DNA from: Escherichia coli
Lineage (GTDB): Bacteria > Pseudomonadota > Gammaproteobacteria > Enterobacterales > Enterobacteriaceae
Reading direction: 5' to 3' (one strand)
Length of the DNA: 64,000 nucleotides
Assembly: GCF_050920415.1 (NCBI RefSeq)
Contig: NZ_CP169309.1
Shown: positions 1-64,000 of the stretch, piece by piece
Numbering within the stretch: the first letter of the stretch is position 1
How the letters are laid out: every line of letters starts with the position of its first letter
The notes under the pieces: model-generated
What the model was told of the DNA's origin: nothing
The model's input: only the letters and a program-made list of their open reading frames with translations
Database searches by the model: none
Translations under genes and position numbers: made by a program

Positions 1-564
1 CAGACGGCGATGTCTATCCATGTAATGCAGGGTGAGCGTGAGCTGGTGCAGGACTGCCGCTCGCTGGCACGTTTTGCGCTGCGTGGTATTCCGGCGCTAC
101 CGGCTGGCGGCGCGCATATTCGCGTAACGTTTCAGGTCGATGCTGATGGTCTTTTGAGCGTGACGGCGATGGAGAAATCCACCGGCGTTGAGGCGTCTAT
201 TCAGGTTAAACCGTCTTATGGTCTGACCGACAGTGAAATCGCCTCGATGATCAAAGACTCAATGAGCTATGCCGAGCAGGACGTAAAAGCCCGTATGCTG
301 GCTGAACAAAAAGTAGAAGCGGCGCGTGTGCTGGAAAGTTTGCACGGCGCGCTGGCTGCTGATGCCGCGCTGTTAAGCGCCGCAGAACGTCAGGTCATTG
401 ACGATGCTGCCGCTCACCTGAGTGAAGTGGCGCAGGGCGATGATGTTGACGCCATCGAACAAGCGATTAAAAACGTAGACAAACAAACCCAGGATTTCGC
501 CGCTCGCCGCATGGACCAGTCGGTTCGTCGTGCGCTGAAGGGCCATTCCGTGGACGAGGTTTAA
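1..564 (+). CDS. hscA: Fe-S cluster chaperone HscA, C-terminal part (5' end lies before the window)
   Basis: In-frame ORF running from window start to stop at 564; translation matches the HscA C-terminal helical lid region; followed by fdx and iscX as in the isc operon. Confidence 0.85.
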
Positions 565-565
565 T

Positions 566-901
566 ATGCCAAAGATTGTTATTTTGCCTCATCAGGATCT
601 CTGTCCTGATGGCGCTGTTCTGGAAGCGAATAGCGGTGAAACCATTCTCGACGTTGCGCTGCGTAACGGCATCGAGATTGAACACGCCTGTGAAAAATCC
701 TGTGCTTGCACCACCTGCCACTGCATCGTTCGTGAAGGTTTTGATTCGCTGCCGGAAAGCTCAGAGCAGGAAGACGACATGCTGGACAAAGCCTGGGGGC
801 TGGAGCCGGAAAGCCGTTTAAGCTGCCAGGCGCGCGTTACCGACGAAGATTTAGTGGTCGAAATCCCGCGTTACACTATCAACCATGCGCGTGAGCATTA
901 A
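566..901 (+). CDS. fdx: [2Fe-2S] ferredoxin of the isc operon
   Basis: 111 aa, cysteine motifs [12 protein letters not shown], positioned between hscA and iscX. Confidence 0.9.
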
Positions 902-912
902 CAGAGGTTAGT

Positions 913-1113
913 ATGGGACTTAAGTGGACCGATAGCCGCGAAATTGGCGAAGCACTGTACGATGCATATCCCGATCTTGATCCGAAAACGGTTCGATTCA
1001 CCGATATGCATCAGTGGATTTGCGATCTGGAAGATTTCGACGACGACCCGCAGGCGTCCAACGAGAAAATCCTCGAAGCGATTTTATTAGTCTGGCTGGA
1101 CGAAGCCGAGTGA
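913..1113 (+). CDS. iscX: Fe-S assembly protein IscX (YfhJ)
   Basis: 66 aa acidic protein immediately after fdx; conserved isc operon synteny. Confidence 0.85.
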
Positions 1114-1290
1114 TTTCCGCGTCATGCTTCACGCCGCAGATGCGTTGGCTGCGCTCGTTCACCCCAGTCACATAGTTATCTATGCTCCTGGGGCTTCACT
1201 CACTTGCCGCCTTCCTGCAACGCGAATCATTTAGCGGAAAAATCCTGGGGCTGCCAACTGGCGGCCCTTTTACAAATAAGGATAACTAAA

Positions 1291-2574
1291 ATGACAGAAG
1301 CGATGAAGATTACCCTCTCGACCCAACCTGCCGACGCGCGCTGGGGAGAAAAAGCGACTTACAGCATTAATAATGATGGTATTACCCTGCATTTGAACGG
1401 GGCAGACGATCTGGGGCTGATCCAGCGTGCGGCGCGCAAGATTGACGGTCTGGGCATCAAGCATGTTCAGCTAAGCGGTGATGGCTGGGATGCGGATCGT
1501 TGCTGGGCATTCTGGCAAGGTTACAAAGCCCCGAAAGGCACGCGTAAAGTGGAGTGGCCGGATCTGAACGATGCCCAGCGTCAGGAATTGGATAACCGCC
1601 TGATGATCATCGACTGGGTGCGTGACACCATCAACGCACCGGCAGAAGAACTGGGGCCATCGCAACTGGCACAGCGTGCTGTTGATCTGATCAGCAACGT
1701 CGCAGGCGATCGTGTGACTTACCGGATCACCAAAGGTGAAGATCTTCGTGATCAAGGTTATATGGGGCTGCACACTGTCGGGCGTGGTTCAGAACGTTCC
1801 CCGGTATTGCTGGCGCTGGATTATAACCCAACTGGCGATAAAGAAGCGCCGGTGTACGCGTGCCTGGTAGGTAAAGGCATCACCTTTGATTCCGGCGGCT
1901 ACAGCATCAAACAGACCGCGTTTATGGACTCAATGAAGTCTGACATGGGCGGTGCGGCAACGGTTACCGGGGCGCTGGCATTTGCCATTACGCGCGGTCT
2001 GAACAAGCGCGTGAAGCTGTTCCTCTGCTGTGCGGATAACCTGATTAGCGGCAACGCGTTCAAACTGGGGGATATCATTACCTATCGCAACGGTAAAAAA
2101 GTCGAAGTCATGAACACCGATGCGGAAGGGCGTCTGGTTCTGGCAGATGGACTGATTGACGCCAGTGCGCAGAAACCGGAACTGATTATCGATGCCGCGA
2201 CACTCACCGGTGCGGCGAAAACCGCGCTGGGTAATGATTATCACGCGCTGTTCAGTTTTGACGATGCGCTGGCCGGTCGCCTACTGGAGAGTGCCGCCCA
2301 GGAGAACGAACCGTTCTGGCGTCTGCCGCTGGCGGAGTTCCACCGTAGCCAGCTGCCATCTAACTTTGCGGAACTGAACAATACCGGAAGTGCGGCGTAT
2401 CCGGCGGGTGCAAGTACGGCGGCGGGCTTCCTGTCGCACTTTGTTGAGAACTATAAACAAGGTTGGCTGCATATCGACTGTTCGGCGACTTACCGTAAAG
2501 CACCAGTTGAACAGTGGTCTGCGGGTGCGACCGGGCTGGGTGTGCGCACGATTGCTAATCTGTTAACGGCGTAA
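1291..2574 (+). CDS. pepB: Peptidase B (M17 leucyl aminopeptidase family)
   Basis: ORF 1204-2574; likely ATG at 1291 (MTEAMKITL...) gives 427 aa; M17 motifs NTDAEGRL and catalytic domain. Confidence 0.9.
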
Positions 2575-2582
2575 ACTAATAT

Positions 2583-2681
<99 letters not shown>

Positions 2682-2716
2682 CTTGTGCCCCGAACGTTGA
2701 ATGAATTGTGGTTCTT

Positions 2717-3493
2717 ATGTCCGAAACAAAAAACGAACTTGAAGACCTGCTGGAAAAAGCAGCAACTGAACCGGCGCACCGTCCGGCCTTTTTCCGTACT
2801 CTACTGGGATCCACCGTCTGGGTGCCTGGTACGGCGGCGCAGGGCGAGGCTGTGGTTGAAGATAGCGCGCTTGATTTACAGCACTGGGAAAAAGAAGACG
2901 GCACCAGCGTCATTCCTTTTTTCACCTCGTTAGAAGCACTTCAACAGGCGGTTGAAGACGAACAGGCATTTGTCGTAATGCCCGTTCGCACATTGTTTGA
3001 GATGACCCTTGGCGAAACGCTCTTCCTTAATGCCAAACTGCCAACCGGTAAAGAATTTATGCCGCGTGAAATCAGTTTGCTGATTGGTGAAGAAGGGAAT
3101 CCGCTGAGCAGTCAGGAAGTACTGGAAGGCGGTGAATCGCTGATATTATCGGAGGTTGCAGAGCCGCCAGCGCAAATGATTGATTCACTTACCACCTTAT
3201 TTAAAACCATTAAGCCGGTGAAGCGTGCTTTTATTTGTTCAATTAAAGAGAACGAAGAGGCACAGCCTAATTTACTTATTGGCATTGAAGCCGATGGTGA
3301 TATCGAAGAAATTATTCAGGCGGCGGGAAGTGTAGCGACCGATACATTACCTGGCGATGAACCCATCGATATTTGTCAGGTGAAAAAAGGGGAAAAAGGA
3401 ATTAGCCACTTTATTACCGAACATATTGCGCCATTCTATGAACGTCGCTGGGGGGGATTCCTGCGTGATTTTAAACAGAATCGAATAATTTAA
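2717..3493 (+). CDS. sseB: Enhanced serine sensitivity protein SseB
   Basis: ORF 2708-3493; ATG at 2717 gives 258 aa; conserved neighbour of pepB and sseA. Confidence 0.85.
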   Translation: MSETKNELEDLLEKAATEPAHRPAFFRTLLGSTVWVPGTAAQGEAVVEDSALDLQHWEKEDGTSVIPFFTSLEALQQAVEDEQAFVVMPVRTLFEMTLGETLFLNAKLPTGKEFMPREISLLIGEEGNPLSSQEVLEGGESLILSEVAEPPAQMIDSLTTLFKTIKPVKRAFICSIKENEEAQPNLLIGIEADGDIEEIIQAAGSVATDTLPGDEPIDICQVKKGEKGISHFITEHIAPFYERRWGGFLRDFKQNRII

Positions 3494-3494
3494 A

Positions 3495-3948
3495 ATATGC
3501 CGCCCCAAAGGGCGGCATTCGGGCTTACTTGCTGTTCTGAAGGTTGTTAACCATCAGTAAATTGTTGCCGGAGGGACTCCGGTTATTATTTACCTCGGTT
3601 AACAGCGCACCAGAAACAATAAGTACGATACAGAAGTACCGTATCTTCATTGTGCGGTCCATGCGAAGACCGCATCACGACAGCACCACTGGCGATATTG
3701 CCGCGATAGCAAGCGCTGTGGGGTGCCTGCATTTACGGTCATGGAACATCCTTTCCTAAAGCCAGCGCCCGTTTGCGAGACGGCGAAAAGGGCCGTCACG
3801 AATAATACCCTCATATTTGAATAATTACTCTATTTATTATCTTGACTTAGCCAGGCATAAAAGAGAGTATTTCAACACTGTGGGGTGCCTGCGTTGCTCC
3901 GGCAACACAAGTCAACCTGCTGGAAAGGCCGCGAACCAGACCAGCAAT
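3495..3948. ncRNA. ryfA: Intergenic region expected to carry the RyfA small RNA (boundaries and strand not resolved)
   Basis: Recollection that ryfA lies between sseB and sseA in E. coli K-12; region has hairpins (3499-3516, 3651-3675), a 15-nt direct repeat ctgtggggtgcctgc at 3715 and 3878, and is flanked by a bidirectional terminator. Confidence 0.3.
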
Positions 3949-3976
3949 AAAAAACCGCCAAATTCGGCGGTTTTTT
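3949..3976. terminator. Bidirectional rho-independent terminator (aaaaaaccgccaaattcggcggtttttt)
   Basis: GC stem with A-tract upstream and T-tract downstream, just past the sseA stop. Confidence 0.65.
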
Positions 3977-3992
3977 ATTGCCTGTAAAAAGC

Positions 3993-4838
3993 TTATTTCT
4001 CTGGCTCAACCGGTAAATCGGCCCGTGCGCCCCATTCACTCCATGCGCCGTCGTACAGTTTCACGTTTGGCACATCCAGCGTCGCGAGTGCTAACAAAAC
4101 CACGGCTGCCGTTACACCAGAACCGCAACTGACGATAATTGGTTTGTCGTAGCTGACACCGCGACCAAAAAATATCGCATCCAGTTCATCGGTCGTTTTT
4201 AGTTCGCCTTCACGTACCAGTTCTGTCCACGGAACGTTCAACGCGCCGGGAATGTGCCCGCGACGTAAACCTGGGCGAGGTTCATCAACTTCTGCATTAA
4301 AACGTGCAGCCGGGCGGGCATCAATAATTTGCGCCGTATTTTCATGGCTTGCCAATAACACATCGGTTACTTTCACCACAGCCTCAGGATTAAACGCAGC
4401 GTTAAACTCACCTTCTCGCAGCGCTACTGCACCTTCTTCTAATAACAGATCATCACGCTGCCAACCTGCAAGTCCACCACCCAGAATCGACACTTTCTCT
4501 ACACCAAAGGTGCGCAGCATCCACCATGCGCGTGGGGCTGAGAAAAGATTACCTTCGTCATAGACAATCAGGTGCTTATCCTGGTTAACGCCTAACTCAC
4601 GCATTGCAACGGCGAACGTTTCCGGGCGCGGCAGCATGTGCGGAAGCGGGGAATTGTGATCAGAAAGCGCTTCGATATCGAAAAACACTGCGCCGGGAAT
4701 ATGTCCATTCAGATACTCCTGGGCAACGTTACGATCTTCCTGTCCAGGCGGTGCCATGCGGGCATCGATAATCTGAATTTCCGGGTCATCAATATGTTCG
4801 GCGAGCCAGTCGGCTCCTACAAACCATGTCGTGGACAT
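3993..4838 (-). CDS. sseA: 3-mercaptopyruvate sulfurtransferase (tandem rhodanese domains)
   Basis: ORF 3993-4850; start at MSTTWFVGADWL (4838) gives 281 aa; active-site CGSGVTA motif. Confidence 0.9.
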   Translation of the reverse strand: MSTTWFVGADWLAEHIDDPEIQIIDARMAPPGQEDRNVAQEYLNGHIPGAVFFDIEALSDHNSPLPHMLPRPETFAVAMRELGVNQDKHLIVYDEGNLFSAPRAWWMLRTFGVEKVSILGGGLAGWQRDDLLLEEGAVALREGEFNAAFNPEAVVKVTDVLLASHENTAQIIDARPAARFNAEVDEPRPGLRRGHIPGALNVPWTELVREGELKTTDELDAIFFGRGVSYDKPIIVSCGSGVTAAVVLLALATLDVPNVKLYDGAWSEWGARADLPVEPEK

Positions 4839-5043
4839 AGGCATCTCCATTTTTGCCGGGTTAGGCTAAATTGTCGGATGTTTAGTGAAAAGCGACAAGC
4901 AAAAGAGGCTAATTTGGCTGTCTGAGCCACAATTCTCACTAAAATTCGGATTCCATGGGCACGATACTGAATTACATAACGTAAATTCTCACGCATAATA
5001 ATTATTCGACGTTGCTAACGGGCCATTGTGGCAGGGATGAAAA

Positions 5044-8000
5044 ATGAAAAAGTTACGCGTAGCCGCCTGCATGCTAATGCTGGCGCTGGCAGGGTGCGAC
5101 AACAACGATAACGCGCCAACAGCGGTGAAAAAAGATGCACCTTCTGAAGTTACTAAAGCGGCATCTTCAAAAAACGCGAGTTCAGCAAAACTCTCTGCAC
5201 CGGAGAGACAAAAACTGGCACAACAGAGTGCCGGTAAGGCGCTGACATTGCTGGATCTCTCTGAAGTCCAACTCGATGGCGCAGCCACGCTGGTGCTGAC
5301 CTTCTCTATCCCTCTCGACCCGGATCAGGATTTCTCGCGCGTTATTCACGTCGTCGATAAAAAAAGCGGCAAAGTGGATGGGGCCTGGGAGCTGTCAGAT
5401 AATCTTAAAGAGCTGCGTTTATGCCACCTCGAGCCGAAACGTGATTTGATCGTTACTATTGGCAAGGAGGTCAAGGCACTCAACAACGCAACCTTCAGTA
5501 AAGATTACGAAAAAACTATAACTACCCGCGATATCCAGCCCAGCGTCGGTTTTGCCAGCCGTGGTTCGCTGCTGCCTGGAAAAGTCATTGAAGGGCTGCC
5601 GGTAATGGCGCTCAATGTTAACAATGTCGATGTTAACTTCTTCCGTGTTAAGCCAGAATCTCTGCCAGCATTTATTAGCCAATGGGAATACCGAAATTCG
5701 CTGGCGAACTGGCAGTCAGACAAACTGCTGCAAATGGCGGATCTGGTTTATACCGGACGTTTTGATCTCAATCCTGCGCGTAACACCCGTGAAAAATTAT
5801 TGCTGCCGCTGGGTGATATCAAACCGCTTCAGCAGGCGGGTGTGTATCTGGCTGTGATGAATCAGGCTGGACGTTACGATTACAGTAATCCCGCGACGCT
5901 GTTTACATTAAGTGATATCGGCGTATCGGCCCACCGTTATCACAATCGTCTGGATATCTTTACCCAAAGCCTGGAAAACGGCGCGGCCCAGCAAGGAGTT
6001 GAAGTCTCATTATTAAATGAGAAAGGGCAGACTCTGACTCAGGCAACCAGTGATGCCCAGGGGCATGTGCAGCTGGAAAATGATAAAAACGCGGCATTAC
6101 TGTTGGCGCGTAAAGACGGTCAGACAACGCTACTCGATTTAAAACTTCCGGCGCTGGACTTAGCAGAATTTAACATTGCTGGCGCGCCAGGCTATAACAA
6201 ACAGTTTTTCATGTTTGGCCCGCGCGATCTTTATCGCCCGGGTGAAACAGTCATCCTTAATGGTTTATTGCGTGATGCAGACGGTAAAGCGTTGCCCGAT
6301 CAACCCATCAAGCTGGACGTAATTAAACCCGACGGGCAGGTACTCAGGAGCGTCGTTAGTCAGCCGGCGAATGGCCTCTATCACTTTACCTGGCCACTCG
6401 ATAGTAATGCGGCCACCGGCATGTGGCATATCCGAGCCAACACGGGCGATAACCAGTATCGGATGTGGGATTTCCACGTCGAAGATTTTATGCCAGAGCG
6501 CATGGCGCTGAATCTGAACGGTGAGAAAACCCCGCTAACGCCGAAAGATGAAGTGAAATTCTCCGTGGTGGGTTACTACCTGTACGGGGCGCCTGCTAAT
6601 GGTAATACTTTGCAAGGGCAACTTTTCCTGCGCCCACTGCGTGAAGCTGTGTCAGCCTTACCTGGTTTCGAATTCGGCGATATAGCTGCTGAAAACCTTT
6701 CGCGCACGCTGGATGAAGTTCAGTTGACGCTGGATGATAAAGGGCGCGGCGAAGTTTCTACAGAAAGCCAGTGGAAGGAAACGCATTCCCCATTACAGGT
6801 TATTTTCCAGGGCAGTTTGCTGGAGTCTGGCGGTCGCCCGGTGACGCGCCGTGCTGAGCAGGCTATCTGGCCTGCCGATGCATTGCCGGGGATCCGTCCG
6901 CAATTCGCCTCGAAATCGGTTTACGATTATCGCACTGACAGTACGGTAAAACAGCCCATTGTTGATGAAGGCAGTAACGCCGCTTTTGACATCGTATATA
7001 GCGATGCACAGGGCGTCAAAAAAGCTGTGTCTGGCTTACAAGTGCGCCTGATTCGCGAACGCCGCGATTACTACTGGAACTGGTCAGAAGATGAAGGCTG
7101 GCAGTCACAGTTTGATCAAAAAGATCTGATCGAAAATGAACAAACACTGGATCTTCAGGCTGATGAAACCGGTAAAGTCAGTTTCCCGGTAGAGTGGGGC
7201 GCTTATCGTCTGGAAGTCAAAGCGCCGAATGAAGCGGTCAGTAGTGTGCGTTTCTGGGCTGGCTATAGCTGGCAGGACAATAGCGACGGTAGCGGTGCTG
7301 TGCGACCAGACCGTGTCACGCTGAAACTGGATAAAGCCAGTTATCGCCCTGGTGATACCATTAAGTTGCACATTGCCGCGCCAACGGCGGGTAAAGGCTA
7401 TGCGATGGTCGAGTCCAGTGAAGGGCCGCTGTGGTGGCAGGAGATTGATGTTCCGGCACAAGGGCTGGATCTGACGATTCCGGTCGATAAAACCTGGAAT
7501 CGTCATGATCTTTATTTAAGTACACTGGTGGTACGTCCTGGCGATAAATCCCGCTCCGCGACGCCAAAACGCGCAGTTGGCGTGTTGCATTTGCCGCTTG
7601 GCGATGAAAACCGTCGTCTCGATCTGGCGCTGGAAACTCCAGCGAAAATACGCCCCAATCAGCCATTAACCGTGAAAATTAAAGCCAGCAATAAAAATGG
7701 TGAGATGCCAAAACAGGTGAATGTGCTGGTGTCTGCGGTTGATAGCGGTGTGCTGAATATTACTGATTATGTCACGCCAGATCCGTGGCAGGCATTCTTT
7801 GGTCAGAAACGCTATGGCGCAGATATTTACGATATTTACGGTCAGGTCATTGAAGGTCAGGGGCGTCTGGCAGCTCTGCGTTTTGGTGGCGATGGTGATG
7901 AACTGAAACGCGGGGGTAAACCGCCAGTAAATCACGTCAATATTGTTGCGCAACAGGCGCTACCGGTAACACTCAACGAACAGGGCGAAGGCACGGTTAC

Positions 8001-10005
8001 ATTGCCGATTGGTGATTTTAACGGTGAATTGCGCGTCATGGCACAAGCATGGACGGCAGATGATTTCGGTAGCAACGAAAGCAAAGTGGTTGTTGCCGCA
8101 CCGGTGATAGCAGAACTGAACATGCCGCGCTTTATGGCCGGCGGTGACACCTCACGTCTGACACTGGATATCACTAATCTTACCGAAAAACCGCAAAAAC
8201 TGAACGTTGCTCTGACCGCCAGTGGCTTGCTTGAACTGGTTAGCGATTCACCCGCAGCCGTTGAATTAGCGCCGGGCGTGCGAACCACGCTGTTTATCCC
8301 GGTGCGAGCATTGCCGGGTTATGGTGATGGTGAAATTCAGGCCACTATTAGCGGGTTAGCGTTACCGGGCGAAACCGCTGCCGATCAGCATAAGCAGTGG
8401 AAAATGGGTGTCCGTCCGGCATTTCCGGCACAAACCGTCAATTACGGTACGGCGTTGCAGCCTGGTGAGACATGGGCGATTCCAGCTGATGGATTGCAAA
8501 ACTTCTCGCCTGTTACGCTGGAAGGGCAATTGTTGTTGAGCGGCAAACCACCGTTGAATATTGCACGTTATATCAAAGAGTTAAAAGCGTATCCGTACGG
8601 TTGTCTGGAGCAAACCGCCAGCGGCCTGTTCCCGTCACTTTACACCAACGCAGCCCAACTGCAGGCGTTGGGAATCAAAGGCGACAGTGATGAGAAGCGC
8701 CGTGCGGCAGTCGATATCGGCATTTCTCGTTTACTGCAAATGCAACGTGATAACGGTGGCTTTGCGCTGTGGGATAAAAACGGTGATGAAGAGTACTGGC
8801 TGACGGCTTACGTGATGGATTTCCTGGTCCGCGCAGGTGAGCAGGGTTACAGCGTGCCGACAGAAGCCATTAACCGGGGGAATGAGCGTCTACTGCGCTA
8901 TTTACAAGATCCGGGCATGATGTCGATTCCGTATGCGGATAATCTCAAAGCCAGTAAATTCGCCGTACAGTCTTACGCTGCGCTGGTGCTGGCCCGTCAG
9001 CAAAAGGCACCGCTGGGTGCGCTGCGTGAAATCTGGGAGCATCGTGCCGATGCTGCGTCTGGATTACCGCTGCTGCAACTTGGCGTTGCGCTGAAAACCA
9101 TGGGCGATGCAACGCGTGGTGAAGAAGCGATTGTGCTGGCGCTGAAAACGCCGCGCAATAGTGATGAGCGGATATGGCTGGGTGATTACGGTAGTCCACT
9201 GCGCGACAACGCATTGATGCTCTCCTTGCTGGAAGAGAACAAATTGCTACCCGATGAGCAGTACCCTCTGCTGAACACACTTTCGCAGCAGGCGTTCGGT
9301 GAACGCTGGTTATCAACTCAGGAAAGTAACGCGTTGTTCCTGGCTGCCCGTACGATTCAGGATTTACCGGGCAAATGGCAGGCGCAAACGTCTTTCTCTG
9401 CTGAGCTGCTGACAGGTGAGAAAGCGCAAACCAGCAATCTGAATAGCGATCAACTTGCCACCTTACAGGTGACCAACAGTGGCGATCAGCCGTTATGGCT
9501 GCGTGTGGATGCCAGCGGTTATCCGCAATCCGCCCCTTTACCGGCGAGCAATGTGCTGCAAATCGAGCGCCATATTCTTGGCACTGACGGTAAGAGCAAA
9601 TCGCTGGATTCGTTACGTAGCGGCGATCTGGTACTGGTCTGGTTGCAGGTCAAAGCCAGTAACAGCGTGCCGGATGCTTTGGTCGTTGATTTACTGCCTG
9701 CTGGCCTGGAACTGGAAAACCAGAACCTGGCTAACGGCAGCGCCAGCCTGGAGCAAAGTGGTAGCGAAGTGCAAAACCTACTCAGTCAAATGCAACAAGC
9801 GAACATTAAGCATATTGAGTTTCGTGACGATCGCTTTGTGGCGGCGGTTGCCGTTGATGAATATCAACCAGTCACGCTGGTGTATCTGGCGCGGGCGGTA
9901 ACGCCGGGAACATACAATGTTCCGCAACCAATGGTGGAATCGATGTATGTTCCCCACTGGCGGGCGACTGGCGCGGCTGAAGATCTGTTGATTGTCAGAC
10001 CGTAA
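5044..10005 (+). CDS. yfhM: Alpha-2-macroglobulin family lipoprotein YfhM
   Basis: 1653 aa; lipoprotein signal with lipobox LALAGC; thioester-region motif CLEQ; followed directly by pbpC. Confidence 0.9.
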   Translation: MKKLRVAACMLMLALAGCDNNDNAPTAVKKDAPSEVTKAASSKNASSAKLSAPERQKLAQQSAGKALTLLDLSEVQLDGAATLVLTFSIPLDPDQDFSRVIHVVDKKSGKVDGAWELSDNLKELRLCHLEPKRDLIVTIGKEVKALNNATFSKDYEKTITTRDIQPSVGFASRGSLLPGKVIEGLPVMALNVNNVDVNFFRVKPESLPAFISQWEYRNSLANWQSDKLLQMADLVYTGRFDLNPARNTREKLLLPLGDIKPLQQAGVYLAVMNQAGRYDYSNPATLFTLSDIGVSAHRYHNRLDIFTQSLENGAAQQGVEVSLLNEKGQTLTQATSDAQGHVQLENDKNAALLLARKDGQTTLLDLKLPALDLAEFNIAGAPGYNKQFFMFGPRDLYRPGETVILNGLLRDADGKALPDQPIKLDVIKPDGQVLRSVVSQPANGLYHFTWPLDSNAATGMWHIRANTGDNQYRMWDFHVEDFMPERMALNLNGEKTPLTPKDEVKFSVVGYYLYGAPANGNTLQGQLFLRPLREAVSALPGFEFGDIAAENLSRTLDEVQLTLDDKGRGEVSTESQWKETHSPLQVIFQGSLLESGGRPVTRRAEQAIWPADALPGIRPQFASKSVYDYRTDSTVKQPIVDEGSNAAFDIVYSDAQGVKKAVSGLQVRLIRERRDYYWNWSEDEGWQSQFDQKDLIENEQTLDLQADETGKVSFPVEWGAYRLEVKAPNEAVSSVRFWAGYSWQDNSDGSGAVRPDRVTLKLDKASYRPGDTIKLHIAAPTAGKGYAMVESSEGPLWWQEIDVPAQGLDLTIPVDKTWNRHDLYLSTLVVRPGDKSRSATPKRAVGVLHLPLGDENRRLDLALETPAKIRPNQPLTVKIKASNKNGEMPKQVNVLVSAVDSGVLNITDYVTPDPWQAFFGQKRYGADIYDIYGQVIEGQGRLAALRFGGDGDELKRGGKPPVNHVNIVAQQALPVTLNEQGEGTVTLPIGDFNGELRVMAQAWTADDFGSNESKVVVAAPVIAELNMPRFMAGGDTSRLTLDITNLTEKPQKLNVALTASGLLELVSDSPAAVELAPGVRTTLFIPVRALPGYGDGEIQATISGLALPGETAADQHKQWKMGVRPAFPAQTVNYGTALQPGETWAIPADGLQNFSPVTLEGQLLLSGKPPLNIARYIKELKAYPYGCLEQTASGLFPSLYTNAAQLQALGIKGDSDEKRRAAVDIGISRLLQMQRDNGGFALWDKNGDEEYWLTAYVMDFLVRAGEQGYSVPTEAINRGNERLLRYLQDPGMMSIPYADNLKASKFAVQSYAALVLARQQKAPLGALREIWEHRADAASGLPLLQLGVALKTMGDATRGEEAIVLALKTPRNSDERIWLGDYGSPLRDNALMLSLLEENKLLPDEQYPLLNTLSQQAFGERWLSTQESNALFLAARTIQDLPGKWQAQTSFSAELLTGEKAQTSNLNSDQLATLQVTNSGDQPLWLRVDASGYPQSAPLPASNVLQIERHILGTDGKSKSLDSLRSGDLVLVWLQVKASNSVPDALVVDLLPAGLELENQNLANGSASLEQSGSEVQNLLSQMQQANIKHIEFRDDRFVAAVAVDEYQPVTLVYLARAVTPGTYNVPQPMVESMYVPHWRATGAAEDLLIVRP

Positions 10006-12318
10006 ATGCCTCGCCTGTTAACCAAACGCGGCTGCTGGATAGCGCTGGCAGCTGCGCCTTTTCTCCTTTTTTTTGCCGCGTGGGGAGCAGATAAACTCTG
10101 GCCTCTACCATTGCATGAAGTCAATCCCGCACGCGTAGTCGTGGCGCAGGATGGTACGCCACTCTGGCGTTTCGCCGATGCTGAGGGCATCTGGCGCTAT
10201 CCGGTAACCATCGAAGATGTCTCTCCGCGTTACCTTGAAGCACTGATCAATTATGAAGATCGCTGGTTCTGGAAGCATCCGGGGGTAAATCCATTCTCGG
10301 TGGCGCGCGCAGCATGGCAAGATCTCACTTCGGGACGGATTATTTCCGGCGGCAGCACACTCACCATGCAGGTTGCTCGTCTGCTTGATCCTCACCCCAA
10401 AACTTTTGGCGGCAAAATTCGCCAGCTCTGGCGCGCGTTTCAACTGGAATGGCACTTGTCTAAACGTGACATTCTGACCTTGTATCTTAATCGCGCTCCG
10501 TTTGGTGGTACGTTGCAGGGGATCGGTGCGGCAAGCTGGGCATATCTCGGAAAATCGCCTGCGAATTTAAGCTATTCCGAGGCGGCAATGTTAGCGGTGT
10601 TACCGCAAGCGCCCAGCCGACTGCGTCCGGATCGCTGGCCGGAACGTGCCGAGGCCGCACGTAATAAAGTGCTCAATCGGATGGCTGCGCAAGGTGTGTG
10701 GTCCCGTGAGCAGGTAAAAGAATCTAGTGAAGAGCCCATCTGGTTGGCACCCCGACAAATGCCGCAACTGGCACCGCTGTTTTCGCGCATGATGCTCGGT
10801 AAAAGCAAAAGCGACAAAATCGTTACTACGCTGGATGCTGGTTTACAGCGTCGTCTGGAAGAACTGGCGCAAAACTGGAAAGGACGATTGCCACCGCGCA
10901 GTTCGTTGGCAATGATCGTTGTTGATCATACTGATATGAGTGTGCGCGGCTGGGTAGGATCGGTTGATCTTAATGATGATTCCCGCTTTGGGCATGTCGA
11001 TATGGTCAATGCGATCCGATCGCCGGGGTCGGTACTCAAACCGTTTGTTTATGGTCTGGCGCTGGATGAAGGCTTGATCCACCCTGCATCGCTGTTGCAA
11101 GACGTTCCCCGGCGCACTGGTGATTATCGACCAGGCAACTTTGACAGCGGTTTTCATGGCCCGATCAGCATGAGTGAGGCGCTGGTGCGCTCGCTGAATT
11201 TACCTGCTGTGCAGGTGCTGGAAGCCTATGGACCGAAACGGTTTGCGGCAAAGTTACGCAATGTTGGATTGCCGTTATATCTGCCCAATGGCGCTGCGCC
11301 GAATCTTTCGCTCATTCTCGGCGGCGCAGGTGCAAAACTGGAGGATATGGCTGCAGCGTATACCGCATTTGCTCGCCACGGTAAGGCGGGTAAGTTGCGC
11401 TTACAGCCGGGGGACCCATTACTTGAGCGATCGTTAATGTCGCCGGGGGCCGCGTGGATTATCCGCCGTATTATGGCAGATGAAGCGCAGCCGCTTCCGG
11501 ATGGCGCTTTGCCACGCGTCGTACCACTGGCGTGGAAAACAGGAACCAGTTATGGCTATCGCGATGCATGGGCTATTGGCGTTAACGCTCGTTACGTAAT
11601 TGGGATCTGGACTGGCAGACCGGACGGTACGCCCGTTGTCGGTCAGTTTGGCTTTGCCAGCGCCGTACCGCTGTTGAATCAGGTCAATAATATCTTACTG
11701 TCGCGCAGTGCGAATCTGCCGGAAGACCCGCGTCCTGATTCTGTAAGCCGTGGCGTTATCTGCTGGCCGGGTGGGCAATCATTGCCAGAAGGTGACAGTA
11801 ATTGCCGCCGACGTCTTGCCACCTGGTTGCTCGAAGGTAGCCAGCCACCAACATTACTTTTACCGGAGCAGGAAGGAATAAGTGGGATTCGTTTCCCCAT
11901 CTGGCTTGATGAGCAAGGTAAACGTGTTGCTGCTGATTGTCCTCAGGCTCGACAAGAAATGATTAATGTCTGGCCATTACCACTTGAACCCTGGCTACCT
12001 GCTGCTGAACGACGAGTAGCGCGCTTACCTGGGGCATCAACAAATTGCCCGCCGTATGGTCGTGATGCTCAGGTACCTTTACAGTTGATTGGTGTGCGTG
12101 ATGGCGTAATTATCAAACGTCTGCCAGGAGCTACTGATGCGTCATTACCAGTACAATTAAGCGGAGGAACAGGCGAACGCTGGTGGTTTCTTAATGGTGA
12201 ACCGTTAGCTGAACGCGGGCGTAACGTGACTCTGCATTTGACAGAGAAAGGCGATTATCAATTGCTGGTAATGGACGAAATGGGGCAGGTGGCGACAGTG
12301 AGATTTGTCATGCAGTAG
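10006..12318 (+). CDS. pbpC: Penicillin-binding protein 1C (peptidoglycan glycosyltransferase)
   Basis: 770 aa; glycosyltransferase motifs (EDRWFWKH, RKG) and transpeptidase fold; ATG abuts the yfhM stop. Confidence 0.9.
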   Translation: MPRLLTKRGCWIALAAAPFLLFFAAWGADKLWPLPLHEVNPARVVVAQDGTPLWRFADAEGIWRYPVTIEDVSPRYLEALINYEDRWFWKHPGVNPFSVARAAWQDLTSGRIISGGSTLTMQVARLLDPHPKTFGGKIRQLWRAFQLEWHLSKRDILTLYLNRAPFGGTLQGIGAASWAYLGKSPANLSYSEAAMLAVLPQAPSRLRPDRWPERAEAARNKVLNRMAAQGVWSREQVKESSEEPIWLAPRQMPQLAPLFSRMMLGKSKSDKIVTTLDAGLQRRLEELAQNWKGRLPPRSSLAMIVVDHTDMSVRGWVGSVDLNDDSRFGHVDMVNAIRSPGSVLKPFVYGLALDEGLIHPASLLQDVPRRTGDYRPGNFDSGFHGPISMSEALVRSLNLPAVQVLEAYGPKRFAAKLRNVGLPLYLPNGAAPNLSLILGGAGAKLEDMAAAYTAFARHGKAGKLRLQPGDPLLERSLMSPGAAWIIRRIMADEAQPLPDGALPRVVPLAWKTGTSYGYRDAWAIGVNARYVIGIWTGRPDGTPVVGQFGFASAVPLLNQVNNILLSRSANLPEDPRPDSVSRGVICWPGGQSLPEGDSNCRRRLATWLLEGSQPPTLLLPEQEGISGIRFPIWLDEQGKRVAADCPQARQEMINVWPLPLEPWLPAAERRVARLPGASTNCPPYGRDAQVPLQLIGVRDGVIIKRLPGATDASLPVQLSGGTGERWWFLNGEPLAERGRNVTLHLTEKGDYQLLVMDEMGQVATVRFVMQ

Positions 12319-12466
12319 TCTGTTTTGCTCATATTTGTTGCTTAAACTCGTTTTATTTTAAAAAAATGTTACCTTCATCAATAGTCAACGGCCTTGTTGC
12401 TCATTATAATCCGCGCCATCTCGTACGCTGGTACAGACAACAACAGAATAATTTACAGAGGTAAAA

Positions 12467-12898
12467 ATGGCTATTGAACGTACTTTTTCCATCATCAAAC
12501 CGAACGCGGTAGCAAAAAACGTCATTGGCAATATCTTTGCGCGCTTTGAAGCTGCAGGGTTCAAAATTGTCGGCACCAAAATGCTGCACCTGACCGTTGA
12601 ACAGGCTCGTGGCTTTTATGCTGAACACGATGGAAAACCGTTCTTTGATGGTCTGGTTGAATTCATGACCTCTGGCCCGATCGTGGTTTCCGTGCTGGAA
12701 GGTGAAAACGCCGTTCAGCGTCACCGCGATCTGCTGGGCGCGACCAATCCGGCAAACGCACTGGCTGGTACTCTGCGTGCTGATTACGCTGACAGCCTGA
12801 CCGAAAACGGTACTCACGGTTCTGATTCCGTCGAATCTGCCGCTCGCGAAATCGCTTATTTCTTCGGCGAAGGTGAAGTGTGCTCGCGCACGCGTTAA
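12467..12898 (+). CDS. ndk: Nucleoside diphosphate kinase
   Basis: 143 aa; [15 protein letters not shown]... with NGTHGSDS active-site region. Confidence 0.95.
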
Positions 12899-12960
12899 TA
12901 ATTTCGTAAATGCCGCGTGCAAACGTGGCATCCATGCGCCAGAATTTGTACAATGCAGCG

Positions 12961-13000
12961 CCCCCGGACGAGCAGCCGCTCACCGGGGCGTTTCTTTTTT
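12961..13000 (+). terminator. Candidate ndk terminator (cccccgg...ccgggg stem followed by tttctttttt)
   Basis: GC-rich inverted repeat followed by a T-run downstream of ndk. Confidence 0.45.
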
Positions 13001-13047
13001 CAACCCTCCAGGGGCCATAACGTGTAATAACGAGGCCGGAATAGCAT

Positions 13048-14202
13048 ATGTCTGAACAATTAGTCACACCTGAAAATGTCACCACGAAAGATGGAAAAAT
13101 CAACCTGCTGGATCTCAACCGTCAGCAGATGCGGGAGTTTTTTAAAGATTTAGGTGAAAAACCCTTCCGCGCCGATCAGGTGATGAAGTGGATGTATCAC
13201 TATTGCTGCGACAACTTTGATGAGATGACCGACATCAACAAAGTGTTGCGCGGCAAACTAAAAGAGGTGGCGGAAATCCGCGCACCGGAAGTGGTTGAAG
13301 AACAGCGTTCATCTGACGGCACCATTAAATGGGCGATTGCCGTTGGCGATCAGCGCGTCGAAACGGTGTATATCCCGGAAGACGACCGTGCCACGCTTTG
13401 CGTTTCCTCGCAGGTGGGGTGTGCGCTGGAGTGTAAATTCTGTTCCACCGCCCAGCAGGGCTTTAACCGCAATCTGCGGGTGTCGGAAATTATCGGCCAG
13501 GTGTGGCGTGCAGCGAAAATCGTTGGCGCAGCAAAAGTCACCGGTCAGCGCCCAATCACTAACGTAGTGATGATGGGTATGGGCGAGCCGCTGCTCAACC
13601 TGAACAATGTCGTTCCGGCGATGGAAATCATGCTCGATGATTTCGGTTTTGGTCTGTCTAAACGTCGCGTTACGCTCTCTACATCAGGCGTTGTTCCGGC
13701 GCTGGATAAACTGGGCGATATGATCGACGTAGCGCTGGCAATTTCCCTGCACGCGCCGAACGACGAAATTCGTGACGAAATTGTGCCGATCAACAAAAAG
13801 TACAATATCGAAACGTTCCTTGCTGCGGTGCGCCGCTATCTGGAGAAATCTAACGCCAATCAGGGCCGAGTCACTATTGAATACGTGATGCTTGATCACG
13901 TTAACGACGGCACTGAACACGCGCACCAACTGGCGGAGCTGCTGAAAGATACGCCGTGTAAGATCAACCTGATCCCGTGGAACCCGTTCCCTGGCGCGCC
14001 GTATGGACGCAGCTCAAACAGTCGTATCGACCGTTTCTCTAAAGTGCTGATGAGCTACGGTTTTACCACTATTGTGCGTAAAACTCGTGGTGATGATATC
14101 GATGCTGCCTGTGGTCAGTTGGCGGGCGATGTTATCGACCGTACGAAACGTACCCTGCGTAAACGAATGCAGGGTGAGGCCATCGACATTAAAGCGGTCT
14201 GA
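13048..14202 (+). CDS. rlmN: Radical-SAM 23S rRNA/tRNA adenine C2 methyltransferase RlmN
   Basis: 384 aa; [11 protein letters not shown] radical-SAM cysteine motif. Confidence 0.9.
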
Positions 14203-14213
14203 TAGCCATTACG

Positions 14214-14250
14214 CCACGGTTACTTTATGTACCGTGGCGTAATCTTTTAT
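14214..14250 (+). terminator. Candidate rlmN terminator (ttacgccacggt...accgtggcgtaa hairpin then T-rich run)
   Basis: 12-bp perfect inverted repeat immediately after the rlmN stop. Confidence 0.5.
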
Positions 14251-14486
14251 GAATGAAGTATTAAGTTGCAATTGTCTGGTCAATATTAACGGTGCGTTTT
14301 TGCTGACTTTAAGGCAGTATGTAACGATGCAACAGTAAGTTAGCCTTAGTGAATGTGGGCTTTGTCACGAGCACACAGACGGTCTTATACTGTATGATAA
14401 CGGTTAACTTAACGGATGTTTCGCGGTGTGGGTGAGCATGATGGTTCACCGGCATCTCAATTCTCATTTAAACGTACCTGCAGCGA

Positions 14487-15500
14487 ATGAATACTGAAGC
14501 CACGCACGACCAAAATGAAGCACTTACTACCGGCGCTCGCCTGCGTAATGCTCGCGAACAACTAGGACTTAGTCAGCAGGCCGTTGCTGAGCGACTTTGC
14601 CTGAAGGTTTCCACGGTACGCGACATTGAAGAAGATAAGGCACCTGCCGATCTTGCTTCAACATTCCTGCGCGGATATATCCGCTCTTATGCGCGTCTGG
14701 TACATATTCCAGAAGAAGAACTGCTACCGGGGCTGGAAAAACAGGCTCCACTACGAGCTGCAAAAGTTGCGCCGATGCAGAGTTTTTCCCTCGGTAAACG
14801 CCGCAAAAAACGTGACGGCTGGCTGATGACCTTCACCTGGCTGGTGTTGTTTGTGGTTATTGGCCTGAGCGGTGCCTGGTGGTGGCGAGACCACAAAGCT
14901 CAGCAGGAAGAGATCACTACTATGGCCGATCAATCTTCTGCGGAACTGAGCAGTAATAACGAACAGGGGCAGAGTGTTCCGTTAGATACGTCGACAACCA
15001 CAGACCCGACTACCACGTCCACGCCGCCAGCGTCTGTGGATACTACCGCAACTAACACGCAAACACCTGCCATAACTTCGCCAGCACCAGCTGTTGATTC
15101 GCAACAGAATGCAGTTGTTTCACCTTCACAGGCAAATGTTGATACTGCTGCGACCCCGGCACCAACGGCAACAACAACGCCAGATGGTGCTGCGCCGCTG
15201 CCAACCGATCAGGCTGGCGTGACCACGCCGGCGGCTGATCCGAATGCGCTGGTGATGAACTTTACTGCCGATTGCTGGCTGGAAGTCACTGATGCTACCG
15301 GTAAAAAACTGTTTAGCGGTATGCAGCGTAAAGACGGTAATTTGAACTTAATCGGCCAGGCTCCGTACAAACTGAAAATTGGTGCGCCAGCCGCAGTACA
15401 GATCCAGTATCAAGGGAAACCTGTCGATCTGAGTCGTTTTATCAGAACTAACCAGGTTGCGCGTCTGACCCTAAATGCCGAACAATCACCGGCGCAGTAA
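14487..15500 (+). CDS. rodZ: Cytoskeleton protein RodZ
   Basis: 337 aa; N-terminal HTH, one transmembrane segment, Thr/Pro-rich linker. Confidence 0.9.
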
Positions 15501-15526
15501 CAGACGGGTAACGCGGGAGATTTTTC

Positions 15527-16645
15527 ATGCATAACCAGGCTCCAATTCAACGTAGAAAATCAACACGTATTTACGTTGGGAATGTGCCGATTGGCGATGG
15601 TGCCCCCATCGCCGTACAGTCCATGACCAATACGCGCACGACAGACGTCGAAGCAACGGTCAATCAAATTAAGGCGCTGGAACGTGTTGGCGCTGATATC
15701 GTCCGTGTCTCCGTACCGACGATGGACGCGGCAGAAGCGTTCAAACTCATCAAACAGCAGGTTAACGTACCGCTGGTGGCTGATATCCACTTTGACTATC
15801 GCATTGCGCTGAAAGTAGCGGAATACGGGGTCGATTGTTTGCGTATTAACCCTGGCAATATCGGTAATGAAGAGCGTATTCGCATGGTGGTTGACTGCGC
15901 GCGCGATAAAAACATTCCGATCCGTATTGGCGTTAACGCTGGATCGCTGGAAAAAGATCTGCAAGAAAAGTATGGCGAACCGACGCCGCAGGCATTGCTG
16001 GAATCTGCCATGCGCCATGTTGATCATCTTGATCGTCTGAACTTCGATCAGTTCAAAGTCAGCGTCAAAGCGTCTGATGTCTTCCTCGCTGTTGAGTCTT
16101 ATCGTCTGCTGGCAAAACAGATCGATCAACCGCTGCATCTTGGGATCACCGAAGCGGGCGGCGCACGTAGTGGGGCAGTAAAATCTGCCATTGGTTTAGG
16201 CCTGCTGCTGTCTGAAGGCATCGGCGACACGCTGCGCGTATCGCTGGCGGCCGATCCGGTCGAAGAGATCAAAGTCGGTTTCGATATTTTGAAATCGCTG
16301 CGTATCCGTTCGCGCGGGATCAACTTCATCGCCTGCCCGACCTGTTCGCGTCAGGAGTTTGACGTTATCGGTACGGTTAACGCCCTGGAGCAACGCCTGG
16401 AAGATATCATCACCCCGATGGACGTTTCGATTATCGGCTGCGTGGTGAATGGACCAGGTGAGGCGCTGGTTTCTACACTCGGCGTCACCGGCGGCAACAA
16501 GAAAAGCGGCCTCTATGAAGATGGCGTGCGCAAAGACCGTCTGGACAACAACGATATGATCGACCAGCTGGAAGCGCGCATTCGTGCGAAAGCCAGCCAA
16601 CTGGATGAAGCGCGTCGAATTGACGTTCAGCAGGTTGAAAAATAA
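15527..16645 (+). CDS. ispG: 4-hydroxy-3-methylbut-2-enyl diphosphate synthase
   Basis: 372 aa; C-terminal Cys motif CPTCSR...GCVVNGPGE. Confidence 0.9.
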
Positions 16646-16755
16646 TAACGTGATGGGAAGCGCCTCGCTTCCCGTGTATGATTGAACCCGCATGGCTCCC
16701 GAAATATTGAGGGGCGCGTTGAGGGTTCATTTTTATATTCAGAAAGAGAATAAAC

Positions 16756-18030
16756 GTGGCAAAAAACATTCAAGCCATTCGCGGCATGAACGATTACCTG
16801 CCTGGCGAAACGGCCATCTGGCAGCGCATTGAAGGCACACTGAAAAACGTGCTCGGCAGCTACGGTTACAGTGAAATCCGCTTGCCGATTGTAGAGCAGA
16901 CCCCGCTATTCAAACGTGCGATTGGTGAAGTCACCGACGTGGTTGAAAAAGAGATGTACACCTTTGAGGATCGCAATGGCGACAGCCTGACTCTGCGCCC
17001 TGAAGGGACGGCGGGCTGTGTACGCGCCGGCATCGAGCATGGTCTTCTGTACAATCAGGAACAGCGTCTATGGTATATCGGGCCGATGTTCCGTCACGAG
17101 CGTCCGCAGAAAGGGCGTTATCGTCAGTTCCACCAGTTGGGTTGCGAAGTTTTCGGTCTACAAGGTCCTGATATCGACGCTGAACTGATTATGCTCACCG
17201 CCCGCTGGTGGCGTGCGCTGGGTATCTCTGAACACGTAACTCTTGAGCTGAACTCTATCGGTTCGCTGGAAGCTCGCGCCAATTATCGCGATGCGCTGGT
17301 TGCATTCCTTGAGCAGCATAAAGAAAAGCTGGACGAAGACTGCAAACGCCGCATGTACACTAACCCGCTGCGCGTGCTGGATTCCAAAAATCCGGAAGTG
17401 CAGGCCCTTCTCAACGACGCCCCAGCATTAGGTGACTATCTTGACGAGGAATCTCGTGAGCACTTTGCTGGTCTGTGCAAACTGCTGGAGAGCGCGGGTA
17501 TCGCTTACACCGTAAACCAGCGTCTGGTGCGTGGTCTGGACTACTATAACCGTACTGTTTTTGAGTGGGTGACTAACAGCCTCGGTTCCCAGGGCACCGT
17601 GTGCGCAGGCGGTCGTTATGACGGTCTGGTGGAACAACTGGGTGGTCGTGCAACACCGGCAGTCGGTTTCGCGATGGGCCTCGAACGTCTTGTATTGTTA
17701 GTTCAGGCCGTTAATCCGGAATTTAAAGCCGATCCTGTTGTCGATATATATCTGGTGGCTTCAGGTGCTGACACACAATCTGCGGCTATGGCATTAGCAG
17801 AGCGTCTGCGTGATGAATTACCGGGCGTGAAACTGATGACCAACCACGGCGGCGGCAACTTTAAGAAGCAGTTTGCCCGTGCTGATAAATGGGGCGCCCG
17901 CGTTGCTGTGGTGCTGGGTGAGTCTGAAGTGGCTAACGGCACAGCAGTAGTGAAGGATTTGCGCTCTGGTGAGCAAACGGCAGTTGCGCAGGATAGCGTA
18001 GCCGCGCATTTGCGCACGTTACTGGGTTAA
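16756..18030 (+). CDS. hisS: Histidine--tRNA ligase
   Basis: 424 aa with GTG start ([18 protein letters not shown]); class II aaRS motifs. Confidence 0.9.
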
Positions 18031-18047
18031 GGAAGGAGAAGGACAGC

Positions 18048-18668
18048 GTGGAAATTTACGAGAACGAAAACGACCAGGTTGAAGCGGTTAAACGCTTTTT
18101 TGCTGAAAATGGCAAAGCACTGGCTGTTGGGGTGATTTTGGGCGTTGGCGCATTGATTGGCTGGCGCTACTGGAACAGCCATCAGGTTGATTCTACACGC
18201 TCCGCTTCTCTTGCCTATCAAAATGCGGTTACCGCAGTGAGCGAAGGCAAACCGGATAGCATCCCGGCGGCGGAAAAATTTGCTGCTGAAAATAAAAATA
18301 CCTATGGTGCGCTGGCTTCTTTGGAACTTGCGCAGCAATTTGTTGACAAAAATGAACTAGAGAAAGCTGCCACCCAGTTACAACAGGGATTGGCGGACAC
18401 GAGCGATGAAAATCTCAAAGCCGTGATAAATCTGCGTCTTGCCCGCGTTCAGGTACAGCTCAAGCAGGCTGATGCCGCGCTGAAAACCCTCGATACCATC
18501 AAAGGTGAAGGGTGGGCTGCCATTGTTGCCGACCTGCGTGGCGAAGCATTGCTGAGCAAAGGTGATAAGCAAGGTGCGCGTAGTGCATGGGAAGCAGGCG
18601 TGAAAAGCGATGTTACTCCGGCACTGAGCGAAATGATGCAGATGAAAATTAATAATTTGTCCATCTGA
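18048..18668 (+). CDS. yfgM: Membrane-anchored TPR-like protein YfgM
   Basis: 206 aa, GTG start, one N-terminal transmembrane segment; conserved position between hisS and bamB. Confidence 0.85.
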   Translation: MEIYENENDQVEAVKRFFAENGKALAVGVILGVGALIGWRYWNSHQVDSTRSASLAYQNAVTAVSEGKPDSIPAAEKFAAENKNTYGALASLELAQQFVDKNELEKAATQLQQGLADTSDENLKAVINLRLARVQVQLKQADAALKTLDTIKGEGWAAIVADLRGEALLSKGDKQGARSAWEAGVKSDVTPALSEMMQMKINNLSI

Positions 18669-18678
18669 GAGGGACCCG

Positions 18679-19857
18679 ATGCAATTGCGTAAATTACTGC
18701 TGCCAGGACTGCTTTCCGTTACCCTTTTAAGCGGCTGTTCGCTGTTTAACAGCGAAGAAGATGTGGTAAAGATGTCCCCATTGCCGACCGTTGAAAACCA
18801 GTTTACGCCGACCACGGCGTGGAGCACTTCCGTGGGTAGCGGCATTGGCAACTTCTATTCCAATCTTCATCCGGCACTGGCGGACAACGTTGTCTATGCA
18901 GCAGACCGCGCTGGTTTAGTAAAAGCGCTGAATGCGGATGATGGCAAAGAAATCTGGTCTGTCAGTCTGGCCGAGAAAGATGGCTGGTTCTCTAAAGAGC
19001 CTGCATTACTTTCTGGCGGCGTGACCGTGTCTGGAGGACATGTCTACATTGGTAGCGAAAAGGCGCAGGTTTACGCGCTGAATACCAGCGATGGTACTGT
19101 GGCATGGCAAACTAAAGTCGCGGGTGAAGCGCTTTCTCGCCCGGTGGTCAGCGACGGTCTGGTGTTAATCCACACCAGTAACGGTCAGTTGCAAGCCCTG
19201 AACGAAGCTGACGGCGCTGTCAAATGGACAGTTAACCTCGATATGCCTTCACTCTCTTTGCGTGGCGAGTCTGCGCCAGCAACGGCTTTTGGTGCGGCCG
19301 TCGTGGGTGGCGATAATGGTCGCGTCAGCGCAGTGCTAATGGAACAGGGCCAGATGATTTGGCAGCAGCGTATTTCCCAGGCGACCGGTTCTACCGAAAT
19401 TGACCGCCTGAGCGATGTTGACACGACTCCCGTCATTGTTAACGGCGTTGTTTTCGCGCTGGCCTATAATGGTAACCTGACGGCGCTTGATCTGCGCAGC
19501 GGTCAGATTATGTGGAAACGCGAACTGGGTTCGGTGAATGATTTCATCGTCGACGGCAACCGCATCTATCTGGTCGATCAAAATGACCGGGTGATGGCGT
19601 TGACCATTGATGGCGGCGTTACGCTGTGGACACAAAGCGATCTGCTGCATCGTCTGTTGACTTCTCCGGTGCTGTATAATGGCAACCTGGTGGTAGGTGA
19701 CAGTGAAGGTTATCTGCACTGGATCAACGTCGAAGATGGTCGTTTCGTTGCCCAGCAAAAAGTTGATAGCTCCGGTTTCCAGACTGAACCGGTTGCCGCT
19801 GACGGCAAACTGCTGATCCAGGCAAAAGACGGGACTGTGTACTCTATTACACGTTAA
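18679..19857 (+). CDS. bamB: Outer membrane protein assembly factor BamB (PQQ beta-propeller lipoprotein)
   Basis: 392 aa; lipobox LLSGCS. Confidence 0.9.
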   Translation: MQLRKLLLPGLLSVTLLSGCSLFNSEEDVVKMSPLPTVENQFTPTTAWSTSVGSGIGNFYSNLHPALADNVVYAADRAGLVKALNADDGKEIWSVSLAEKDGWFSKEPALLSGGVTVSGGHVYIGSEKAQVYALNTSDGTVAWQTKVAGEALSRPVVSDGLVLIHTSNGQLQALNEADGAVKWTVNLDMPSLSLRGESAPATAFGAAVVGGDNGRVSAVLMEQGQMIWQQRISQATGSTEIDRLSDVDTTPVIVNGVVFALAYNGNLTALDLRSGQIMWKRELGSVNDFIVDGNRIYLVDQNDRVMALTIDGGVTLWTQSDLLHRLLTSPVLYNGNLVVGDSEGYLHWINVEDGRFVAQQKVDSSGFQTEPVAADGKLLIQAKDGTVYSITR

Positions 19858-19974
19858 TCGTCTCTGTCGTTCACTTTGAAAACGGCTCCTGGACAGGGGC
19901 CGTTTTCCTGTTTTTAACAACGACACGAATATAGCGTGCGTTGTCTGATGATTTATAAAAATGAGGCTTTAAAC

Positions 19975-21447
19975 ATGGTACCTGTGGTCGCGCTTGTCGG
20001 GCGCCCTAACGTAGGAAAATCCACGTTATTTAACCGTCTAACTCGCACCCGAGATGCGCTGGTTGCGGATTTCCCGGGTCTGACTCGTGACCGTAAGTAC
20101 GGTCGTGCGGAAATTGAAGGCCGCGAGTTTATTTGTATTGATACCGGCGGGATTGACGGAACAGAAGACGGTGTAGAAACCCGCATGGCGGAACAGTCGC
20201 TGCTGGCGATTGAAGAAGCGGACGTCGTACTGTTTATGGTGGATGCGCGCGCGGGCCTGATGCCTGCGGATGAAGCGATTGCTAAACATCTGCGCTCCCG
20301 CGAAAAACCGACCTTCCTGGTGGCAAACAAAACCGATGGTCTGGATCCGGATCAGGCCGTTGTTGATTTCTATTCGCTCGGTTTAGGTGAAATCTACCCG
20401 ATCGCCGCATCTCACGGGCGTGGCGTATTAAGTCTGCTGGAGCACGTGCTGCTGCCGTGGATGGAAGATCTCGCACCACAAGAAGAAGTGGATGAAGACG
20501 CTGAGTACTGGGCGCAATTTGAAGCGGAAGAGAACGGCGAAGAAGAAGAGGAAGACGACTTTGACCCGCAAAGTCTGCCAATCAAACTGGCGATAGTGGG
20601 TCGTCCTAACGTCGGTAAGTCTACACTCACTAACCGTATCCTTGGCGAAGAACGCGTCGTAGTTTACGACATGCCGGGCACCACGCGTGACAGTATTTAC
20701 ATTCCAATGGAACGCGATGGACGTGAGTATGTACTCATCGATACTGCGGGCGTACGTAAACGCGGCAAAATCACCGATGCGGTAGAGAAATTCTCCGTAA
20801 TCAAAACATTGCAGGCGATTGAAGATGCCAACGTGGTGATGTTGGTGATTGATGCTCGCGAGGGTATTTCCGATCAGGATCTCTCCTTGCTGGGCTTTAT
20901 TCTCAATAGTGGGCGCTCACTTGTGATTGTAGTGAACAAGTGGGACGGCCTGAGCCAGGAAGTGAAAGAGCAAGTAAAAGAGACGCTGGACTTCCGTCTG
21001 GGCTTTATCGACTTCGCCCGTGTGCATTTTATCTCTGCATTACACGGCAGCGGCGTTGGTAACCTGTTTGAGTCAGTACGTGAAGCGTATGACAGTTCCA
21101 CCCGTCGTGTGGGGACATCTATGCTGACGCGTATCATGACCATGGCGGTTGAAGATCACCAGCCGCCGCTGGTTCGCGGGCGTCGTGTGAAGCTGAAATA
21201 TGCCCACGCCGGTGGTTACAATCCGCCGATTGTGGTGATTCACGGCAACCAGGTGAAAGACCTGCCTGATTCCTATAAGCGTTATCTGATGAACTACTTC
21301 CGCAAGTCTCTGGACGTGATGGGTACGCCGATTCGTATTCAGTTCAAAGAAGGGGAAAACCCATATGCGAACAAGCGTAACACCTTGACGCCGACCCAAA
21401 TGCGCAAGCGTAAGCGTTTGATGAAGCATATTAAGAAAAGTAAGTAA
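19975..21447 (+). CDS. der: Ribosome biogenesis GTPase Der (EngA), tandem GTPase domains
   Basis: ORF 19936-21447; ATG at 19975 gives 490 aa; two [10 protein letters not shown]-loops. Confidence 0.9.
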
Positions 21448-21509
21448 TCACTTATCTGGTTTCCCTTTCCAAACGGAGAGGGAAACTGAACAACAGGCGA
21501 GGAGTATTT

Positions 21510-21725
21510 ATGGAACTCAACTGCCCAACCTGCCATAACCCTCTCGAACGCAACGGTGAAACTGCCCACTGTGCAACTTGTGCCAAAGATTTCACCATTC
21601 AGGCGCTTTGTCCTGACTGCCATCAGCCATTACAGGTGTTAAAAGCTTGTGGTGCAGTAGATTATTTCTGCCAGCATGGGCACGGTTTAATATCCAAAAA
21701 GCGCGTTGAATTTATTGTTGCTTAA
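21510..21725 (+). CDS. yfgJ: Zinc-ribbon protein YfgJ
   Basis: 71 aa with CPTC...CATC...CPDC...HGH motifs; downstream of der as in K-12. Confidence 0.8.
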   Translation: MELNCPTCHNPLERNGETAHCATCAKDFTIQALCPDCHQPLQVLKACGAVDYFCQHGHGLISKKRVEFIVA

Positions 21726-21916
21726 TATTATTTAAATATATGGTGTAATCATTTGTATTCATAATATAAATGATTGCATCCTATTTTATTTGTTGAAACG
21801 CAAATGTAAGTGAGCAAAATCACTGTGTTATAAATTTAAGATTATATTTAGTTTTCCTGGCGTGCCTTTCTGAATAATCTGGAATAGAATATTAGAGCTA
21901 ATTTTAAGCATTATTA

Positions 21917-24109
21917 ATGTCACAGGGGATGTGCATGCTGCGATGGAAACGCTGTATTATGCTAACATTTATCTCTGGAGCTGCTTTTGCGGCTCCAGAG
22001 ATAAATGTTGAGCATAAAGAATCGTTACCTGATTTAGGTAGTCAGGCCGCACAACAGGAAGAACAAACCAACAAGGGTAAATCGCTAAAAGAGCGTGGTG
22101 CCGATTACGTCATTAACTCTGCCACGCAAGGGTTTGAAAACCTGACACCCGAGGCGCTGGAGTCCCAGGCCAGAAGCTATCAGCAAAGTCAAATTACCTC
22201 TACGACACAATCTTATATTGAGGATACACTCTCCCCCTACGGTAAGGTCCGAACGAATCTTTCTCTTGGTCAGGGCGGCGATCTGGATGGCAGTTCCATC
22301 GACTATTTTGTTCCCTGGTATGATAATCAAACTACTGTTTATTTCAGCCAATTTTCTGCACAACGAAAAGAAGATCGTACGATCGGGAATATTGGGCTTG
22401 GTGTAAGACATAATTTTGATAGATGGTTATTGGGTGGAAATATATTTTATGATTATGATTTTACCCGTGGGCATCGCCGTTTAGGTTTAGGCGCCGAAGC
22501 GTGGACTGATTATTTAAAATTCTCTGGCAACTATTATCACCCGCTTTCTGACTGGAAAGACTCCGAAGATTTCGATTTTTATGAGGAGCGTCCTGCGCGC
22601 GGTTGGGATATTCGCGCCGAAACCTGGCTACCCGCTTACCCGCAGATTGGCGGCAAAATCGTTTTCGAACAATATTACGGTGATGAAGTCGCGCTTTTTG
22701 GCACCGATAATCTGGAGAAAGATCCCTTCGCCGTCACGCTGGGTGTGAAATACCAGCCCGTACCACTCATTGCCGTAGGAACGGATTTCAAAGCCGGCAC
22801 TGGCGATAATACCGATCTTTCTGTTAACGCAACGCTGAACTACCAGTTTGGTGTCCCGCTCAAAGACCAGCTTGATCCTGACAAAGTGAACGCGGCTCAC
22901 TCGCTCATGGGCAGCCGCCACGACTTTGTTGAACGTAACAACTTTATTGTTCTGGAATACAAAGAGAAAGATCCGCTCGATGTCACTTTGTGGCTGAAAG
23001 CCGATGCGACGAATGAACATCCCGAGTGCGTGATTAAAGATACGCCAGAAGCAGCCATCGGGCTGGAAAAATGTAAGTGGACCATTAACGCGCTCATTAA
23101 TCATCACTACAAAATCGTTGCTGCCTCCTGGCAGGCGAAAAACAATGCTGCACGTACGCTGGTGATGCCGGTTATCAAAGAAAATACGCTTACTGAAGGT
23201 AACAACAATCACTGGAATCTGGTGCTGCCTGCCTGGCAGTACAGCTCTGATAAAGCCGACCAGGAAAAACTCAATACCTGGCGGGTACGGCTGGCGCTGG
23301 AAGATGAAAAAGGCAATCGGCAGAACTCCGGCGTGGTGGAAATCACCGTTCAGCAGGATCGTAAAATTGAGCTCATCGTTAACAACATCGCCAATGTACC
23401 GGATGAGAACAATCACAGCCACGAAGCCAGCGCGCAAGCGGATGGTGTAGATGGTGTCGTCATGGATCTCGACATTACCGATAGCTTTGGCGACAACACT
23501 GACCGTAACGGTAATGTCTTGCCGCAGGATAATCTCAGCCCGCAGCTGTTTGATGCCAACGATAAAAAAGTGACGCTGACGAATAAACCCTGCACCACTG
23601 AAGTGCCGTGCGTTTTTATCGCCAAACAAGATAAAGAAAAGGGGACCGTTACGCTCTCCAGTACGTTGCCCGGTACTTTCCGCTGGAAGGCGAAAGCCGC
23701 CCCTTATGATGACAGTAACTATGTTGACGTAACGTTCCTGGGTTCTGACATCGGCGGGCTGAATGCTTTTATCTACCGCGTTGGTGCAGCTAAGCTCGTC
23801 AATCTTATCGGCAACAAAGAACCGTTGCCTCTCAATAGCCGCTATCGCTTTGTGCTGTGGCGCGACGCTAACAAAGACGGCGTGTTCCAGCTTTCTGAGA
23901 AGCTCACTGACGACGAGATGAAACAGTATGACTATCAGTGGGAATTCACGGGGAATAGCGTAAATGGCAATACCGGTGCGCAAACCAATACCACGAACGT
24001 CGATATAGAGATTCCGGCAACCAACAAGGACGCGGCAGCAAAGTTTAGTGCCCAGGTAACCGATGGCGTGCAGGGATACGGTTTGCAGGTCAATTACAGC
24101 AAGAAATAG
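21917..24109 (+). CDS. sinH: Intimin/invasin-family inverse autotransporter (SinH-like outer-membrane adhesin)
   Basis: 730 aa; signal peptide; beta-barrel region typical of intimin/invasin (YFVPWYDNQTTVYFSQFSAQRKEDRTIGNIGLGVRHNF); preceded by AT-rich leader 21726-21916; start among ATGs at 21917/21929/21935 uncertain. Confidence 0.75.
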   Translation: MSQGMCMLRWKRCIMLTFISGAAFAAPEINVEHKESLPDLGSQAAQQEEQTNKGKSLKERGADYVINSATQGFENLTPEALESQARSYQQSQITSTTQSYIEDTLSPYGKVRTNLSLGQGGDLDGSSIDYFVPWYDNQTTVYFSQFSAQRKEDRTIGNIGLGVRHNFDRWLLGGNIFYDYDFTRGHRRLGLGAEAWTDYLKFSGNYYHPLSDWKDSEDFDFYEERPARGWDIRAETWLPAYPQIGGKIVFEQYYGDEVALFGTDNLEKDPFAVTLGVKYQPVPLIAVGTDFKAGTGDNTDLSVNATLNYQFGVPLKDQLDPDKVNAAHSLMGSRHDFVERNNFIVLEYKEKDPLDVTLWLKADATNEHPECVIKDTPEAAIGLEKCKWTINALINHHYKIVAASWQAKNNAARTLVMPVIKENTLTEGNNNHWNLVLPAWQYSSDKADQEKLNTWRVRLALEDEKGNRQNSGVVEITVQQDRKIELIVNNIANVPDENNHSHEASAQADGVDGVVMDLDITDSFGDNTDRNGNVLPQDNLSPQLFDANDKKVTLTNKPCTTEVPCVFIAKQDKEKGTVTLSSTLPGTFRWKAKAAPYDDSNYVDVTFLGSDIGGLNAFIYRVGAAKLVNLIGNKEPLPLNSRYRFVLWRDANKDGVFQLSEKLTDDEMKQYDYQWEFTGNSVNGNTGAQTNTTNVDIEIPATNKDAAAKFSAQVTDGVQGYGLQVNYSKK

Positions 24110-24164
24110 GGTCGGCGCCATGGCTGATCGGGCCACCGCTGAATATTAATCAAGGAGAGTGTTT

Positions 24165-25157
24165 ATGAAACCTGATATGAAACGTGGCCTGACAAAAGTC
24201 GCGCTCGCGTTGATGCTGGCTGGATACTGTGCCGTACCAGCCGCTATGGCGGAAGATGCCGCCTGGGTCGCCAGTGGAACGACCGCTGAATTCGAGGGGA
24301 CTATACCCTGGCTCTATCGCGAAGGGGGGAATGCCACGATTAACTCGGAAGATGCGGATCACATTAAAGTGACGTCTGATGGTAAAGGGACCCGTCCTGA
24401 AGGTAGCGAGACGGATAAACGCCTTTACTCAGGGGATACCATCACGCTGGGTTGGGATATCGGCGATACCGAAGGGGATATTGATGATGGTCCCGCAGGC
24501 ATTGATGCGAAAACGACAGCCACTATCAAATGGTACAGTTACAGCGATAATGCGGGTGGCGGTAAAACGGAGCTGACCGCAGCGGCAGGCAAGACGAGTT
24601 ATAAACTCACTGATGACGAACGTGGGCGTTATATCGGTGTTGAAATCCAGCCCATCACCCAGACCGGTAATCCTTTCCAGGGAACGTCGCTGACTCTGCT
24701 GGATATTTCAACGGCCAGCGGTGGCGGCAGCGATACGGACAATGTCGATCCCGGCCCGGTTGTGAACCAGAATCTGAAAGTTGCCATCTTCGAGAAAGGC
24801 ACCACTACCAACCTTATCGGTGGTAATACGGCCATTGCGCTTAACAAAACGTATGTGGCCAAACTGTACTCGGATGAAAACCAGAACGGTAAATACGACG
24901 CAGGTACGGATATGGACGTTACCGCTAACTATGACTTTGCATGGGTCTTTAACGGTAACAGTAAACAACTCGGTGCGGCGGGCGGTATTGCTAATGCCAG
25001 CTTCGATAACAATGACATTGTTATCCCGCAAACTAACGAAGAAGCAAGAACCAGCCTTAACGGTAGTGACCGTAATGGTAAGAGTGGTCTTGCGATCCCG
25101 GCAAACGGCGACGGCGTTCAGGGCTATACGCTGTCAATTATTTACAAACACCACTAA
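24165..25157 (+). CDS. Secreted protein, SinI-like; paralogous to the SinH C-terminal passenger region
   Basis: ORF 24159-25157; ATG at 24165 with RBS aaggagag; signal peptide; C-terminus ...GDGVQGYTLSIIYKHH parallels SinH ...DGVQGYGLQVNYSKK. Confidence 0.5.
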   Translation: MKPDMKRGLTKVALALMLAGYCAVPAAMAEDAAWVASGTTAEFEGTIPWLYREGGNATINSEDADHIKVTSDGKGTRPEGSETDKRLYSGDTITLGWDIGDTEGDIDDGPAGIDAKTTATIKWYSYSDNAGGGKTELTAAAGKTSYKLTDDERGRYIGVEIQPITQTGNPFQGTSLTLLDISTASGGGSDTDNVDPGPVVNQNLKVAIFEKGTTTNLIGGNTAIALNKTYVAKLYSDENQNGKYDAGTDMDVTANYDFAWVFNGNSKQLGAAGGIANASFDNNDIVIPQTNEEARTSLNGSDRNGKSGLAIPANGDGVQGYTLSIIYKHH

Positions 25158-25197
25158 TGCGCACAACAGCATTCCCATACGGGGATGCTGTTTTCCG

Positions 25198-25249
25198 CCT
25201 GTTTTGCTTAGCGACGCGTTAAGCAAAACAGGTTGATGTTTTGTTTATC
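25198..25249 (+). terminator. Strong hairpin (13-bp perfect arms cctgttttgctta / taagcaaaacagg) followed by T-rich tract, between sinI-like and ratA-like genes
   Basis: Inverted repeat read directly; could be a terminator or attenuator in front of ratA. Confidence 0.4.
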
Positions 25250-26209
25250 ATGCTGGAGTTTTCTACATGTCGGTATGTCTGAAACCTGGGAAAATCATTA
25301 TGCTTCTGGGCATGTTGGCAGCTTTTATGCTGTCTGACTTTGCACGGGCAGGGGCGGAATGGCAGACATATCCTGATTCTACAGGCGAGTTTAACGGAAC
25401 CGTTCCTTTTGCCGACAGCGCCAGCGTACCCGTCTATCAGGGCAGTGTTCAGCTTAATCCTGCTGAATCTCATGATGTCGGGTTTACTGCTAAACCGAAT
25501 GAATTTAGCGTTGACGATGACGCTGCTAACCTGATTGTTGCTAATCCTCAGGACAATGAAGGCGACCAGTTTTCCACACCACCTGCGCTGCGCTGGGAAA
25601 ATCAAACACCCCCTACCGTCAGCCTGATGTGGGCCGATGCCGCCACGCCCGATGTGCCCCTTAACCCACAACCCATTGCTAACCGTAGCTTTTGCGCTCA
25701 GGGGCTGGCCGGACGCTCGCTGGTGGCCTGGCCGCAGATTGATGCGCAGCAAACCCTCCCACTGCTCTACCTGCTTACCTCGACCGGGTATCCCTATGCG
25801 GGGACGGTGGCGCTGGTGGACCAGAAAGTGACCCTGAACATCGCGCCCGCGCAGGGCGATTTAATCTCGGTGAGCGCCAGTGGTTATAACGAAACGATCG
25901 CGGCGGCAAAAACCACCGTTGGCGACACCATCACGCTCACCGTCACCACTAAAGATTGTCAGGGCAACGTCGCGGGTAATATTCCGTTTATTATCAAACG
26001 TAAAGATGCTGAAAATCGCCAGGGGGCGGTGAATAATAGTGCGCCGGTGATACTGGATAGCACCGAGTTAACGACGACGGATACCGAATACCATGGCACT
26101 TCTGATGCCAACGGCACGGCCACCATCACGGTGAGCCAACCGAATGGCCCTGGCGTCAAAACGCCATTGGTGGTCAGCATCTCCGGTTTTGCGCAAACCA
26201 GCGAAACCG

Positions 26210-29200
26210 CGGTGATTTTTACGGTACTCACCAGCCCGGACGTGGCGCAGGCTACGATGTGGGGCCATATGGCGGAGACGGTAGAAGCCCACGGTTACAC
26301 CTTCAGTCGACCAAAGCTGGCGGCAGAAGTCAGCAATGAAAGCGCCACGGTCGTCGATCATAACGAAACCTGGTCCACCTTCACCTGGAGCGGCGCAGAT
26401 AGCCACTGCACCGTGCTGCCCGGCATGCGCCACTTCGGCGCGCTGGCGACCGTTATCCCCACGTCGGTGCAGACAGTCCTTGGCTGGCCGATGCAGGGGG
26501 ATTATTACTGGTCATCGCTGGCGGGCACCACCGGGCACCACCGGGCAGCACCATGCGGCGGATGTTTCAAACCGTGGTGAAATGCAAAAGCCGGATAGCA
26601 CCCCGTTTCTTGTGAGCTGCGTGGATAAACCCGCGCCTGACGTCGAACCGAAAATCGTCCTTACGCCCGAAAACTATGATGATACGGCACAGGCGATGAA
26701 AGCGAAGGTGGGTGAAGACGCCTCGATGCGTCTGACAATCACCGACAATAAAAATAACGATCAACCGCTGGCGTATTACTACTTCTCGCTGCATCTGGAT
26801 GACGGTGTTAACCGCAAAAATCAAACCGATCCTGCCTGGGAAGCCCATCCGGTGCAGATTACTGGTGGTTCGAATTTGCAACAGGTTGATGCTCACACCT
26901 ATGAAGGCATGACCGATGTCAACGGTCAGGCTTCGCTAACCCTGAGCCAGCCCGACGGCGCAGGCGTGAAAACCCATATCACGGCGAAAATGCGCAGCAA
27001 TTTTACGGCCACGGATGCCAAAGACGTGATTTTTACTGTGATCACCAGTCCGGACAGCGACAAGGCGCGGATGTGGGGCCATATGCGCGGCATTGTTGTA
27101 TCTGGCAGTCTGTTCAAACGCCCATTACTTGCGGATGAAACTGAGCATGAACTGGGATCGGTGCGGGAAAATAACGAAGACTGGGCGCTGTTCGATCAAG
27201 ACACCAGTATGCAGGCAGAATGCGGTGTGGGCCATATACCCCGGCAGAGTTCGCTGGAAGGCTTATTTACTGCCCATCCAGGCAACGCCATCGGCACGGA
27301 ATATGGCTGGCCCACCGCACAACAGAGCTACTTAAGCGCGGCGGAGCAAGCCACGCATTCATCGGTGAATTTGGCGAACGGGAGCGTCGACAGCTACTCC
27401 GGCTTTAAGCGAAATTATCTCTCCTGTTCGGGCAATGAGATGGTAGCGAACGTTGAAGTCAGCACCGATCACGATATTACTCTCGGCAGCAAAGCACAGG
27501 CCAAAGTGGGAGACACCATCGTGATGACCGTGCGTACGATTAACGCGCTCAATAATACCCCCGTTCCCTTTACAGCCTTCACCATCACTAAAGGCATGGG
27601 GTATAACCGAGCGGGGCAGGTGAGCGGGTTTGATGACCCGAGCAGCGGCGCAATCACGATGAATGGCACGCAATACGGCACATCGCAGCCCTCTATGGTC
27701 TACACGGGTACGACAGATGCACAAGGTGTAGCAACGGTCGAAATAGAGCAACCCCAAGGGGTGGGGTTAAGAACCGTGCTGAGCATTACGCCGGTCAATT
27801 CCCATCTACCAAATGCCATTAATTACAATGTTATTTTTACCACCCCAACCAGCCCGGATGTTAGTGGGGCGCAGATGTGGGGCCATATGGATGAAACGAT
27901 TACCGTTGATTCATTAACCTTTACCCGGCCTAAGCTGGCAGCAGAAATCACCAGTCCGGATGGCACATTAACGGAAAAAAACGAAGTCTGGGCGCGTGTT
28001 AGCCAGGCAAGTACGGCCATTACCAGTAAAGGCGGTTGCGGAGCCAATATGCTGCCGCGCCGCTCACAGCTCAATGCGCTCTATGACGCTAATAACGGCA
28101 ATGCGGTGCAAACCACACACGGCTGGCCGACGCAGCGTCAGCCCTACTGGAGCAGTTCCCCCGCGGATGTAACGCCGCACTATTACACCATTGCCCTGGA
28201 TAACGGCGCACAGGCTATCGGCGGCGATACGCCGGTTTACGTCAGTTGCCTGACGACGGCGAACAAACCTGCCAGCAGCATTACGTTGGATGTGGTTGAT
28301 AACGCACAGTGGGCTGCCGGAAATAACGCGGCGAAGCTGAAAAAAGGCGAAACGCTACGGGTTAAGGTAACGGTAAAAGATGCGCAGGGTAATCCGCTCA
28401 CGGATATGCCATTTAAACTCAGTCGCGGAGACGGTTATACCCGCACGGGCGAAAAACATATTGCCGGTAGTGGCGATGCGCTGGTGGCACCGGTGGTGAT
28501 TAACAGTGGGCTGGCGGATGAAACGACGTTGAACGACACCGCGGGATTTTATACTGCCATGACCAGTAGCGACGGCAGCAAAATCCTCAATATTACACGC
28601 CCGGATACTCACGGCACCAAAACGGCGCTGACGGCGACGCTTTACTCTGATGCGACGAAAAAAGACAGCCTGGATACGATCTTTACTGTGGTCACCAGCC
28701 CGGATAGTAGCAAAGCGAAAATGTGGGGCCATATGCCGGAAACCTTAACGGCGGCAGATGGTACCGTTTTTAAACGCCCATTGCTGTTAAAGGAACTGTC
28801 AAGTCAGACCGGGCGAACATCAATATTCGAAGACAATGAAAACTGGGCGCTGTTTACCCAAACCCAGGCGAACTCAACCAGTAGCGGCTGCGGCGCTAGC
28901 TATGTTCCCACTCAGGCTGGGTTGTTGTCGTTGTTTGATAATCACGCCGGCAATACCATAAAAACCGTCCAGGGCTGGCCGGTTGTAACGCGTTATTTAT
29001 CCAGCACGCCCGACAACACTGGCATGGAACAGCGTAACTACAAAGCGGTGGATCTCGGTAATGGCACCAGTGCCATGGTGTCAACGTCGACACTGGATCT
29101 ACTGACCTGTCAAACCACGCCGGTCACCACGGTGACCCAGATTCTACTGGAAGCGGCAGATCCTGCGGCTCTGGTTTATGTTGACGATACACTGAGTGTA

Positions 29201-32200
29201 GTTAAAGCCAAAAAAGGCGAAGAGTCGGTAGTGCGCGTCACCACGAAAGATGCGCAAGGTAACCCGGTTGGCAATGCGGCGTTTATTCTGAAACGTGCCA
29301 CCAGCATAAACCGGAGGTATACATCAGCGACAGCGAGTGCAGGTGCGCTGACCGTAGCCGATGCCTGGGGAAATACGCGGAGTAATTTTCAGGCAACAAC
29401 TGAAATGATCTATGGCGTGACGGGGGCTGACGGGTCGACAACCTTTACGCTGAAACAGGATAACAGTACCGGGTTAAGAACCGATCTCACGGCATCACTG
29501 GATGGCGTCAGCGGCGTTCAGGCGACCCTCCCGGTGGTCTTTACCGTGGTAACCAGCCCAGATTCTCCTAAAGCGAATTTTTGGGGGCACATGCCTGAAA
29601 CGGTAACGGCCTCTGATGGCATGACGTATAAGCGACCATTACTGTTTAAAGAACTTACCAATAACTATGCACGCTATAGCACTTTTGAGAATGGTGAAGA
29701 TTGGGCAAGATTCAGTGTGGTTCAGTCAAATAACACCGATATGGATGGATGCGGTGCAGAGTATATGCCGACACTGGATGGCCTGCAGTCTTTGTACAGT
29801 GCCAATAGTGGTAATGCGATGGGTACAGTGCAGGGATGGCCGGTAGCAACCAGTTATCTCACCAATACACCGAGTGATACGCAATTAAGTAACCGTTATT
29901 ACAATGTGGTGCAGCTGAATTCTGGCGCGGTTTCTCAAATCGTGACCACCGTGCTGGTATTACAAACCTGTCGCACAACACCTGCGGCTGTTGCCAGCCA
30001 CGTGTCTCTGGAGCCTGCGGACGCCACGCAATTCGTTAAGGTTGACGATAATCTGAGCGCCATTAAAGTGAAAAAAGGCGATGAGGTTGTTATTCGCGTC
30101 ACGACCAAAGATGCGCAAGGAAACCCGGTGGGTAATACGCCGTTTACACTGAAGCGCAGCAGTTCTTTCAATCGCCAGAATGTATTAGTGACGATGCAGA
30201 CGGTTTCGGTGACACCCGCAGCGGCCAGTACAGTTGATACCAATGCATCGGCCACCGTGTATGGCGTGACCGGGCCAGACGGAACCACCACGATAACACT
30301 CCGACAGGATGCGTCCACCGGACTTAAAACCGACTTTTATGCCCTGTTGAATGATACCGGGGTGTCGTCGAACACCTTGCCAGTGATCTTCACCGTCGTC
30401 ACCAGCCCGGATACACCGCTGGCGGCCAACTGGGGGCATATGGCGGAAACCTTTACCAGCAGCGAAGGCGTCACCTTCAAACGGCCTTTCCTCAAAGCTG
30501 AACTTTCTGGTGGTACGGCGGTTACGACTAATAATGAAGTCTGGTCGCGTCTGACAGCAACGGAGAAAATGGATGCCAGCAAGGCTGGATGTGATGAGAG
30601 TTATCAACCGCTGATGACTGACATGCAGGGGTTGTATGCGGATTACCCTAACAACCAGTTGGGCACGGTGCTCGGCTTGCCGACTTCCGCAGGGTATATG
30701 TGGGCCTACGACATGATGACGGTTTCTGGCAGCAGCTGGAGCAACCAGGCATATTCGCTCGTTAATGGTCAGATAGTTCAGGCATCGTCCAGTTATACGG
30801 CGGTAGTGATGTGCCTGGTGGAACCGCATACCGTTCCGGCGACGATAGCGATCACTTCAACAGCGCAGGATGTGGCAAAAACGGCCAGCAATGGTGGTCG
30901 ACCGAGCGCCGTGGCGAAGAAAGGTGAGACGATTCCGCTGACGGTGACCGTACGTGATAGCGCCGGGAACCCGGTGCCCTACGCCGACTTTACCCTCACG
31001 CGTGAAACGACGCTGGATCGCTCGAAAGCAACCGTTAACTCAAATGCGGACGATCTTACCGTGAAGTCATTGATACCCGTGAACAGCGACGCTGGGCTGA
31101 CGGCAAATGGGTCAAAAGTGCTCAGAACAACGGGCAGTGATGGCACAGCCACCTTTGAAGTGAGTCAGAATGCCACGACCGGTCTGGCGACACCGATAAC
31201 CGTCACGCTGGCGCGCGATACAACCAAAACCGCCACGCTGGATGTTATCTACACGGTGATAACCAGCCCGGACTCACCGAGCGCGAAATTCTGGGGGCAC
31301 ATGCCGGACACCTTTACCAGTTCGGCAGGCGTCACCTTCAGACGACCGCTGCTGAAAGCCGAAGCGACTTCAGGGTCATCGATTAGCACTAACGGCAATG
31401 GTGAAGTGTGGTCGTATATGAGCAACTTTCAAAATTTAACATCGACAGATTGTCCGCTGGAGAATCAACCGCGCAGTAATGAATTGTTGGATTTGTATAA
31501 TGATCATCCCAACGGTGCGATAAAGACTGACCTGGGGCTGCCGATATATGCAGGCAAGTGGTGGGCTTATGATATGGTCATGCCGGATTTATATACGTGG
31601 CAGTATCAAACTGTCAGCCTGAGCGCAGGAGATATCGCGAAGAGCTCGTCAACCAACGCGCTGATGCTTTGCCTGACGAAGCCGCATCCGGCAGGCGTCA
31701 GCGTAATGTTGACGTCATCCGCAATGGATAACGCCAGAACCCTCAGTAATGGCGGGCGACCCAGCGCGTCAGTGAAAAAAGGTAACCCACTGCCAATTGT
31801 GGTGACGGTCAAAGATCGTGATGGTAACCCGCTGGCGGGAGAGGCCGTGACGCTCAGGCGTGGTTCAGCGATGAGTCGTTCAGGAGCAGGAGTGAACACG
31901 ACGGCAAATGCAATTACGTTGACAGAATTGACACCTGTGTCGGCGGAGTTTTCTCTGGCCGCACACGATACGCAATGGCAAGGTTTCACCGGCAGTGATG
32001 GTACGGCCACTTTCAATGTTGAACAGCCTGAGACCATCGGCCTGGCCATTCCATTCACCGCTATACTGGCGCGAGATGTCGCAACTACCAGCGTTCTTGA
32101 TGCGATCTTTACCGTCGTCACCAGCCCGGATTCCGCAATGGCGACCTACTGGGGCCATATGCCAGATACGGTAACGGCGGAAAACGGCGTGGTCTTTGAA

Positions 32201-33000
32201 CGGCCTAAATTGTTGAAAGAGCTGCCGTCGAGCGCTGGAGTCAGTCAGGTGACGGATAACAATGAAGTGTGGCCGTTGTTTAACGCAACGCAAAGGGTAG
32301 ACGGCAACCTCAGCCCATGTGAATCGGCGCGTCGCCCATTGAGCGATGATTTATCATCGCTCTATGCGCGTTATCCGGGGAACACGCTGACGACTCAAAT
32401 CGGCTGGTCTACGAAGTATGCATGGTGGGCACTGGATAACAGGCAGGGGAATGCCCTGGTTGTCAGTCTGAGTAATGGTTTGGAGTCGTCGACGGCGAGT
32501 ACGGCGTATCAGGGATGTCTGGTCAATCCTCGCGCGACCGTCTCCAGCGTCACGCTGACATCGACCGCGATGGATGCCATTACTCAGGCGGCGAAGGTAA
32601 AAAAAGGTGAAGCCATGCCCATTGTCGTTACCGTAAAAGACAGCACCGGGAAGCCGGCACCGAATGTCGCGTTCACCTTAAAACGTGGTGATGCCGTGCC
32701 GCGTAACAGCGGGGCGACGTTGTATGGTAATGTTGCGGCGATGGATGATATGACGGTACAACCTGCCAGCGGGACGGTGGTAACGCTGGCTGACAGTGGG
32801 AATACGATTGATGGTGTGACAGGGGCGGACGGTACGGCAAGTTTTACTGTTCGTCAGGATAATACGCCAGGATATAAAACACCGTTGACGGTGACGCTGA
32901 CGGATAACGCCACAATAACGGCGACGCTGGACACAATTTTCACCGTGCCGACCAGCCCGAATGTCGCCACGGCGTATTTCTGGGGGCATATGGCGGATAC
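26210..33000 (+). repeat. Array of about nine diverged ~850-bp coding tandem modules within ratA
   Basis: Conserved DNA/protein core ttYaccgtggtcaccagcccggat...tggggccatatg recurs near 26210, 27040, 27830, 28680, 29540, 30390, 31250, 32100, 32940. Confidence 0.7.
26523..26552 (+). repeat. Three tandem copies of a 10-bp unit (gggcaccacc, gggcaccacc, gggcagcacc) at the ratA frameshift
   Basis: Read directly; removing one copy restores a continuous frame reading ...[19 protein letters not shown]... Confidence 0.8.
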
Positions 33001-33419
33001 CGCCACAGTAAGTGGCAAGACGTTACATCGCCCGCTATTGAAATCAGAGTTGCCGTCAGGGGCTACAGCGGCAGTGGCGCCAACGGTGAATAATGAAATC
33101 TGGGCGCTGGCACATGTGATCGATGCTCAAAAATGGGATGTTGCAAAGCAGTGCGGTGACTTTAGTAAAGCACCGAGCTATACCGATTTACAGTCATTAC
33201 ATAGCAGCTTTAGCGCGCTGGGATGGCCATCATCGATAAGCTTCCCCTATTTCTCTACCGATCGGGCCGGTTCGTTCTATTGTGGCATGGATGAAGGGGC
33301 GGGGACACAAAACTGCGGTATTCAGGCATCCAGTACTGCGGGGTTTGCAACCTGCTTCCAGTAGTCTTAACGGGTCTGTAAATGGGGGCCAAGATGTAAA
33401 TAAGATTCGCAATGCGTCA

Positions 33420-34817
<1,398 letters not shown>

Positions 34818-34948
34818 TTATTCAGTCGATAGTAACCCGCCCTCCGGGGATAGCAAGCATTTTTTGCAAAAAGGGGTAGATGCAATCGGTTACGCTCTGT
34901 ATAATGCCGCGGCAATATTTATTAACCACTCTGGTCGAGATATTGCCC

Positions 34949-36415
34949 ATGCTACGTATCGCTAAAGAAGCTCTGACGTTTGACGACGTTCTCCTCGTTC
35001 CTGCACATTCTACCGTTCTGCCGAATACCGCTGACCTCAGCACCCAGCTGACGAAAACTATTCGTCTGAATATCCCTATGCTCTCCGCAGCAATGGATAC
35101 CGTAACGGAAGCGCGCCTGGCTATCGCCCTGGCTCAGGAAGGCGGTATAGGCTTTATCCACAAAAACATGTCTATCGAGCGCCAGGCTGAAGAAGTTCGC
35201 CGTGTGAAAAAACACGAATCTGGCGTGGTAACCGATCCGCAGACCGTACTGCCAACCACGACGCTGCGCGAAGTGAAAGAGCTGACCGAGCGTAACGGTT
35301 TTGCAGGCTATCCGGTTGTGACCGAAGAAAACGAACTGGTCGGCATCATCACCGGTCGTGACGTGCGTTTTGTTACCGACCTGAACCAGCCGGTCAGCGT
35401 TTACATGACGCCGAAAGAGCGTCTGGTAACCGTGCGTGAAGGCGAAGCCCGTGAAGTTGTGCTGGCAAAAATGCACGAAAAACGCGTTGAAAAAGCGCTG
35501 GTGGTTGATGATGAATTCCACCTGATCGGCATGATCACTGTGAAGGACTTCCAGAAAGCGGAGCGTAAACCGAACGCCTGTAAAGACGAACAAGGCCGTC
35601 TGCGTGTAGGTGCAGCGGTTGGTGCAGGTGCGGGTAACGAAGAGCGTGTTGATGCGCTGGTTGCCGCAGGCGTTGACGTTCTGCTGATCGACTCCTCTCA
35701 CGGTCACTCTGAAGGTGTTCTGCAGCGTATCCGTGAAACTCGCGCTAAATATCCTGACCTGCAAATCATCGGCGGCAACGTGGCAACAGCAGCAGGTGCC
35801 CGCGCGCTGGCAGAAGCCGGTTGCAGTGCCGTTAAAGTGGGTATCGGCCCAGGTTCTATTTGTACTACCCGCATTGTTACTGGCGTCGGTGTACCGCAGA
35901 TCACTGCCGTTGCTGACGCAGTAGAAGCCCTGGAAGGCACCGGGATTCCGGTTATCGCTGACGGTGGTATTCGTTTCTCTGGCGATATCGCGAAAGCTAT
36001 CGCTGCTGGTGCAAGCGCGGTGATGGTAGGCTCCATGCTGGCAGGTACGGAAGAATCCCCAGGTGAAATCGAACTCTACCAGGGCCGTTCTTACAAGTCT
36101 TACCGTGGGATGGGCTCTCTGGGCGCGATGTCCAAAGGTTCTTCTGACCGTTACTTCCAGAGCGACAACGCTGCCGACAAACTGGTGCCGGAAGGTATCG
36201 AAGGTCGCGTAGCCTATAAAGGTCGCCTGAAAGAGATCATTCACCAGCAGATGGGCGGCCTGCGCTCCTGTATGGGCCTGACCGGCTGTGGTACTATCGA
36301 CGAACTGCGTACTAAAGCGGAGTTTGTACGTATCAGCGGTGCGGGCATTCAGGAAAGCCACGTTCACGACGTGACCATTACTAAAGAGTCCCCGAACTAC
36401 CGTCTGGGCTCCTGA
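34949..36415 (+). CDS. guaB: IMP dehydrogenase
   Basis: ORF 34880-36415; ATG at 34949 ([21 protein letters not shown]) gives 488 aa; CBS domains and catalytic [11 protein letters not shown] loop. Confidence 0.95.
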
Positions 36416-36483
36416 TTCTCTTCGCCCGACTTCATGTCGGGCGATTTATATTATCTGTTTCACTTGCCTCGGAATAAGCGTCA

Positions 36484-38061
36484 ATGACGGAAAACATTCA
36501 TAAGCATCGCATCCTCATTCTGGACTTCGGTTCTCAGTACACCCAACTGGTTGCGCGCCGCGTGCGTGAACTGGGTGTTTACTGCGAACTGTGGGCGTGG
36601 GATGTGACAGAAGCACAAATTCGTGACTTCAATCCAAGCGGCATTATTCTTTCCGGCGGCCCGGAAAGCACCACCGAAGAAAACAGCCCGCGTGCGCCAC
36701 AGTATGTCTTTGAAGCAGGCGTACCGGTATTCGGCGTTTGCTATGGTATGCAGACCATGGCAATGCAGTTGGGCGGTCATGTTGAAGCCTCTAACGAACG
36801 TGAATTTGGCTATGCGCAGGTTGAAGTCGTAAACGACAGCGCACTGGTTCGCGGTATCGAAGATGCGCTGACCGCAGACGGTAAACCACTTCTCGATGTC
36901 TGGATGAGCCACGGCGATAAAGTTACCGCTATCCCGTCCGACTTCATCACCGTAGCCAGCACCGAAAGCTGCCCGTTCGCCATCATGGCTAACGAAGAAA
37001 AACGCTTCTACGGCGTACAGTTCCACCCGGAAGTAACTCACACTCGCCAGGGTATGCGCATGCTGGAGCGTTTTGTGCGTGATATCTGCCAGTGTGAAGC
37101 CCTGTGGACGCCAGCGAAAATTATCGACGATGCCGTAGCCCGTATCCGCGAGCAGGTAGGCGACGATAAAGTGATCCTCGGCCTCTCTGGTGGCGTGGAT
37201 TCCTCCGTAACCGCAATGCTGCTGCACCGCGCAATCGGCAAAAACCTGACTTGCGTATTCGTCGACAACGGCCTGCTGCGTCTTAACGAAGCAGAGCAGG
37301 TTCTGGATATGTTTGGCGATCACTTCGGTCTGAACATTGTTCACGTTCCGGCAGAAGATCGCTTCTTGTCAGCGCTGGCTGGCGAAAACGATCCTGAAGC
37401 AAAACGTAAAATCATCGGTCGCGTTTTCGTCGAAGTATTCGATGAAGAAGCGCTGAAACTGGAAGATGTGAAGTGGCTGGCGCAGGGTACTATCTACCCT
37501 GATGTTATCGAATCTGCCGCGTCTGCAACCGGTAAAGCACACGTCATCAAATCTCACCACAACGTGGGCGGCCTGCCGAAAGAGATGAAGATGGGCCTGG
37601 TTGAACCGCTGAAAGAGCTGTTCAAAGACGAAGTGCGTAAGATTGGTCTGGAGCTGGGCCTGCCGTACGACATGCTCTACCGTCACCCGTTCCCGGGACC
37701 AGGCCTCGGCGTTCGTGTTCTGGGTGAAGTGAAGAAAGAGTACTGTGATCTGCTGCGCCGTGCTGACGCCATCTTTATTGAAGAACTGCGTAAAGCGGAC
37801 CTGTACGACAAAGTCAGCCAGGCGTTCACCGTCTTCCTGCCAGTACGTTCCGTTGGTGTAATGGGCGATGGCCGTAAGTATGACTGGGTTGTCTCTCTGC
37901 GTGCTGTCGAAACTATCGACTTTATGACCGCACACTGGGCGCATCTGCCGTACGATTTCCTCGGTCGCGTTTCCAACCGCATTATCAATGAAGTGAACGG
38001 TATTTCCCGCGTGGTGTATGACATCAGCGGCAAGCCGCCGGCGACTATTGAGTGGGAATGA
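36484..38061 (+). CDS. guaA: GMP synthase (glutamine-hydrolysing)
   Basis: 525 aa; GATase domain (GVCYGMQ) and PP-loop SGGVDSS. Confidence 0.95.
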
Positions 38062-38109
38062 TTAACAGCTAACTCATAGCAAATCATTCCTATTCAGATG
38101 TCAACTCAA

Positions 38110-38140
38110 CCCTCTGTTTTTGCAGAGGGTTTTTGTTTTT
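38110..38140 (+). terminator. guaA rho-independent terminator (ccctctg-tttttg-cagaggg then T-run)
   Basis: Perfect 7-bp stem followed by tttttgttttt, about 50 bp after the guaA stop. Confidence 0.7.
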
Positions 38141-38196
38141 ATGTATTCATTTCTATTCACTCTACACCATATTTTTCGGCGGTACAGGTGACGGTA

Positions 38197-38211
38197 TTAC
38201 CTTAAAGGTAT
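38197..38211. promoter_or_regulatory. Palindromic operator-like site TTACCTTAAAGGTAT upstream of integrase
   Basis: Member of the TTACCT-N3-AGGTAA family, 1 mismatch. Confidence 0.45.
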
Positions 38212-38253
38212 ACTCTCATACCGTCATGAAAATGGTTTCTATACGGGTGAATT

Positions 38254-39504
38254 GTGCTTACCGATACAAAATTAAAAAACCTCAAGCCGCAGGACAAACT
38301 GTACAAGGTCTCCGATCGTGACGGGCTGTATGTAGCTGTGCTTACGTCAGGCACGGTCTCGTTTCGCTATGACTACCGTATCAACGGTCGCCGCGAAACA
38401 CTGGTAATCGGGCAGTATGGGCGTGACGGTATCAGCCTGGCAGAAGCGCGAGAAGAACTGATTGCTGCAAAGAAGCTGCTTAAAGCAGGCCAGTCGCCGG
38501 CTGCGGCTAAACGTGACGGTATCAAAAAGATTCGTGGTGCCGAGACGTTTGCGGTACATACCGACAGTTATATGAAACACGTCATCCTGGCTGACAGTAC
38601 CCGCGCAATGAAGCAGGCGGTGATCGACCGTGACATACTTCCGGTTCTTGGCAACAAAATGATGGCTGAAATTACCACATCGATGGTTCGTGATTTGTGT
38701 GACCGGATTGTCGAACGCGGTGGTCGGGCAACAGCAGTACAGGCCAGGGAGATCATCAGCAGCGTATACCGTCACGCCAATGACCGTGGTCATGGTTTGT
38801 TTAATCCTGCGGCTGACATTAAACCTTCGTCTATCGCCATATTTAAACCACGAGAGCGAACACTGACACCAGAAGAAATTGGCCTGTTCTTCCGCACGCT
38901 GGATGCCATTGGTGCTATGGGCACTATGAAAATGGCTTTAAAGCTGGTGCTTATCACTATGGTTCGTAAAGGCGAATTCACCAATGCAACGTGGGATGAA
39001 ATAGATTTTAAAAAATGGACATGGACAATTCCTTCAGACCGCATGAAGGGAAGCCGGGCGCACGTTATTTACCTGCCTAAACAGGCACAGGATATATTGG
39101 TTGGGTTGCAGATGTGCGCTGGTGGAAGTGAATATCTGGTTCCTGGTCGTTACAATTTCCGGAAGCCATTATCTAATGCCGCGCTGAACTCTCTGATCGA
39201 CAGAACGGTGAAAATAATAAATGAAGATGGTGAGCATATTCAGGGCTTCACCGTACACGATATGCGCCGTACAGCCAGTACGTTGTTGCATGAGGCTGGT
39301 TATCCTTCAGACTGGATTGAAAAGGCTCTGGCACATGAGCAGAAAGGTGTGCGCGCCGTATATAACAAAGCGGAATACGCCAGACAGCGCGCCTACATGT
39401 TGCAGCAGTGGGCCGATATGATTGATTCCTGGATTAACGGGGAGCATACGGATCTGATTCCGTTCTCCCCGTCGAAGTTTGAGAAGTGGATGGCGGGGGA
39501 ATAA
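38254..39504 (+). CDS. int: Tyrosine integrase (P4-type, N-terminal arm-binding domain)
   Basis: 416 aa, GTG start; N-terminal DUF4102-like region and C-terminal catalytic region (HDMRRTASTLL...ALAHE...Y). Confidence 0.85.
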   Translation: MLTDTKLKNLKPQDKLYKVSDRDGLYVAVLTSGTVSFRYDYRINGRRETLVIGQYGRDGISLAEAREELIAAKKLLKAGQSPAAAKRDGIKKIRGAETFAVHTDSYMKHVILADSTRAMKQAVIDRDILPVLGNKMMAEITTSMVRDLCDRIVERGGRATAVQAREIISSVYRHANDRGHGLFNPAADIKPSSIAIFKPRERTLTPEEIGLFFRTLDAIGAMGTMKMALKLVLITMVRKGEFTNATWDEIDFKKWTWTIPSDRMKGSRAHVIYLPKQAQDILVGLQMCAGGSEYLVPGRYNFRKPLSNAALNSLIDRTVKIINEDGEHIQGFTVHDMRRTASTLLHEAGYPSDWIEKALAHEQKGVRAVYNKAEYARQRAYMLQQWADMIDSWINGEHTDLIPFSPSKFEKWMAGE

Positions 39505-39507
39505 CGT

Positions 39508-39702
39508 TTAATAGTTCTGCTGATTTTCTTCCATCTCTGCTTCTGCTGCCAGTGATTCAATTTTGTTTTCGAATATTGCTGACAGTGTTGCAAATTCAGC
39601 ATCAGTGACGGCGGGAATTGGAACAAACCTGATCCCGCTGTGTGCAAGCATGTTTGCAGTTTCAAGGCATTTTCTTAAATCTGCTGGTGATGCCCTGTTC
39701 AT
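39508..39702 (-). CDS. Small hypothetical protein (64 aa), start overlaps the methyltransferase stop (ATGA)
   Basis: Sub-frame of ORF 39508-39822 beginning MNRASPADLRK; ATGA overlap with upstream gene suggests translational coupling. Confidence 0.3.
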   Translation of the reverse strand: MNRASPADLRKCLETANMLAHSGIRFVPIPAVTDAEFATLSAIFENKIESLAAEAEMEENQQNY

Positions 39703-40349
39703 GCAGCACGCTCCCGCCCCTGGTTGTCTGTTGGTGACAGCGGAGAATTGCTGAATGCATTTGTTAATCCGCCAATATCCAACGCGTATCCAGGGTGTAG
39801 TTGCACTGCCGGGTCTTCGCACTGATTACCCCAAACATCGAAGCCATGAGACGACTGGCGGGCGAATAGTTCAATGCGAGAAACATCGCCTAACAATTGC
39901 ACAAGTTTTTCACGAACGACATCTGGTTTTCTTGAGTGCTCAAGCCGCGGTGCGGTAAATGACTGAACGATCCCTGCATTAATGCGCGGAGGTAGTTTTC
40001 CCTTTACCGCAAACAGGCAATCTTCACTATTGGCGCGAGTCATGTGTCCCATACCCATAACAAGTTTATCTGGTTGTCGACTACCACATTTTATCCACGT
40101 GAAGCCCTTCATCGTCATCAGACGGAATCCCCAGGCTTCAACAACTTTTAGTGCTTCGAGTGGTTGTGTTGGCACCCACCACATGGCCAACAGACAGTTT
40201 TCATCGGCCAAATCCCACACAGGAAGGCGGCAGATATCCAGCACACTCATAACCGGATATTTAAAACCGGCACCGCGATTACCATCTGCGGCTTTGTCCC
40301 GGTATACCCAGGGTGGATCTGCATAGATTAGTGTGTATTTCTTAGTCAT
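39699..40349 (-). CDS. MT-A70 family DNA N6-adenine methyltransferase (orphan, no cognate nuclease seen)
   Basis: ORF 39699-40361; ATG at 40349 (MTKKYTLIYADPPW); DPPW catalytic motif. Confidence 0.7.
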   Translation of the reverse strand: MTKKYTLIYADPPWVYRDKAADGNRGAGFKYPVMSVLDICRLPVWDLADENCLLAMWWVPTQPLEALKVVEAWGFRLMTMKGFTWIKCGSRQPDKLVMGMGHMTRANSEDCLFAVKGKLPPRINAGIVQSFTAPRLEHSRKPDVVREKLVQLLGDVSRIELFARQSSHGFDVWGNQCEDPAVQLHPGYALDIGGLTNAFSNSPLSPTDNQGRERAA

Positions 40350-40641
40350 AAACCACCCCACAACATCCTATGCCGCTATAGTCGCCACGGCGAAGGCCGT
40401 TACCTTTTGTGATACATTGGTCCCTGCGAACCGCGATCCTTGCACGTTCAACATCACCAGAAGCAACATCCATACACTGAAGCCAAAGGTGGGCGGCAAT
40501 GCGGAACTGCCCTTTTTTCTCTCTTTCAATCGCGCGTTTTTCGATCTCTATCGCCGCAGGAGTAACGGCGACAATCTTTGACGGACTGCGCATTGAAACC
40601 TTGTTCATGTGATATTTTTCAAGTCGGCTTAACTTTCTCAC
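40342..40641 (-). CDS. PerC-family transcriptional regulator-like protein
   Basis: 99 aa; pattern ...IEREKKGQFRIAAHLWLQCMD...ERARIAVRRDQC resembles the PerC/Pch signature as I recall it. Confidence 0.45.
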   Translation of the reverse strand: MRKLSRLEKYHMNKVSMRSPSKIVAVTPAAIEIEKRAIEREKKGQFRIAAHLWLQCMDVASGDVERARIAVRRDQCITKGNGLRRGDYSGIGCCGVVYD

Positions 40642-40750
40642 TTAATCCAACCCTCTCTGAAAATTAATGCCAGCAGATAAAGCCATGCTGAAACAGAGGC
40701 CAGGAATAAGTACCATCCTGACCATTTGCTCCAGTGCCTTAGCAGCGCAC

Positions 40751-40999
40751 TCATGCAGCGTTGCTCACGGGACGATATACACGTTGCTGAACAGGAGGTT
40801 TTTTACCCTGGAACTCTGCCGGGCTTGCTGCCTGACGTTCATCAAGCCAACGCTCAACTTCGTCACGGTTCCATGCGCAGCGTTTGTCAGTGATATACCA
40901 GCGTTTAGGAAATTCCCCTGCGCGCTCCATACGGTCGATAGTGCTCCATGACAGTGGCACCACCGCCAGGAGTTCCTTCTTACCTAATGCACCTTTCAT
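40751..40999 (-). CDS. AlpA-family phage transcriptional regulator / excisionase-like HTH protein
   Basis: 82 aa; HTH with ...LSWSTIDRMERAGEFPKR...WNRDEVERWL typical of AlpA/Xis. Confidence 0.7.
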   Translation of the reverse strand: MKGALGKKELLAVVPLSWSTIDRMERAGEFPKRWYITDKRCAWNRDEVERWLDERQAASPAEFQGKKPPVQQRVYRPVSNAA

Positions 41000-41048
41000 A
41001 AATACCTCTCTTGGTTGCAGTGCGGCGCGTGTGGCGCCGCGGTGGTGG

Positions 41049-41930
41049 TTACATAGATGTTTCGTTTAATTCTTCCCGACGAACGCTGTAAACGTCGGTG
41101 GCTTTTGCCAGCAGTTCGTCATCATCTGAAAGTTTTTGTGCAATGTATTTGTAAGCCTTATCCAGTTCGGAGACAGTGCTGTAATTCATCGCTGCGCTGG
41201 TAAAGGCCATCAGCATTTCTTCTGGATCACGGCTATCCGCTTTACGAGTTTGCTCATCAGGCTTTTTCACTGGTTTAGCGTTGATCAGACTGTTCATTCC
41301 CGCAGCAGTAGTTGTTTGCGGAGTAATGTCTCGCTCAACGCGCGGTGCCGTTTCCTGTAATTCGTCAGGGGTGTAAACACCGAGAAGCACATCAGGAGCG
41401 TGCAGGCGAGCCCATCGTTTCGTGCAAAGATAGGCAAGCTGCTGGCGCGGATCCTGTTCCCACAATGGAGAGTTACGCACTCCGGCTTGCGCCATACTGA
41501 TGGTAAGCTCACGGGGTTCTGCTTCTCCTTTAAGAACTGCTGACACAGTTACCGTCAGATTCGGTGATTTATCTGTTTTGCCGTTAACATTCGACCAGTC
41601 ACCGCTCCAGCGATAATTCAGGCGTGTCGCTAGCAGGCTGGAAGAGGATACGACCGCGTTTACCAACTGTGCTTCGTAGCCTAACGTTCCGTTTACCACA
41701 TGCGTTTTCTGCGCCACGGCGAAAGGGTTCATTCCCCACTGTGCCGCCTGCATGGTCACCGCCAGACAATCGGCAGTTTTGCCTTCAAGATGTTTCGGTA
41801 CAGTCGCTTTGCTTTGTGACATCAACTCCGCGAAACGCACCAGTTGATTCATGCCCTCCGGGCTGAAGATTGCCGCAGCAGTACCTACAGTTGCGCCTGG
41901 TTGTGATGTGATTGCGATATCATTGCTCAT
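41049..41930 (-). CDS. RecT-family single-strand annealing recombinase
   Basis: 293 aa; RecT-like core; directly downstream of and overlapping a PD-(D/E)XK exonuclease gene. Confidence 0.75.
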   Translation of the reverse strand: MSNDIAITSQPGATVGTAAAIFSPEGMNQLVRFAELMSQSKATVPKHLEGKTADCLAVTMQAAQWGMNPFAVAQKTHVVNGTLGYEAQLVNAVVSSSSLLATRLNYRWSGDWSNVNGKTDKSPNLTVTVSAVLKGEAEPRELTISMAQAGVRNSPLWEQDPRQQLAYLCTKRWARLHAPDVLLGVYTPDELQETAPRVERDITPQTTTAAGMNSLINAKPVKKPDEQTRKADSRDPEEMLMAFTSAAMNYSTVSELDKAYKYIAQKLSDDDELLAKATDVYSVRREELNETSM

Positions 41931-42748
41931 ACGTACATATCCTGTTTACGTGCCCAGTCAGGGCGTTTAATAATTTCCACGCCGCCCCATTCATCATTGA
42001 TGCGGCATTCGTGATAGGTATTCAGATCCCGGCGGAACAGAGCGTGCCCGGCATCGACATCCGGCGCATCCAGCTCGAACACGCGTACCGGATACCGACC
42101 ACAATCAATGCTTTCGCTCACGGCAAGAAAGAAAAAACCATGCGACTGACCAGTAACCCTCATTGCGCCTTCGCGGTACATTGCGTCCTGCACGTGGTAG
42201 CGGAATTCCTCGATGTGGCGTGCAAAACGATCCATATCTGCAACCTTTTTCACGTCGACGATCACGTTGTGCTCGTTCAGCCATTTGTCTGGACGAATGC
42301 GGCACAACTCACCAGTCTCTTCATCATTCCAGTACATTGATGCTTCGCAGTAACCAGGTGCTTCCAGCATCCAGCGTGCCGCCGGGTGAGCCATTGCGCT
42401 ATCACGCATCAGCTCCAGTTTCCGCCACTGCTCGGCATCAAGTACCGTAATCCCCATATCCGCTACATCACGAAGAAATGCTTCTTCGTCAGCTTTACCT
42501 TGTTTCGTCCGACGATCGAACTTCGGTGAAACAATGAAGCGTTTGTCGAATTCTCCAGGCTCCAGAAGCAGAGAGTGCAATGCGGTTCCCATATCCAGTG
42601 CAGACTTTTTCTCTTCGTCTTCTGGTGCTGCCTGAACCCATTTAAGAAGCGCCGGATTCTTGGCAACCATGTCCAGTTGCGACTTACTCACGCCGTCACC
42701 GGCGTGGTAGTCTTCGTTGCTGATGTCGAAATAAATTCCCGGTTTCAT
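41927..42748 (-). CDS. PD-(D/E)XK-type exonuclease (RecE/YqaJ-like partner of RecT)
   Basis: 273 aa; motifs D..EYH, IVDVKK consistent with PD-(D/E)XK nuclease fold; 4-bp overlap with recT. Confidence 0.65.
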   Translation of the reverse strand: MKPGIYFDISNEDYHAGDGVSKSQLDMVAKNPALLKWVQAAPEDEEKKSALDMGTALHSLLLEPGEFDKRFIVSPKFDRRTKQGKADEEAFLRDVADMGITVLDAEQWRKLELMRDSAMAHPAARWMLEAPGYCEASMYWNDEETGELCRIRPDKWLNEHNVIVDVKKVADMDRFARHIEEFRYHVQDAMYREGAMRVTGQSHGFFFLAVSESIDCGRYPVRVFELDAPDVDAGHALFRRDLNTYHECRINDEWGGVEIIKRPDWARKQDMYV

Positions 42749-43050
42749 GCCGCTTCCCTCTGCCCATCAATCCGATCCGCCAGATCCCAGCGGGCGATAA
42801 TTGCCATTGCCTCGCGACGGTAGGCATCCATAAGTTCTTCGAACTCAGGGCTGTCTTTAGCTGCCTCCAGCACTTCCTGGCGAACGCCTTTGCCTGTTAC
42901 ACCGTCAAAAGTTGAGGCCAGTTGATGAAGCCGGATGCTATCAATCAGTTCAACTTGTCGGTCATATAGCTGTTCTGACAGGCGGTAGTCCTTGTCGAAT
43001 GCCAGCATGATTTTTTGAAGATTTTTCTGCTGATTAACGTTCATACCCAC
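42745..43050 (-). CDS. Hypothetical phage protein (101 aa)
   Basis: ORF with overlapping stop/start junctions inside the leftward early operon. Confidence 0.5.
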   Translation of the reverse strand: MGMNVNQQKNLQKIMLAFDKDYRLSEQLYDRQVELIDSIRLHQLASTFDGVTGKGVRQEVLEAAKDSPEFEELMDAYRREAMAIIARWDLADRIDGQREAA

Positions 43051-43051
43051 C

Positions 43052-44086
43052 TCAATATTTGATATACGCGTCCTGCACTTTGCCGCCAGCGATAGCCAAC
43101 ATTGCTTTCTGCGCGAATTCTTCGGGAATGCCTTGGGCTATCAGATCTGCGATTACTCTGCTGTTAACGGTACGGCGATGCTCTTTATCTGCAGCTCGGC
43201 GCGATTCTTCGTCGGCGATACGCTTCTGTTCGTCAAGGCGGGCTTTTTCTGCCGCCTCTTGGCGTCGGCGTTCCTCGGCAACGGCTTCTTCTTTTTCGCG
43301 TCGTGCACGCTGCTCTGCTTCAATTCGCTGACGTTCTGCTACTTCAGCACGTGCTTTTTCTTCCGCCGCCAGGCGTTCCGCAGCCTCAATTTCAGCTTTC
43401 GCTTTTTGTTCAGCTTCGAGCCTGGCCTGTTCAGCAGCTTCCCGGCGGATATTCTCTTCTCGCTCAATGCGCGCTTTTTCCTCCGCTTCTTTGCGAAGTC
43501 GCTCCAGCTCAGCGGCTTCATGCTCGCGTTTTTGAGCTACTGCGAGTGATTCTTCCAGTTTCTGGATGGTTGAATCCTTGGCTACTCCAGCTTCTGCTGC
43601 GTACTCCTGCCAACTTTCATCAAGTGCTACTGATTTAGCCTCTTGAATTCGTTCCTGAATATCAGATGATGGCAAGTAGTTTCCGGAGAGATCGATCACG
43701 TCAGCTAGTGCTCGCAAATTTGTCAGGCGTTGTTGCAGTGCTTCAGTGCGTAATTTCTCCGCATTTTCCCACTCGGTGAGTGGGCGGCGTACTTCATCAC
43801 GAAGCCGATCGCATTCGGTTACGAAGCGTCGTAACTCTGCTTCAACTACTTTCGGCTGTTCTTTCAGGCGTTTCAGATAATCACGTCCTGGTTTTTCTAC
43901 CGCTGTTTTACTTCTTGAAACCTTCGCAGCCAGAGATGCAATGCGCTTTCTGCCTTTGTCTGTGCTAATGTCAGGCACTTCATTAACACCTTCACGGATC
44001 TGCTCGAGAAACTTTTCCAGCCCTTTTTCAACGTAAATTCTTGGTGCCATGTCTGGTGTGATTTCGATGATTGATAATTCACTCAT
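43052..44086 (-). CDS. Hypothetical coiled-coil protein with E/R/A-rich low-complexity repeat region
   Basis: 344 aa; residues ~190-300 are almost pure E/A/R/K heptad-like repeats. Confidence 0.55.
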   Translation of the reverse strand: MSELSIIEITPDMAPRIYVEKGLEKFLEQIREGVNEVPDISTDKGRKRIASLAAKVSRSKTAVEKPGRDYLKRLKEQPKVVEAELRRFVTECDRLRDEVRRPLTEWENAEKLRTEALQQRLTNLRALADVIDLSGNYLPSSDIQERIQEAKSVALDESWQEYAAEAGVAKDSTIQKLEESLAVAQKREHEAAELERLRKEAEEKARIEREENIRREAAEQARLEAEQKAKAEIEAAERLAAEEKARAEVAERQRIEAEQRARREKEEAVAEERRRQEAAEKARLDEQKRIADEESRRAADKEHRRTVNSRVIADLIAQGIPEEFAQKAMLAIAGGKVQDAYIKY

Positions 44087-44244
44087 TTGCTAACCTCCTC
44101 CCATATCTCGTTATCGTTGGCCACATCGCGAGCTTCTTTGCTGACGAAAGCCCACTTAATGCCTTCCTGTAAGGTGCGGAACTTCCAGCTCATGAATCCG
44201 CATGCAGTAACGCAGTACCAACCGTTGATGATTTTCCACTGCAT
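44083..44244 (-). CDS. Small hypothetical protein (53 aa), first gene of leftward early operon
   Basis: Not in ORF track (below 60 aa); MQWKIINGWYCVTACGFMSWKFRTLQEGIKWAFVSKEARDVANDNEIWEEVSK; stop overlaps next start. Confidence 0.3.
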   Translation of the reverse strand: MQWKIINGWYCVTACGFMSWKFRTLQEGIKWAFVSKEARDVANDNEIWEEVSK

Positions 44245-44325
44245 AACTTGTTACCTCGGTCTGTTACCGTTGAGGTAATAATTATGCGTATCTGGTTTGA
44301 TGTCAATAGATATGAGTTAAAAAAA

Positions 44326-44340
44326 TTACCCGTTAGGTAA
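44326..44340. promoter_or_regulatory. Palindromic operator-like site TTACCCGTTAGGTAA at the leftward early promoter
   Basis: TTACCT-N3-AGGTAA family, 1 mismatch; lies between the repressor terminator and the first leftward early gene. Confidence 0.45.
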
Positions 44341-44350
44341 TCGAATAGGC

Positions 44351-44377
44351 AATAAAAAAGCCGCCATAAGGCGGCTT
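44351..44377 (-). terminator. Rho-independent terminator of the repressor gene (hairpin aagccgcc-ataa-ggcggctt, T-run on minus strand)
   Basis: Read directly; U-tract present only in the minus-strand orientation. Confidence 0.6.
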
Positions 44378-44397
44378 ACTTACTGAAAAATATGATT

Positions 44398-44982
44398 TTA
44401 TTGTTTGTTTTTTTCGTTCTGGTTGATGACAAATTCAATGTAACTTTCGATCTTTGCCTTCTCTGTTTCAGGTAACAATGCGTAGCGCGAGCGGTCATAG
44501 TTGATAGTTGCAGGGTCATGCGGATGAATCAGTAGTTCATATCCGTGACGCCCGAATGCAGATGCAACATTCTCCAGGGTGGAAATGGAAACGCTGACCT
44601 CATTGTTTAACAGGCGGCTGATTGTCACCTGGGCGACGCCGGATGCGCGGTGAAGTTTTCCCTGTGTTGAAAGGTCGCGGCTTTCGCTCATCCAGCGTTC
44701 CAGGTTGTGAGCCGCCAGCTGACCAATGTCGCTTGGGCCGACAGGCTGAAAACCTTCCTGAGAAAGCGAGCGATCGATATCAAGCCAGTTACGGGGTTTA
44801 TTGGCGGCAGCTTCAATTTTTCGCGCAACCTGGTCGCCGATAACCTTCTTGCCAAGAGCCCAGCGGTTTACCAGATTTGCCTGAGTTCCAAGTTTTTCTG
44901 CCATCCGCGTCTGAACACCATTGAATTCACGGTCGATCAAGTCGTTGAGATTTTGCCTGCGGACGTCCTGGATACTTTTCAT
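44398..44982 (-). CDS. Phage CI-like repressor (HTH, Phage_CI_repr-type)
   Basis: 194 aa; N-terminal HTH (QTRMAEKLGTQANLVNRWALGKK) and second HTH-like segment; divergent from a Cro-like gene across an operator-rich spacer. Confidence 0.55.
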   Translation of the reverse strand: MKSIQDVRRQNLNDLIDREFNGVQTRMAEKLGTQANLVNRWALGKKVIGDQVARKIEAAANKPRNWLDIDRSLSQEGFQPVGPSDIGQLAAHNLERWMSESRDLSTQGKLHRASGVAQVTISRLLNNEVSVSISTLENVASAFGRHGYELLIHPHDPATINYDRSRYALLPETEKAKIESYIEFVINQNEKNKQ

Positions 44983-45037
44983 TTTCTGGAAAATCGCCTC
45001 ATATATGAATCAGTAGATGATTCAATTTAAAGCAATA

Positions 45038-45100
45038 TTACCCAACAGGTAAATGCACCTCATAGGTAACTATCCTTGATTTTTGTTACCTTATGGGTGA
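45038..45100. promoter_or_regulatory. Divergent switch region with three operator-like palindromes (45038-45052, 45055-45069, 45086-45100)
   Basis: TTACCCAACAGGTAA, GCACCTCATAGGTAA, TTACCTTATGGGTGA; arrangement reminiscent of OR1-OR3 between cI and cro. Confidence 0.5.
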
Positions 45101-45136
45101 ATATTTATTATCTGAAATAAATATCAGGCAATAGCT

Positions 45137-45367
45137 ATGAGCGATAACGGACATTTCGATTTCAAAAAGCACTGGCTTGCACTTACTCCGGATGAGCGTG
45201 AAGCCTTCGCACAGGAAGCCGGAACGACGAGTCACTATATCCAGACTCACTTAACAGGTAAGCGAAAAATGCCAGGTAAAGTATTGATGAATGGGCTTTT
45301 TAAAGCCTGTAAAACAAGACAATGGCTGCGCTCAAAAGCAGAACTGGCATACTTCTTCTACTCATGA
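45137..45367 (+). CDS. Cro-like / YdaS-type HTH regulator
   Basis: 76 aa; HTH segment FAQEAGTTSHYIQTHLTGKRKMPGKVL; divergent from the CI-like gene. Confidence 0.5.
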   Translation: MSDNGHFDFKKHWLALTPDEREAFAQEAGTTSHYIQTHLTGKRKMPGKVLMNGLFKACKTRQWLRSKAELAYFFYS

Positions 45368-45388
45368 TATCCAGCTACAACCCTCTGT

Positions 45389-45412
45389 AGACCGCCATCC
45401 GGCGGTCTTTTC
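45389..45412 (+). terminator. Hairpin agaccgcc-atcc-ggcggtct followed by tttt
   Basis: Read directly after the cro-like gene stop. Confidence 0.5.
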
Positions 45413-45422
45413 ATATCTATTC

Positions 45423-45437
45423 GTACCTTAAAGGTAA
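45423..45437. promoter_or_regulatory. Palindromic operator-like site GTACCTTAAAGGTAA
   Basis: TTACCT-N3-AGGTAA family, 1 mismatch; upstream of the 45518 gene. Confidence 0.4.
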
Positions 45438-45517
45438 TAAAAAACCAAATCTGGTTGATCTTTTTTTTGTGTCAGCACAAAATAACCGTAATCCCAATAC
45501 TAATAACAGGGCTTACC

Positions 45518-45718
45518 ATGGAAATCATTACACGTATTGATGCCGCAAAGCGCGGACTTAAACGCTACTACACCGGAAAACCATGTAAGCACGGACATGA
45601 CAGTGAACGCTGGGTTTACAACGGACACTGTGTTGAGTGCACCATGGAATCAAACCGTCGCATTAGGGCAGAGATTAAGCAGATCATGATTAATTCCTCC
45701 CCACAACATTCAAGCTGA
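45518..45718 (+). CDS. Small putative zinc-binding phage protein (66 aa)
   Basis: ATG at 45518 within ORF 45455-45718; CKHGH...CVEC motif. Confidence 0.4.
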   Translation: MEIITRIDAAKRGLKRYYTGKPCKHGHDSERWVYNGHCVECTMESNRRIRAEIKQIMINSSPQHSS

Positions 45719-45733
45719 TAGCGGAGATTAATC

Positions 45734-46549
45734 ATGAGCAGACATGCAACAGATTGGGCCTGGGAGACAGATCCAGGCAGCTCATCATTAAAGCTCATAC
45801 TGCTCTCGATGGCTGACAGAGCCGATGAATATAACCTCTGCTACCCCAGCATAGAACGCCTCGTTAAAGACACTTGCCTGAATAAAAAAACCGTGCAGGC
45901 CGGGCTTATATCGCTCATGAAAATGGGGCTTATTTCAGATACCGGAGAGAGAAAGGGAGCGACGAAAAGAGTGCGGGTTTTCTCTCTTAATATAACCAAA
46001 AACGGGAACATTAAAGGCAACCGGGAAGGGAGTAATGAACCCGAAAACGGAAATGTTACCGAAAACGGGAATATACCCAAAAACGGGATGTTGAATGATC
46101 CCAAAAACGGGATGTTGAATGATCCCAAAAACGGGATCCAGAACCAGTCATATAACCAGTCATTTAACCAAGAGAGGGGGAGCAGGACAAAAACCGGGGA
46201 TTCTGTGCCTCATGACCCCGGCGCAAACAACGCCGTGATGAATAACTTTGTTCCTCCTGGTGGGCCAGGGCAATTAGGCAAATTTGTCATGCATGAACAA
46301 TGGCAACCATCAGATGACTTTCTTCGGAAAAGCTCATTGCAGGGAATCTACCTGGACAGTCTGCCAACGGCACAGGAACTTGCAGAGTTCAGAATTTACT
46401 GGATGGCTGAGGGTAAGGCATACCATCAGGCACAGTGGGAGCAGAAGCTGGCAAGGCGGCTGCAGATTAGCAGACAGAAGCAATCAACATTACCTGATAA
46501 CAACGTTCCGCACTGGAACAGCCCTGAAGCGTGGGAGGATTTCTTGTGA
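45734..46549 (+). CDS. Replication initiator, lambda O-like (N-terminal winged-helix domain, internal repeat linker, DnaT-like C-terminus)
   Basis: 271 aa; immediately upstream of and overlapping a clear lambda P homolog; coding sequence contains iteron-like repeats. Confidence 0.65.
   Translation: MSRHATDWAWETDPGSSSLKLILLSMADRADEYNLCYPSIERLVKDTCLNKKTVQAGLISLMKMGLISDTGERKGATKRVRVFSLNITKNGNIKGNREGSNEPENGNVTENGNIPKNGMLNDPKNGMLNDPKNGIQNQSYNQSFNQERGSRTKTGDSVPHDPGANNAVMNNFVPPGGPGQLGKFVMHEQWQPSDDFLRKSSLQGIYLDSLPTAQELAEFRIYWMAEGKAYHQAQWEQKLARRLQISRQKQSTLPDNNVPHWNSPEAWEDFL
45998..46136. repeat. Iteron-like array: six copies of (c/g)aaaacggga including a perfect 24-bp tandem duplication (46078-46101 = 46102-46125); candidate origin inside the O-like gene
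   Basis: Copies at 45998, 46043, 46061, 46078, 46102, 46126, followed by aaccagtcat x2 at 46142-46165. Confidence 0.55.
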
Positions 46550-47331
46550 ACAACGTTTTTACCGCGATACAAAACCGTGACGGAGAAGCCCTTTCTCGCA
46601 TGTCAGGTTATGAGCATCAATACGTCAACAATGACAATGTGGTGAACATGTCAGCAGAGAGGCTTGTTGATGCCCTTTTCAAACAGCTGAAACAACTGTT
46701 TCCGGCGGCAGTAGTAACCAACCTGAAGACGCCAGAGCAGGAAGTTGCTGCAAAACAGCAGTGGATTGCTGCGTTTGCCGAAGGTGGGATCCGAACCCGT
46801 GAACAGGTTTCTGCTGGTATGCGCCACGCTCGCGCCAGTGAGTCTCCGTTCTGGCCGTCGCCAGGGCAATTCATCAAGTGGTGTAAAGACAGCAAGATGG
46901 TTCTTGGCGTCACCATTGACGATGTGATGGCGGAGTTTCACCGGTACAGCAAGGAAAAAAGTTTATATCCTGGTGGTCCCGAAAGATTCCCGTGGCGACA
47001 TCCGGTTATGTACTGGGTCGTATGTGATACCCGCCGTGCAATGTATCAGCGCCAGCTTAGCGAGATTGAGGTTGAGAAACACGCGCGCAGGCTGCTCGAT
47101 GATTGGGCGAAAAAGGTGGCTTCCGGACAGCAGATACCCGATCCGGTGATCAGCATACAGGCAAAGCCAGAGCCCATGAGTACGCCTCCGGACACAGGGA
47201 GAGACGTTTACCATCCACCAGGGCGAAGTTTCGGGTGTATGCCTAACGCCGCCACCCTGGGGGGAATAACACCGGCGCAGTGGCTAATGGAGGAATACAG
47301 GCGGGGAAAGGCGGCAGGATTTATCAAGTAA
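46546..47331 (+). CDS. Replication protein P (lambda P-like helicase loader)
   Basis: Matches lambda P core (QWIAAFAEGGIRTREQVSAGMRHARASESPFWPSPGQFIKWCK vs lambda QWVLAFRENGITTMEQVNAGMRVARRQNRPFLPSPGQFVAWCR); GTG at 46546 with RBS gggagga, overlapping the O-like stop. Confidence 0.8.
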   Translation: MNNVFTAIQNRDGEALSRMSGYEHQYVNNDNVVNMSAERLVDALFKQLKQLFPAAVVTNLKTPEQEVAAKQQWIAAFAEGGIRTREQVSAGMRHARASESPFWPSPGQFIKWCKDSKMVLGVTIDDVMAEFHRYSKEKSLYPGGPERFPWRHPVMYWVVCDTRRAMYQRQLSEIEVEKHARRLLDDWAKKVASGQQIPDPVISIQAKPEPMSTPPDTGRDVYHPPGRSFGCMPNAATLGGITPAQWLMEEYRRGKAAGFIK

Positions 47332-47368
47332 TACCAGCGCGATAGCGCATTTTTTTACGTCTCAATAA

Positions 47369-47445
47369 TTACCTATAAGGTAACAAAATATTCTAAACTC
47401 TATTGATTTAGTGTCTTATGTGGTTTTTAATTACCTCAGAGGTAA
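47369..47445. promoter_or_regulatory. Two perfect operator-like palindromes TTACCTATAAGGTAA (47369-47383) and TTACCTCAGAGGTAA (47431-47445) flanking a putative promoter
   Basis: Perfect matches to TTACCT-N3-AGGTAA; the second ends 3 bp before the ATG at 47449. Confidence 0.5.
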
Positions 47446-47448
47446 ATC

Positions 47449-47796
47449 ATGAGAAAACAGATACAGGCTCTTGGTCGACTCAAAACAGGCCAGATGAACA
47501 AAACAGAATCTGCGTATTGCCAGCACCTTGAGCAGCGTAAACGTGCAGGGGAAATCGCCTGGTATCGATTCGAGGGTATCAAGCTGCGGTTAGCTGACAA
47601 CACGTTCTATACGCCCGATTTCGCTGTGATGCTCGCCACCGGCGAGATGGAGCTGCACGAAGTGAAAGGGGGATTCTGGACCGATGACGCCAGAGTGAAA
47701 ACCAAAGTCGCCGCAGATCAGTATCCGTTCCGAATCATCGGGGTAACGGTTAAGCCAAAGAAAGCAGGTGGTGGCTGGAACATCGAAGAGTTCTGA
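47449..47796 (+). CDS. DUF1064-like phage protein (putative nucleic-acid-binding/nuclease-like)
   Basis: 115 aa; motifs GEIAWYRFEG...YTPDF...HEVKGG recalled for DUF1064. Confidence 0.5.
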   Translation: MRKQIQALGRLKTGQMNKTESAYCQHLEQRKRAGEIAWYRFEGIKLRLADNTFYTPDFAVMLATGEMELHEVKGGFWTDDARVKTKVAADQYPFRIIGVTVKPKKAGGGWNIEEF

Positions 47797-47857
47797 ATCG
47801 ACGATCTTTTTAGTTATCAATGTAATCAATAAGTTATGTGGATAAGCGAGGGTAAAG

Positions 47858-48697
47858 ATGGAAAGTAATATCAAAGGGTTAGTTTCCGCCGGGCATGAGA
47901 TGGCTTCGGAACTGAAAGCAGAATGTGGTGCCGTTGATATGCGCAGTGTGGCAAAGCTGATCAGCGATTTGGCAACGCAACTGGAAGTGCAACTGGTGCG
48001 TGCTAATGCGCAGGACGAAGACAACCAGAGAGCCATTGAGTCAATTAAACAGGCTGATTCGGCTGTTAAGTTGGCACACGAGAAGTTTTCGGCGCTGGCG
48101 GCGAAACGTGCAATTCCAGCAATGGAACGCCTGTTAATGTTGCCAGCTGATGATGATTTGTTAAGTGAACAGGAACTTAAAGATTACGGTGTGGATATTG
48201 ATGCGCTCAACGCCTTCAAATTTCTGGCCGGACCAGAAACCGTGCTGGCACTACTGGATGAACGGGAAAGAAACCAGCAATACATCAAACGCCGTGACCA
48301 GGAGAACGAGGATATTGCGCTAACGGTAGGGAAGCTGAGAGTTGAGCTTGAGGAAGCAAAATCAAAACTCAACGAGCAGCGTGAGTATTACGAAGGTGTT
48401 ATCTCGGATGGAAGTAAGCGCATAGCAGAACTGGAAGCGCGGGAAATAAAACCAGCCAAAGGTGAAGTTCTGGTCGTTGTATCTGGTTTTACTGGTTGCG
48501 GAAAAAGCGCCATTGCCGGGGAAATAGAAATCGCGATGAAGGCTATTGGTGTACCGGTTAAGTGGACTAATGGCGATGCAGAAAAGCGCATGACTGGCGC
48601 TGACTGGCTGACTGCGATTGAGATGTACAAACCAACTGTGCGCATCGTGGAAGTTAATGTGCCCCGCGCCGCTGGCATTCGCATCAAAGGAAAGTGA
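47858..48697 (+). CDS. Hypothetical phage protein (279 aa), coiled-coil N-terminus plus globular C-terminus; possibly Ea22-like
   Basis: ORF with good coding character; family assignment not secure. Confidence 0.5.
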   Translation: MESNIKGLVSAGHEMASELKAECGAVDMRSVAKLISDLATQLEVQLVRANAQDEDNQRAIESIKQADSAVKLAHEKFSALAAKRAIPAMERLLMLPADDDLLSEQELKDYGVDIDALNAFKFLAGPETVLALLDERERNQQYIKRRDQENEDIALTVGKLRVELEEAKSKLNEQREYYEGVISDGSKRIAELEAREIKPAKGEVLVVVSGFTGCGKSAIAGEIEIAMKAIGVPVKWTNGDAEKRMTGADWLTAIEMYKPTVRIVEVNVPRAAGIRIKGK

Positions 48698-48698
48698 T

Positions 48699-48920
48699 AT
48701 GGCTAACTCATTACTTGAAACCTGCAACAACTGGCAGATTCAGAGGGCGGAGATTTTATCTCGCAATCCAGATATGGCAATGACAATCGATAATCTGGAT
48801 ACGCTAATTGAACGTACCGTGCGTTCTGCAATTGATATAGCACGTCGAGTTGACTGGGATTTCAGAGAAGCGGAGCGGCTTGCTAAAGAGCAGGAGAAAG
48901 CAGCGGGTAAAGGAGACTGA
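48699..48920 (+). CDS. Hypothetical phage protein (73 aa)
   Basis: ATG at 48699 directly after the previous stop, within ORF 48618-48920. Confidence 0.4.
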   Translation: MANSLLETCNNWQIQRAEILSRNPDMAMTIDNLDTLIERTVRSAIDIARRVDWDFREAERLAKEQEKAAGKGD

Positions 48921-48921
48921 T

Positions 48922-49119
48922 ATGGATAAAAACACCACTGCTTACTGGAATCTGTCACTTGATACCGAATGCCCAAAATGCGGTCACAATTTCGATCTGC
49001 TTTGTGATGCTGATTTCTGGGAGTTTTCTGGAGCTAAACAGGCATGTGAAGAAATAAAAGGTTACGAAACATGCTGTCCAGAATGTAACCATGAATTTAA
49101 AACAGATTTCGTGTATTGA
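48922..49119 (+). CDS. Small zinc-ribbon protein (65 aa)
   Basis: CPKCGH...CCPECNH motif; ATG at 48922 abutting the previous stop. Confidence 0.4.
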   Translation: MDKNTTAYWNLSLDTECPKCGHNFDLLCDADFWEFSGAKQACEEIKGYETCCPECNHEFKTDFVY

Positions 49120-49129
49120 GGCATAACAA

Positions 49130-49915
49130 ATGACCACTATTACCAGAGAACAGGCACAGAAAATTATTGAAGCAGCCGATGAGGTTATTAGTGCGCTGGC
49201 CGGAACTAACGAGGATGTTCACCCTGGTAGCGATAACATGCTACGCCTGTGGGATGACCTGAATGACCGTTACGCGCCGCCGGAAGTTGTGCGTGAGCTG
49301 GCGCGTATCGTGCTGGCATCGCTGGAAGCAGAACCAGTTGCTTATATTTTCAAACATCCGGCCGGGAAATTATTCTGGGCTTTAACGGATGAAAGCAATA
49401 AAGAGCAAGCGGACGTTATTCCTGTTTATGCTGCCGCGCCTGCGTCGGTTGTGCCGGATGATGCATCAGGGTCGCTTGCTTATGCTTACAAAGAGCTTAC
49501 GCCTGAGATTATGCGCGGTCATATCGCTGTATTCGAGCGATATGGAATAGCCCCAAACGATAGCATTACCACAATTCAGGCACTGCGAATCGCGCTGGAT
49601 GGCATAGAGCGGAGCGACGCCATGCTTCATGGTGCCGAACCCGTAAGCCAAACTTACAAGTTGAACGAGCTATCTGGCAACTATCCGGCAACTCCGGATA
49701 GTTGGATAAGCTGTAGTGAGCGAATGCCGGAAAAGAACAAGAACGTGCTTATTTCGGTGAATTTCGACAGCTCTCTGGTTGAACCGCTAATATGCTCCGC
49801 ACGCTATACCGGAAGCACATTCCGGCGAGGAGAAGCAACGATTAAGCCGGGTAATGGTATTGAGCAGGCAACTCACTGGATGCCGCTACCGGAACCGCCG
49901 CAGGAGGTGAAGTAA
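49130..49915 (+). CDS. Phage protein with C-terminal DUF551-like domain
   Basis: 261 aa; C-terminal WISCSERMPE...ATHWMPLPEPP typical of DUF551. Confidence 0.5.
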   Translation: MTTITREQAQKIIEAADEVISALAGTNEDVHPGSDNMLRLWDDLNDRYAPPEVVRELARIVLASLEAEPVAYIFKHPAGKLFWALTDESNKEQADVIPVYAAAPASVVPDDASGSLAYAYKELTPEIMRGHIAVFERYGIAPNDSITTIQALRIALDGIERSDAMLHGAEPVSQTYKLNELSGNYPATPDSWISCSERMPEKNKNVLISVNFDSSLVEPLICSARYTGSTFRRGEATIKPGNGIEQATHWMPLPEPPQEVK

Positions 49916-50037
49916 TGAACAAGTGCAACGCTCTGCTTTATGCCATGGTGATTGGTTTCGGCCTGGCTGCTGGTATCCGGGTTTATATTGCCTGGGAGTC
50001 ATTAATCAATCTGGCGTGGAGTGCGATTCGTGGCTAA
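49915..50037 (+). CDS. Small hydrophobic protein (40 aa)
   Basis: MNKCNALLYAMVIGFGLAAGIRVYIAWESLINLAWSAIRG; ATG overlaps upstream stop (taATG); not in ORF track. Confidence 0.3.
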   Translation: MNKCNALLYAMVIGFGLAAGIRVYIAWESLINLAWSAIRG

Positions 50038-50368
50038 ATCCCCCGCAGAACGCAAAGCCGCGCAGCGCGCTCGGCAGTCCGCCGCCGGTGAGCGCAAAAT
50101 TGAACTGGTGCTGGATAAGCAGGAGCAGGAAATGCTGGAGCGTAACTGTGCCGCCCGTCGCCCTGGTCGTGCGCCGTATGAAATGAGCGAATACATCGCG
50201 TTACTGATCCGCCAGGATGATGCACGCGTGCGCGGGCGTATAAAATCGATCAGCAGAAAACGTTGCGGTAAGTGCGGCGAGAGAGTTCCAGTTAATTCAT
50301 GCCCGTGTAATGGTGACTCGCAATGCTGGGTGACTAAAGGCTGGCATGAAACGAAATTAATAGTGTGA
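50021..50368 (+). CDS. Hypothetical Cys-rich protein preceding terminase (start uncertain)
   Basis: 115-aa ORF with GTG start; CGKCGERVPVNSCPC motif; alternative ATG starts at 50132 or 50180. Confidence 0.35.
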   Translation: MRFVAKSPAERKAAQRARQSAAGERKIELVLDKQEQEMLERNCAARRPGRAPYEMSEYIALLIRQDDARVRGRIKSISRKRCGKCGERVPVNSCPCNGDSQCWVTKGWHETKLIV

Positions 50369-50486
50369 CATGTCACGAGTAGATTATGCATGATGAATTT
50401 GATGGATTTTGAATACTGCCGCCAACTATGGCGGCTTTATTTTGCATGGTACTATTACCACAACGGTAACTATTACCACGGTGGTT

Positions 50487-51083
50487 ATGATGCCTGCTGA
50501 ACCTAAAACCTATAAACGCAAATCAACGCAATTTAAGCCGCTCACAGCAATGCAGGAGGCTTATTGCCAGTCATACATCAAAACGCCTGAAAACCAGACT
50601 CAGGCAGCGATTAACGCAGGATTCTCCCCAAACACAGCGGCAGTTAAAGCCAGTGTCATGATGCGCGATGAACGCATTCAGAAACGGATTGCCGAGTTGA
50701 TGGAGGAGCGCAACAAACGAATGCGCGTCAGTGCTGATTACGTTCTCATGCGCCTGGTGGAGATCGACCAGATGGACGTGATCGACATCCTCAACGACGA
50801 TGGGAGCCTTAAACCAATCCGTGAGTGGCCGAAAATCTGGCGCACTACGCTTAGTGGCTTTGATCTGTCGTCGACCATCATGAACATGAACGAGGATTCG
50901 ATAGAGACAATCCTCAAAAAAATTAAATGGCCTGACAAGGTGAAGAACCTTGAGCTGATTGGTAAGCATGTTGATGTCAACGCGTTCAAAGAACGTCTGG
51001 ATGTTAATGTGAATGTGACAATTGCTGATCGCATAGCAGCAGCCAGGAAGCGACTCAAAGAACGTCAGGATGGTAATCAGTGA
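50487..51083 (+). CDS. Terminase small subunit
   Basis: ORF 50409-51083; start at MMPAEPK; position directly upstream of and overlapping terminase large subunit. Confidence 0.6.
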   Translation: MMPAEPKTYKRKSTQFKPLTAMQEAYCQSYIKTPENQTQAAINAGFSPNTAAVKASVMMRDERIQKRIAELMEERNKRMRVSADYVLMRLVEIDQMDVIDILNDDGSLKPIREWPKIWRTTLSGFDLSSTIMNMNEDSIETILKKIKWPDKVKNLELIGKHVDVNAFKERLDVNVNVTIADRIAAARKRLKERQDGNQ

Positions 51084-52555
51084 CAGATACAGCGTTATCT
51101 CCTGAAGAGCAGTTGATCGAGGATATTGCAGGGTTCACTCACGATCCGCTTGGCTATGCCCTCTATGCGTTCCCGTGGGGGGAAGAAGGGACTGAACTGG
51201 CACATGCTACCGGCCCACGTCAGTGGCAGGCTGATGCGTTCCGAGAGATACGTGATCACCTGCAGAATCCAGCGACGCGCTATCAGCCGCTTATGCTGGC
51301 ACGCGCTTCTGGTCACGGTATTGGTAAATCCGCATTCATCTCAATGCTGATCAACTGGGGCATGTCCACTTGCGAGGATTGTAAGGTCGTGGTGACCGCC
51401 AACACCGACAACCAGCTACGAACGAAGACCTGGCCGGAAATTATCAAGTGGTCGAACCTTGCTATCACGAAAGACTGGTTTACCTGTACCGCTACCGCGA
51501 TGTACAGCAATGATCCTGGGCACGACAAGCGGTGGCGAGCTGACGCAATCCCCTGGTCTGAGCACAACACTGAGGCATTCGCCGGACTACACAACGAGCG
51601 CAAACGCATCATCGTGGTATTCGATGAAGCGTCGAACATTGCGGATCTGGTGTGGGAAGTTGCTGAGGGTGCGCTTACGGACGAAGACACTGAGATTATC
51701 TGGGTGGCGTTCGGAAACCCTACACGTAACACCGGGCGTTTCCGCGAATGTTTCCGCAAATATAAACACCGCTGGAAAACTGCGCAGATTGACAGCCGGA
51801 CGGTGGAAGGCACTAACAAACAGCAGTTGCAGAAATGGGTTGATGACTACGGGGAAGACAGCGACTTCGTTAAAATCCGTGTGCGCGGCATATTCCCGGA
51901 TGCATCTGAATTGCAGTTTATCCCTACCGGACTTACTGACGAGGCAATGAAACGGGTGGTAACCGCTGCGCAGGTTGCACATGCTCCGGTGATAATCGGC
52001 GTTGACCCGGCATACTCCGGCGTTGATGACGCTGTGATATACCTGCGGCAGGGGCTGCATAGTAAGGTGCTGTGGACCGGCAACAAGACCACTGATGATC
52101 TGATTATGGCGAAGCGTATCGCTGACTTTGAAGACCAGTATCAGGCTGACGCGGTGTTCATCGACTTCGGTTACGGTACCGGGCTGAAGTCAATCGGTGA
52201 CGGTTGGGGGCGCACATGGCAACTTGTTCCGTTCGGTGGCGCGTCTACTGACCCGCAGATGCTCAACAAGCGTGGGGAGATGTTCAACTCATGCAAGACA
52301 TGGCTGAGGCTGGGCGGCATGCTGGATGACCAGGAAACAGCGGACGACCTGTCGGCGGCAGAGTACAAAGTTCGAGTGGACGGTAAAATCGTTATCGAAC
52401 CGAAGGAAGATATCAAGGAGCGGCTTGGGCGTTCGCCGGGTAAAGGCGATGCGCTACTGCTGACGTTTGCGTTCCCTGTGTCTAAGCGTCTGCGAATTCC
52501 CGGGCAGCAGAACCAGCAAGGCAAGGCCATTACAGATTACGATCCCTATGCTTAA
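51080..52555 (+). CDS. Terminase large subunit
   Basis: 491 aa; ATPase domain (Walker A-like ASGHGIGKS, Walker B VVFDEAS) and nuclease domain. Confidence 0.85.
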   Translation: MTDTALSPEEQLIEDIAGFTHDPLGYALYAFPWGEEGTELAHATGPRQWQADAFREIRDHLQNPATRYQPLMLARASGHGIGKSAFISMLINWGMSTCEDCKVVVTANTDNQLRTKTWPEIIKWSNLAITKDWFTCTATAMYSNDPGHDKRWRADAIPWSEHNTEAFAGLHNERKRIIVVFDEASNIADLVWEVAEGALTDEDTEIIWVAFGNPTRNTGRFRECFRKYKHRWKTAQIDSRTVEGTNKQQLQKWVDDYGEDSDFVKIRVRGIFPDASELQFIPTGLTDEAMKRVVTAAQVAHAPVIIGVDPAYSGVDDAVIYLRQGLHSKVLWTGNKTTDDLIMAKRIADFEDQYQADAVFIDFGYGTGLKSIGDGWGRTWQLVPFGGASTDPQMLNKRGEMFNSCKTWLRLGGMLDDQETADDLSAAEYKVRVDGKIVIEPKEDIKERLGRSPGKGDALLLTFAFPVSKRLRIPGQQNQQGKAITDYDPYA

Positions 52556-52645
52556 TCCGTTAGCGGGGATAATGACGGAGATATCCTCTGGTGAGGATAA
52601 AACAAAGCCAGCTCATCGGCTGGCTGTTTGTGACATGTCACGGTG

Positions 52646-53017
52646 TTATTGCTCGCTTAACTTCTGCTTCAGCAAGTAACCTTCAAGCATCCAGATTTTG
52701 TTTACAGCATTCTGCCGGGCAATCTTCCGACCAATTTCCGCATCAAAGTTTTCCGGGCTTGCACAGGCGCTCTCTCCGGTGACGGTGAAGCCATTGCGCA
52801 GCACCAGAACGCAGAACGTCAGCAGAGAAAGTGATTCGTGCGGCTGGTAGTTTACCTCTCCGCCAGTATGTTTCGCTTTTATGGCTACGCCAAAGATACC
52901 ATCTTCTGCTGTGAAATATGCCTCCTGAGCAATAATACTCTCGATATGGTCTGGCGTAACGCGCGGCGCGGCTAAACCTTTAGCCTGAATTTCAGATTCA
53001 ATGTCTTTGTCACTCAT
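52646..53017 (-). CDS. Hypothetical protein on opposite strand within late region (possibly Gp49/Sf6-gp66-like)
   Basis: 123 aa; antisense to surrounding late operon and adjacent to tRNA; moron-like placement. Confidence 0.5.
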   Translation of the reverse strand: MSDKDIESEIQAKGLAAPRVTPDHIESIIAQEAYFTAEDGIFGVAIKAKHTGGEVNYQPHESLSLLTFCVLVLRNGFTVTGESACASPENFDAEIGRKIARQNAVNKIWMLEGYLLKQKLSEQ

Positions 53018-53221
53018 AGTCTAATCTCACCTTAAAAAAATGCCCGGCGAACCGGGCGAACTGGAAGCAATGAGTTATGCCTTCCGTGGCTGTACTGGTT
53101 TACAGCATGAAGCCATCGCAATGGCGTCCTGCTGTAAAAAGGGCGGTGATAGTCCTTCAAGGGAAACCATCACCGCCAAGCCCCTGGAACTTCTGGCATC
53201 ACGGTCCTTAGGCGTGATTCT

Positions 53222-53298
53222 GGCGTGGCATGCAGGATTCGAACCTGCGACCGACCGCTTAGAAGGCGGTTGCTCTGTCCAACTGAGCTAATGCCACA
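53222..53298 (-). tRNA. tRNA-Arg (anticodon UCU), argU-like, prophage-encoded
   Basis: Folded by hand: acceptor GTGGCAT/ATGCCAC, D-arm GCTC..GAGC, anticodon stem ACCGC/GCGGT with loop CTTCTAA, T-arm GCAGG-TTCGAAT-CCTGC, discriminator G, CCA. Confidence 0.8.
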
Positions 53299-53619
53299 AC
53301 GCTGAGAGCACTTAGCCTGTTAAGGCGCCACACTTTGTCGCGGCTCCATAAATGCTCTCATCGTTGCACCCTCGTCTCTTCCGAGGCGTCACACCGAATC
53401 GCCGGGATGGTGAATCCCCGTGCGCGGAATAAAACCGCTCGACTTGCACATTCCGGCTACCTGGTTCGTTTGCCCGAGCAAGGGAGGGTGCCCATTAAAC
53501 GTATCCAGACCGCTATCGGCGCATGTGCCATACGCCGTACTGCTCAAAATAAAATCTCACTCCACCTGTTCAATTTAACGACAAGCCAGTCAGGTTAATA
53601 ACAGGAATGCACTCTCTGC

Positions 53620-53634
53620 TTACCTGAAAGGTAA
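53620..53634. promoter_or_regulatory. Perfect operator-like palindrome TTACCTGAAAGGTAA upstream of late structural genes
   Basis: Perfect match to TTACCT-N3-AGGTAA, about 90 bp upstream of the 53725 ORF. Confidence 0.45.
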
Positions 53635-53724
53635 TAATTCGTGCGTTAAATGTCAACTGTCTACGATAAATAAATCATATGTGGTTAAATTGGTAATAAT
53701 TTAATTGCGTACGGAGTCATTGAT

Positions 53725-53931
53725 ATGTGCATGGGTAGCTCACCATCAGTGCCTGCAACACCAGAAGTTCAGGCAGCACCACAGGAGCAGGATGCCGCCG
53801 TTGTTGATGCCCGCGACGAAGAAACACGTCGCCGTCGCGCTGCTGCTGGTCGTAGTTCTACGCTGCTTACCGGTTCTCAGGGTGACACATCAACCGCTAA
53901 TACCAGCGGTAAAACGCTGCTTGGTCAGTAA
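53725..53931 (+). CDS. Small hypothetical protein (68 aa) upstream of portal
   Basis: ATG with RBS acggag 8 nt upstream; overlapping alternative frame 53705-53944 makes call uncertain. Confidence 0.35.
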   Translation: MCMGSSPSVPATPEVQAAPQEQDAAVVDARDEETRRRRAAAGRSSTLLTGSQGDTSTANTSGKTLLGQ

Positions 53932-53945
53932 CCGGAGTCATTGAA

Positions 53946-55625
53946 ATGGCGGAAACAACTAAAGAGCGATTGAACAAACAGTTCGCACAACTTGAAAGCG
54001 AGCGTCAGTCGTTCGAGCCGCACTGGCGCGAGTTGAGTGATTACATCAACCCGCGTGGTTCCCGCTTTCTGACTTCTGAGGTCAACCGTAACGATCGACG
54101 CAATACACGCATTATTGATTCGACCGGGACTATGGCGGCGCGCACTCTCGCCAGCGGCATGATGTCAGGCATCACAAGCCCCGCGCGTCCGTGGTTTCGC
54201 CTGGCTACGCCAGATCCTGAAATGATGGATTATGGCCCTGTTAAGTTGTGGCTTGAGGCGGTGCAGAACCGCATGAACGATATGTTCAATAAGTCGAATC
54301 TCTATCAGTCGCTGCCGCAGTTATACGGAAGCCTCGGCACATACAGCACTGGTGCAATGGCGGTACTGGAGGATGACGATGACATCATTCGCACAATGCC
54401 ATTCCCGATAGGCAGTTACTACCTGGCTAACTCACCTCGTGGCAGTGTGGACACCTGTTTTCGCAAGTTCTCTATGACTGTTCGTCAGCTTGTTCAGGAG
54501 TTCGGGCTAAATAACGTCAGCGAATCCGTAAAAAGCATGTGGGAAAGCGGCACCTACGAGAAGTGGATTGAAGTGATGCATTCGGTTTACCCGAACATTG
54601 ACCGCGATACATCGAAGCTGGATAGCAAGAACAAGCCATTCAAATCGGTTTATTACGAGGTTGGCGGTGATAACGACAAGTTGTTGCGTGAGTCAGGATT
54701 CGATGAGTTTCCAATTATGGCTCCGCGCTGGGAAGTTAACGGCGAAGATGTTTATGGATCATCATGCCCGGGTATGCTGGCGCTTGGACCTGTTAAGGCA
54801 TTGCAGCTTCTCCAGAAGCGCAAGTCGCAGTTGATTGATAAAGCCACCAATCCGCCGATGATTGCTCCGACTTCCCTCAAGAATCAGCGCGCCTCCCTTC
54901 TTCCTGGCGACATCACGTATATCGATCAGATTACTGGTCAGGATGGTTTCAGGCCTGCTTATCTGGTTAACCCCAGTACAGCAGATCTGGTGGCAGACAT
55001 TCAGGACACTCGTCAAATCATTAACAGTGCCTACTTTGTCGATCTGTTCATGATGTTGCAGAACATCAATACCCGTTCGATGCCTGTTGAAGCGGTGATC
55101 GAAATGAAAGAAGAAAAACTTCTGATGTTGGGGCCGGTTCTGGAGCGTCTGAACGACGAATGTCTTAATCCTCTCATTGACCGCGCTTTCTCGATGATGG
55201 TGCGTAAAAACATGCTGCCGCCCCCGCCTGACGCGATGGAAGGTATGCCCCTGAAGGTCGAATACATTTCCGTCATGGCTCAGGCGCAGAAGTCTATCGG
55301 CCTGTCCAGTCTGGCGTCTACGGTCAACTTCATTGGTCAACTTGCGCAAGCGAAACCAGAAGCTCTCGACAAACTCAACGTTGATCAGGCAATCGATGCA
55401 TTCGCTGATATGTCCGGAGTGTCTCCAACCGTCATTGTTCCGCAGGAACAGGTTGAGCAGGCTCGCCAGCAACGGGCACAGCAACAACAGCAGCAACAAA
55501 TGATGGAGATGGGGATGGCGGCGGCACAGGGTGCCAAGACGCTAAGCGAAGCTAAAACTTCGGATCCGAGTGTTTTGTCAGCTATGGCGAATGCAGTTAG
55601 TGGTCAGGGTGGGCAATCACAATGA
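53946..55625 (+). CDS. Portal (head-to-tail connector) protein
   Basis: 559 aa; size and position after terminase; C-terminal Q-rich tail. Confidence 0.7.
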   Translation: MAETTKERLNKQFAQLESERQSFEPHWRELSDYINPRGSRFLTSEVNRNDRRNTRIIDSTGTMAARTLASGMMSGITSPARPWFRLATPDPEMMDYGPVKLWLEAVQNRMNDMFNKSNLYQSLPQLYGSLGTYSTGAMAVLEDDDDIIRTMPFPIGSYYLANSPRGSVDTCFRKFSMTVRQLVQEFGLNNVSESVKSMWESGTYEKWIEVMHSVYPNIDRDTSKLDSKNKPFKSVYYEVGGDNDKLLRESGFDEFPIMAPRWEVNGEDVYGSSCPGMLALGPVKALQLLQKRKSQLIDKATNPPMIAPTSLKNQRASLLPGDITYIDQITGQDGFRPAYLVNPSTADLVADIQDTRQIINSAYFVDLFMMLQNINTRSMPVEAVIEMKEEKLLMLGPVLERLNDECLNPLIDRAFSMMVRKNMLPPPPDAMEGMPLKVEYISVMAQAQKSIGLSSLASTVNFIGQLAQAKPEALDKLNVDQAIDAFADMSGVSPTVIVPQEQVEQARQQRAQQQQQQQMMEMGMAAAQGAKTLSEAKTSDPSVLSAMANAVSGQGGQSQ

Positions 55626-55918
55626 CAGATTACGAAGACGATCAACTGAAAGAAGAAAACGCCCGTAAGCAACGTGACATGGCACAACGTGAAATTGATG
55701 ACATTCGCTTTGTCATGAGCAGTGAACAGGGGCGTCGCGTTGTCTGGTCTGTGCTGGAGAAAGGCCGGGTGTTTTCCGCTATCTCTCCGATGGATGCTAT
55801 GGCAATGGCATTTAATGAGGGGCAACGCAATCTGGCGCTGGAACTGTTTCAGCGCGTTATGGCGCATTGCCCTGAACAGTATTTGAAGATGGCCAAAGAG
55901 GCCAGTGAACAGGAGTGA
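55622..55918 (+). CDS. Hypothetical head-assembly protein (98 aa)
   Basis: Start overlaps portal stop (ATGA). Confidence 0.45.
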   Translation: MTDYEDDQLKEENARKQRDMAQREIDDIRFVMSSEQGRRVVWSVLEKGRVFSAISPMDAMAMAFNEGQRNLALELFQRVMAHCPEQYLKMAKEASEQE

Positions 55919-55920
55919 TC

Positions 55921-56616
55921 ATGAATTTATTTGAGCGTTTGCTGTATCGCCGTCTTTGCAATGAGCAACCAGTCGATGGTGGAGCAGCTCCGGCTGCGTC
56001 AGAACCGTCAGCGCCTGCAGGTGATAACCCTGCTCCAGTTGGTGATCCATCACAATCGGAAGGTGATAAGCCACAACCTGTTGCTGATGGCGATAAACCT
56101 GCTGATGACAAAAAGCCTGAAAACGATAAGCAGGATGAAAAAAAGGACGGCGATAAACCAGAGGGTGCGCCTGAGAAGTACGAGTTTCAGGCTGCCGAAG
56201 GCGTAGAGCTGGATACAGAAGCGTTGAAGGAATTCGAGCCGGTGGCGCGAGAACTTAACCTGACCAACGAGCAAGCGCAAAAGCTGGTTGATGCTTATCC
56301 GAAGATTCTGGCAGGTGTGCAGCAGCGCCAGGCAGAAGCCTGGCAGAAAACAACCGAGCAGTGGGCTGCTGATGTAAAAGCTGACAAAGAAATCGGTGGC
56401 GACAAGTTGATTTCTAACCTTAGCGCCGCACAGCGTGCGCTTGACCAGTTCGGGACACCTGAACTCAAAGAATATCTGAACACCACCGGGCTGGGTAATC
56501 ACCCTGATCTGGTCAAAACGTTCGTGAAAATCGGAAAGGCGATGTCTGAAGATGGCATGGTCACCGGTGGTAATGAAGGCCAGCGTAGTGCGGCCGAAGT
56601 GCTCTATGGCAAATAA
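55921..56616 (+). CDS. Putative scaffolding protein (acidic, Pro/Asp/Lys-rich N-terminus)
   Basis: ATG at 55921 after RBS caggag; low-complexity acidic N-terminus and helical C-terminus; immediately precedes capsid gene. Confidence 0.5.
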   Translation: MNLFERLLYRRLCNEQPVDGGAAPAASEPSAPAGDNPAPVGDPSQSEGDKPQPVADGDKPADDKKPENDKQDEKKDGDKPEGAPEKYEFQAAEGVELDTEALKEFEPVARELNLTNEQAQKLVDAYPKILAGVQQRQAEAWQKTTEQWAADVKADKEIGGDKLISNLSAAQRALDQFGTPELKEYLNTTGLGNHPDLVKTFVKIGKAMSEDGMVTGGNEGQRSAAEVLYGK

Positions 56617-56624
56617 GAGAGGAA

Positions 56625-57617
56625 ATGACAATGGCTGTTAAAGGCTTAACTGCGCTAACGCTGGCTGACTGGGGTAAGCGCGTCGATCCAAACGGGAAAG
56701 TCGATAAGATTATCGAGCTTCTCGGTCAAACTAACCCGATCCTTCAGGATATGCCTTTTGTCGAAGGGAACCTTCCTACCGGACACCGAACCACCATTCG
56801 TTCTGGTTTACCTTCAGCTACCTGGCGTTTGCTGAACTATGGCGTACAGCCAAGCAAATCAACCACAGTGCAGGTAACCGATTCCGTTGGCATGCTGGAA
56901 ACCTATGCTGAAGTCGATAAGTCACTGGCTGATCTGAACGGCAATACCGCCGAATTCCGCCTGTCTGAAGACCGCGCATTTATTGAAGCGATGAATCAGC
57001 AGATGGCGCAGACGCTGTTTTATGGTGATTCCAGCGTTAACCCTCAGCAGTTTATGGGACTGTCCTCCCGCTATTCCAGCCTGTCTGCGGGTAATGCTCA
57101 GAACATCATTGATGCTGGTGGCACGGGTACAGATAACACCTCAATCTGGTTAGTGGTGTGGGGCGAAAACACCGTGCATGGCATCTTCCCGAAAGGGCAG
57201 AAGGCTGGCATCCAGATGGAAGATAAAGGCCAGGTGACACTGGAAGATGCTAATGGCGGCAAGTACGAAGGCTATCGCACCCATTATAAATGGGATAACG
57301 GACTTGCTCTGCGTGACTGGCGTTATGTTGTTCGCATTGCAAACATCGATGTCAGCAATCTTTCAGAACCTTCCTCTGCCGCAAATATTGCGAAGTTGAT
57401 GGTTAAAGCACTGCATCGCATTCCAAACCGTGGCATGGGCCGCCCGGTGTTCTACATGAACCGCACTGTAGGCCAGGCTCTTGATCTGCAATCTCTGGAG
57501 AAAACATCTCTGGCGATCAGCGTAAAAGAGACAGAAGGCGAGTGGTGGACTTCATTCCGTGGTGTACCAATCCGTGAAACTGATGCGCTTCTGGAAACAG
57601 AAGCCCGCGTGGTGTAA
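56625..57617 (+). CDS. Putative major capsid protein
   Basis: 330 aa; RBS agaggaa; position after scaffold. Confidence 0.6.
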   Translation: MTMAVKGLTALTLADWGKRVDPNGKVDKIIELLGQTNPILQDMPFVEGNLPTGHRTTIRSGLPSATWRLLNYGVQPSKSTTVQVTDSVGMLETYAEVDKSLADLNGNTAEFRLSEDRAFIEAMNQQMAQTLFYGDSSVNPQQFMGLSSRYSSLSAGNAQNIIDAGGTGTDNTSIWLVVWGENTVHGIFPKGQKAGIQMEDKGQVTLEDANGGKYEGYRTHYKWDNGLALRDWRYVVRIANIDVSNLSEPSSAANIAKLMVKALHRIPNRGMGRPVFYMNRTVGQALDLQSLEKTSLAISVKETEGEWWTSFRGVPIRETDALLETEARVV

Positions 57618-57668
57618 CGCCTGTTATTAACCTGTGGGTCGTAACAGACCCACTAATGGAGAAAGAAG

Positions 57669-58106
57669 ATGATCACCGACAAACTGTTGATGTTCTCCGA
57701 AGCTCAGGCGGTTACGAATACCGCGGCTTCTACTGACGTAATCGATCTCGGTCCAATTGACGGAAAACGTCGTGATATCGGCGTGGGTTACCCGCTTGAG
57801 TTTTGGGCGCTGGTTAACACAGCCGCCGCGGCAAGCGGTGATGCAACTGTAAACATCCAGTTGCAGACGAGTGAGAATAACAGCTCATGGACCACTATTT
57901 ATGATAGTGGCGCACTGGCAAAGACCGCCCTGACAGCAGGTAAACGAGTTGTTTCTGCAAAGGTGCCTGCCGGTGTTCAGCGATATCTGCGTGTTAACTA
58001 CTCCGTCGCAACTGGCCCACTAACGGCTGGCGAATTCACTGCTGGTATCAGTCTTGATGTTGATGCCAATACGCCGTATCCGATCCGCTCAAAAGTAACT
58101 GGTTAA
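57669..58106 (+). CDS. Hypothetical virion protein (145 aa)
   Basis: ORF with RBS; in structural module. Confidence 0.45.
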   Translation: MITDKLLMFSEAQAVTNTAASTDVIDLGPIDGKRRDIGVGYPLEFWALVNTAAAASGDATVNIQLQTSENNSSWTTIYDSGALAKTALTAGKRVVSAKVPAGVQRYLRVNYSVATGPLTAGEFTAGISLDVDANTPYPIRSKVTG

Positions 58107-58107
58107 G

Positions 58108-58452
58108 GTGATATCGATGTCAGGTGAGAAACCAAGATACCGCGTTATGCGCCTCTCTCATATCCATAACACTCTGTGGCCGGAGGGGGCAGAAATCGAA
58201 TACGAAGGTGAGCCTGGTAGCGCACTGGAACCTGTTAACGATGCAGCCAGACAGGCAAAAGCAAAGGTAGCAGGAAAGGTGACTATGGCAGCAACCAGCA
58301 CCAAAATCATCAACGATGTGTCAGATGATGGTGAACTGGATAAGCTCCGTGAAGAGTACGAATTGCTCTTTAACGAGGAGCCACACCATAACGCCAAAGC
58401 CGAAACGCTCCGCGAGAAGATCGCAGATAAGCGTAAAGAACTGGGCGTGTAA
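58108..58452 (+). CDS. Hypothetical virion protein (114 aa)
   Basis: ORF abutting previous stop; followed by terminator. Confidence 0.45.
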   Translation: MISMSGEKPRYRVMRLSHIHNTLWPEGAEIEYEGEPGSALEPVNDAARQAKAKVAGKVTMAATSTKIINDVSDDGELDKLREEYELLFNEEPHHNAKAETLREKIADKRKELGV

Positions 58453-58470
58453 GCCTCGCGAATCAGACAA

Positions 58471-58490
58471 GGGGCTTCGGCCCCTTTATT
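58471..58490 (+). terminator. Hairpin ggggc-ttcg-gcccc followed by tttatt
   Basis: Read directly after 58452 stop; likely attenuates transcription after the capsid genes. Confidence 0.55.
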
Positions 58491-58502
58491 GCAGGAGTGT
58501 AT

Positions 58503-58826
58503 ATGGAACTCGTAAACCTCAAAACCGGCACTGACAGCTACCAGGATGAGAGCGGAGAAACCAGAACTCGCGATGAATACCCGTGGGGGCTGTGCATCAC
58601 TCTTAATAACGACACATTGAATAAGCTGAAGGCACAACCTCAGGGCGTCGGAACAGAAGTGATGATAACTGCAAAGGCTGTTATTCGAGGCCTGTCTGCC
58701 AGAGAAACTGACGATGGTGTTAATCGCAGCGCCGATCTGCAGATCACTGATATGGCGATCGCTCCTGTTTCCAGGGATGTAGAAAAATCAGCGGCTGAAA
58801 CCCTGTACGGCAATGGGGGTGAGTAA
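58503..58826 (+). CDS. Hypothetical virion protein (107 aa)
   Basis: ATG at 58503 after RBS caggag. Confidence 0.45.
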   Translation: MELVNLKTGTDSYQDESGETRTRDEYPWGLCITLNNDTLNKLKAQPQGVGTEVMITAKAVIRGLSARETDDGVNRSADLQITDMAIAPVSRDVEKSAAETLYGNGGE

Positions 58827-59431
58827 TGGCCTCTGTAGTAGAGATCTGCAATCGTGCGCTGTCCAATATTGGCAATAGCCGCAGCATTAACAGCCTGACG
58901 GAAGCCAGTAAGGAAGCGGGGGAATGTTCGCTGCACTTTGAGGCCTGCCGTGATGCTGTGCTTTCTGATTTTGACTGGAACTTTGCTACCAAACGCGTGG
59001 CGCTTGCAGATACGAGCAATCCACCGCCTGACTGGGAATATGCGTATCAGTACCCGTCAGATTGTCTGCGCATTACTGAAATTATGCTTCCTGGTGTACG
59101 CAATCCAACAGCAGCAATGCGCGTTCAGTACGAAGTTGGTGCAGACACCGACGGAACAGGAAAGTTGATCTACACAGACCAGCCGCAGGCATGGCTCAAG
59201 TATGTCTCTCGCGTTTCAGATGTGAACATGTTTGATGCCATTTTTATGGAGGCGTTGGCCTGGCGTCTTGCGGCAGCCATTAACATGGCGCTGACTGGGA
59301 ATGCGGATCTCGGTACATTTGCTCTCAATATGTACAATCGCGTGATTCTTAGTGCTGGCTCGCATAGCCAGAATGAATCACAGGAACCACAGCCACCGGT
59401 TGACGAGTTTACCATTGCGAGGTTGTCCTGA
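58826..59431 (+). CDS. Putative tail/adaptor protein (201 aa)
   Basis: Start overlaps previous stop; position before a large tail-like protein. Confidence 0.4.
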   Translation: MASVVEICNRALSNIGNSRSINSLTEASKEAGECSLHFEACRDAVLSDFDWNFATKRVALADTSNPPPDWEYAYQYPSDCLRITEIMLPGVRNPTAAMRVQYEVGADTDGTGKLIYTDQPQAWLKYVSRVSDVNMFDAIFMEALAWRLAAAINMALTGNADLGTFALNMYNRVILSAGSHSQNESQEPQPPVDEFTIARLS

Positions 59432-61902
59432 TGGCTATCAGTTGGATCCAGCCCAGCTTTGCCGGTGGTGAGATTGGACCGTCGTTGTACGGTCGTATCG
59501 ACATGGCGAAGTACCAGGTGGCATTGCGCAAGTGCGATAACTTTATCGTGCGGCAGTATGGCGGCGTTGAGAATCGACCTGGTACGCGTTTTGTCGGTGC
59601 CGCCAAATACCCAAATCGGAAATGCCGCCTGATCCCGTTCCAGTTCTCGACGGTTCAGACCTACGCTCTGGAGTTCGGACACCAGTACATGCGCGTTATC
59701 AAAGATGGTGCGTTGGTGCTGAACAGCAGCAATGTTATTTATGAAATTGCCACGCCATATACTGAAGCCGATCTGTTCCGAATTAAATTCACGCAAAGCG
59801 CCGACGTGCTTACGCTGGTTCACCCGGCATACCCGCCGAAAGAGTTGCGCCGCTATGCGCATGATAACTGGCAACTGGTTGATGTGGTAACGAAGAACGG
59901 GCCATTTGAAGATATCAATATTGACGAGTCAGTGACGGTTTATGCCAGCGCCAGCACCGGGACAATTACGTTAACGGCAAGCGCCTCTATTTTTGGCGCG
60001 GAGCAGGTAGGCAAATTGTTCTATCTGGAACAGCCTGCAGTGGATTCTGTGCCGGTATGGGAAACCAGTAAGAGTACGTCGATTGGCGATATTCGCCGTG
60101 CAGACAGTAACTACTATCGCGCCGTTACAGCAGGCAAAACAGGCACTTTGCGCCCTTCGCATACAGAAGGCACATCATGGGATGGCTGGGGCGGATCCGG
60201 TGATGATGATACCGGCATTGAGTGGGAGTATCTGCACAGTGGTTTTGGCATTGCCCGTATCTCTGCTGCAAATGGAACTACTGCAACTGCCGAGGTGATT
60301 TCCTATATCCCTTCGCAGGTCGTTGGCGAGGATAATGCCAGCTATAAATGGGCTAAATATGCCTGGAACAGTGTTAATGGTTATCCTGGCACTGTTGTTT
60401 ATTATCAACAACGTCTTTACTTCGCCGCATCGACTGCGTTCCCTCAGACTATCTGGGCCAGCCGTACTGGGGATTATAAGGATTTTGGCAAAAGCAATCC
60501 TACGCAGGATGATGACAGAATTATCTACACCTATGCCGGGCGTCAGGTTAATGAGATCCGTCACCTGATTGATGTAGGTTCGCTGGTGGCGCTGACTTCC
60601 GGAGGTGAGTACGTCATCACCGGCGACCAGAACAAAGTGTTAACCCCATCATCATTTGCATTTAGCTCTCAGGGATCAAATGGCTCAAGCAACGTCCCAC
60701 CAATTGCTGTGGCGAATATTGCTCTGTTCGTCCAGGAGAAAGGCAGTGTTGTCCGTGATCTGGCCTACTCATTCGATGTTGACGGCTATCAGGGGAACGA
60801 CCTTACTATCCTTGCCAATCATCTTTTTCAGAAGCACAGCATTGTTGACTGGTGCTTCTCTATTGTCCCTTACTCCAGCGCCTTCTGCATTCGTGATGAC
60901 GGTAAATTACTGGTGATGACCTATTTGCGTGATCAACAGGTTTTTGCATGGGCACCACAGTCCAGTACCGGAAAATATGAAAGCACATGCAGTATCAGCG
61001 AAGGAAATGAAGATGCGGTGTATTTCGTCGTTAACCGAACCGTTAACGGGCAAACAGTGAGATACATCGAGCGGCTGTCCAGCCGTTTATTTACCAGCGA
61101 TGAAGATGCTTTCTTTGTTGATTCTGGCCTTAGCTATGATGGAAGAAATACGTCTGACAGAACGATGACCATCACTGGTGGTTCTGGTGAATGGGATTAC
61201 CGCGTGGAATATACAATCAGTATTTCTGGTGGTGCGTACTTCACCAGTAGTGATGTCGGTGCGCAACTACAATTCCCTTATACCGGAACTGATCCTGATA
61301 CTGGCGATGAAGTGTCAAAAGAATTACGTTGCGACATTATTTCTGTAACCAGCAATACCGCTGTAGTGGTTCGTGCTAACAGGAACGTCCCGCCATCCCT
61401 CAGGAATGTGGCCACCACGAACTGGCAGATGGCGCGCCGGACATTTGGAGGCCTGTCTCATCTTGAAGGCCAGACCGTAAACATTCTCTCTGATGCGAAC
61501 GTGGAACCACAGAAAGTGGTTTCCGGAGGTGCCGTCACGCTGGAATCTCCGGGGGCTGTAGTGCACATCGGCCTGCCAATAACTGCTGAATTCGAAACAC
61601 TGGATATCAACATTAACGGACAGGAAACGCTGCTGGACAAAAAACAGGTGATCCCATCCGTTACTCTGGTTGTGAATGCCAGCCGCGGCATCTGGGCGAC
61701 TACGCCCGGCGGTAAATGGTACGAATATCCACAGCGTGAATTCGAGTTCTACGATGATCCTGTTGATGATGCTACCGGAAAAGTAGAAGTGAAACTGGAC
61801 AGTAACTGGGGCAAAAACGGACGTGTAAAAATCCGTCAGCTTGATCCGTTGCCGCTGTCTGTTCTTGCCGTTATTCCTCGCCTTACTGTTGGGGGATTCT
61901 GA
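59431..61902 (+). CDS. Large structural protein, putative tail tube/nozzle protein (823 aa)
   Basis: Size and position in structural module; ATGA overlap with previous gene. Confidence 0.5.
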   Translation: MAISWIQPSFAGGEIGPSLYGRIDMAKYQVALRKCDNFIVRQYGGVENRPGTRFVGAAKYPNRKCRLIPFQFSTVQTYALEFGHQYMRVIKDGALVLNSSNVIYEIATPYTEADLFRIKFTQSADVLTLVHPAYPPKELRRYAHDNWQLVDVVTKNGPFEDINIDESVTVYASASTGTITLTASASIFGAEQVGKLFYLEQPAVDSVPVWETSKSTSIGDIRRADSNYYRAVTAGKTGTLRPSHTEGTSWDGWGGSGDDDTGIEWEYLHSGFGIARISAANGTTATAEVISYIPSQVVGEDNASYKWAKYAWNSVNGYPGTVVYYQQRLYFAASTAFPQTIWASRTGDYKDFGKSNPTQDDDRIIYTYAGRQVNEIRHLIDVGSLVALTSGGEYVITGDQNKVLTPSSFAFSSQGSNGSSNVPPIAVANIALFVQEKGSVVRDLAYSFDVDGYQGNDLTILANHLFQKHSIVDWCFSIVPYSSAFCIRDDGKLLVMTYLRDQQVFAWAPQSSTGKYESTCSISEGNEDAVYFVVNRTVNGQTVRYIERLSSRLFTSDEDAFFVDSGLSYDGRNTSDRTMTITGGSGEWDYRVEYTISISGGAYFTSSDVGAQLQFPYTGTDPDTGDEVSKELRCDIISVTSNTAVVVRANRNVPPSLRNVATTNWQMARRTFGGLSHLEGQTVNILSDANVEPQKVVSGGAVTLESPGAVVHIGLPITAEFETLDININGQETLLDKKQVIPSVTLVVNASRGIWATTPGGKWYEYPQREFEFYDDPVDDATGKVEVKLDSNWGKNGRVKIRQLDPLPLSVLAVIPRLTVGGF

Positions 61903-62366
61903 TGATTGGTGTTCAAATTATTCCCGCAACCGAAGAGCATCTTCAGATGATTTTGCCGGATGTTCGTCAGGCTGATATTGACGAACTGTATGCGGTATCG
62001 CTGATGACTACCGAAGATGCGCTGCGTGTTGGTCTGCGCACTGCGACTATGGCCTGGTCAGGGTTCGCGAACGGAGAACTGGTAACCATGTTTGGTGTAT
62101 CTCCGGCGTCAATGATCGGTGGCAATGGTACGCCCTGGCTGGTCGGGACCAGCCGTATTGAAAAATATCAGAAGACATTTCTTCGCCACTGCCACCCTGT
62201 ATTGCGGCAGATGCTGGCAGTTTATCCGCGCCTGGAAAACTACGTCGACGAGCGAAACCATGTTGCCAAAGCATGGCTCCACTGGCTTGGATTCAGGCTT
62301 GAAGAAGCCGCGCCTTATGGTGCTCTTGGTCTTAATTTCCACAGATTTCACATGGAGAGAAAATAA
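61902..62366 (+). CDS. Hypothetical virion protein (154 aa)
   Basis: ORF overlapping previous stop. Confidence 0.45.
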   Translation: MIGVQIIPATEEHLQMILPDVRQADIDELYAVSLMTTEDALRVGLRTATMAWSGFANGELVTMFGVSPASMIGGNGTPWLVGTSRIEKYQKTFLRHCHPVLRQMLAVYPRLENYVDERNHVAKAWLHWLGFRLEEAAPYGALGLNFHRFHMERK

Positions 62367-62911
62367 TGTGCGATCCGGTTATTGCTGGTGGCGCAATGCT
62401 CGCCATGAGTGGCATTCAGGCATACACCCAGTACCAACAGGGAAAGTATGCCTCGAAGGTTGCAGAAGCGAACGCAGATATAGCCACAGCTCAGGCAAAT
62501 GATGCAATAAATAGGGGTAACGCTGAAGCTGAGCAACGGCGCAGAGAGACCCGACAGCGGCTTGGTACACAGGCGGCGACAATGGGGGCGACCGGCGCCG
62601 ATTTATCTACAGGTAACGCGCTGGATATATTTGGTGACACTGCTCAGTTTGGCGCCCTTGATTCGCTGACGACGGTGAATAACGCGCAACGCGAGGCTTA
62701 CGGTTATCAGGTTCAGGCTGCTAACTATAAAGCAGAAGCCAGTTCAGCCCGTAAACAGGGGAATGTGGGAGCAGCAACAACATTGCTCACTGCGCCTCTG
62801 AAGGCATACGGTGCGTACCAGATGTTTGGTGGGACGTGGAGTCCGTTTACTCAAAGCACTCCTGCGCCAATCGGGGCAGCAGCAGGAACCAGATTACCTG
62901 GAGGATTATAA
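62366..62911 (+). CDS. Hypothetical virion protein (181 aa), Ala/Gly/Gln-rich
   Basis: ORF overlapping previous stop. Confidence 0.45.
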   Translation: MCDPVIAGGAMLAMSGIQAYTQYQQGKYASKVAEANADIATAQANDAINRGNAEAEQRRRETRQRLGTQAATMGATGADLSTGNALDIFGDTAQFGALDSLTTVNNAQREAYGYQVQAANYKAEASSARKQGNVGAATTLLTAPLKAYGAYQMFGGTWSPFTQSTPAPIGAAAGTRLPGGL

Positions 62912-64000
62912 TGCCAGTCGTACCAACAGTATCCGGACGTCAGGTTGAGAGCCGTGGAGTTCAGTCAGCAGGCTTGCAGACGTTTTCTCAGCCAGGTATT
63001 GGTGATGCTTTTGTTCGGGCAGGGGCAGAGACAATTGATGTTTTTGGTCAGGCAAAACAGCGTGCCAATATCGCTCTGGCTCAGGAGGCATCCCTTAAAC
63101 TCAGTCAGACAGGCAGCGATCTGCTGAATAACCCTGAAACAGGTTTGCTTAACCTGAAAGGGAAAAATGCTATTGGAAAAGGTCAGGAGTATACGCAGCA
63201 GTTTGATGCTCAGATCGAACAACTGGCTATGTCGCTGCCGGATGAACAGGCTCGTAATGCTTTCATGCAGCAGGCGCAGCAGCAGCGTATTCAGTTCACT
63301 ACGCAGGCCGGGCGGCACGAGATAGGGCAAATAAATGCCTACGAAGAAGGTCAGTTTCAGGCGACGCTGCTGAACAATGGTAAAAATGCCGCAGCATTGT
63401 ATGGCGACAATGCCGCATACGTATTGGCTAATAAGCAAACTTTCCAGCAAATTGAGGAGTACGGTGCTGCACATGGCTGGAGCGACGAGCAAATACAGGC
63501 CAAGAAAATCGAGTTTAAAGAGAAGGTTGCTGATGCAGCATTGTCCCAGTGGTCGGCAAACAATGCGATCTCATTTATCCAAAGTAATGGCGAGTTAAGC
63601 GATACTGCTGCTGGAGCTCGCCGTGCTGTAGCAGATAGTGACTCTTCCGAGCGTGCCCGTGGCATACGCAACAATAACCCAGGAAATCTCGAATACAGCA
63701 AAACTAATCCGTGGGTAGGCCAGACCGGTGATGATGGTCGATTTGCTAAATTCGAAACACCTGAACACGGGATTCGTGCATTAGGGCGGAACCTGATGTC
63801 GTATCAGAGGCAGGGTATTGATACCGTCAGCGAGATAATTAATCGCTGGGCACCGCCTACTGATAAAAATGACACTATGTCGTATATCAAAGCAGTGTGC
63901 GAACAACTTGGCGTTTCTGCTGATGAGCCTCTCGATGCATCTAATCCTGATACCCTGAAGGCGCTTTGTGCAGCCATTATCCATCATGAGAACGGTAGCC
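62911..64000 (+). CDS. Large virion-associated protein, N-terminal 363 aa only (continues beyond window); contains GIRNNNPGNLEY motif
   Basis: Frame-1 reading frame open from ATG 62911 (taATG overlap) to window end with no stop; not in ORF track because it is unterminated. Confidence 0.5.
   Translation, partial: MPVVPTVSGRQVESRGVQSAGLQTFSQPGIGDAFVRAGAETIDVFGQAKQRANIALAQEASLKLSQTGSDLLNNPETGLLNLKGKNAIGKGQEYTQQFDAQIEQLAMSLPDEQARNAFMQQAQQQRIQFTTQAGRHEIGQINAYEEGQFQATLLNNGKNAAALYGDNAAYVLANKQTFQQIEEYGAAHGWSDEQIQAKKIEFKEKVADAALSQWSANNAISFIQSNGELSDTAAGARRAVADSDSSERARGIRNNNPGNLEYSKTNPWVGQTGDDGRFAKFETPEHGIRALGRNLMSYQRQGIDTVSEIINRWAPPTDKNDTMSYIKAVCEQLGVSADEPLDASNPDTLKALCAAIIHHENGS

Follow-up and report, generated by a model that had tools for sequence, protein, structure and literature searches.

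The gene at positions 25267-33364 of the window, as we call the whole stretch of 64,000 nucleotides that was analysed, very probably encodes a RatA-like adhesin of nine diverged modules, which is inactivated here by a frameshift, which loses whole modules in other strains by short homology or slippage, and whose surface display would depend on SinH. Catalogues and annotation already cover the gene and the architecture of its repeats, and the pattern of contraction and the lineage-specific frameshift are modest new additions. The features of the locus are the following:

21935..24109, +, sinH, intimin-like inverse autotransporter, intact (RefSeq annotation; NCBIfam NF033423, 1467 bits against a cutoff of 999)
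24165..25157, +, sinI, SinI-family autotransporter-associated protein, intact (RefSeq; NCBIfam NF040711, 376 bits against a cutoff of 165)
25197..25233, +, hairpin with a 17-bp stem and a T-rich tail in the sinI-ratA spacer (terminator-like scan)
25267..33364, +, RatA-like adhesin gene, 8,098 bp, a pseudogene in the window's strain (ORFs; RefSeq)
25267..25920, +, signal-peptide-like N-terminus and family-specific region of ~190 aa (translation; no Pfam domain before residue 219)
25921..26229, +, first BIg21 Ig-like domain, aa 219-321 (PF05688, E 2.4e-27)
26230..27043, +, module 1 (InvE_AD + BIg21), which holds the frameshifting duplication (anchor at 26233; Pfam, aa 324-449 and 483-589)
26522..26551, +, 10-bp tandem tract, CGGGCACCAC x3, third copy imperfect (Tandem Repeats Finder; sequence; alignment to N96 and 2013C-4282)
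26578..26580, +, premature TGA stop (ORF list, sequence, translation)
27044..27847, +, module 2 (module comparison, Pfam, anchor)
27848..28693, +, module 3 (module comparison, Pfam, anchor)
28694..29551, +, module 4, nearest paralogue module 5 at 52 % aa (half-module HMMs, anchor)
29552..30400, +, module 5 (half-module HMMs, anchor)
30401..31261, +, module 6, nearest paralogue module 7 at 46 % aa (half-module HMMs, anchor)
31262..32119, +, module 7 (Pfam, anchor)
32120..32950, +, module 8 (Pfam, anchor)
32951..33361, +, module 9, terminal InvE_AD only, with extra cysteines (Pfam, anchor)

On the chromosome of E. coli MFDS1022581, to which the window is 100 % identical, the order of genes is der, a zinc-ribbon gene, sinH, sinI, the RatA-like gene, xseA (convergent) and guaB. 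The sinH-sinI-ratA island, which the literature calls the ila or CS54-like cluster and describes in ExPEC and STEC O117, sits between der and xseA; sinH is its first gene and the RatA-like gene its third, following sinH and sinI immediately and in their orientation, and the same order was found in all other E. coli loci fetched. The identity of xseA (88 %) had suggested that this segment of the window was imported, but der is likewise only 90-95 % identical to 5,406 of 5,426 genomes; import was therefore rejected and the strain assigned to a divergent lineage. The hairpin at 25197-25233 (RNA MFE of -26.3 kcal/mol, z -5.2) is kept in three diverged alleles, whose substitutions fall in both arms of the stem, and is a probable terminator or attenuator. 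An Rfam search of positions 21000-35000 returned zero matches, and antisense ORFs within the RatA-like gene were rejected as genes since they matched no family.

Assignment to the NCBIfam equivalog NF011844 ('RatA-like protein') requires a score of at least 3,870 bits and end-to-end coverage of its 2,683-position profile. The intact allele of the nearest relative, 99 % identical to the window's gene, scores 5,410 bits over profile positions 1-2683, and the two frame pieces of the window fall on positions 1-413 (889 bits) and 415-2683 (4,491 bits). This family, of E. coli and E. albertii, is the gene's own and is matched over the full length, with a model length of 2,683 aa equal to the CFT073/Nissle allele, whereas the window's copy is split by the frameshift and its stop at 26578-26580. 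Against the equivalogs of Salmonella RatA and RatB (NF011843 and NF011842) the scores were 1,975 and 2,252 bits, below the cutoffs of 3,700 and 4,079. The name ratA, used in the original prediction, is right as far as the family of adhesins goes, but the gene belongs to the 'RatA-like' orthologue group of E. coli and is not Salmonella ratA itself.

The RatA and RatB proteins of the Salmonella enterica CS54 island, which NCBIfam calls 'DUF823/DUF824 repeat adhesin', have the same BIg21 + InvE_AD module, and their N-terminal region and place downstream of sinH-sinI are those of the E. coli gene. Their models, of 1,860 and 2,435 aa, fit about six and eight modules, whereas the E. coli gene described here has nine. 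Moreover, E. coli carries a single gene, without shdA and ratB, unlike Salmonella CS54.

The modular structure was found by several routes. A repeat search identified a single family of nine copies of a 66-nt unit between 26214 and 33000, with start-to-start spacings of 814, 804, 846, 858, 849, 861, 858 and 831 nt. A degenerate anchor pattern for the TSPD..WGHM motif (AGYCCNRAY-N9-GC-N7-TGGGGNCAYATG, at most one mismatch) gave exactly nine matches in the 64-kb window, all on the + strand, in frame and inside the RatA-like gene, against 0.00 expected by chance (100 shuffles). Pfam detected InvE_AD (PF05689) and BIg21 (PF05688) domains in alternation, each with E between 1e-20 and 5e-35, in aa 1-1150 and 1991-2695, and half-module HMMs read (BIg21-InvE_AD)x9 across the whole repaired protein. 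InvE_AD, the 'Adhesion domain', is the former DUF824 and BIg21 the former DUF823, and the alternation is that of the DUF823/DUF824 repeat adhesins. The protein begins with a signal-peptide-like start, read by eye from the sequence, and continues with a family-specific region of ~190 aa and the nine domain pairs; a module is ~280 aa long when taken in the order InvE_AD then BIg21.

These results bear out the nine modules of ~280 aa with a TSPDS..WGHM core that had been noticed from the sequence alone, and the periodicity proposed as a check is also present, the in-frame self-identity being maximal, at 0.305, for offsets 858/861 (mean 0.2605, sd 0.0085). The coordinates first given for the array, 26210-33000, run from anchor to anchor, but the array itself starts with the first BIg21 domain (~25921) and reaches the last codon (33361). 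The modules had also been called moderately diverged, which understates the case: pairwise identity is 26-52 % in protein and 37-57 % in codon-aligned DNA (median 45 %), the most alike pairs of the nine-module protein being M4/M5 (52 % aa) and M6/M7 (46 % aa). Tandem Repeats Finder reported the 10-bp tract and not the 850-bp array, since it handles periods of at most 500 and the modules have diverged too far.

The RatA-like gene was found in ~1,736 of 5,426 complete genomes, and its nine-module form is dominant (~1,689 of the 1,736). This number comprises 752 genomes that match at least 80 % of a window/ST131-type query (sampled lengths 8,072-8,098 bp) and 937 that match at least 80 % of a CFT073/Nissle-type query (8,043-8,052 bp), a coverage count that is blind to a 10 % loss. 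Four translated alleles have nine anchors each at near-identical spacing. We had considered that the module number was fixed at nine in E. coli, and this was overturned by the eight-module variants described below and by a diverged seven-module allele class present in 48 complete E. coli genomes, such as O145 RM9154-C1. The seven-module gene is intact (6,420 bp, 2,139 aa) and colinear with a 2,140-aa form of E. albertii, having one module in place of M4+M5 and one in place of M6+M7. As these two pairs, M4/M5 and M6/M7, also show the highest similarity within the nine-module protein, the comparison fits an origin of the nine-module form by two old single-module duplications.

Shorter and longer forms were also found in a large search of public proteins, of which the top 120 clusters were examined. 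About 30 of the complete proteins among them measured 2,396-2,443 aa, and single ones had 2,131 and 3,264 aa. The ~30 proteins are eight-module forms, 97-100 % identical to the closest nine-module protein outside a single gap of 250-287 aa, or one module period; in several cases the identity outside it, to the EC958 or Nissle protein, is 100.0 %. In-frame alleles of near-identical strains differ by whole repeats. The gap mostly begins and ends at an equal offset in two adjacent modules, with P0223 and P0225 out of register. About 20 junction classes were counted, across all eight adjacent pairs; most junctions lie in the TSPD..WGHM anchor and some at other conserved motifs, the junction matches encoding TSPD, WGHM, NNExWA and GVTFKRP. 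In DNA, the junctions are in-register exact matches of 9-17 nt, for example GATGTGGGGCCATATG, ACCAGCCCGGAT and GGCGTCACCTTCAAACG, while the surrounding 100 nt are 50-75 % identical. The window-type allele itself has an eight-module relative, P0208, with its junction at CTGGGCGC (window positions 27181/27988).

Nine-module clusters have thousands of members and eight-module clusters one each, so the losses are rare events of recent date. In the 11-module protein the two additional modules share ~50 % identity with M5 and M6, the mark of an old expansion, and no recent expansion was seen among the public proteins compared. The length variation anticipated among strains is therefore real, with forms of 7, 8, 9 and 11 modules that differ by whole-module steps, and a comparison of module number among strains gives nine as the commonest. 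Recombinational expansion and contraction, also foreseen, hold in part: contraction recurs, but through matches of 9-17 nt and not through long similar repeats, and the expansions are ancient.

It could be argued that repeats of ~850 bp are similar enough for ordinary RecA-dependent recombination, with frequent expansion and contraction and collapsed assemblies as a result, and the facts that strains differ in module number and that junctions are mostly in register would agree with this. We consider it improbable, and it is already largely refuted by the identity measurements. Efficient RecA-dependent exchange needs homology far beyond that of the modules, whose DNA has the low identity given above, with at most 75 % in the best 100-column window and no more than 18 nt identical in register without a break. 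Exact direct repeats within the gene reach 21 nt, which equals the maximum in codon shuffles, and adjacent modules of the window allele share near-register exact matches of 9-16 nt at the longest. Because the modules are 37-57 % identical and no exact repeat exceeds 21 nt, recombination through long homology is unsupported; high DNA identity between repeats, which repeat-driven homologous recombination demands, is not found here. Moreover, no recent expansion was seen and nine modules are kept in ~97 % of gene-carrying complete genomes. The assembly collapse that had been feared is equally unsupported, because the gene has no repeated 31-mer, its exact matches are shorter than the k-mers at which assemblers would merge repeats, and it is spanned by short-read Logan contigs.

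We therefore return to short homology or slippage, to which the losses look to belong because their junctions fall on exact matches of 9-17 nt. The repeats are products of ancient tandem duplication, now 26-52 % identical in protein, and the recent changes are losses of single modules at 9-17-nt exact matches that encode conserved motifs. The mechanism of loss would be replication slippage or short-homology recombination rather than a RecA-type exchange between long homologies.

The eight-module alleles could also be assembly artefacts, that is, chimeric joins made at conserved motifs between genes that always have nine or seven modules; most of them form clusters of one sequence each, taken from draft or Logan assemblies, and outside the gap they are up to 100 % identical to common alleles. 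We find this very hard to accept. In the finished chromosomes of BEN5202 and FDAARGOS_1298 the M5-deletion junction is contiguous within an intact CDS of 7,200 bp with eight modules, and these two are real alleles. Several variants are present in both NCBI and Logan assemblies. Furthermore, the junction matches (9-17 nt) and the longest repeats of the parents (17-20 nt) are shorter than the k-mers of de Bruijn assemblers (k = 31 for Logan), so that k-mers spanning the junction must be present in the reads. The EC958-type M2-deletion junction was found in no complete genome. Hybrid forms of Salmonella, SinH::RatA and RatA::RatB, were set aside as all of them are Logan-only; the RatA::RatB contig examined ends just past the gene, and a deletion and a chimeric assembly are indistinguishable there.

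In the window's own strain the gene is a pseudogene, a status that the original prediction missed. The ORF list cuts the + strand coding sequence into two overlapping frames, 25267-26580 and 26336-33364, and the switch between them lies at the 10-bp tract (26522-26551) inside module 1, where an extra 10 bp leads to a stop at 26578. When one 10-mer is removed, a single ORF of 8,088 bp and 2,695 aa is restored. RefSeq flags the gene as an 'adhesion domain-containing protein, frameshifted' pseudogene. The truncated product has 437 aa and ends in ~18 out-of-frame residues. This strain presumably lacks a functional adhesin, because the part after the frameshift has no signal peptide and the signal-peptide-like N-terminus stays with the 437-aa fragment.

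The closest relatives, N96 and 2013C-4282, have a tract one unit shorter and an intact CDS. Among the matches listed, the extra unit occurs in the window's own record only, out of 1,735 complete genomes with the site, and that record is also the only one with at least 99 % identity over the tract site. Nevertheless the exact 437-aa product recurs in 84 index blocks, five NCBI assemblies and one Logan run among them, and the extra 10-mer is present in six of six independent loci fetched from the lineage, from which it follows that the 10-bp duplication is real and lineage-wide and no sequencing error. The duplication would have arisen by slippage between 6-nt repeats CGGGCA, a likely origin because these repeats flank the tract 10 nt apart.

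That the tract is a contingency (phase-variation) switch, toggling the adhesin reversibly on and off, has next to no chance of being true: it is a tandem repeat in a surface-protein gene with a unit that is not a multiple of three, but it has only about three copies against two, the extra copy is the same in each of the six independent assemblies from the lineage, the shorter tract is that of all other listed genomes with the site, and the longer tracts varying among close relatives that characterise known contingency loci are not seen here.

Other kinds of damage to the RatA-like gene were observed. In another strain ISEcp1-blaCTX-M-15 is inserted at its 3' end, three out-of-register deletions have joined sinH to what is left of ratA, and a deletion of 835 bp, at a microhomology of 6 nt, shifts the ratA-like frame. 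WL297 and 14EC033 were rejected as examples of module recombination, their deletions being out of register, based on microhomology, and disrupting the frame or fusing genes. The 'ratA-like' gene is reported as repeatedly mutated in a hospital study of ST131, and pseudogenisation of the RatA-like gene seems to be common.

Regarding the function of the intact protein, the unit formed by BIg21 and the adhesion domain has a match, with an E value of 4.7e-32, in 5N40, the crystal structure of InvE from Yersinia pseudotuberculosis. Weaker matches were obtained to FGE/EgtB-type domains and to the C-terminal domain of Legionella Lcl, as well as a weak Pfam match to Lcl_C; the AlphaFold model of module 4 has a pLDDT of 80. 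InvE, an inverse autotransporter, has a beta-barrel of its own, and 5N40 shows one C-terminal adhesion domain, whereas the RatA-like protein has nine and gave no IAT_beta match in aa 1-1150, the barrel being found in its neighbour SinH. It has been described that DUF823 groups with DUF1566 in the class holding the CLec2 variable regions of diversity-generating retroelement targets. This grouping and the weaker matches are consistent with a C-type-lectin-like binding domain but are no proof of one.

Heinz et al. (2016) drew an analogy with ZirTSU and put forward Rat-like proteins as substrates of the inverse autotransporter encoded beside them. Following this proposal, the intact protein may use Sec for its export, after which SinH would receive it or secrete it, and once displayed it could offer as many as nine lectin-like domains for binding, held apart by Ig-like ones. 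In the ZirT/ZirS/ZirU two-partner systems an inverse autotransporter gene is likewise followed by genes for barrel-less Ig-domain proteins, while for RatA the dependence of secretion on SinH is as yet a proposal. RatA is also about ten times larger than ZirS and ZirU.

Gain and loss of whole repeats in frame alters the length of surface proteins among strains in streptococcal alpha C/Rib and staphylococcal Bap/Sdr, whose repeats are near-identical in DNA and vary frequently. In contrast, the RatA-like modules are ~45 % identical, the homologies used are of 9-17 nt, and the events are rare and almost all losses. We can suggest, very tentatively, that the motif-coding stretches (TSPD, WGHM and others) might act as registration marks for a clean in-frame loss of single modules from a highly diverged adhesin and so allow E. 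coli lineages a slow and selectable change of RatA length, valency or antigenicity, with nine (or 7, 8, 11) lectin-like domains that differ in ligand and deeply diverged allele classes kept by host or immune selection.

The kind of gene is left unchanged by the findings on frameshift, alleles and length. Extraintestinal pathogenic strains of E. coli are enriched for the sinH-sinI-ratA island, and work is under way on SinH as an antigen for vaccines. A RatA-like gene that is often inactivated, has deeply diverged alleles and changes its length by whole modules is relevant to typing and to vaccine and antigen work, and the same three properties bear on how 'presence/absence' screens of virulence genes are read. 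Moreover, the losses show that clean in-frame removal of a repeat is possible between repeats of only ~45 % DNA identity, through matches of 9-17 nt.

The premature TGA of the window's ratA (26578-26580) is closely followed, as TGAAATG, by the start of a second ORF of 2,260 aa. This ORF, which begins at window position 26582, is called by gene callers in related assemblies, and its product, if there is any, would be without a signal peptide. The RatA-like adhesin is sometimes named "ribosome association toxin A-like protein" or "ratA-like toxin" (protein P0293; bioRxiv 10.1101/2023.12.11.571174). Such labels are a name collision, in which the adhesin is mixed up with the unrelated RatA toxin.

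Damaged copies of the gene were also observed in other strains. In strain E19 the RatA-like gene is cut short by an ISEcp1-blaCTX-M-15 unit inserted in its 3' end. Strain WL297 carries three out-of-register deletions, running from sinH to sinI, from sinI to ratA module 3, and from ratA module 3 to a point immediately ahead of module 9; the outcome is a lengthened sinH coding sequence (2,451 bp versus 2,175 bp), with what is left of ratA behind it. The 7-module allele of 14EC033, annotated as frameshifted, has an 835-bp deletion with the junction CTCAGG, approximately 8-12 codons out of register, and an extra 1-nt insertion 246 nt downstream of it.

Hybrid or internally deleted proteins were encountered in Salmonella (P0009, P0011 and P0012, with public short-read Logan contigs L016-L018), for which Logan was the sole source. 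These include SinH(1-504)::RatA, RatA(1-678)::RatB(2096-2435), present in 49 index blocks, and a RatA with an internal deletion. The single long contig that was looked at, L016, stops shortly past the gene. These proteins could reflect either genuine deletions between paralogues or chimeric assemblies.

The spacer between sinI and ratA (25158-25266) contains the following element:
25197-25233, hairpin with a 17-bp stem, followed by a T-rich tail

The minimum free energy of this hairpin is -26.3 kcal/mol (z -5.2). The alleles of EC958, Nissle and O145 all keep it, and substitutions fall in both arms of its stem. Its probable role is that of a terminator or attenuator, setting ratA expression apart from that of sinH-sinI. 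At the O145-type locus (L014 3103-3396) the spacer exceeds that of the other alleles by about 190 nt and includes REP-like palindromic sequence.

The genes bordering the island are:
19975-21447, der
33420-34787, xseA

The window's der shows only 90-95% identity to 5,406 of the 5,426 RefSeq complete "E. coli" genomes, being at least 95% identical in about 20, and its xseA shows 80-90% identity to 5,196 genomes. The window strain is thus a member of a divergent Escherichia lineage. Between EC958 and Nissle, both mainstream strains, xseA is 96% identical, and the sinH 3' end is 73%, sinI 68% and ratA 66-75% identical. Within the species, the entire sinH-sinI-ratA island comes in deeply diverged allele classes.

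Follow-up and report, generated by a model that had tools for sequence, protein, structure and literature searches.

Positions 38047 to 64000 of the analyzed Escherichia coli DNA (64,000 nucleotides, here called the window) almost certainly represent the left arm, extending from attL into the ejection-protein genes, of a temperate podovirus prophage of the phiV10/epsilon15 type, genus Uetakevirus. Both this kind of prophage and its integration site at guaA are already known, and the element is a real but ordinary case. The window holds about 26 kb of it (25,954 bp, the left two thirds); the right third, about 14 kb of genes with the tailspike, the lysis genes, and attR, lies past position 64000. 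At 38 kb, the GC content drops from about 0.54 to a range of 0.43 to 0.53. The open reading frames and their PHROG families gave an early gene order of integrase, DUF1382, MT-A70 methylase, PerC, AlpA/Xis, RecT, RecE-like, repressor, and cro-like genes, followed by an O/DnaT-like gene, a P-like loader, DUF1064, an ea22/eaA block, terS, and terL. The late order is portal, protease, major capsid protein, cement and staple proteins, tail adaptor, 823-amino-acid (aa) nozzle, and internal virion proteins. The hallmark virion genes (terS, terL, portal, protease, HK97-fold capsid protein, gp10 staple, nozzle, and internal proteins) were thus present and in order, as judged by PHROG, the PDB, and colinearity with phiV10. 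Megablast matched the prophage part to seven phage records at a coverage of at least 80% and an identity of 97 to 98%; PAS61, ZX5, HEMP4, and TL-2011b covered 81 to 86% of it. Nucleotide similarities of about 70% for a genus and about 95% for a species are used in ICTV practice; over the window part, the product of coverage and identity was about 0.87 to 0.94, placing the element above the genus-level cutoff and below the species cutoff for each record compared. All best phage matches are classified as Uetakevirus, and the capsid and staple proteins match epsilon15 gp7 and gp10 in PDB 3J40, which bears out the assignment to epsilon15/phiV10-type temperate podoviruses made in the first-pass annotation. 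A short-tailed (podovirus) virion would be expected from the nozzle, the T7 gp14-family internal proteins, and the electron microscopy of relatives (PMC9782041).

The target of integration is the host GMP synthase gene guaA (36484 to 38061, + strand), located by the ORF list, by alignment, and by PGAP, which gives it the same coordinates in E. coli MFDS1022581. When the junction was aligned to the empty site of K-12 and to the two ends of phiv142-3, the attL core ATTGAGTGGGAATGATT, 17 bp of attB/attP identity, fell at 38047 to 38063. This core spans the final four codons of guaA, its stop codon TGA (38059 to 38061), and two further bases, and because it carries these codons, guaA stays intact. 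A single copy of ATTGAGTGGGAATGATT was found in the window and in each empty site, and two copies, 40,632 bp apart, were found in the SCU-116 genome. Strain MFDS1022581 provides a near-isogenic empty site, in which guaA is followed by yfgI. It differs from window positions 1 to 38063 by 2 mismatches in 38,063 bp, and the identity stops exactly after ATGATT at 38063. The comparison with K-12 likewise revealed an insertion, as had been claimed. The same 17-mer has been published as the attP of phiV10, epsilon15, and ZX5; in that work attB, attL, and attR of ZX5 were determined by PCR and Sanger sequencing, and the core was called proven for phiV10 and epsilon15 (PMC9782041). The first-pass annotation had likewise named guaA as the integration site of such phages. 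Phage DNA had been thought to start after the guaA terminator, at 38110; however, the element begins at the att core, inside the guaA 3′ end and upstream of that terminator. Nor is the terminator guaA's own. A terminator scan identified a rho-independent stem-loop at 38108 to 38131 with a T tract to about 38141 (hairpin fold of −16.4 kcal/mol; z score, −4.07), which is phage-borne and takes the place of the native guaA terminator, the stem being common to both. It is part of the phage P′ arm (38064 to 38253, + strand), delineated by terminator scan, RNA folding, and repeat analysis, which also contains candidate arm-type Int sites: GGTGACGGTAT at 38187 to 38197 and an inverted ATACCGTCA at 38218 to 38226. 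In the reconstructed attP, repeat analysis found the 11-mer GGTGACGGTAT again at −82 in the P arm. The prophage boundary is fixed precisely by the core and the intact guaA; the prophage as a whole is of little consequence outside annotation. As a side observation, an exact 30-mer scan of GTDB representative genomes gave matches in distant taxa only (Pseudomonas, Halioglobus, Haliea, and a gut metagenome-assembled genome [MAG]), since conservation of the guaA 3′ end reaches well outside Escherichia; in a Halioglobus MAG, an integrase with 55% identity is located downstream of the same core.

The integrase gene (38254 to 39504, + strand) reads away from guaA, as first described. Its 416-aa product matched phrog_1 (4e-87) and is identical to phiV10 Int at 414 of 416 positions (99.5%). 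Pfam assigned Arm-DNA-bind_3 to residues 2 to 87, Phage_int_M to residues 113 to 190, and Phage_integrase to residues 204 to 375; judged by these arm-binding, central, and C-terminal catalytic domains, the protein is a P4-type tyrosine recombinase, and the motifs VRKGE, HDMRRT, and AVYNKAEY are legible in its sequence. The adjoining early-left genes are all on the − strand. They encode a small DUF1382 protein (39508 to 39702; phrog_292 and the PGAP name in relatives), an MT-A70 family DNA methyltransferase (39699 to 40361; phrog_359, 2e-120; PADLOC MTase_II, 3e-77), a PerC-family transcriptional activator (40342 to 40641; phrog_868, 6e-62), and an AlpA-family helix-turn-helix (HTH) protein (40751 to 40999). 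The last is a candidate excisionase, matching phrog_66 and phrog_2790 ("excisionase and transcriptional regulator"), and phiV10p36 is annotated as AlpA family. A RecT annealase (41049 to 41930) and a RecE-like PD-(D/E)XK exonuclease (41927 to 42748) follow, paired by their matches to phrog_561 and phrog_412 and by the note on phiV10p37. Next come three proteins with no assigned function, of 101 aa (42745 to 43050), 344 aa with a coiled coil (43052 to 44086), and 54 aa (44083 to 44247); their families, phrog_856, phrog_1376, and phrog_898, are all of unknown function, and Pfam, PADLOC, and NCBIfam gave no match to these ORFs. Blastn gaps showed that the 344-aa gene is present in phiv142-3, SCU-116, and NADC1036 and absent from phiV10 and EFF60. 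The single PDB match of its product (E value, 0.0016) falls in the coiled-coil region and was dismissed as compositional. Across the accessory ORFs (344, 101, 279, 261, 123, and 83 aa), PADLOC, NCBIfam, Pfam, and PDB searches returned no defense-system or otherwise informative family, the MT-A70 methylase being the sole exception.

The lambda-like early region that had been proposed was recovered: the repressor and cro genes diverge, the replication genes are of the O/P type and have iterons, and an ea22 block is present. The CI-type repressor (44398 to 44982, − strand; 194 aa, two HTH motifs, phrog_8) is identical to phiV10p40 at all 194 positions; therefore, the same immunity group as that of phiV10 is predicted. 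Between it and the cro-like gene lies a putative divergent promoter/operator region (44983 to 45136), suggested by a repeat search, which found imperfect inverted repeats around ACCTCATAGGTAA and TTACCTTATGGGT, and by a promoter-like site on the + strand at 45083 to 45111. The genes to its right are on the + strand and encode a Cro-like repressor (45137 to 45367) and a small early protein (45518 to 45718), with matches to phrog_35 and phrog_1081, and an O/DnaT-like initiator (45734 to 46549) and a lambda P-like helicase loader (46546 to 47331), with matches to phrog_1032 and phrog_109. Inside the initiator gene, at 46039 to 46137, are origin-type iterons, 2.6 tandem copies of 24 nucleotides with a 100% match. 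An accessory block in the nin/ea position (47449 to 50368, + strand) was defined by PHROG matches, blastn against SCU-116, and mosaic matches. It comprises DUF1064 (47449 to 47796), ea22/eaA-like ORFs (47858 to 49915), and a phrog_536 regulator (50021 to 50368). The stretch from 48104 to 49633, a 1.5-kb ea22/eaA swap, is the sole module unlike that of the closest prophage, SCU-116 (blastn), and the ea22/eaA block is a mosaic with segments 95 to 97% identical to Stx and lambdoid phages.

The late genes, on the + strand except where stated, begin with the small (50409 to 51083; phrog_51) and large (51080 to 52555; phrog_2) terminase subunits; window position 50369 corresponds to the start of the deposited linear phiV10 genome (blastn). 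Two units on the − strand follow. The first is a Gp49-family moron gene of 123 aa (52646 to 53017; phrog_322 and PGAP name), for which the terminator scan found an own terminator at 52625 to 52606. The second is a tRNA-Arg with the anticodon UCU (53221 to 53297; ARAGORN; Rfam tRNA, 72 bits), followed by a terminator with a 14-bp stem at 53177 to 53142; at the gathering threshold, Rfam reported nothing besides this tRNA between 37.5 and 64 kb. AGA codons occur at 4.9 per 1,000 in the phage genes versus 0.86 in the window's host genes. The head module, with matches to phrog_332, phrog_528, phrog_458, and phrog_212, consists of a small protein (53725 to 53931), the portal (53946 to 55625), a Bbp19-family protein (55622 to 55918), a 233-aa prohead protease (55915 to 56616), and the major capsid protein (56625 to 57617). 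The 233-aa protein had been read as a scaffold but belongs to a PHROG protease family and is a "peptidase" in PGAP. The capsid protein matched 3J4U at 1e-128 and epsilon15 gp7 (3J40) at 2e-85. PHROG and PGAP names identified a Bbp16-family cement protein (57669 to 58106) and a 114-aa protein (58108 to 58452), and PGAP names together with a match to epsilon15 gp10 (PDB 3J40; 2e-22) identified a gp10-type capsid staple (58497 to 58826). The tail pair, with matches to phrog_394 and phrog_376, is formed by a 201-aa tail/adaptor protein (58826 to 59431) and an 823-aa protein (59431 to 61902). The latter had been called a tail protein of about 820 aa and is the tail nozzle (PDB 8CK1, "Tail Nozzle"; 2.8e-217). 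Three internal virion proteins, with PHROG matches to phrog_308, phrog_418, phrog_992, and phrog_1044 (61902 to 64000), complete the window: a 154-aa ejection protein (61902 to 62366), a 181-aa protein (62366 to 62911; PGAP, "virion core protein, T7 gp14 family"), and a transglycosylase-type protein, of which the window end at 64000 leaves the first 363 of about 837 aa (the phiV10p18 gene measures 2,514 bp).

The comparisons show the sequence identities, the junction, an empty site, and genes that are intact and colinear; the activity of each step in the following scheme is inferred, as is everything to the right of 64000. The integrase would have recombined the attP core with its 17-base counterpart, identical in sequence, at the guaA 3′ end; the core supplies the last four codons and the stop codon, and guaA is thereby preserved. 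The native 3′ flank would have moved to attR, which is expected to read as a second ATTGAGTGGGAATGATT followed by TGATCCCTGCACTATG and, farther on, yfgI. The phage-borne terminator, having the same stem as the native one, may end the guaBA transcript and shield int from read-through. Lysogeny would be kept by the CI-type repressor, divergent from the cro-like gene; upon induction, the AlpA-type Xis and Int would mediate excision, and the O/P-type module with its iterons would then drive replication. The virion would be built with the terminase, the HK97-fold capsid with cement and staple proteins, the nozzle, and the T7-like internal proteins, and the phage tRNA-Arg(UCU) would serve the AGA codons, whose frequency in the phage genes is about fivefold higher.

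Could the element be a defective (cryptic) remnant, integrated as described and no longer excising or forming particles? The tailspike, the lysis genes, and attR lie past the window end, where a deletion is possible; some relatives (TW10722 and 90-3040) carry IS insertions, and decay does occur in this phage group, since the nozzle gene of the closest prophage, SCU-116, has an internal stop. However, attL and every gene within the window are intact, all of the approximately 35 genes being full length and each as long as its counterpart in viable phages, and the late region aligns to the viable phiV10 over 13.6 kb with zero gaps. Moreover, the near identity to the nonlysogen (2 of 38,063 bases different) points to a recent gain, or to a loss in the sister strain, and thus to a mobile element. 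We therefore regard a remnant as unlikely. That this copy is a new species-level Uetakevirus mosaic, with cargo (the 344-aa coiled-coil protein, the Gp49-family gene, and the opposite-strand tRNA-Arg(UCU) unit, together with the phage-supplied guaA terminator) serving an undescribed host-relevant or antidefense role, is similarly improbable. The species-level part of this reading arises because no compared record reaches 95% in coverage times identity over the window part. Altered 3′ processing or expression of guaBA would be one possible effect.

Two readings that do away with a phiV10-type phage altogether are very improbable. Genomic islands and other integrative elements also use the guaA 3′ end; GIsul2 and other guaA-targeting islands share with our element a tyrosine integrase and the conserved target, GIsul2 recombining at an 8-bp site, GAGTGGGA, that lies inside the core, and the Halioglobus integrase adjoins the same core. 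Yet these islands are nonphage elements that carry resistance and transfer genes without virion genes, whereas the window contains all the head, tail, and packaging genes of a podovirus, with 98% identity to phages that have been isolated and form plaques, and no conjugation, resistance, or satellite genes; its structural gene content refutes an island or satellite. A P22-like or lambda-like prophage merely resembling the epsilon15-type gene order, which the lambda-like early region and the lambdoid ea22/eaA segments might suggest, is hardly conceivable either. Megablast and blastn refute it, the terminase, portal, capsid, staple, nozzle, and internal proteins being of the phiV10/epsilon15 kind and the integrase, att site, and repressor being those of phiV10.

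A search of 5,426 complete E. coli genomes found the same guaA-integrase junction in 534 (about 10%). A non-coli Escherichia host had been suspected, as identity is no higher than 93.3% to K-12 over xseA-guaBA and about 94.5% to EFF60 over der-hisS, but judged by species label this was rejected because a RefSeq "E. coli" genome matches 38,061 of 38,063 bases; on these alignments, the host lineage is simply divergent in this region. An exact-protein look-up of the window's SinH returned no record. The nonlysogen MFDS1022581 is a handy natural control for lysogeny effects. O-antigen-modifying genes had been presumed general to these phages but do not occur in all of them. phiV10 has oac, and a 646-aa acyltransferase adjoins the SCU-116 tailspike, but no O-antigen-modifying gene is annotated in phiv142-3. 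A probable O-antigen-modifying and receptor-specific module just past the window could influence how the strain is serotyped and how susceptible it is to phages.

The best overall matches were Escherichia phage phiv142-3 (MN187550; about 93% coverage [93 to 93.5%] at about 98% identity [97.9% by megablast; segments, 96 to 98%]) and the SCU-116 guaA prophage (NZ_CP051719; 94% coverage, 99.2 to 99.7% identity outside 48104 to 49633). Both share the integration site and the gene order, in which RecT and RecE are separate and the 344-aa gene is present. In phiv142-3, modules are replaced at window positions 48104 to 48241, 48702 to 49869, and 52643 to 53024, and its integrase is split in the record, whereas that of the window prophage is intact, as is the nozzle gene interrupted in SCU-116. 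Uetakevirus phiV10 (Perry et al. 2009, as cited in PMC3293862) aligned by blastn to about 89.5% of the 25,954 bp at 86 to 98% identity, mostly 96 to 98%. From terS up to position 64000, its late genes are colinear with the window, and 13,632 bp align gap-free at 98.0% identity. The two have one and the same attP core, and the Gp49-family gene is on the opposite strand in both. The terL-portal spacer, site of the tRNA-Arg in the window, also aligns without gaps, the phiV10 record carrying no tRNA annotation. In phiV10, however, RecE and RecT are fused, the 344-aa gene is missing, and the ea22/nin block is a different one, so that window positions 48.0 to 50.0 kb align in patches only; its oac and O157-specific tailspike fall in the part beyond the window. 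The Salmonella phage epsilon15, the type podovirus of the group (capsid, PDB 3J40), has the same genome architecture and homologous gp7 and gp10, and its late genes show 77.5% identity at the DNA level; only 32% of the query aligned by megablast, and its early region and serotype-conversion genes differ. Its attP core equals that of the window, and its repressor identity is 42% (PMC9782041). vB_EcoP_ZX5 (82% coverage, 97.9% identity) differs in accessory modules; experiments verified that it, too, integrates at this 17-bp core within the guaA 3′ end, its lysogens release phage spontaneously, and lysogeny had no effect on the host phenotypes tested there (PMC9782041). For another relative, a circular record of 38.7 kb, pNADC1036guaAphage, was deposited beside a chromosomal copy, which shows that the phage group excises.

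Between 38.0 kb and the window end, the GC content dropped from about 0.54 to 0.43-0.53, and the ORF list displayed a compact phage-type array. The first-pass annotation had attributed this DNA to an epsilon15/phiV10-type prophage. A megablast search with positions 38100-63000 against 50,697 phage records bore this out. Seven records covered at least 80% of the query at 97-98% identity, namely, phiv142-3 (93% at 97.9%), vB_EcoP_PAS61, vB_EcoP_ZX5, HEMP4, TL-2011b (two records), and phage PH444, while phiV10 and epsilon15 themselves were placed lower in the list. Matched records with a taxonomy line were classified as Uetakevirus. The linear phiV10 record, which is permuted relative to the window (its base 1 corresponds to 50369), aligned to about 89.5% of the phage DNA in blastn, including a gap-free match of 13,632 bp (98.0%) that begins upstream of terS and runs to the end of the window. 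The repressors of the two elements were identical (194/194), and the integrases agreed at 414 of 416 residues. The major capsid protein matched the solved capsids of BPP-1 (PDB 3J4U, E 1e-128) and epsilon15 gp7 (PDB 3J40, E 2e-85), a 109-aa protein matched the epsilon15 gp10 staple (PDB 3J40, E 2e-22), and an 823-aa protein matched a solved podovirus "Tail Nozzle" (PDB 8CK1, E 3e-217).

The junction was mapped by aligning the window, the empty K-12 site, and both ends of the phiv142-3 record. Common to all was a 17-bp identity, ATTGAGTGGGAATGATT, which located the attL core at 38047-38063. It comprises the final four codons of guaA (I-E-W-E), its TGA stop (38059-38061), and two further bases. 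One copy was found in the window and one in each empty site, whereas the prophage of strain SCU-116 is flanked by two copies 40,632 bp apart. The same 17-mer has been reported as both attP and attB of ZX5, with attB, attL, and attR verified by PCR and sequencing, and is stated there to be proven for phiV10 and epsilon15 (PMC9782041); the TL-2011b insertion was reported as "within guaA" (PMC3293862). E. coli strain MFDS1022581 (NZ_CP169399.1) differed from window positions 1-38063 at only two bases (15199 and 22182) and continued after the core into TGATCCCTGCACTATG..., followed by the native terminator and yfgI, its guaA site being empty of prophage; it provides the best control, a natural one. 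Therefore, the insertion is real and precise and lies inside the guaA 3' end. The annotated insertion thus stood, given the empty sites in K-12 and MFDS1022581, but its placement downstream of the guaA terminator did not.

MFDS1022581 and the strain of the window form a near-isogenic non-lysogen/lysogen pair. Over positions 1-38063, identity with K-12 and EFF60 reached only about 93-94.5%, a divergence that is unusual for E. coli and concerns either the lineage or the chromosomal segment. Within this host part, a giant adhesin gene (25267-33364) lies downstream of sinH and sinI as two overlapping ORFs (25267-26580 and 26336-33364), in an island that resembles CS54 and is located between yfgJ and xseA. 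This island shared only 74-83% identity with its EFF60 counterpart. PGAP calls the MFDS1022581 gene a frameshifted pseudogene.

The terminator previously taken as guaA's own proved to be phage DNA. The hairpin (38108-38131; -16.4 kcal/mol, z = -4.07) and its T tract were present at the start of the phage records; the hairpin shares the 7-bp stem CCCTCTG/CAGAGGG with the native guaA terminator but differs in loop and spacer. Since the core completes guaA and the hairpin is phage-borne, the phage restores both the gene end and a terminator, the usual arrangement for phages integrating into 3' ends of genes. Compared to the native terminator (2100-2128 of locus L010), the phage version (38108-38141) has a longer spacer from the stop codon, and it looks like a diverged copy of a guaA 3' flank carried in the P' arm. 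This arm also contains GGTGACGGTAT (38187-38197) and the inverted ATACCGTCA (38218-38226). The former 11-mer recurs in relatives, where it sits in the P arm at 82 bp to the left of the core, and the integrase has an Arm-DNA-binding domain; the repeats are candidate arm-type integrase sites.

A 30-base stretch of the guaA 3' end that contains the core was exactly conserved in distant Gammaproteobacteria, i.e., a Halioglobus MAG (locus L006), Haliea alexandrii (L008), and Pseudomonas (L005 and L009). The Halioglobus integrase (L006, 10248-11432) was 55% identical to that of the window and has its start some 300 bp downstream of the core; at the boundary of the Haliea locus, another integrase begins. 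The site used by GIsul2, GAGTGGGA, falls within this core as well (PMC9376610). These findings identify the guaA 3' end as a widely used integration hotspot, with one integrase lineage serving it.

The gene order was established by PHROG searches on about 38 ORFs. The integrase is followed by DUF1382, an MT-A70 DNA methylase, a PerC-type activator, an AlpA/excisionase-type HTH protein, RecT, a RecE-like exonuclease, and three function-unknown proteins. One early-left protein of 344 aa (43052-44086, minus strand; phrog_1376, function unknown) has a long Glu/Arg/Ala-rich coiled coil and gave no match in Pfam, NCBIfam, or PADLOC; its gene was carried by phiv142-3, SCU-116, and NADC1036 but not by phiV10 or EFF60. 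Next come the gene of a CI-type repressor and, divergent from it, a cro-like gene, then an O/DnaT-like initiator, a helicase loader resembling lambda P, and DUF1064, as well as an accessory block of ea22/eaA-like proteins with a small regulator. The packaging and head genes encode the small and large terminase, portal, protease, major capsid, cement, and staple proteins; the 233-aa product belongs to a protease family and is not the scaffold that had been annotated. Tail proteins of 201 and 823 aa and two internal virion proteins follow, and the window end cuts through a large transglycosylase-type internal protein, leaving only the start of its gene. All phage genes in the window matched their counterparts in plaque-forming relatives in length, and a comparison with phiV10 showed zero indels in the late region. 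The prophage may be complete and inducible, its right third, including attR, lying outside the window.

Between the repressor and cro-like genes lie imperfect inverted repeats and a promoter-like site, for which a regulatory role is predicted. Three adjoining short tandem arrays with periods of 18, 24, and 12 nt occupy 46039-46170 in the O/DnaT-like gene. The 24-nt unit is repeated 2.6 times with a 100% match (46076-46137), with related 18-nt repeats just upstream. Resembling the lambda ori, the arrays are probably origin iterons. Between terL and the portal gene, two units lie on the opposite strand: a Gp49-family gene (52646-53017) and a tRNA-Arg(UCU) (53221-53297; ARAGORN; Rfam, 72 bits), which is followed by a minus-strand terminator with a 14-bp stem (53177-53142). 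AGA codons amounted to 4.9 per 1000 in phage genes versus 0.86 in the window's host genes, consistent with codon supply, the usual role of a tRNA of this kind. In the phiv142-3 record, the tRNA is placed on the other strand. An 83-aa plus-strand ORF (53040-53291), annotated as PhiV10p04 in phiV10, runs antisense across the tRNA and two terminators of the minus strand. Since PGAP makes no call for its counterpart in SCU-116, this ORF is unlikely to be a real gene.

Among 5,426 complete E. coli genomes, 534 contained the guaA-integrase junction, scored as 80% or more of a 4-kb query. At least 80% of a 25-kb phage query was found in 356 genomes. The closest prophages (SCU-116, MS20673, AH19K002, and Eco_23-2678) were 99.2-99.7% identical outside 48104-49633, an ea22/eaA-type mosaic of pieces common to lambdoid and Stx phages that stands in place of a 0.7-kb segment in these prophages. 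The SCU-116 tail nozzle gene (locus L011, 20681-23152) has an internal stop and is a PGAP pseudogene, while the window copy (59431-61902) is intact. The deposit of E. coli NADC1036 comprises, besides the integrated prophage, a circular "plasmid" of 38.7 kb, "pNADC1036guaAphage" (NZ_CP076267.1). A single core joins the P and P' arms of this record; thus, the assembly captured the phage as an excised circle. The circle has a serine/threonine phosphatase gene beside int where the window has DUF1382.

The original observation was confirmed and its interpretation supported, with corrections to the junction position, the terminator's origin, and the protease. Beyond the window's extent, SCU-116 encodes two more large virion proteins, a BRO-N antirepressor, a tailspike candidate of 743 aa and, on the opposite strand, a member of an acyltransferase family (646 aa). 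Its lysis genes code for two holins, a GH19 endolysin, and a DUF2514 spanin, and attR and yfgI come after them. phiV10 carries oac at the position of the acyltransferase, whereas phiv142-3 has no such gene annotated. Therefore, O-antigen-modifying genes beyond the window end, as the first-pass annotation had expected, are plausible for this copy. Published work already describes the element together with its att site and mechanism, and the element is common in E. coli genomes.

Follow-up and report, generated by a model that had tools for sequence, protein, structure and literature searches.

The Rep/Ant switch of the Salmonella phage SPC32H was reportedly described by Kim et al. in 2016, with the PDB entries 5D50 and 5D4Z. 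Rep of this phage is a tetramer that sits on palindromic DNA and is released by Ant (PMC9638917), and its C-terminus has a tetramerisation fold of the DNA-looping type (PMC9986798). The same 2023 paper, from which we also take the domain names of Rep, notes that the way in which SPC32H Rep represses has seen no extensive characterisation at the structural level (PMC9986798). The repressor of phage ZX5 and phiV10 ORF40 are identical in sequence; overexpression of the ZX5 repressor abolished free phage and lowered holin transcripts by 99.97% (PMC9782041). In the RefSeq record of the Salmonella phage epsilon15 (NC_004775.2) seven ATTACC-N5-GGTAAT sites at scattered positions, equivalent to those described here, are annotated as "protein_bind: repressor / lysogeny", annotations that may be predictions only. 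Oddly, the record leaves three sites in the rep/cro spacer as well as the int and lysis sites unannotated.

Here, we describe the corresponding sites in an Escherichia coli prophage that occupies positions 38047-64000 of the window, the whole stretch of 64,000 nucleotides analysed. The element belongs to the phiV10/epsilon15 type of Uetakevirus prophages and is inserted at guaA. Of the 5,426 complete E. coli genomes in the collection searched, 561 (~10%) have a region closely related to its immunity and replication part. We conclude that the TTACC-N5-GGTAA palindromes of this prophage are very probably operators of its own lysogeny repressor, Rep, a prediction made from the sequence and its relatives.

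The repressor and its relatives

The two regulatory genes of the immunity region are:

44398-44982, minus strand: rep, 194-aa lysogeny repressor, 100% identical to phiV10p40
45137-45367, plus strand: cro-like gene, 76-aa protein, match to PHROG 35 "transcriptional repressor" (E 5.6e-13)

The 194-aa protein had been labelled CI-like in the initial annotation and named as a candidate binder of the palindromes. As a candidate it gains support, however not as a CI of the lambda type, which we reject: a Pfam search returned helix-turn-helix families only and no LexA/S24 self-cleavage domain, and the protein is a full-length homologue of SPC32H Rep, which likewise has no such domain (5D50_A; E 4e-42 over query residues 1-190, phmmer against PDB). 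The prophage is thus of the Rep/Ant-type Uetakevirus class, and this designation replaces the looser label. Rep is 43% identical to SPC32H Rep and keeps the aromatic residues of the tetramer interface (F187/F190 of SPC32H align with Y181/F184 here). Identity to epsilon15 Rep is also 43% overall, with the divergence mainly in the middle and C-terminal domains. The recognition helix NLVNRW is invariant in the four phages compared (this prophage, epsilon15, SPC32H and Tyrion) and nearly invariant among 86 homologues, and Rep homologues at only 52-59% identity still use TTACC.

The operator set

The following sites and promoters were mapped; palindromic sites are given without strand, and promoters are read from the sequence.

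38197-38211: operator-like site ahead of int, TTACCTTAAAGGTAT, its right half overlapping a -10-like TATACT
44264-44278: predicted proximal operator of the leftward early promoter, TTACCGTTGAGGTAA, one mismatch
44278-44306, minus strand: predicted leftward early promoter, TTGACA-17 nt-AATTAT, 10 of 12 consensus matches
44326-44340: predicted distal operator of the leftward promoter, TTACCCGTTAGGTAA, with 62 bp between its centre and that of 44264
45038-45052: predicted rep/cro spacer operator nearest rep, OR3-like position
45055-45069: predicted middle operator of the rep/cro spacer, GCACCTCATAGGTAA, degenerate, 17 bp from 45038
45086-45100: predicted operator in the spacer and -10 of the rightward promoter of the cro-like gene, OR1-like position
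45423-45437: predicted single operator upstream of the replication genes, just past the cro terminator (45389-45408)
47369-47383: predicted distal operator of the resolvase (DUF1064) promoter, perfect palindrome
47403-47431, plus strand: predicted promoter, TTGATT-17 nt-TTTAAT, with an operator on each side
47431-47445: predicted proximal operator of the resolvase promoter, perfect palindrome, 62 bp from 47369
50455-50469: predicted operator with perfect core, TTACCACAACGGTAA, between a terminator (50418-50435) and terS
50473-50487: weak second copy, TTACCACGGTGGTTA, 18 bp downstream of 50455, abutting the terS start codon
53620-53634: predicted operator, perfect palindrome, upstream of a gp3-like ORF and the portal gene

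All nine sites of the initial annotation are present, in place and in sequence, but that list had overlooked 44264 and 50455; there is in addition the weak copy at 50473. The window thus holds 11 good sites and one weak one, every one of them intergenic. The palindrome reported earlier, TTACCT-N3-AGGTAA, is real; the core kept across the copies is, however, TTACC-N5-GGTAA, with position 6 and its mirror position variable. Seven copies in the window have a perfect core and four a near-perfect one, and they carry the same ATTACC-N5-GGTAAT palindrome as epsilon15.

The set is far denser than expected. In 100 dinucleotide shuffles the perfect TTACCT-N3-AGGTAA is expected 0.00 times, against 3 copies found, and with up to two mismatches 1.17 +/- 1.08 times, against 14, of which 13 lie in the prophage part. 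Non-coding DNA makes up 8.5% of the prophage bases and yet holds all 11 strong sites (P about 2e-12), so the confinement to intergenic regions proposed earlier holds; the base composition of these regions predicts 0.0025 perfect cores where 7 were found. An unbiased census of 5-N5-5 palindromes returned TTACC seven times in the prophage part, any other at most twice, and no TTACC palindrome in the host part of the window. Perfect cores occur 7 times per 26 kb of prophage versus 2 times per 197 kb of E. coli host DNA. The enrichment is borne out by a scoring matrix built from the epsilon15 and Tyrion sites only, which gives 10 matches scoring 14 bits or more in the prophage part versus 2 in the same 197 kb; per kb, the motif is about 25-40 times rarer in this host DNA. 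Weak matches at 45247 (within the cro-like gene), 63150 and 1860 (host DNA) look like chance matches.

Individual sites differ in how secure they are. The least secure is 38197, because two inverted copies of an integrase arm-type 10-mer, GTGACGGTAT, flank it, and its match may be owed to these neighbouring repeats; its imperfect GGTAT half recurs in epsilon15, SPC32H and Tyrion, but there the entire region is conserved. At the leftward early promoter, whose predicted -35 is kept in the four phages, there is not one operator, as had been thought, but two: 44264 adjoins the -10 and extends over the predicted start site, and 44326 stands 19 nt upstream of the -35. The three sites in the divergent spacer, between the rep start (44982) and the start of the cro-like gene (45137), are likewise present, but their centre-to-centre spacings of 17 and 31 bp are not those of lambda OR1-OR3. 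Judged from the sequence, 45038 would overlap the -35 and spacer of the rep promoter. The left half of 45055 reads GCACC, and the site scores below 10 bits with the matrix built from other phages; epsilon15 and SPC32H have a perfect core at the equivalent place. No clear sigma-70 promoter was found beside 50455 and 53620, which are homologous to the annotated epsilon15 sites at 12-27 and 2931-2947.

Sites in syntenic positions occur in epsilon15, SPC32H and Tyrion and also in prophages more distant than these, and in alignments the half-sites are invariant between phages while the N5 and the flanks vary. SPC32H carries the operator core at the equivalent positions of its genome. In epsilon15 it is found upstream of terS, gp3 and the resolvase gene and in the leftward promoter region, with operators again paired at 62 bp at the leftward and resolvase promoters, and a further site in the ant/tailspike spacer is shared with the near-identical sister prophage L002. 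Differences are a third leftward-promoter site in epsilon15 and the absence there of a site after the cro terminator; the counterpart of 45423 is present in Tyrion. The recurrence of one palindrome at the same places supports the earlier proposal of a single regulator with operators far beyond the immunity region. That the set is more extensive than a classic lambda-type switch also stands as a comparison with lambda; its wide spread is not new, because it is already the recorded norm for Uetakevirus.

Which protein reads the sites

Rep would be built of an N-terminal DNA-binding domain with a helix-turn-helix, a dimerisation domain in the middle and a tetramerisation domain at the C-terminus. 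Each TTACC half-site would be read by one of a pair of N-terminal domains. For almost all transcription units of the window (int, leftward early, rep/cro, replication, resolvase, terS and gp3/portal) the sites appear to lie on or beside the -35/-10 elements; sites also stand ahead of the antirepressor, tailspike and lysis units of the sister prophage. From this placement it follows that Rep would shut each unit directly in the lysogen, and a single early switch with a cascade would not be needed there. Physical binding by Rep and its occupancy of individual sites in vivo are predicted here. Induction would proceed through an SOS-controlled antirepressor, Ant, and not through self-cleavage of Rep. 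The window ends before the ant region; in L002 a LexA box (10495-10510) is located 22 nt upstream of the gene (from 10532) for an 85-aa Ant homologue, and a Rep operator adjoins this gene. The sister prophage resembles SPC32H in this small LexA-controlled Ant homologue and differs from it in having an additional BRO-N type antirepressor with its own operators.

The cro-like protein might instead be the main or only reader of the sites, or share them with Rep as CI and Cro do in lambda. Its gene has the divergent position typical of cro and the PHROG 35 match noted above, the protein is 76-84% identical across the genus, and its putative helix-turn-helix EAGTTSHYIQTHLTG is invariant across the four motif-bearing phages. 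Conservation therefore fits the cro-like protein as well as Rep, and because it is conserved like the DNA-binding domain of Rep, covariation cannot tell which of the two reads the sites. However, sites before int, terS, portal, lysis and ant suit a repressor that maintains the lysogen and hardly a lytic-phase protein, the epsilon15 record credits the sites to the repressor, and lytic genes were silenced by overexpressing the identical repressor alone (PMC9782041). The role as a DNA binder also finds no support in Pfam or PDB, in neither of which the protein has a match. We consider a leading role of the cro-like protein improbable. It may bind the sites alongside Rep, and it is quite possible that the two proteins share those of the rep/cro spacer, which is compatible with Rep as the main reader.

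It is very improbable that occupancy is set by a host DNA-binding protein such as the antitoxin MqsA. The MqsA palindrome is AACCT-N3-AGGTT, and its centre, ACCT-N3-AGGT, does occur in the perfect copies (PMC4894380). However, the T is invariant here (TTACC) where MqsA requires an A (AACCT), position 6, which MqsA requires, varies, the motif is rare in host DNA as given above, and it accompanies Rep homologues in prophages of Escherichia, Salmonella, Enterobacter and Serratia. Nor do we expect that the palindromes act as RNA hairpins in termination, processing or translational control, which we regard as highly unlikely. A hairpin of 5-6 bp is possible at each site, the right half of 47431 is also the ribosome-binding site of the ORF starting at 47449, and in the epsilon15 record a predicted RNase III site coincides with the copy next to int. 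These hairpins are weak, however (-3.3 to -4.2 kcal/mol, z between -1.3 and -2.2), and where one half of a copy is imperfect, the other half carries no compensating change. Several copies are located upstream of the -35, so that the promoter they accompany would not transcribe them, and an Rfam search of 38000-64000 matched one tRNA and no family at the palindromes. Finally, although both the motif and the intergenic regions are AT-rich, a chance origin of the cluster in such DNA has virtually no standing, being already refuted by the shuffle and composition counts and by the conservation of site positions between genera.

A 62-bp module around two predicted promoters

The geometry of the paired sites deserves attention. 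At the leftward early and the resolvase promoters the operators bracket a predicted sigma-70 promoter in the order operator, 19 nt, -35, 17 nt, and a -10 that abuts the second operator, with 62 bp between the operator centres. Among 120 viral loci, 123 core pairs are spaced by 62 bp and 21 by 63 bp. All of the 104 distinct viral 62-bp modules have TTGAnn at 35-40 and a -10-like hexamer at 58-63. The sequence between the paired operators is only about 60% identical and yet free of insertions and deletions. A Serratia relative has 75 bp at its leftward promoter. As far as we have checked, the accessible literature holds no earlier description of this geometry.

The paired operators would be centred near -62 and +1, and 62 bp corresponds to about six helical turns. 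One Rep tetramer, having two pairs of DNA-binding domains, could hold both operators and trap the promoter between them. The fixed layout suggests such a clamp on one face of the helix, with a very small loop or wrap; we put this forward tentatively, as a real possibility that may well turn out otherwise. The spacing could alternatively be ancestral and kept by promoter geometry alone, without looping. The arrangement resembles the short-range looping repressors of lac O1-O3, gal OE-OI, TP901-1 CI and pLS20 Rco, in which two operators flank one promoter, stand whole helical turns apart and are bound by a tetramer with a tetramerisation domain of the looping type (PMC9986798). It differs in that the spacing is only 62 bp and fixed, and looping by Rep is our inference.

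Compared with the CI/Cro systems of lambda and P22, the prophage shares divergent repressor and cro genes with three operators between them, a second operator set at the leftward early promoter and operators that overlap -35/-10 elements. It differs in the missing S24 peptidase domain of the repressor, which in the lambda type is C-terminal and goes with RecA-assisted cleavage, in operators spread over at least seven intergenic regions (seven in the window) and not two (OL and OR), and in the rep/cro spacings, which are 23-24 bp in the lambda-type switch. Its rightward units are modules of terminator, operator and promoter, and neither the window sequence nor the alignments gave a sign of an antitermination cascade in them.

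The operator set is a tidy case of a known system and nothing new in kind, and none of these results overturns current understanding. For annotation, the gain is 11-12 mappable operators in the window for a Rep/Ant-type Uetakevirus prophage. Phages of the phiV10 type serve as reporter phages for E. coli O157, and therefore knowledge of the operators could aid their engineering. The 62-bp pair offers a concrete DNA target for testing the "trans" tetramer model from the SPC32H Rep crystal structure. If the clamp is true, it would, together with the layout of terminator, operator and promoter units, amount to a flat, cascade-free repression scheme for the genus. The prophage is a clean example of a temperate phage whose maintenance repressor seems to act directly on each of the transcription units.

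A recurrent palindrome in the intergenic regions of the prophage

The prophage begins at 38047 and is integrated at the 3' end of guaA, with the attachment core attgagtgggaatgatt at 38047-38063 (cf. PMC9782041). It is 97-98% identical to the Escherichia phages phiV10, phiv142-3 and PAS61 (genus Uetakevirus), and close relatives of its 4-kb immunity and replication region (window 44000-48000) are found in 561 of 5,426 complete E. coli genomes. The window ends within the prophage; a complete version, 98-99.7% identical, is the sister prophage L002 of strain SCU-116.

The initial annotation listed nine copies of TTACCT-N3-AGGTAA, confined to intergenic regions. All nine are present as described; the list was, however, not complete, since the sites at 44264 and 50455 had been overlooked. 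The sites, together with the two divergent regulator genes, are as follows.

Predicted operators and regulator genes of the prophage
38197: operator-like site, upstream of int
44264 and 44326: operators, leftward early promoter
44398-44982, minus strand: rep, 194-aa CI-like lysogeny repressor
45038, 45055 and 45086: operators, rep/cro spacer
45137-45367, plus strand: gene of the 76-aa cro-like protein
45423: operator, after the cro terminator
47369 and 47431: operators, upstream of the DUF1064 resolvase gene
50455, with a weak copy at 50473: operator, between a terminator and terS
53620: operator, upstream of the gp3-like ORF and the portal gene

Three perfect copies occur in the window (47369, 47431 and 53620) and none in 100 dinucleotide-preserving shuffles. 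With up to two mismatches there are 14 copies, compared to 1.17 +/- 1.08 expected from the shuffles, and 13 of them lie to the right of 38047; the copy at 1860 in host DNA looks like a chance occurrence. When the 5-N5-5 palindromes of the prophage part were all counted without bias, TTACC came up seven times and every other palindrome at most twice; the same count gave no TTACC palindrome for the host sequence of the window. Comparison with three diverged relatives, epsilon15 (L003), SPC32H (L004) and Enterobacter phage Tyrion (L005), defines the conserved core as TTACC-N5-GGTAA, mostly with A and T flanks and with variable inner positions. Perfect cores number seven in the 26 kb of prophage, where intergenic base composition predicts 0.0025. 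The E. coli background, 197 kb pooled from host sequence of the window, the flanks of L002 and three 50-kb stretches of the SCU-116 chromosome, has two; by chance about five cores would be expected in 5 Mb. Against circularity, a matrix was trained on the epsilon15 and Tyrion sites only; at 14 bits or more it matched 10 times within the prophage sequence of the window and twice across those 197 kb, and hence the motif is not equally frequent in the host DNA sampled. The confinement to intergenic regions is borne out as well, as the non-coding 8.5% of the prophage contains all 11 strong sites (P about 2e-12). Core and matrix searches found no motif sites in the 10 kb of structural genes at 53635-64000. 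Two host look-alikes at 23500 and 25067, near-identical and 1.57 kb apart, carry one mismatch (TGACCGTAA[C/T]GGTAA); they are probably repeat copies inside a long, internally repeated host gene and unrelated to the prophage.

Rep as the predicted reader of the sites

The RefSeq record of epsilon15 (NC_004775.2) holds seven features named "protein_bind: repressor / lysogeny" that read ATTACC-N5-GGTAAT. They are located upstream of terS, upstream of gp3, in the ant/tailspike spacer, at the leftward promoter (three) and upstream of the resolvase gene, and these are the same scattered positions that we see in this prophage. The phiV10 record contains no repressor-binding features (record positions 11786-39104). 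The synteny with the annotated epsilon15 sites supports the earlier interpretation that the copies would form the operator set of one regulator.

The 194-aa Rep is 100% identical to phiV10p40, and its residues 1-190 match the crystallised SPC32H repressor (PDB 5D50, E 4e-42). Its Pfam content is restricted to helix-turn-helix domains; an S24 peptidase domain was not found by Pfam. SPC32H Rep is a tetramer in which palindromic DNA is bound by N-terminal domain pairs from different dimers, and it is released by the antirepressor Ant (PMC9638917). The protein is built from a DNA-binding domain, a middle dimerisation domain and a C-terminal tetramerisation fold of the DNA-looping type (PMC9986798). 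Given this architecture, the stronger Pfam HTH_3 match of Rep (residues 106-147) falls in the dimerisation domain, and by analogy the N-terminal domain (residues about 20-67) is predicted to read the DNA. In phage ZX5, whose repressor is identical in sequence to phiV10 ORF40, overexpression of this repressor left no free phage and reduced holin transcripts by 99.97% (PMC9782041).

When six intergenic regions were aligned across the four phages, the half-sites proved invariant, in contrast to the N5 and most of the flanking bases, and a search of related prophages, as had been proposed, recovered the same half-site also in divergent ones. All four phages share the Rep recognition helix NLVNRW, although their Rep proteins are as little as 43% identical overall, and the helix is near-invariant in 86 database homologues (NLVNRW, NLVSRW, NLINRW, NLISRW or NVISRW). 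The best 80 viral loci all encode an identical Rep; the three most divergent loci fetched still use TTACC, and in prophages with a Rep of 52-59% identity, one of them from Serratia, TTACC-N5-GGTAA is the only recurrent palindrome.

Both the CI-like and the cro-like protein had been named as candidate binders. The cro-like protein, for which we found no Pfam or PDB homologue, is as conserved as Rep, and since the recognition helix hardly varies, covariation does not separate the two. That both proteins use the sites in the rep/cro spacer is plausible. The cro-like protein as sole reader of all sites is unlikely, however, because the site locations and the repressor overexpression data both disfavour it. 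A host factor such as MqsA (AACCT-N3-AGGTT; PMC4894380) shares the central ACCT-N3-AGGT but not the invariant base, and the motif moves with the phage; we therefore rejected it. An RNA-level hairpin or terminator can be dismissed: the hairpins are weak (-3.3 to -4.2 kcal/mol), several copies lie upstream of a -35, imperfect copies lack compensating changes, and an Rfam search of 38000-64000 found only a tRNA.

Individual sites and the sister prophage

With Rep as the predicted reader, the single sites differ in how securely they can be assigned. The site at 50455 seemed coding because the TTG taken as start of the mechanical ORF (50409-51083), and also of terS in the RefSeq annotation of the sister genome, precedes the terminator and the two operators. 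Its epsilon15 homologue lies before terS, and by this comparison translation of terS probably begins with the ATG around 50487. The copy at 38197 is a probable but insecure operator. It adjoins GTGACGGTAT, a 10-mer annotated in epsilon15 as integrase binding site, of which four perfect copies are found within 38188-38775 (38188, 38423 and 38513 on the plus strand, 38766 on the minus strand) and a near-perfect inverted copy at 38218-38227 on the minus strand. As inverted repeats, 38188 and 38218 flank the motif copy, and together they can form a hairpin of -16 kcal/mol; the homologous stretch is an RNase III site in the epsilon15 record. The right half of the copy (GGTAT) also makes the -10-like TATACT, which is TATAAT in epsilon15. 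There is no footprint contrast at this position in the four-phage alignment, because the whole stretch is conserved.

A convincing sigma-70 promoter on the rightward strand was not found beside 50455 and 53620. A leftward candidate adjoining 53620 (TAGACA, 18 nt, AATTAT) was rejected, since none of epsilon15, SPC32H and Tyrion conserves it. In front of the gp3-like ORF, some 50 nt (53665-53716) are almost identical in these three phages while the surrounding DNA is divergent, and this block carries an isolated GGTAA half-site whose distance from the 53620 operator is exactly 62 bp. A search for further copies, as of a late-promoter motif, found the block nowhere else in the prophage; it may serve as a late promoter or as an activator site.

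Two further regions were noted. The DnaT-like replication gene (45734-46549) contains six iteron-like 24-nt direct repeats at 45988-46140 (core CCCAAAAACGGGA; spacing 45, 18, 18, 24 and 24), probably the phage replication origin by analogy with lambda, whose ori lies inside gene O. Between terL and the gp3-like gene there is a leftward-facing insert (52646-53297) with these features.

Features of the insert between terL and the gp3-like gene
52646-53017, minus strand: Gp49-family ORF
53090-53105: LexA-like box CTGTACTGGTTTACAG, which may be chance (two found in the window versus 0.85 expected)
53221-53297, minus strand: tRNA-Arg(TCT)

In L002, further sites are found in the ant/tailspike spacer, upstream (two, 93 bp apart) and downstream (one) of a BRO-N antirepressor gene (11560-11667 and 12720-12734 of L002, respectively) and upstream of the lysis cassette. 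The stretch 10441-10789 of L002 contains a Rep operator and an adjoining LexA box (CTGTATAAACATACAG, 10495-10510), followed directly by the gene of an 85-aa homologue of SPC32H Ant (10532-10789). Induction of SPC32H reportedly takes the route SOS, Ant, Rep (Kim and Ryu, in 2013), and the L002 layout matches this route. With an Ant homologue and a BRO-N type protein, the prophage may have two antirepressors.

Operator pairs and promoter geometry

The predicted leftward early promoter (minus strand) consists of operator 44340-44326, 19 nt, TTGACA, 17 nt, AATTAT and operator 44278-44264, which begins on the last base of the -10. The predicted resolvase promoter reads operator 47369-47383, 19 nt, TTGATT, 17 nt, TTTAAT and operator 47431-47445. 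The geometry of the two modules is exactly equal, while otherwise they are only 58% identical. In both cases this layout places the operators near -62 and +1, 62 bp apart. In the rep/cro spacer, 45086 would lie within the spacer and -10 of a predicted rightward promoter and 45038 would overlap the -35 (TTTACC) and spacer of the putative rep promoter, with the degenerate 45055 between them.

IMG/VR was scanned for core pairs at any spacing from 47 to 77 bp. Among the 120 loci returned, which are related phages so that the counts are not independent events, 123 pairs are spaced at 62 bp, 21 at 63 bp and at most six at every other distance. The 62-bp pairs comprise 104 distinct sequences, each with TTGAnn at positions 35-40 and a -10-like hexamer at 58-63; gap and spacer are only about 60% identical between modules, with no insertions or deletions. 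These results are strong evidence that the 62-bp geometry is constrained.

The rightward units each open with an intrinsic terminator that is followed by one or two operators.

Heads of the rightward units
45389-45408: terminator, then operator 45423
about 47340-47356: terminator, then operators 47369 and 47431
50418-50435: terminator, then operators 50455 and 50473

We saw no sign of lambda-style antitermination in these units (45389-45437, 47340-47445 and 50418-50487), and the terminator and operators at the head of each unit suggest a genome of separately guarded modules. Judged by sequence comparison, the system is not of a new type: it belongs with the Rep/Ant switches of epsilon15-like phages, for which scattered repressor sites are already annotated in epsilon15. 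What may be new is the fixed 62-bp operator pair that brackets a promoter, and its implication for how the Rep tetramer engages DNA.

Follow-up and report, generated by a model that had tools for sequence, protein, structure and literature searches.

Gene content of the region

The window, i.e. the whole analysed stretch of 64,000 nt of Escherichia coli DNA (contig NZ_CP169309.1), contains the genes guaB and guaA (34880-38061 in its list of ORFs), directly followed by a prophage. From position 38047 to position 64000 the sequence is collinear with the genome of Escherichia phage phiV10 (genus Uetakevirus; NC_007804). Comparison by blastn placed the beginning of the phiV10 homology 15 nt within the 3' end of guaA and revealed 98.6% identity over 2989 bp in the segment 38062-41050. 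The left end of the prophage includes a terminator-like hairpin (38108-38131), and a terminator is annotated at the matching position in phiV10.

The features of the region are collected in Table 1. The order of the genes is exo, recT, the AlpA-type gene, the 38-aa ORF, the PerC-like gene, the methyltransferase gene and the DUF1382 gene, after which the convergent int gene follows. Their phiV10 equivalents are PhiV10p31-p36, annotated as integrase (p31), DUF1382 family protein (p32), DNA methyltransferase (p33), PerC-family activator (p34), membrane peptide (p35) and AlpA-family regulator (p36), with p37 annotated as RecE/RecT. Both prophages have the same gene order, the same overlaps and the same position beside the convergent P4-type integrase, and within the equivalents of p32-p34 they differ only by point differences. 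Elsewhere the window prophage departs from phiV10, since it carries a 344-aa ORF replacing p39 and a partly different late-early region. The region is best explained as the terminal part of an early-left operon, running from recombination to integration functions, that belongs to a phiV10-like prophage (Uetakevirus) located beside guaA.

Table 1. Features of the prophage region (positions are those of the window)
Feature	Position	Strand	Evidence
Prophage left end (attL side)	38047..38131	+	blastn against phiV10; terminator scan; phiV10 annotation
P4-type tyrosine integrase (= PhiV10p31), convergent with the early-left operon	38254..39504	+	phrog_1 (E=4e-87); phiV10 annotation
64-aa DUF1382 / lambda Orf63 homologue (= PhiV10p32)	39508..39702	-	PF07131; phrog_292; PDB 8DSB
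Putative coupling junction	39699..39715	-	GGGAG at 39715-39711, 8-nt spacer, ATGA overlap at 39702-39699; direct sequence reading
216-aa solitary MT-A70 (beta-class) methyltransferase, predicted N6-adenine (= PhiV10p33)	39699..40349	-	PF05063; phrog_359; PADLOC MTase_II
PerC-family small regulator (= PhiV10p34)	40342..40641	-	phrog_868 (E=6e-62); RefSeq and phiV10 annotations; junction sequence
38-aa membrane peptide (= PhiV10p35)	40638..40754	-	phrog_17484; phiV10 annotation
AlpA-type excisionase/regulator (= PhiV10p36)	40751..40999	-	phrog_66; phiV10 annotation
RecT, recombination gene of the same early-left operon	41049-41930	-	ORF list; phiV10 annotation
YqaJ-type exonuclease, recombination gene of the same early-left operon	41927-42748	-	ORF list; phiV10 annotation
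Candidate early-left promoter, TTGACA-17-AATTAT	44306-44278	-	Consensus scan only
Putative repressor gene	44398-44982		phrog_8 and related families

The start codon of the PerC-like gene is either GTG at 40641 or ATG at 40608, and the NCBIfam search of its product gave only a sub-threshold ANR match. The candidate early-left promoter was the sole minus-strand promoter-like site in or directly upstream of the operon, as detected by a consensus scan that yielded fewer sites than shuffled sequence did. The putative repressor gene is followed by a terminator-like hairpin (44377-44358), and the candidate promoter lies just downstream of this hairpin. At the opposite end of the operon no terminator-like site was found after the DUF1382 gene, save for a weak minus-strand match (38488-38476) placed approximately 1 kb further on, inside int. 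The Rfam scan of positions 36000-46000, performed for both strands, yielded no matches.

The region is already known and ordinary, as it consists of annotated genes of a well-known and widespread prophage. The segment 39400-40700 was present in 544 of the 5426 complete E. coli genomes (~10%), in which RefSeq names the products MT-A70 family methyltransferase, PerC family transcriptional regulator and DUF1382 family protein. Little of what is described here is new: annotations of these genes already exist for phiV10 and for hundreds of E. coli genomes in RefSeq, and both protein families have been the subject of dedicated papers.

The methyltransferase gene

The methyltransferase ORF starts with the ATG at 40349, ends with the TGA at 39701-39699 and encodes a protein of 216 aa with the N-terminus MTKKYTLIYADPPW. 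Residues 5-176 of this protein matched the full length of the Pfam MT-A70 model (PF05063; E=8.5e-22, model positions 1-172 of 172), and the DPPW motif was found at residues 11-14. In an alignment of nine phage methyltransferase homologues D11, P12 and W14 were invariant, and the window protein retains the other family-invariant residues as well. Among solved structures, those of Tetrahymena MTA1 and human METTL3 are closest to it in sequence. The AlphaFold model, obtained from the nine phage homologues (pTM 0.66), has a core mostly of pLDDT 70-90 and a disordered tail with values below 50. In the fold search, this model matched METTL3 and MTA1 with E-values of about 1e-12 to 3e-12 and TM scores of 0.55-0.6. 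These results uphold the assignment to the DPPW-motif MT-A70 family made in the preliminary description: the gene encodes an MT-A70 N6-adenine methyltransferase, the methyl transfer itself being predicted from sequence and fold.

METTL3, an RNA enzyme, and MTA1, a DNA enzyme, scored alike in the fold search, which does not separate the two substrates. The phage protein has the catalytic fold and the DPPW motif in common with both of them, but the identity is only ~24%, and the eukaryotic enzymes work in multi-subunit complexes and possess extra domains, whereas the phage protein is a bare 216-aa catalytic domain. NCBIfam contained no model matching either the methyltransferase or the product of the small ORF downstream.

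The restriction partner was searched for in several ways. PADLOC matched the methyltransferase alone (MTase_II), with no other system component, and no endonuclease was found in the phiV10 annotation or among those window ORFs that differ from phiV10. The gene is neighboured by the PerC-like, DUF1382 and integrase genes, and not by an endonuclease gene as is typical of Type II restriction-modification systems. We therefore rejected membership in a restriction or defence system, and the label of an orphan methyltransferase, given to it earlier, is correct.

It might be supposed that such a gene no longer has a function and is an inactive or decaying remnant. Related prophage methyltransferases have been reported to be silent or weakly expressed in lysogens (PMC5778455, PMC10810198), and copies disrupted by insertion sequences occur in some Stx phages. 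The window gene, however, has a full-length reading frame with all family-invariant residues intact, and it is retained in phiV10, which is recorded as a complete phage genome. Moreover, the 77 near-identical prophage copies differed by 59 synonymous versus 31 non-synonymous variant codons. We consider decay of this gene highly improbable.

The small downstream gene

The small ORF (ATG at 39702-39700, TAA at 39510-39508) had been described as a 64-aa ORF, and its conservation in related prophages had been put forward as a check. This analysis identified it as a conserved member of a named family, DUF1382 / lambda Orf63, for which a solved structure exists (PDB 8DSB). Residues 1-60 of its product cover the whole Pfam model of DUF1382 (PF07131; E=2.1e-30, model positions 1-60 of 60), and comparison with lambda Orf63 (8DSB; PMC10869804) gave E=8.5e-13 with about 50% identity over 61 residues, the two proteins being of the same length. 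Among near-identical prophages the gene showed 16 synonymous and 11 non-synonymous variant codons. Judging from sequence, both this ORF and the methyltransferase ORF are real genes rather than chance ORFs.

Lambda Orf63 exists as an obligate intertwined dimer whose cleft accommodates an amphipathic helix, and it has no known partner; deletion of its gene delays and weakens prophage induction, i.e. the protein has a pro-lytic phenotype (PMC10869804, PMC5575149). For the window protein, homology predicts a homodimer of the same intertwined helix-strand-helix kind. The gene also fits the placement of lambda orf63, which lies in the early-left operon (exo-xis region), between the recombination genes and int. 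In lambda-type phages (BP-4795, 2851, 2G7b) the gene follows orf60a (DUF1317) and has no adjacent methyltransferase gene, whereas in the window prophage it closes the operon.

Gene junctions

The stop codon of the methyltransferase gene and the start codon of the DUF1382 gene share the sequence ATGA (39702-39699), as described previously. A Shine-Dalgarno-like motif, GGGAG (39715-39711), lies inside the methyltransferase gene, 8 nt before the ATG of the small ORF. At the other end of this ORF its stop codon and the convergent stop codon of the integrase gene (TAA, 39502-39504) are separated by 3 nt (39505-39507); the distance of 4 bp given in the preliminary description agrees with this when taken as a difference of coordinates. 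An additional overlap had been missed: the ATG of the methyltransferase gene overlaps the stop codon of the PerC-like gene by 8 nt (ATGACTAA, 40349-40342).

Analysis of the whole operon revealed overlaps at at least five of its eight gene junctions. Besides the 8-nt overlap, four junctions are exact 4-nt ATGA or GTGA overlaps, one of them only if the PerC-like gene starts with the GTG at 40641. The ATGA overlap is therefore a common feature of the operon rather than a peculiarity of the methyltransferase and the small ORF. In the minimum-energy fold of the junction RNA the ribosome-binding site of the small ORF is paired, with an energy no better than that of shuffled sequences (z=0.27). Since the small ORF has its own GGGAG at 8-nt spacing and the fold is of this quality, dependence of its translation on that of the upstream gene cannot be deduced from the junction. 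The previously proposed coupling of the two genes thus stands as far as the ATGA overlap with an internal ribosome-binding site is concerned, and translational coupling would be a possible consequence; the idea that it is specific to this pair does not stand, as the same junction precedes three alternative genes (see below).

An exchangeable gene behind a fixed junction

The content of the slot flanked by the stop codons of the methyltransferase and integrase genes was surveyed in viral contigs, using the best 80 of about 600 matches, in which the methyltransferase is 97-100% identical; deeper diversity of the methyltransferase was sampled from GenBank phages. Within these best 80 of about 600, the slot was occupied by a DUF1382 gene in 52 contigs, by a gene for a NinI-like Ser/Thr phosphatase in 23, and by an 82-aa gene together with a gene for an Ant-like anti-repressor in five. 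All three alternatives start, in these 80 contigs, at the same ATGA behind the same GGGAG. In phage Tyrion the methyltransferase tail and the junction are likewise kept, with an unrelated 68-aa gene next to them. The junction is a fixed expression signal ahead of an exchangeable cargo slot, and its occurrence before three alternative genes means that the pairing of the methyltransferase with DUF1382 is not obligate. This last slot of the operon provides an example of phages swapping accessory genes without disturbing the expression signals.

These data bear directly on the alternative that the methyltransferase and the Orf63-like protein are a functional pair, in which the small dimer would regulate the enzyme, assist it as a partner or act as its specificity factor, with the overlap keeping the synthesis of the two proteins in step. 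Enzymes of the MT-A70 type often depend on a partner subunit (PMC10810198), and the cleft of Orf63, a protein with no known partner, binds an amphipathic helix. In addition, both proteins have been reported to favour lytic growth or induction. In two unrelated lineages, the phiV10-like phages and the Stx phages (among them PA8 and PA28), the methyltransferase gene is immediately followed by a DUF1382 gene that overlaps it, and the searches with the two proteins returned the same phage records with adjacent coordinates. However, 28 of the best 80 contigs, all with a methyltransferase 97-100% identical to that of the window, hold the phosphatase or another gene and no DUF1382, and homologous methyltransferases occur without DUF1382 in seven other phage lineages. 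Conversely, DUF1382 is present without any MT-A70 gene in lambda, BP-4795, pEp_SNUABM_08, Solent and Cruim01, and no co-variation of the methyltransferase tail with the downstream gene was observed. A functional pair at this locus is therefore improbable, and we regard as very doubtful the broader proposal that Orf63-type (DUF1382) proteins are partners or regulators of phage MT-A70 methyltransferases.

The study of the Stx-phage enzyme looked at upstream genes only (PMC10810198). If the partner reading were true, it would connect two activities of Stx and related prophages, both pro-lytic and induction-promoting, that have been reported separately, Orf63 would gain its missing binding partner, and bacterial MT-A70 enzymes would gain an accessory subunit resembling those of the eukaryotic MT-A70 complexes.

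Relatives of the methyltransferase in Stx phages

The tblastn search of GenBank phages detected the methyltransferase gene in 517 records. More than 110 of the records are Stx2a phages, with about 83% identity over residues 1-187. The proteins of phages PA8 and PA28 are mutually identical, and they share 155 of 187 residues (83%) with the window methyltransferase. The similarity to the PA8/PA28 enzyme ends at residue 187; the C-terminal tail of the window protein (residues 188-216, ~29 residues) is unrelated, and the C-terminal ~27 residues of the STEC type are absent from it. The specificity determinants of beta-class enzymes usually reside in the central loop. In the alignment of nine homologues this loop (residues ~86-100, KCGSRQPDKLVMGMG) belongs to the Stx type and not to the Tyrion/epsilon15 type.

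The window prophage and the phages encoding the PA8/PA28 enzyme and M.EcoGV are thus alike in the 83% identical core, in the central loop, in the location of the gene within the early-left operon, close to its integrase end, and in the overlapping DUF1382 gene that comes next, although this overlap amounts to 41 nt in the Stx phages and to 4 nt in the window prophage. They are unlike in that the window prophage has no gene for PNB-2 or PNB-1, a PerC-like upstream gene and an unrelated tail. Homologues of PNB-2 and PNB-1 were not detected by tblastn anywhere in the whole window (best E-values of 8.4 and 0.59, respectively). The upstream PerC-like protein shows no sequence similarity to the product of the PA28 upstream gene; its consideration as an equivalent of PNB-2 was dropped for this reason.

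The enzyme of PA8 (gp5) has been described as M.EcoPA8orf6770P (PMC10810198). On its own it is nearly inactive on DNA or RNA, and the purified protein did not methylate DNA in vitro to a significant extent, either at GATC or elsewhere (PMC10810198). It co-purifies with PNB-2, the product of the upstream gene, and the complex prefers 16S rRNA, in which the modified base was never mapped (PMC10810198). The targeting of rRNA was credited to PNB-2, and the C-terminal tail was linked by the authors to the STEC isoform and to PNB-2 (PMC10810198). Presence of the gene raises spontaneous prophage induction and virulence (PMC10810198). For M.EcoGV, a relative from O104:H4, one source lists a GATC specificity as determined by PacBio (PMC6602927). 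Another describes it as highly similar to M.EcoPA8orf6770P and as methylating GATC in vivo when overexpressed, a result that, coming from plasmid overexpression, was considered possibly off-target by the authors (PMC10810198).

Probable substrate and role of the methyltransferase

The explanation that we favour overall, with a probability of roughly 0.55, is that the early-left operon encodes a solitary, Dam-like GATC DNA methyltransferase followed by an independent Orf63 cargo gene, with a junction through which ribosomes pass from one to the other. The methyltransferase would most likely be co-expressed with the recombination genes following induction or infection, a timing that we infer, and it would most likely methylate DNA adenine at Dam-like GATC sites, as reported for M.EcoGV. 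Such methylation could keep replicating phage DNA fully methylated, could guard it against GATC-targeting restriction in new hosts, and possibly affects induction. The DUF1382 protein would be a lambda Orf63-type dimeric modulator favouring lytic development, as an independent and exchangeable cargo. The ribosome-binding site in the 3' end of the methyltransferase gene together with the ATGA would allow ribosomes to pass straight to the last-slot gene before the integrase.

The specificity for DNA and GATC is inferred by analogy with M.EcoGV. It is favoured because homologues of PNB-2 and PNB-1 are missing, the PerC-like gene is unrelated to the upstream gene of PA28, the STEC tail is absent, and the central loop is of the Stx type. 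The anti-restriction or regulatory role suggested in the preliminary description is plausible.

An enzyme acting mainly on RNA has to be weighed against this, i.e. one that methylates 16S rRNA in the lysogen, like the holoenzyme of PA8 gp5 and PNB-2, and thereby tunes spontaneous prophage induction. The 83% identity of the core to M.EcoPA8orf6770P and the common central loop speak for it, as do the preference for rRNA and the effect on induction reported for that enzyme (PMC10810198) and the presence of METTL3 among the closest structures. Against this, the component credited with targeting has no counterpart in the window, the gene in the upstream position encodes an unrelated PerC-like protein, and an unrelated tail stands in place of the one linked to PNB-2 and the STEC isoform, while even for PA8 itself the modified rRNA base was never mapped. 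The consensus scan, moreover, detected no internal promoter upstream of the methyltransferase gene. Taken together, we judge an RNA substrate to be unlikely, though not negligibly so.

The question of wider interest here is which substrate, DNA or rRNA, is used by this clade of phage MT-A70 enzymes; it concerns a property of a family already under study and was not revealed by the window. With approximately one in ten complete E. coli genomes carrying such a gene without PNB-2, these prophages offer a natural test case for DNA (GATC) versus RNA methylation in the clade. The frequency of potential target sites was also considered as a clue to specificity. The observed/expected ratio of GATC was 0.73-0.78 in the phage and 0.76 in the host, so that the sequence is neither avoided nor enriched, and avoidance of GATC or of other 4-mer palindromes was rejected as a clue, the phage values being equal to those of the host.

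The gene may be silent in the lysogen, as the early-left operon lies downstream of the putative repressor gene. The comparison of methylomes of the lysogen and a cured strain, proposed earlier as a means of finding the modified motif, would probably be uninformative, because the likely motif, GATC, is already methylated by the host Dam and the gene is probably part of a repressed operon. It is worth adding that the PA8 gene was reported to be transcribed in lysogens from a stationary-phase promoter, and silence of the window methyltransferase in the lysogen is thus not assured.

T4 Dam, P1 Dmt and M.EcoVT2Dam of Stx phages, which we take to be solitary phage Dam-type GATC methyltransferases, resemble the window enzyme in being phage adenine methyltransferases without a restriction partner and, if M.EcoGV is a valid guide, also in their specificity for GATC. 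In sequence, these three presumably belong to families other than MT-A70.

The end of the early-left operon

The early-left operon ends in a cargo slot whose content is exchangeable (see the table below). In the best 80 of about 600 matching loci (viral contigs whose methyltransferases are 97-100% identical to that of the window prophage), a constant junction, composed of GGGAG plus the ATGA overlap, precedes three alternative contents: DUF1382 in 52 of the 80 loci, a 219-aa Ser/Thr phosphatase resembling NinI in 23, and, in the other 5, an 82-aa phrog_9805 gene together with an Ant-like anti-repressor gene. One DUF1382 copy carries a frameshift.

The operon and the integrase gene int are convergent, their stop codons being separated by 3 nt (window 39502-39510), and no terminator-like site was found between these stop codons. 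Given this arrangement, antisense read-through by early-left transcripts is expected across int, on the minus strand downstream of the stop codons (to ~38250).

Positions of the cargo slot and of genes adjacent to the methyltransferase or at the operon head
Feature	Location	Strand	Remarks
Cargo slot	L003-L082 (80 viral-contig loci), ~3620-4900		equivalent: window 39508-39715
344-aa Glu/Arg/Ala-rich protein	window 43052-44086	minus	phrog_1376
PNB-2, 143 aa	PA8 locus (L090) 1469-1900		upstream of methyltransferase
62-aa protein	PA28 locus (L002) 3316-3504		upstream of methyltransferase
355-aa protein	Salmonella phage SPC32N (L085) 1437-2504		annotated DNA-sulfur modification protein; weak ParB-like match

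The methyltransferase and its upstream neighbours

In the alignment of phage homologues (A2), the window methyltransferase proves to be a mosaic: the central loop KCGSRQPDKLVMGMG (residues ~86-100) matches the Stx-phage type, and the C-terminal tail and the junction are of the type seen in Enterobacter phage Tyrion.

The methyltransferases of the Stx phages PA8 and PA28 are identical, yet the genes upstream differ: apart from the ATGA junction, PNB-2 and the PA28 protein have in common only a C-terminal stretch of ~9 residues (YIDEFENAL). The published partner PNB-2 is thus absent from some Stx phages carrying the same enzyme. In SPN1S-type phages, the gene for the 355-aa protein shares 4 nt with the beginning of the homologous methyltransferase gene, and is another candidate partner in the upstream position.

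Comparison with phiV10

The gene at the operon head encodes a probable coiled-coil protein (phrog_1376), whereas phiV10 has the 50-aa p39 gene at this place. RecE-RecT of phiV10 is annotated as a single fusion gene, p37 (L001 5988-7748), but in the window prophage the exonuclease and RecT are separate ORFs with an ATGA overlap (41049-42748). DNA similarity to phiV10 is interrupted at 41475-41652.

On the guaA side, this similarity begins 15 nt ahead of the guaA stop codon and includes the hairpin terminator (window 38047-38131), so that, after integration, the guaA 3' end and its terminator are supplied by the phage.

What the first reader, a model, noticed from the sequence alone, without database searches (positions are those of the whole stretch)
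40342..40641. PerC-like regulator encoded in the prophage early-left operon
PerC/Pch homologs on prophages activate the LEE pathogenicity island in EPEC/EHEC. A PerC-like gene here could link prophage state to host virulence gene expression. The assignment rests on a remembered signature and is tentative.
Basis: partly seen in the sequence, partly recalled or inferred. Interest (0 to 1): 0.5.

Follow-up and report, generated by a model that had tools for sequence, protein, structure and literature searches.

The report
PerC-like early gene of ε15-type prophage
The ORF is a real, conserved 99-residue gene of an epsilon15/phiV10-type prophage that shares only the short helical core of the PerC/Pch virulence regulators; databases already annotate it that way, and nothing links it to LEE virulence genes in this host.

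Summary
Observation confirmed. Window 40342..40641 (-) is a 99-aa ORF. It matches Pfam PerC (E 8.6e-7) and EPEC PerC directly (40% identity over 60 aa, E 2e-10). It is under strong purifying selection (dN/dS about 0.1). It lies in the repressor-controlled leftward early operon of a phiV10/epsilon15-like (Uetakevirus) prophage inserted at the 3' end of guaA.

This is the known gene epsilon15 gp31 / phiV10 gp34. RefSeq names it 'PerC family transcriptional regulator' in 558 of 5426 complete E. coli genomes.

Only the roughly 45-residue N-terminal core of PerC is shared. The C-terminal half of PerC/Pch is absent, replaced by subfamily-specific N- and C-terminal extensions. That same core aligns without gaps to ANR anti-activators (hhalign E 5.8e-5). 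It is modelled as a TPR/MIT-like three-helix module, which is a protein-interaction fold rather than a classical DNA-binding one.

The LEE link is not supported:
- The closest chromosomal relatives of the host lack ler.
- Across E. coli, co-occurrence with ler equals chance (71 observed, about 72 expected).
- The gene is conserved in Salmonella, Klebsiella and Enterobacter phages.
- Even the full-length homologues PchD and PchE do not activate LEE.

Most likely it is a phage early accessory regulator made on induction. Its action on H-NS-type silencing or host regulators is inferred, not shown. Low interest; already known.

The parts
40342..40641 (-). PerC-like CDS, 99 aa (GTG start, TAA stop). 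Orthologue of epsilon15 gp31 and phiV10 gp34.
   Evidence: ORF list. Pfam PerC E 8.6e-7. PHROG 868 full-length match 1-99/99, E 6e-62. dN/dS about 0.1. tblastn covers residues 1-99 in the epsilon15 group.
40402..40542 (-). Conserved PerC/ANR-type core (residues 34-80). Motif A37-x3-E41-x2-G44-x-F46-x2-A49-x3-W53 ... R72-R73-x2-C76. Lies within the three predicted core helices (28-83).
   Evidence: Invariant columns of alignments A1 and A2. Pfam and NCBIfam matches both cover residues 35-80. AF2 pLDDT 85-90 over this stretch. hhalign to the ANR alignment.
40543..40641 (-). Subfamily-specific N-terminal extension (residues 1-33, L-x-[RK]-L-E-K-Y-H ... VAVTPAA). Absent from PerC/Pch. RefSeq (start M17 at 40593) and phiV10 (start M12 at 40608) annotations cut into it.
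   Evidence: Conserved in homologues that lack the internal Met codons. Epsilon15 has ATG at the position of the window's GTG. First 16 codons: dN/dS 0.15 against epsilon15.
40638..40754 (-). 38-aa membrane protein (epsilon15 gp32 type). Its stop overlaps the PerC-like start (GTGA).
   Evidence: phrog_17484, E 2.6e-27.
40751..40999 (-). AlpA-family HTH protein (excisionase / transcriptional regulator, epsilon15 gp33 type).
   Evidence: phrog_66. Annotations.
41022..41040 (-). G+C-rich 7-bp hairpin with no T-run, between recT and the alpA-like gene. Same position as the 'stem-loop; transcriptional pausing' feature annotated in epsilon15.
   Evidence: RNA fold -17.3 kcal/mol, z -2.4. Epsilon15 annotation.
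41049..42748 (-). RecT-family annealing protein (41049..41930) and PD-(D/E)XK exonuclease (41927..42748).
   Evidence: ORFs. RefSeq names on the near-identical IHE3034 prophage.
42745..44244 (-). Promoter-proximal early ORFs: 101 aa (phrog_856), 344 aa (phrog_1376, unknown function; not in phiV10 or IHE3034), 53 aa (phrog_898).
   Evidence: Compare.
44264..44341 (-). Putative PL: TTGACA-17-AATTAT (44306..44278), between two 16-nt palindromes TTACCGTTGAGGTAAT (44264-44279) and TTACCCGTTAGGTAAT (44326-44341), taken as likely repressor operators.
   Evidence: Epsilon15 has annotated repressor sites at the equivalent place.
44358..44982 (-). Repressor gene (44398..44982, 194 aa, HTH) followed by an intrinsic terminator (44377..44358).
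39508..40349 (-). Downstream genes of the same operon: MT-A70 DNA methyltransferase (39699..40349, ATG start, 8-nt overlap with the PerC-like stop) and a DUF1382 protein (39508..39702).
   Evidence: RefSeq names.
38047..39504 (+). Prophage left end: att core ATTGAGTGGGAATGATT (38047..38063) at the 3' end of guaA, and a P4-type tyrosine integrase (38254..39504).
   Evidence: Exact match to the published attP core. Empty site in MFDS1022581.

Best explanation
Window 40342..40641 (-) encodes the epsilon15 gp31 / phiV10 gp34-type protein, a 99-residue member of the PerC superfamily. It is a conserved gene of the leftward early (PL) operon of Uetakevirus-like temperate podophages.

Shown:
- It is a real gene under purifying selection.
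- It sits distal in a tightly packed, translationally coupled operon: repressor | PL | small ORFs | exonuclease | RecT | AlpA/Xis | 38-aa membrane protein | this gene | MTase | DUF1382.
- It shares with PerC/Pch only a core of about 45 residues. That core is also shared, without gaps, with ANR anti-activators.
- The core is modelled as a three-helix TPR/MIT-like module.

Inferred:
- The gene is silent in the lysogen because PL is repressed. It is made only after infection or induction.
- The protein acts as a small helical adaptor rather than a classical DNA-binding factor.
- By analogy with Pch (displaces H-NS/StpA from silenced promoters) and ANR (binds H-NS, Ler and AraC-type regulators), it most likely remodels H-NS-type silencing complexes or a host regulator. 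This would favour phage (and incidentally host) gene expression during lytic development.
- It is not a LEE activator in this host, which most probably has no LEE.
For: Identity:
- Pfam PerC E 8.6e-7.
- BLASTP to EPEC PerC E 2e-10 and to PchA 1e-6.
- PHROG 868 full-length match.
- RefSeq and GenBank annotations of near-identical genes.
- dN/dS 0.10-0.14.

Operon and timing:
- Synteny across four host genera.
- PL-like promoter between two palindromic operators downstream of the repressor terminator.
- 4- to 8-nt gene overlaps.
- No promoter-like site immediately upstream of the gene.

Fold and mechanism:
- AF2 core helices 28-43, 46-59 and 63-83 at pLDDT 85-90.
- Best PDB matches are MIT/TPR three-helix protein-interaction modules and none is an HTH, though none is significant.
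- NCBIfam ANR E 3.4e-5.
- hhalign to the Rnr/ANR alignment: E 5.8e-5, 52 gapless columns.
- ANR proteins bind H-NS, Ler and AraC-family proteins (PMC4983702, PMC10148876).
- Pch activates by reducing H-NS/StpA occupancy (PMC4764244).
- Rnr is itself encoded in the early region of a Mu-like prophage, so such proteins recur as phage early genes.
- phiV10 has 30-40% G+C tail-fibre and oac genes that would be typical H-NS targets.

Not LEE: no ler in the closest genomes; co-occurrence at chance; conserved in phages of Salmonella, Klebsiella and Enterobacter, hosts that by general knowledge lack LEE.
Against: - No experiment on this subfamily was found, so every mechanistic step is by analogy.
- The ANR relationship is sub-threshold: 23.6 bits against a cutoff of 32, hhalign probability 66%, and BLASTP to Rnr not significant.
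- Foldseek found no significant structural neighbour (best E 0.29).
- The AF2 model is only moderate overall (pLDDT 74, pTM 0.53).
- Fukui et al. could not co-precipitate H-NS with PchA and treat Pch as DNA-binding. The family may therefore contact DNA after all.
- The visible part of this prophage is about 50% G+C, with only the immunity region at 40-43%. A need for self counter-silencing is not evident in the window.
- Expression only from PL is inferred from a consensus scan, not from transcript data.
Confidence: 0.55

Rival explanations
1. One reading: a PerC/Pch-type activator that switches on ler/LEE1 when the prophage is induced, coupling prophage state to attaching-and-effacing virulence.
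For: - Real similarity to PerC and PchA in the conserved core.
- Group-1 pch genes are prophage-borne and SOS-inducible.
- The same gene occurs in phages of LEE-positive hosts: phiV10 and the O157 typing phages on O157:H7, and TL-2011b on O103:H25.
- About 71 complete genomes carry both this locus and ler.
Against: - The C-terminal half of PerC/Pch is missing.
- The full-length family members PchD and PchE do not activate LEE.
- No ler in the closest chromosomal relatives (MFDS1022581, N96) or in the closest prophage carrier (SCU-116).
- Co-occurrence with ler equals the independence expectation, 71 against 71.7.
- Conserved in Salmonella, Klebsiella and Enterobacter phages.
- ZX5 lysogens show no change in adhesion or virulence. 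That host's LEE status was not checked, and early genes are presumably repressed in lysogens, so this last point is weak.
Confidence: 0.06
2. An ANR-type anti-activator. The protein binds the dimerisation/linker region of an AraC/XylS-family regulator (host or phage) and blocks its DNA binding, so it acts as a negative regulator.
For: - Best NCBIfam hit is ANR (E 3.4e-5), stronger than for PerC or Pch themselves at 0.002-0.05.
- hhalign E 5.8e-5, with a gapless match of the residues A/E/A/W whose mutation inactivates Aar.
- Three-helix prediction, as for ANR.
Against: - Score is below the curated cutoff (23.6 against 32).
- 99 aa with two extra conserved extensions, whereas ANRs are 39-80 aa.
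- The conserved ANR residue W43 is not matched in the gapless alignment.
- No AraC-family gene is annotated in the early regions of these phages, whereas ANRs typically accompany one.
Confidence: 0.15
3. A phage-internal regulator with a phage-specific target. Examples: an activator or co-factor for late or lysogenic-conversion genes, or a partner of the neighbouring AlpA/Xis protein in controlling excision. No general effect on host nucleoid proteins.
For: - Strict synteny next to the AlpA/Xis gene and translational coupling across four host genera.
- The subfamily-specific N- and C-terminal extensions are conserved only within these phages.
- No Q-like antiterminator is annotated in the early-region excerpts examined.
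Against: - No direct evidence.
- The shared core with Pch and ANR points to host-factor targets.
- The gene lies at the distal end of the early-left operon with recombination and modification genes, which by general knowledge of temperate phages is usually accessory.
Confidence: 0.2
4. A chance ORF or decaying pseudogene with no function.
For: Short ORF. Annotators disagree on its start: 83, 88 or 99 aa.
Against: - dN/dS about 0.1 with saturated synonymous sites.
- Full-length conservation in 36 phage records and 558 E. coli genomes.
- Invariant motif residues.
Confidence: 0.01

Closest known systems
Epsilon15 gp31 (NP_848239) / phiV10 gp34 (YP_512289) / PHROG 868 'transcriptional activator'
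   Same: Orthologues. 99% (phiV10) and 78% (epsilon15) protein identity over all 99 residues. Same position between the 38-aa membrane protein and the methyltransferase region of the early-left operon.
   Different: Nothing of substance. In the window and phiV10 the start codon is GTG, whereas epsilon15 has ATG. In epsilon15, Tyrion and the Klebsiella phage a small ORF (a DUF1317 family protein in Tyrion and the Klebsiella phage; unnamed gp30 in epsilon15) lies between this gene and the MTase. None of these proteins has been characterised experimentally, as far as the searched literature shows.
PerC of EPEC (pEAF/pMAR2 perABC operon)
   Same: Shared core of about 45 residues: 40% identity over 60 aa, E 2e-10. 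Invariant A, E, G, R, A, W, R, R, C positions.
   Different: - PerC is 89 aa with the core at its extreme N-terminus and a conserved C-terminal half (D-I-K-x-x-V ... M-G ... F-R-x-Y) that is absent here.
- The window protein has a 33-aa N-terminal extension and a G-L-R-R-G-D-Y-S-G-I ... G-V-V-Y-D tail instead.
- PerC is plasmid-borne behind the AraC-type PerA; this gene is in a phage PL operon.
PchA/B/C (group 1), PchD, PchE of EHEC O157:H7
   Same: Same Pfam family and prophage-borne. Core similarity E 1e-6 (PchA), 3e-4 (PchD) and 6e-3 (PchE).
   Different: - PchA, PchE and PerC share 39-47% identity with one another along their whole length; PchD is more divergent (26-39%, over about 80 aa). 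The window protein aligns only over 40-50 residues.
- pchA sits as an isolated, oppositely oriented gene near the lysis region of lambdoid Sp4, not in the early-left operon.
- Only group 1 activates LEE.
ANR family (Aar of EAEC, Rnr of EPEC; NCBIfam NF033650)
   Same: - Gapless match of A-x3-E-x2-G-x-[YF]-x2-A-x3-W-x18-R-x3-C.
- Three predicted helices.
- HMM E 3.4e-5 and hhalign E 5.8e-5.
- Rnr is also a prophage early-region gene, in a Mu-like prophage.
   Different: - Below the curated family cutoff.
- Longer, with extra conserved extensions.
- No AraC-family gene annotated in the parts of these phages examined.
- ANRs are negative regulators acting by protein-protein binding, whereas the PerC/Pch branch is described as activating.

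Membership tests
PerC family (Pfam PF06069) | Significant match to the family HMM | tested here: met
   E 8.6e-7, 29.6 bits. All 34 sequences of alignment A2 match at E <= 0.001. NCBI names identical proteins 'PerC family transcriptional regulator'. Several close homologues have no precomputed PF06069 hit, so the subfamily lies near the edge of the model.
PerC family (Pfam PF06069) | Conserved core residues of the N-terminal helices (A..E..G.[YFW]R.A..W ... R ... RR..C) | tested here: met
   E41, A49, W53, R66, R73 and C76 are invariant; A37, G44, R47, A50, L54 and R72 are nearly invariant. This holds across the window protein, PerC, PchA/D/E and distant homologues.
PerC family (Pfam PF06069) | Full-length architecture: about 90-104 aa with the conserved C-terminal half (model positions 51-90) | tested here: not met
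   The Pfam match stops at model position 50 of 90. BLASTP alignments to PerC/Pch cover only 40-60 residues, while most pairs among PerC and Pch align over 81-90 residues. The alignment shows a different, shorter tail.
PerC/Pch group 1 (functional LEE activators) | Activates the LEE1/ler promoter | not testable with these tools
   Needs a reporter assay. Literature shows that family membership alone is insufficient, since PchD and PchE are inactive.
PerC/Pch group 1 (functional LEE activators) | Resides in a LEE-carrying host, or is associated with LEE | tested here: not met
   No ler match in MFDS1022581 (100% identical flank), N96 or SCU-116. Genome-wide co-occurrence is about 71, against 71.7 expected by chance. 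Orthologues occur in phages of Salmonella, Klebsiella and Enterobacter. The window's own full genome was not available.
ANR family (NCBIfam NF033650) | Score at or above the curated cutoff (32 bits) | tested here: not met
   23.6 bits, E 3.4e-5. PerC and Pch score 13.6-18.2 bits.
ANR family (NCBIfam NF033650) | Conserved A10, E14, A22, W26 (required for Aar activity) and three alpha-helices | tested here: met
   A37, E41, A49 and W53 have identical spacing. hhalign aligns 52 columns without gaps. AF2 predicts three core helices.
ANR family (NCBIfam NF033650) | Small size (39-80 aa) and partnership with an AraC/XylS-family regulator | tested here: not met
   99 aa with conserved extensions. No AraC-family gene is annotated in the regions of the phiV10, epsilon15, Tyrion, Klebsiella-phage and IHE3034 records that were examined. 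Binding itself is not testable here.
Epsilon15 gp31 / PHROG 868 subfamily | Full-length similarity and conserved position in the early-left operon of Uetakevirus-like phages | tested here: met
   PHROG 868 match 1-99/99, E 5.7e-62. tblastn 64-99% identity over at least 92% of the query (97% or more in all but one) in 36 phage records. Synteny.

The most novel reading that the evidence does not exclude
The epsilon15-gp31 subfamily is an intermediate between the PerC/Pch 'activators' and the ANR 'anti-activators'. All three would share one TPR/MIT-like three-helix module that works by protein-protein contact with H-NS-family or other regulators, not by classical DNA binding. Under this reading the ancestral role of the module is a phage early-operon host-takeover or anti-silencing function, and PerC, Pch and ANR virulence regulators are domesticated offshoots of it.
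Probability: 0.3. Interest if true: 0.45.

Novelty: already known. Interest (0 to 1): 0.17.

Why it matters
As a finding it adds little. The gene and its PerC-family label are already in RefSeq, in the phiV10 and epsilon15 records and in PHROGs. The virulence link that made it look interesting is not supported for this host.

Three by-products have modest value:
1. RefSeq/PGAP (83 aa) and phiV10 (88 aa) start sites probably truncate a conserved 99-aa protein.
2. Presence of a 'PerC family' gene should not be read as a LEE regulator. Its distribution in E. coli is independent of ler.
3. The PerC core, the ANR core and a TPR/MIT-like fold appear to be one module that recurs in phage early operons. 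If confirmed, this would unify two literatures on small virulence regulators and point to H-NS-family proteins as the likely common target.

Tried and rejected
- PDB sequence searches with the protein and with the family profile found nothing meaningful; best E was 0.075-1 on unrelated proteins.
- Foldseek against the PDB gave no hit with E <= 0.001. The MIT/TPR neighbours are only suggestive.
- A single-sequence phmmer search of 1.84 billion representatives returned only 35 hits, nearly all fragments of the same subfamily. One 1693-aa hit (P0129) is a repetitive, apparently spurious translation and was discarded.
- PADLOC has no defence-system model for this protein.
- BLASTP against Rnr was not significant. 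Only profile methods see the ANR relationship.
- The word-indexed search with Rnr gave only 13 close homologues, so the ANR profile used for hhalign is shallow.
- Composition of the visible prophage shows no strongly AT-rich block apart from the immunity region. It therefore gives no support within the window for self counter-silencing. AT-rich tail-fibre and oac genes were seen only in phiV10.
- The window's exact source genome is not in the complete-genome collection. The best flank match has an empty attB, so LEE status was inferred from closest relatives.
- The co-occurrence number (about 71) is derived from differences between two searches and assumes one ler copy per record.
Full report
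**What is there.** Window 40342..40641 on the minus strand is a 99-codon ORF with a GTG start. On the coding strand, the GTG overlaps the TGA stop of an upstream 38-aa membrane-protein ORF (GTGA). A GAGAGGG stretch lies 9-10 nt upstream. The ORF's own TAA stop lies inside the ATG start region of the next gene, an MT-A70 DNA methyltransferase, with an 8-nt overlap.

**Is it PerC-like?** Yes, but only in part.
- Pfam PerC (PF06069) matches residues 35-80 to model positions 5-50 of 90, E 8.6e-7.
- I fetched authentic PerC from pMAR2 of EPEC E2348/69, and pchA, pchD and pchE from O157:H7 Sakai.
- BLASTP gives 40% identity over 60 aa to PerC (E 2e-10), 40% over 40 aa to PchA (1e-6), 3e-4 to PchD and 6e-3 to PchE.
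- PerC, PchA and PchE align to each other over their full length at 39-47% identity.
- Alignments show a shared motif, A37-x3-E41-x2-G44-x-F46-R47-x-A49-x3-W53 ... R66 ... R72-R73-x2-C76. They show no counterpart of the PerC/Pch C-terminal half.
- Instead the window protein has a conserved 33-residue N-terminal extension (L-x-[RK]-L-E-K-Y-H ... V-A-V-T-P-A-A) and a conserved tail (G-L-R-R-G-D-Y-S-G-I ... G-V-V-Y-D).

**Is it a real gene, and where does it start?**
- tblastn finds the whole 99-residue frame in 36 phage records: 97-99% identity in Escherichia phages, 77-78% in the Salmonella epsilon15 group, and 64-74% in Enterobacter and Klebsiella phages.
- Nei-Gojobori dN/dS against epsilon15, Tyrion and a Klebsiella phage is 0.10-0.14, with synonymous sites near saturation.
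- The first 16 codons taken alone give 0.15 against epsilon15.
- Epsilon15 gp31 begins with ATG at the position of the window's GTG. It has Leu and Gln where the window has Met12 and Met17.
- The 99-aa form is therefore the conserved protein. The RefSeq/PGAP call in E. coli (83 aa, Met17) and the phiV10 call (88 aa, Met12) are probably too short.

**Context.**
- The att core ATTGAGTGGGAATGATT published for phiV10, epsilon15 and ZX5 occurs once, at 38047..38063 at the end of guaA.
- It is followed by a P4-type integrase on the plus strand and a minus-strand operon.
- The chromosomal flank is 100% identical over 25 kb to E. coli MFDS1022581, which has an empty site after guaA. The prophage boundary is therefore clear.
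- The 1.6 kb around the gene is 98-99.8% identical to prophages in 536 complete E. coli genomes, and to phiV10, the O157 typing phages 9 and 10, vB_EcoP_ZX5 and others.
- Gene order is the same in phiV10, epsilon15, Enterobacter phage Tyrion and a Klebsiella phage: repressor, terminator, PL, small ORFs, PD-(D/E)XK exonuclease, RecT, AlpA/Xis-like HTH, 38-aa membrane protein, PerC-like, methyltransferase, DUF1382, then the convergent integrase.
- In the window, a TTGACA-17-AATTAT site (44306..44278) lies between two 16-nt TTACC-N6-GGTAA palindromes. It sits just downstream of the repressor gene's terminator, where epsilon15 has annotated repressor sites.
- No promoter-like site lies directly upstream of the PerC-like gene.
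- The 'early-left operon' description is correct. The gene is most likely silent in the lysogen and expressed on infection or induction; this is inferred, not measured.

**The LEE hypothesis.**
- Only group-1 Pch (A, B, C) activate ler. PchD and PchE, which are full-length family members, have little effect on LEE (PMC6265319).
- The window protein lacks half of the PerC/Pch sequence.
- To test host context I queried the complete-genome set with the locus joined to Sakai ler.
- The locus alone hits 561 records with 570 places. The joint query hits 1187 records with 1267 places.
- That gives about 697 ler places, 626 ler-only records and about 71 records with both. Independence predicts 558 x 697 / 5426 = 71.7.
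- The carrier of the most similar prophage segment (SCU-116) shows one place only, so it has no ler.
- A second joint query, host-specific adhesin segment plus ler, shows one place only in MFDS1022581 (100% flank identity) and N96 (99.6%).
- The host lineage therefore most likely lacks LEE, and the gene's distribution is unrelated to LEE.
- Its conservation in Salmonella, Klebsiella and Enterobacter phages points the same way.
- Lysogenisation by ZX5, which is 98% identical across this locus, did not alter adhesion, biofilm or virulence (PMC9782041). This is a weak argument, because early genes are presumably repressed in lysogens.

**What it probably does.**
- AlphaFold2 with a 34-sequence alignment gives helices 6-16, 28-43, 46-59 and 63-83. 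The core reaches pLDDT 85-90 and the overall value is 74.
- Foldseek finds no significant PDB neighbour. The top-ranked matches are MIT domains and TPR modules, which are three-helix protein-interaction units, and none is a helix-turn-helix.
- Pfam gives a weak MIT hit for this protein and weak TPR hits for ANR proteins.
- NCBIfam's best hit is the ANR family: 23.6 bits, E 3.4e-5, below the 32-bit cutoff. PerC and Pch hit the same model more weakly.
- I located Rnr, the ANR of EPEC, from a published primer. It lies in the early region of a Mu-like prophage.
- A profile of Rnr homologues aligns to the PerC-like profile over 52 gapless columns, hhalign E 5.8e-5, probability 66%.
- Both families share A-x3-E-x2-G-x-[YF]-x2-A-x3-W-x18-R-x3-C. 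This includes the A/E/A/W positions whose mutation inactivates Aar (PMC4983702).
- ANRs bind H-NS, Ler and AraC-type regulators.
- Pch activates LEE1 only when H-NS/StpA silence it, and it lowers H-NS occupancy (PMC4764244).
- Putting these together, the best-supported reading is a small helical adaptor made early in lytic development. It would modulate H-NS-type silencing or another host regulator. All of this is inference by homology; no experiment on this subfamily was found.
- Points against:
  - The ANR link is sub-threshold.
  - Fukui et al. failed to co-precipitate H-NS with PchA.
  - The part of the prophage in the window is about 50% G+C. AT-rich candidate targets (tail fibre, oac) are visible only in phiV10.

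**Comparison and novelty.**
- The gene is an orthologue of epsilon15 gp31 and phiV10 gp34 (PHROG 868, E 6e-62 full length). Public records already label it a PerC-family regulator.
- It meets the HMM and motif criteria of the PerC family but not the full-length architecture. It does not meet the ANR cutoff, size or AraC-partner criteria.
- It is best described as a distinct, phage-borne subfamily of a PerC/ANR superfamily.
- Nothing here is new as an observation. The LEE idea is not supported, and interest is low.
- The most novel reading not excluded is that PerC, Pch and ANR are offshoots of a phage early-operon TPR-like module that targets H-NS-family proteins.

Noticed in passing
window 40543..40641 (-); compare L001 20842..21093 and L002 6843..7109: RefSeq/PGAP annotates this gene in E. 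coli as 83 aa (start Met17) and phiV10 as 88 aa (Met12). The 16 upstream codons are conserved and under purifying selection, and epsilon15 starts with ATG at the position of the window's GTG. The public E. coli start calls are therefore probably truncated.
   Followed up: yes
window 43052..44086 (-): A 344-aa ORF (phrog_1376, unknown function; no PADLOC hit) sits in the promoter-proximal part of the early-left operon. phiV10 and the IHE3034 prophage have only small ORFs there (a MarR-like protein and hypothetical proteins). This is a variable cargo slot right after PL.
   Followed up: partly
window 41022..41040 (-): A perfect 7-bp G+C-rich hairpin (GCGGCGC-cacac-GCGCCGC) with no T-run, between recT and the alpA/xis-like gene. 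Folding energy -17.3 kcal/mol, z -2.4. Epsilon15 has a feature annotated 'stem-loop; transcriptional pausing' at the same place. It may set expression of the distal genes, including the PerC-like one.
   Followed up: partly
L012 4131..4364 (E. coli E2348/69 chromosome): Rnr, the experimentally studied ANR regulator of EPEC, lies in the early region of a Mu-like prophage, after the Mu transposase, an AAA ATPase and a DUF3164 protein. The ANR protein studied in EPEC is thus also a phage early gene.
   Followed up: partly
window 39699..40349 (-) against L001 20200..20849: The MT-A70 DNA methyltransferase downstream of the PerC-like gene is intact in the window but annotated as frameshifted in the near-identical IHE3034 prophage.
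   Followed up: no
L013 (NZ_CP169399.1 1395000-1425000) against window 38047 onward: Strain MFDS1022581 is 100% identical to the window over 25 kb of chromosomal flank but has an empty guaA attachment site. This is a clean with/without comparison for the prophage. The window's own genome is not in the complete-genome collection.
   Followed up: yes
L004 18803..19390 and 23365..23679 (Sakai prophage Sp4): pchA lies about 4 kb from an AraC-family regulator gene (ECs_1087) in Sp4, and perC follows the AraC-type perA in pMAR2. This recalls the ANR/AraC pairing and fits a common origin of the PerC and ANR modules.
   Followed up: no
protein P0087 (from; aligned): A database protein fuses the upstream 38-aa membrane protein to the PerC-like core, with the N-terminal extension deleted. 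This is a natural deletion variant or an assembly artefact.
   Followed up: no
window ~21900..33350 (+): The chromosomal flank carries sinH (intimin-like inverse autotransporter), sinI and a gene of about 8 kb for an adhesion-domain protein. That last gene is highly variable between strains (87-100% identity). Genomes carrying this adhesin allele rarely also carry ler: 21 extra places among 2361 genomes.
   Followed up: partly
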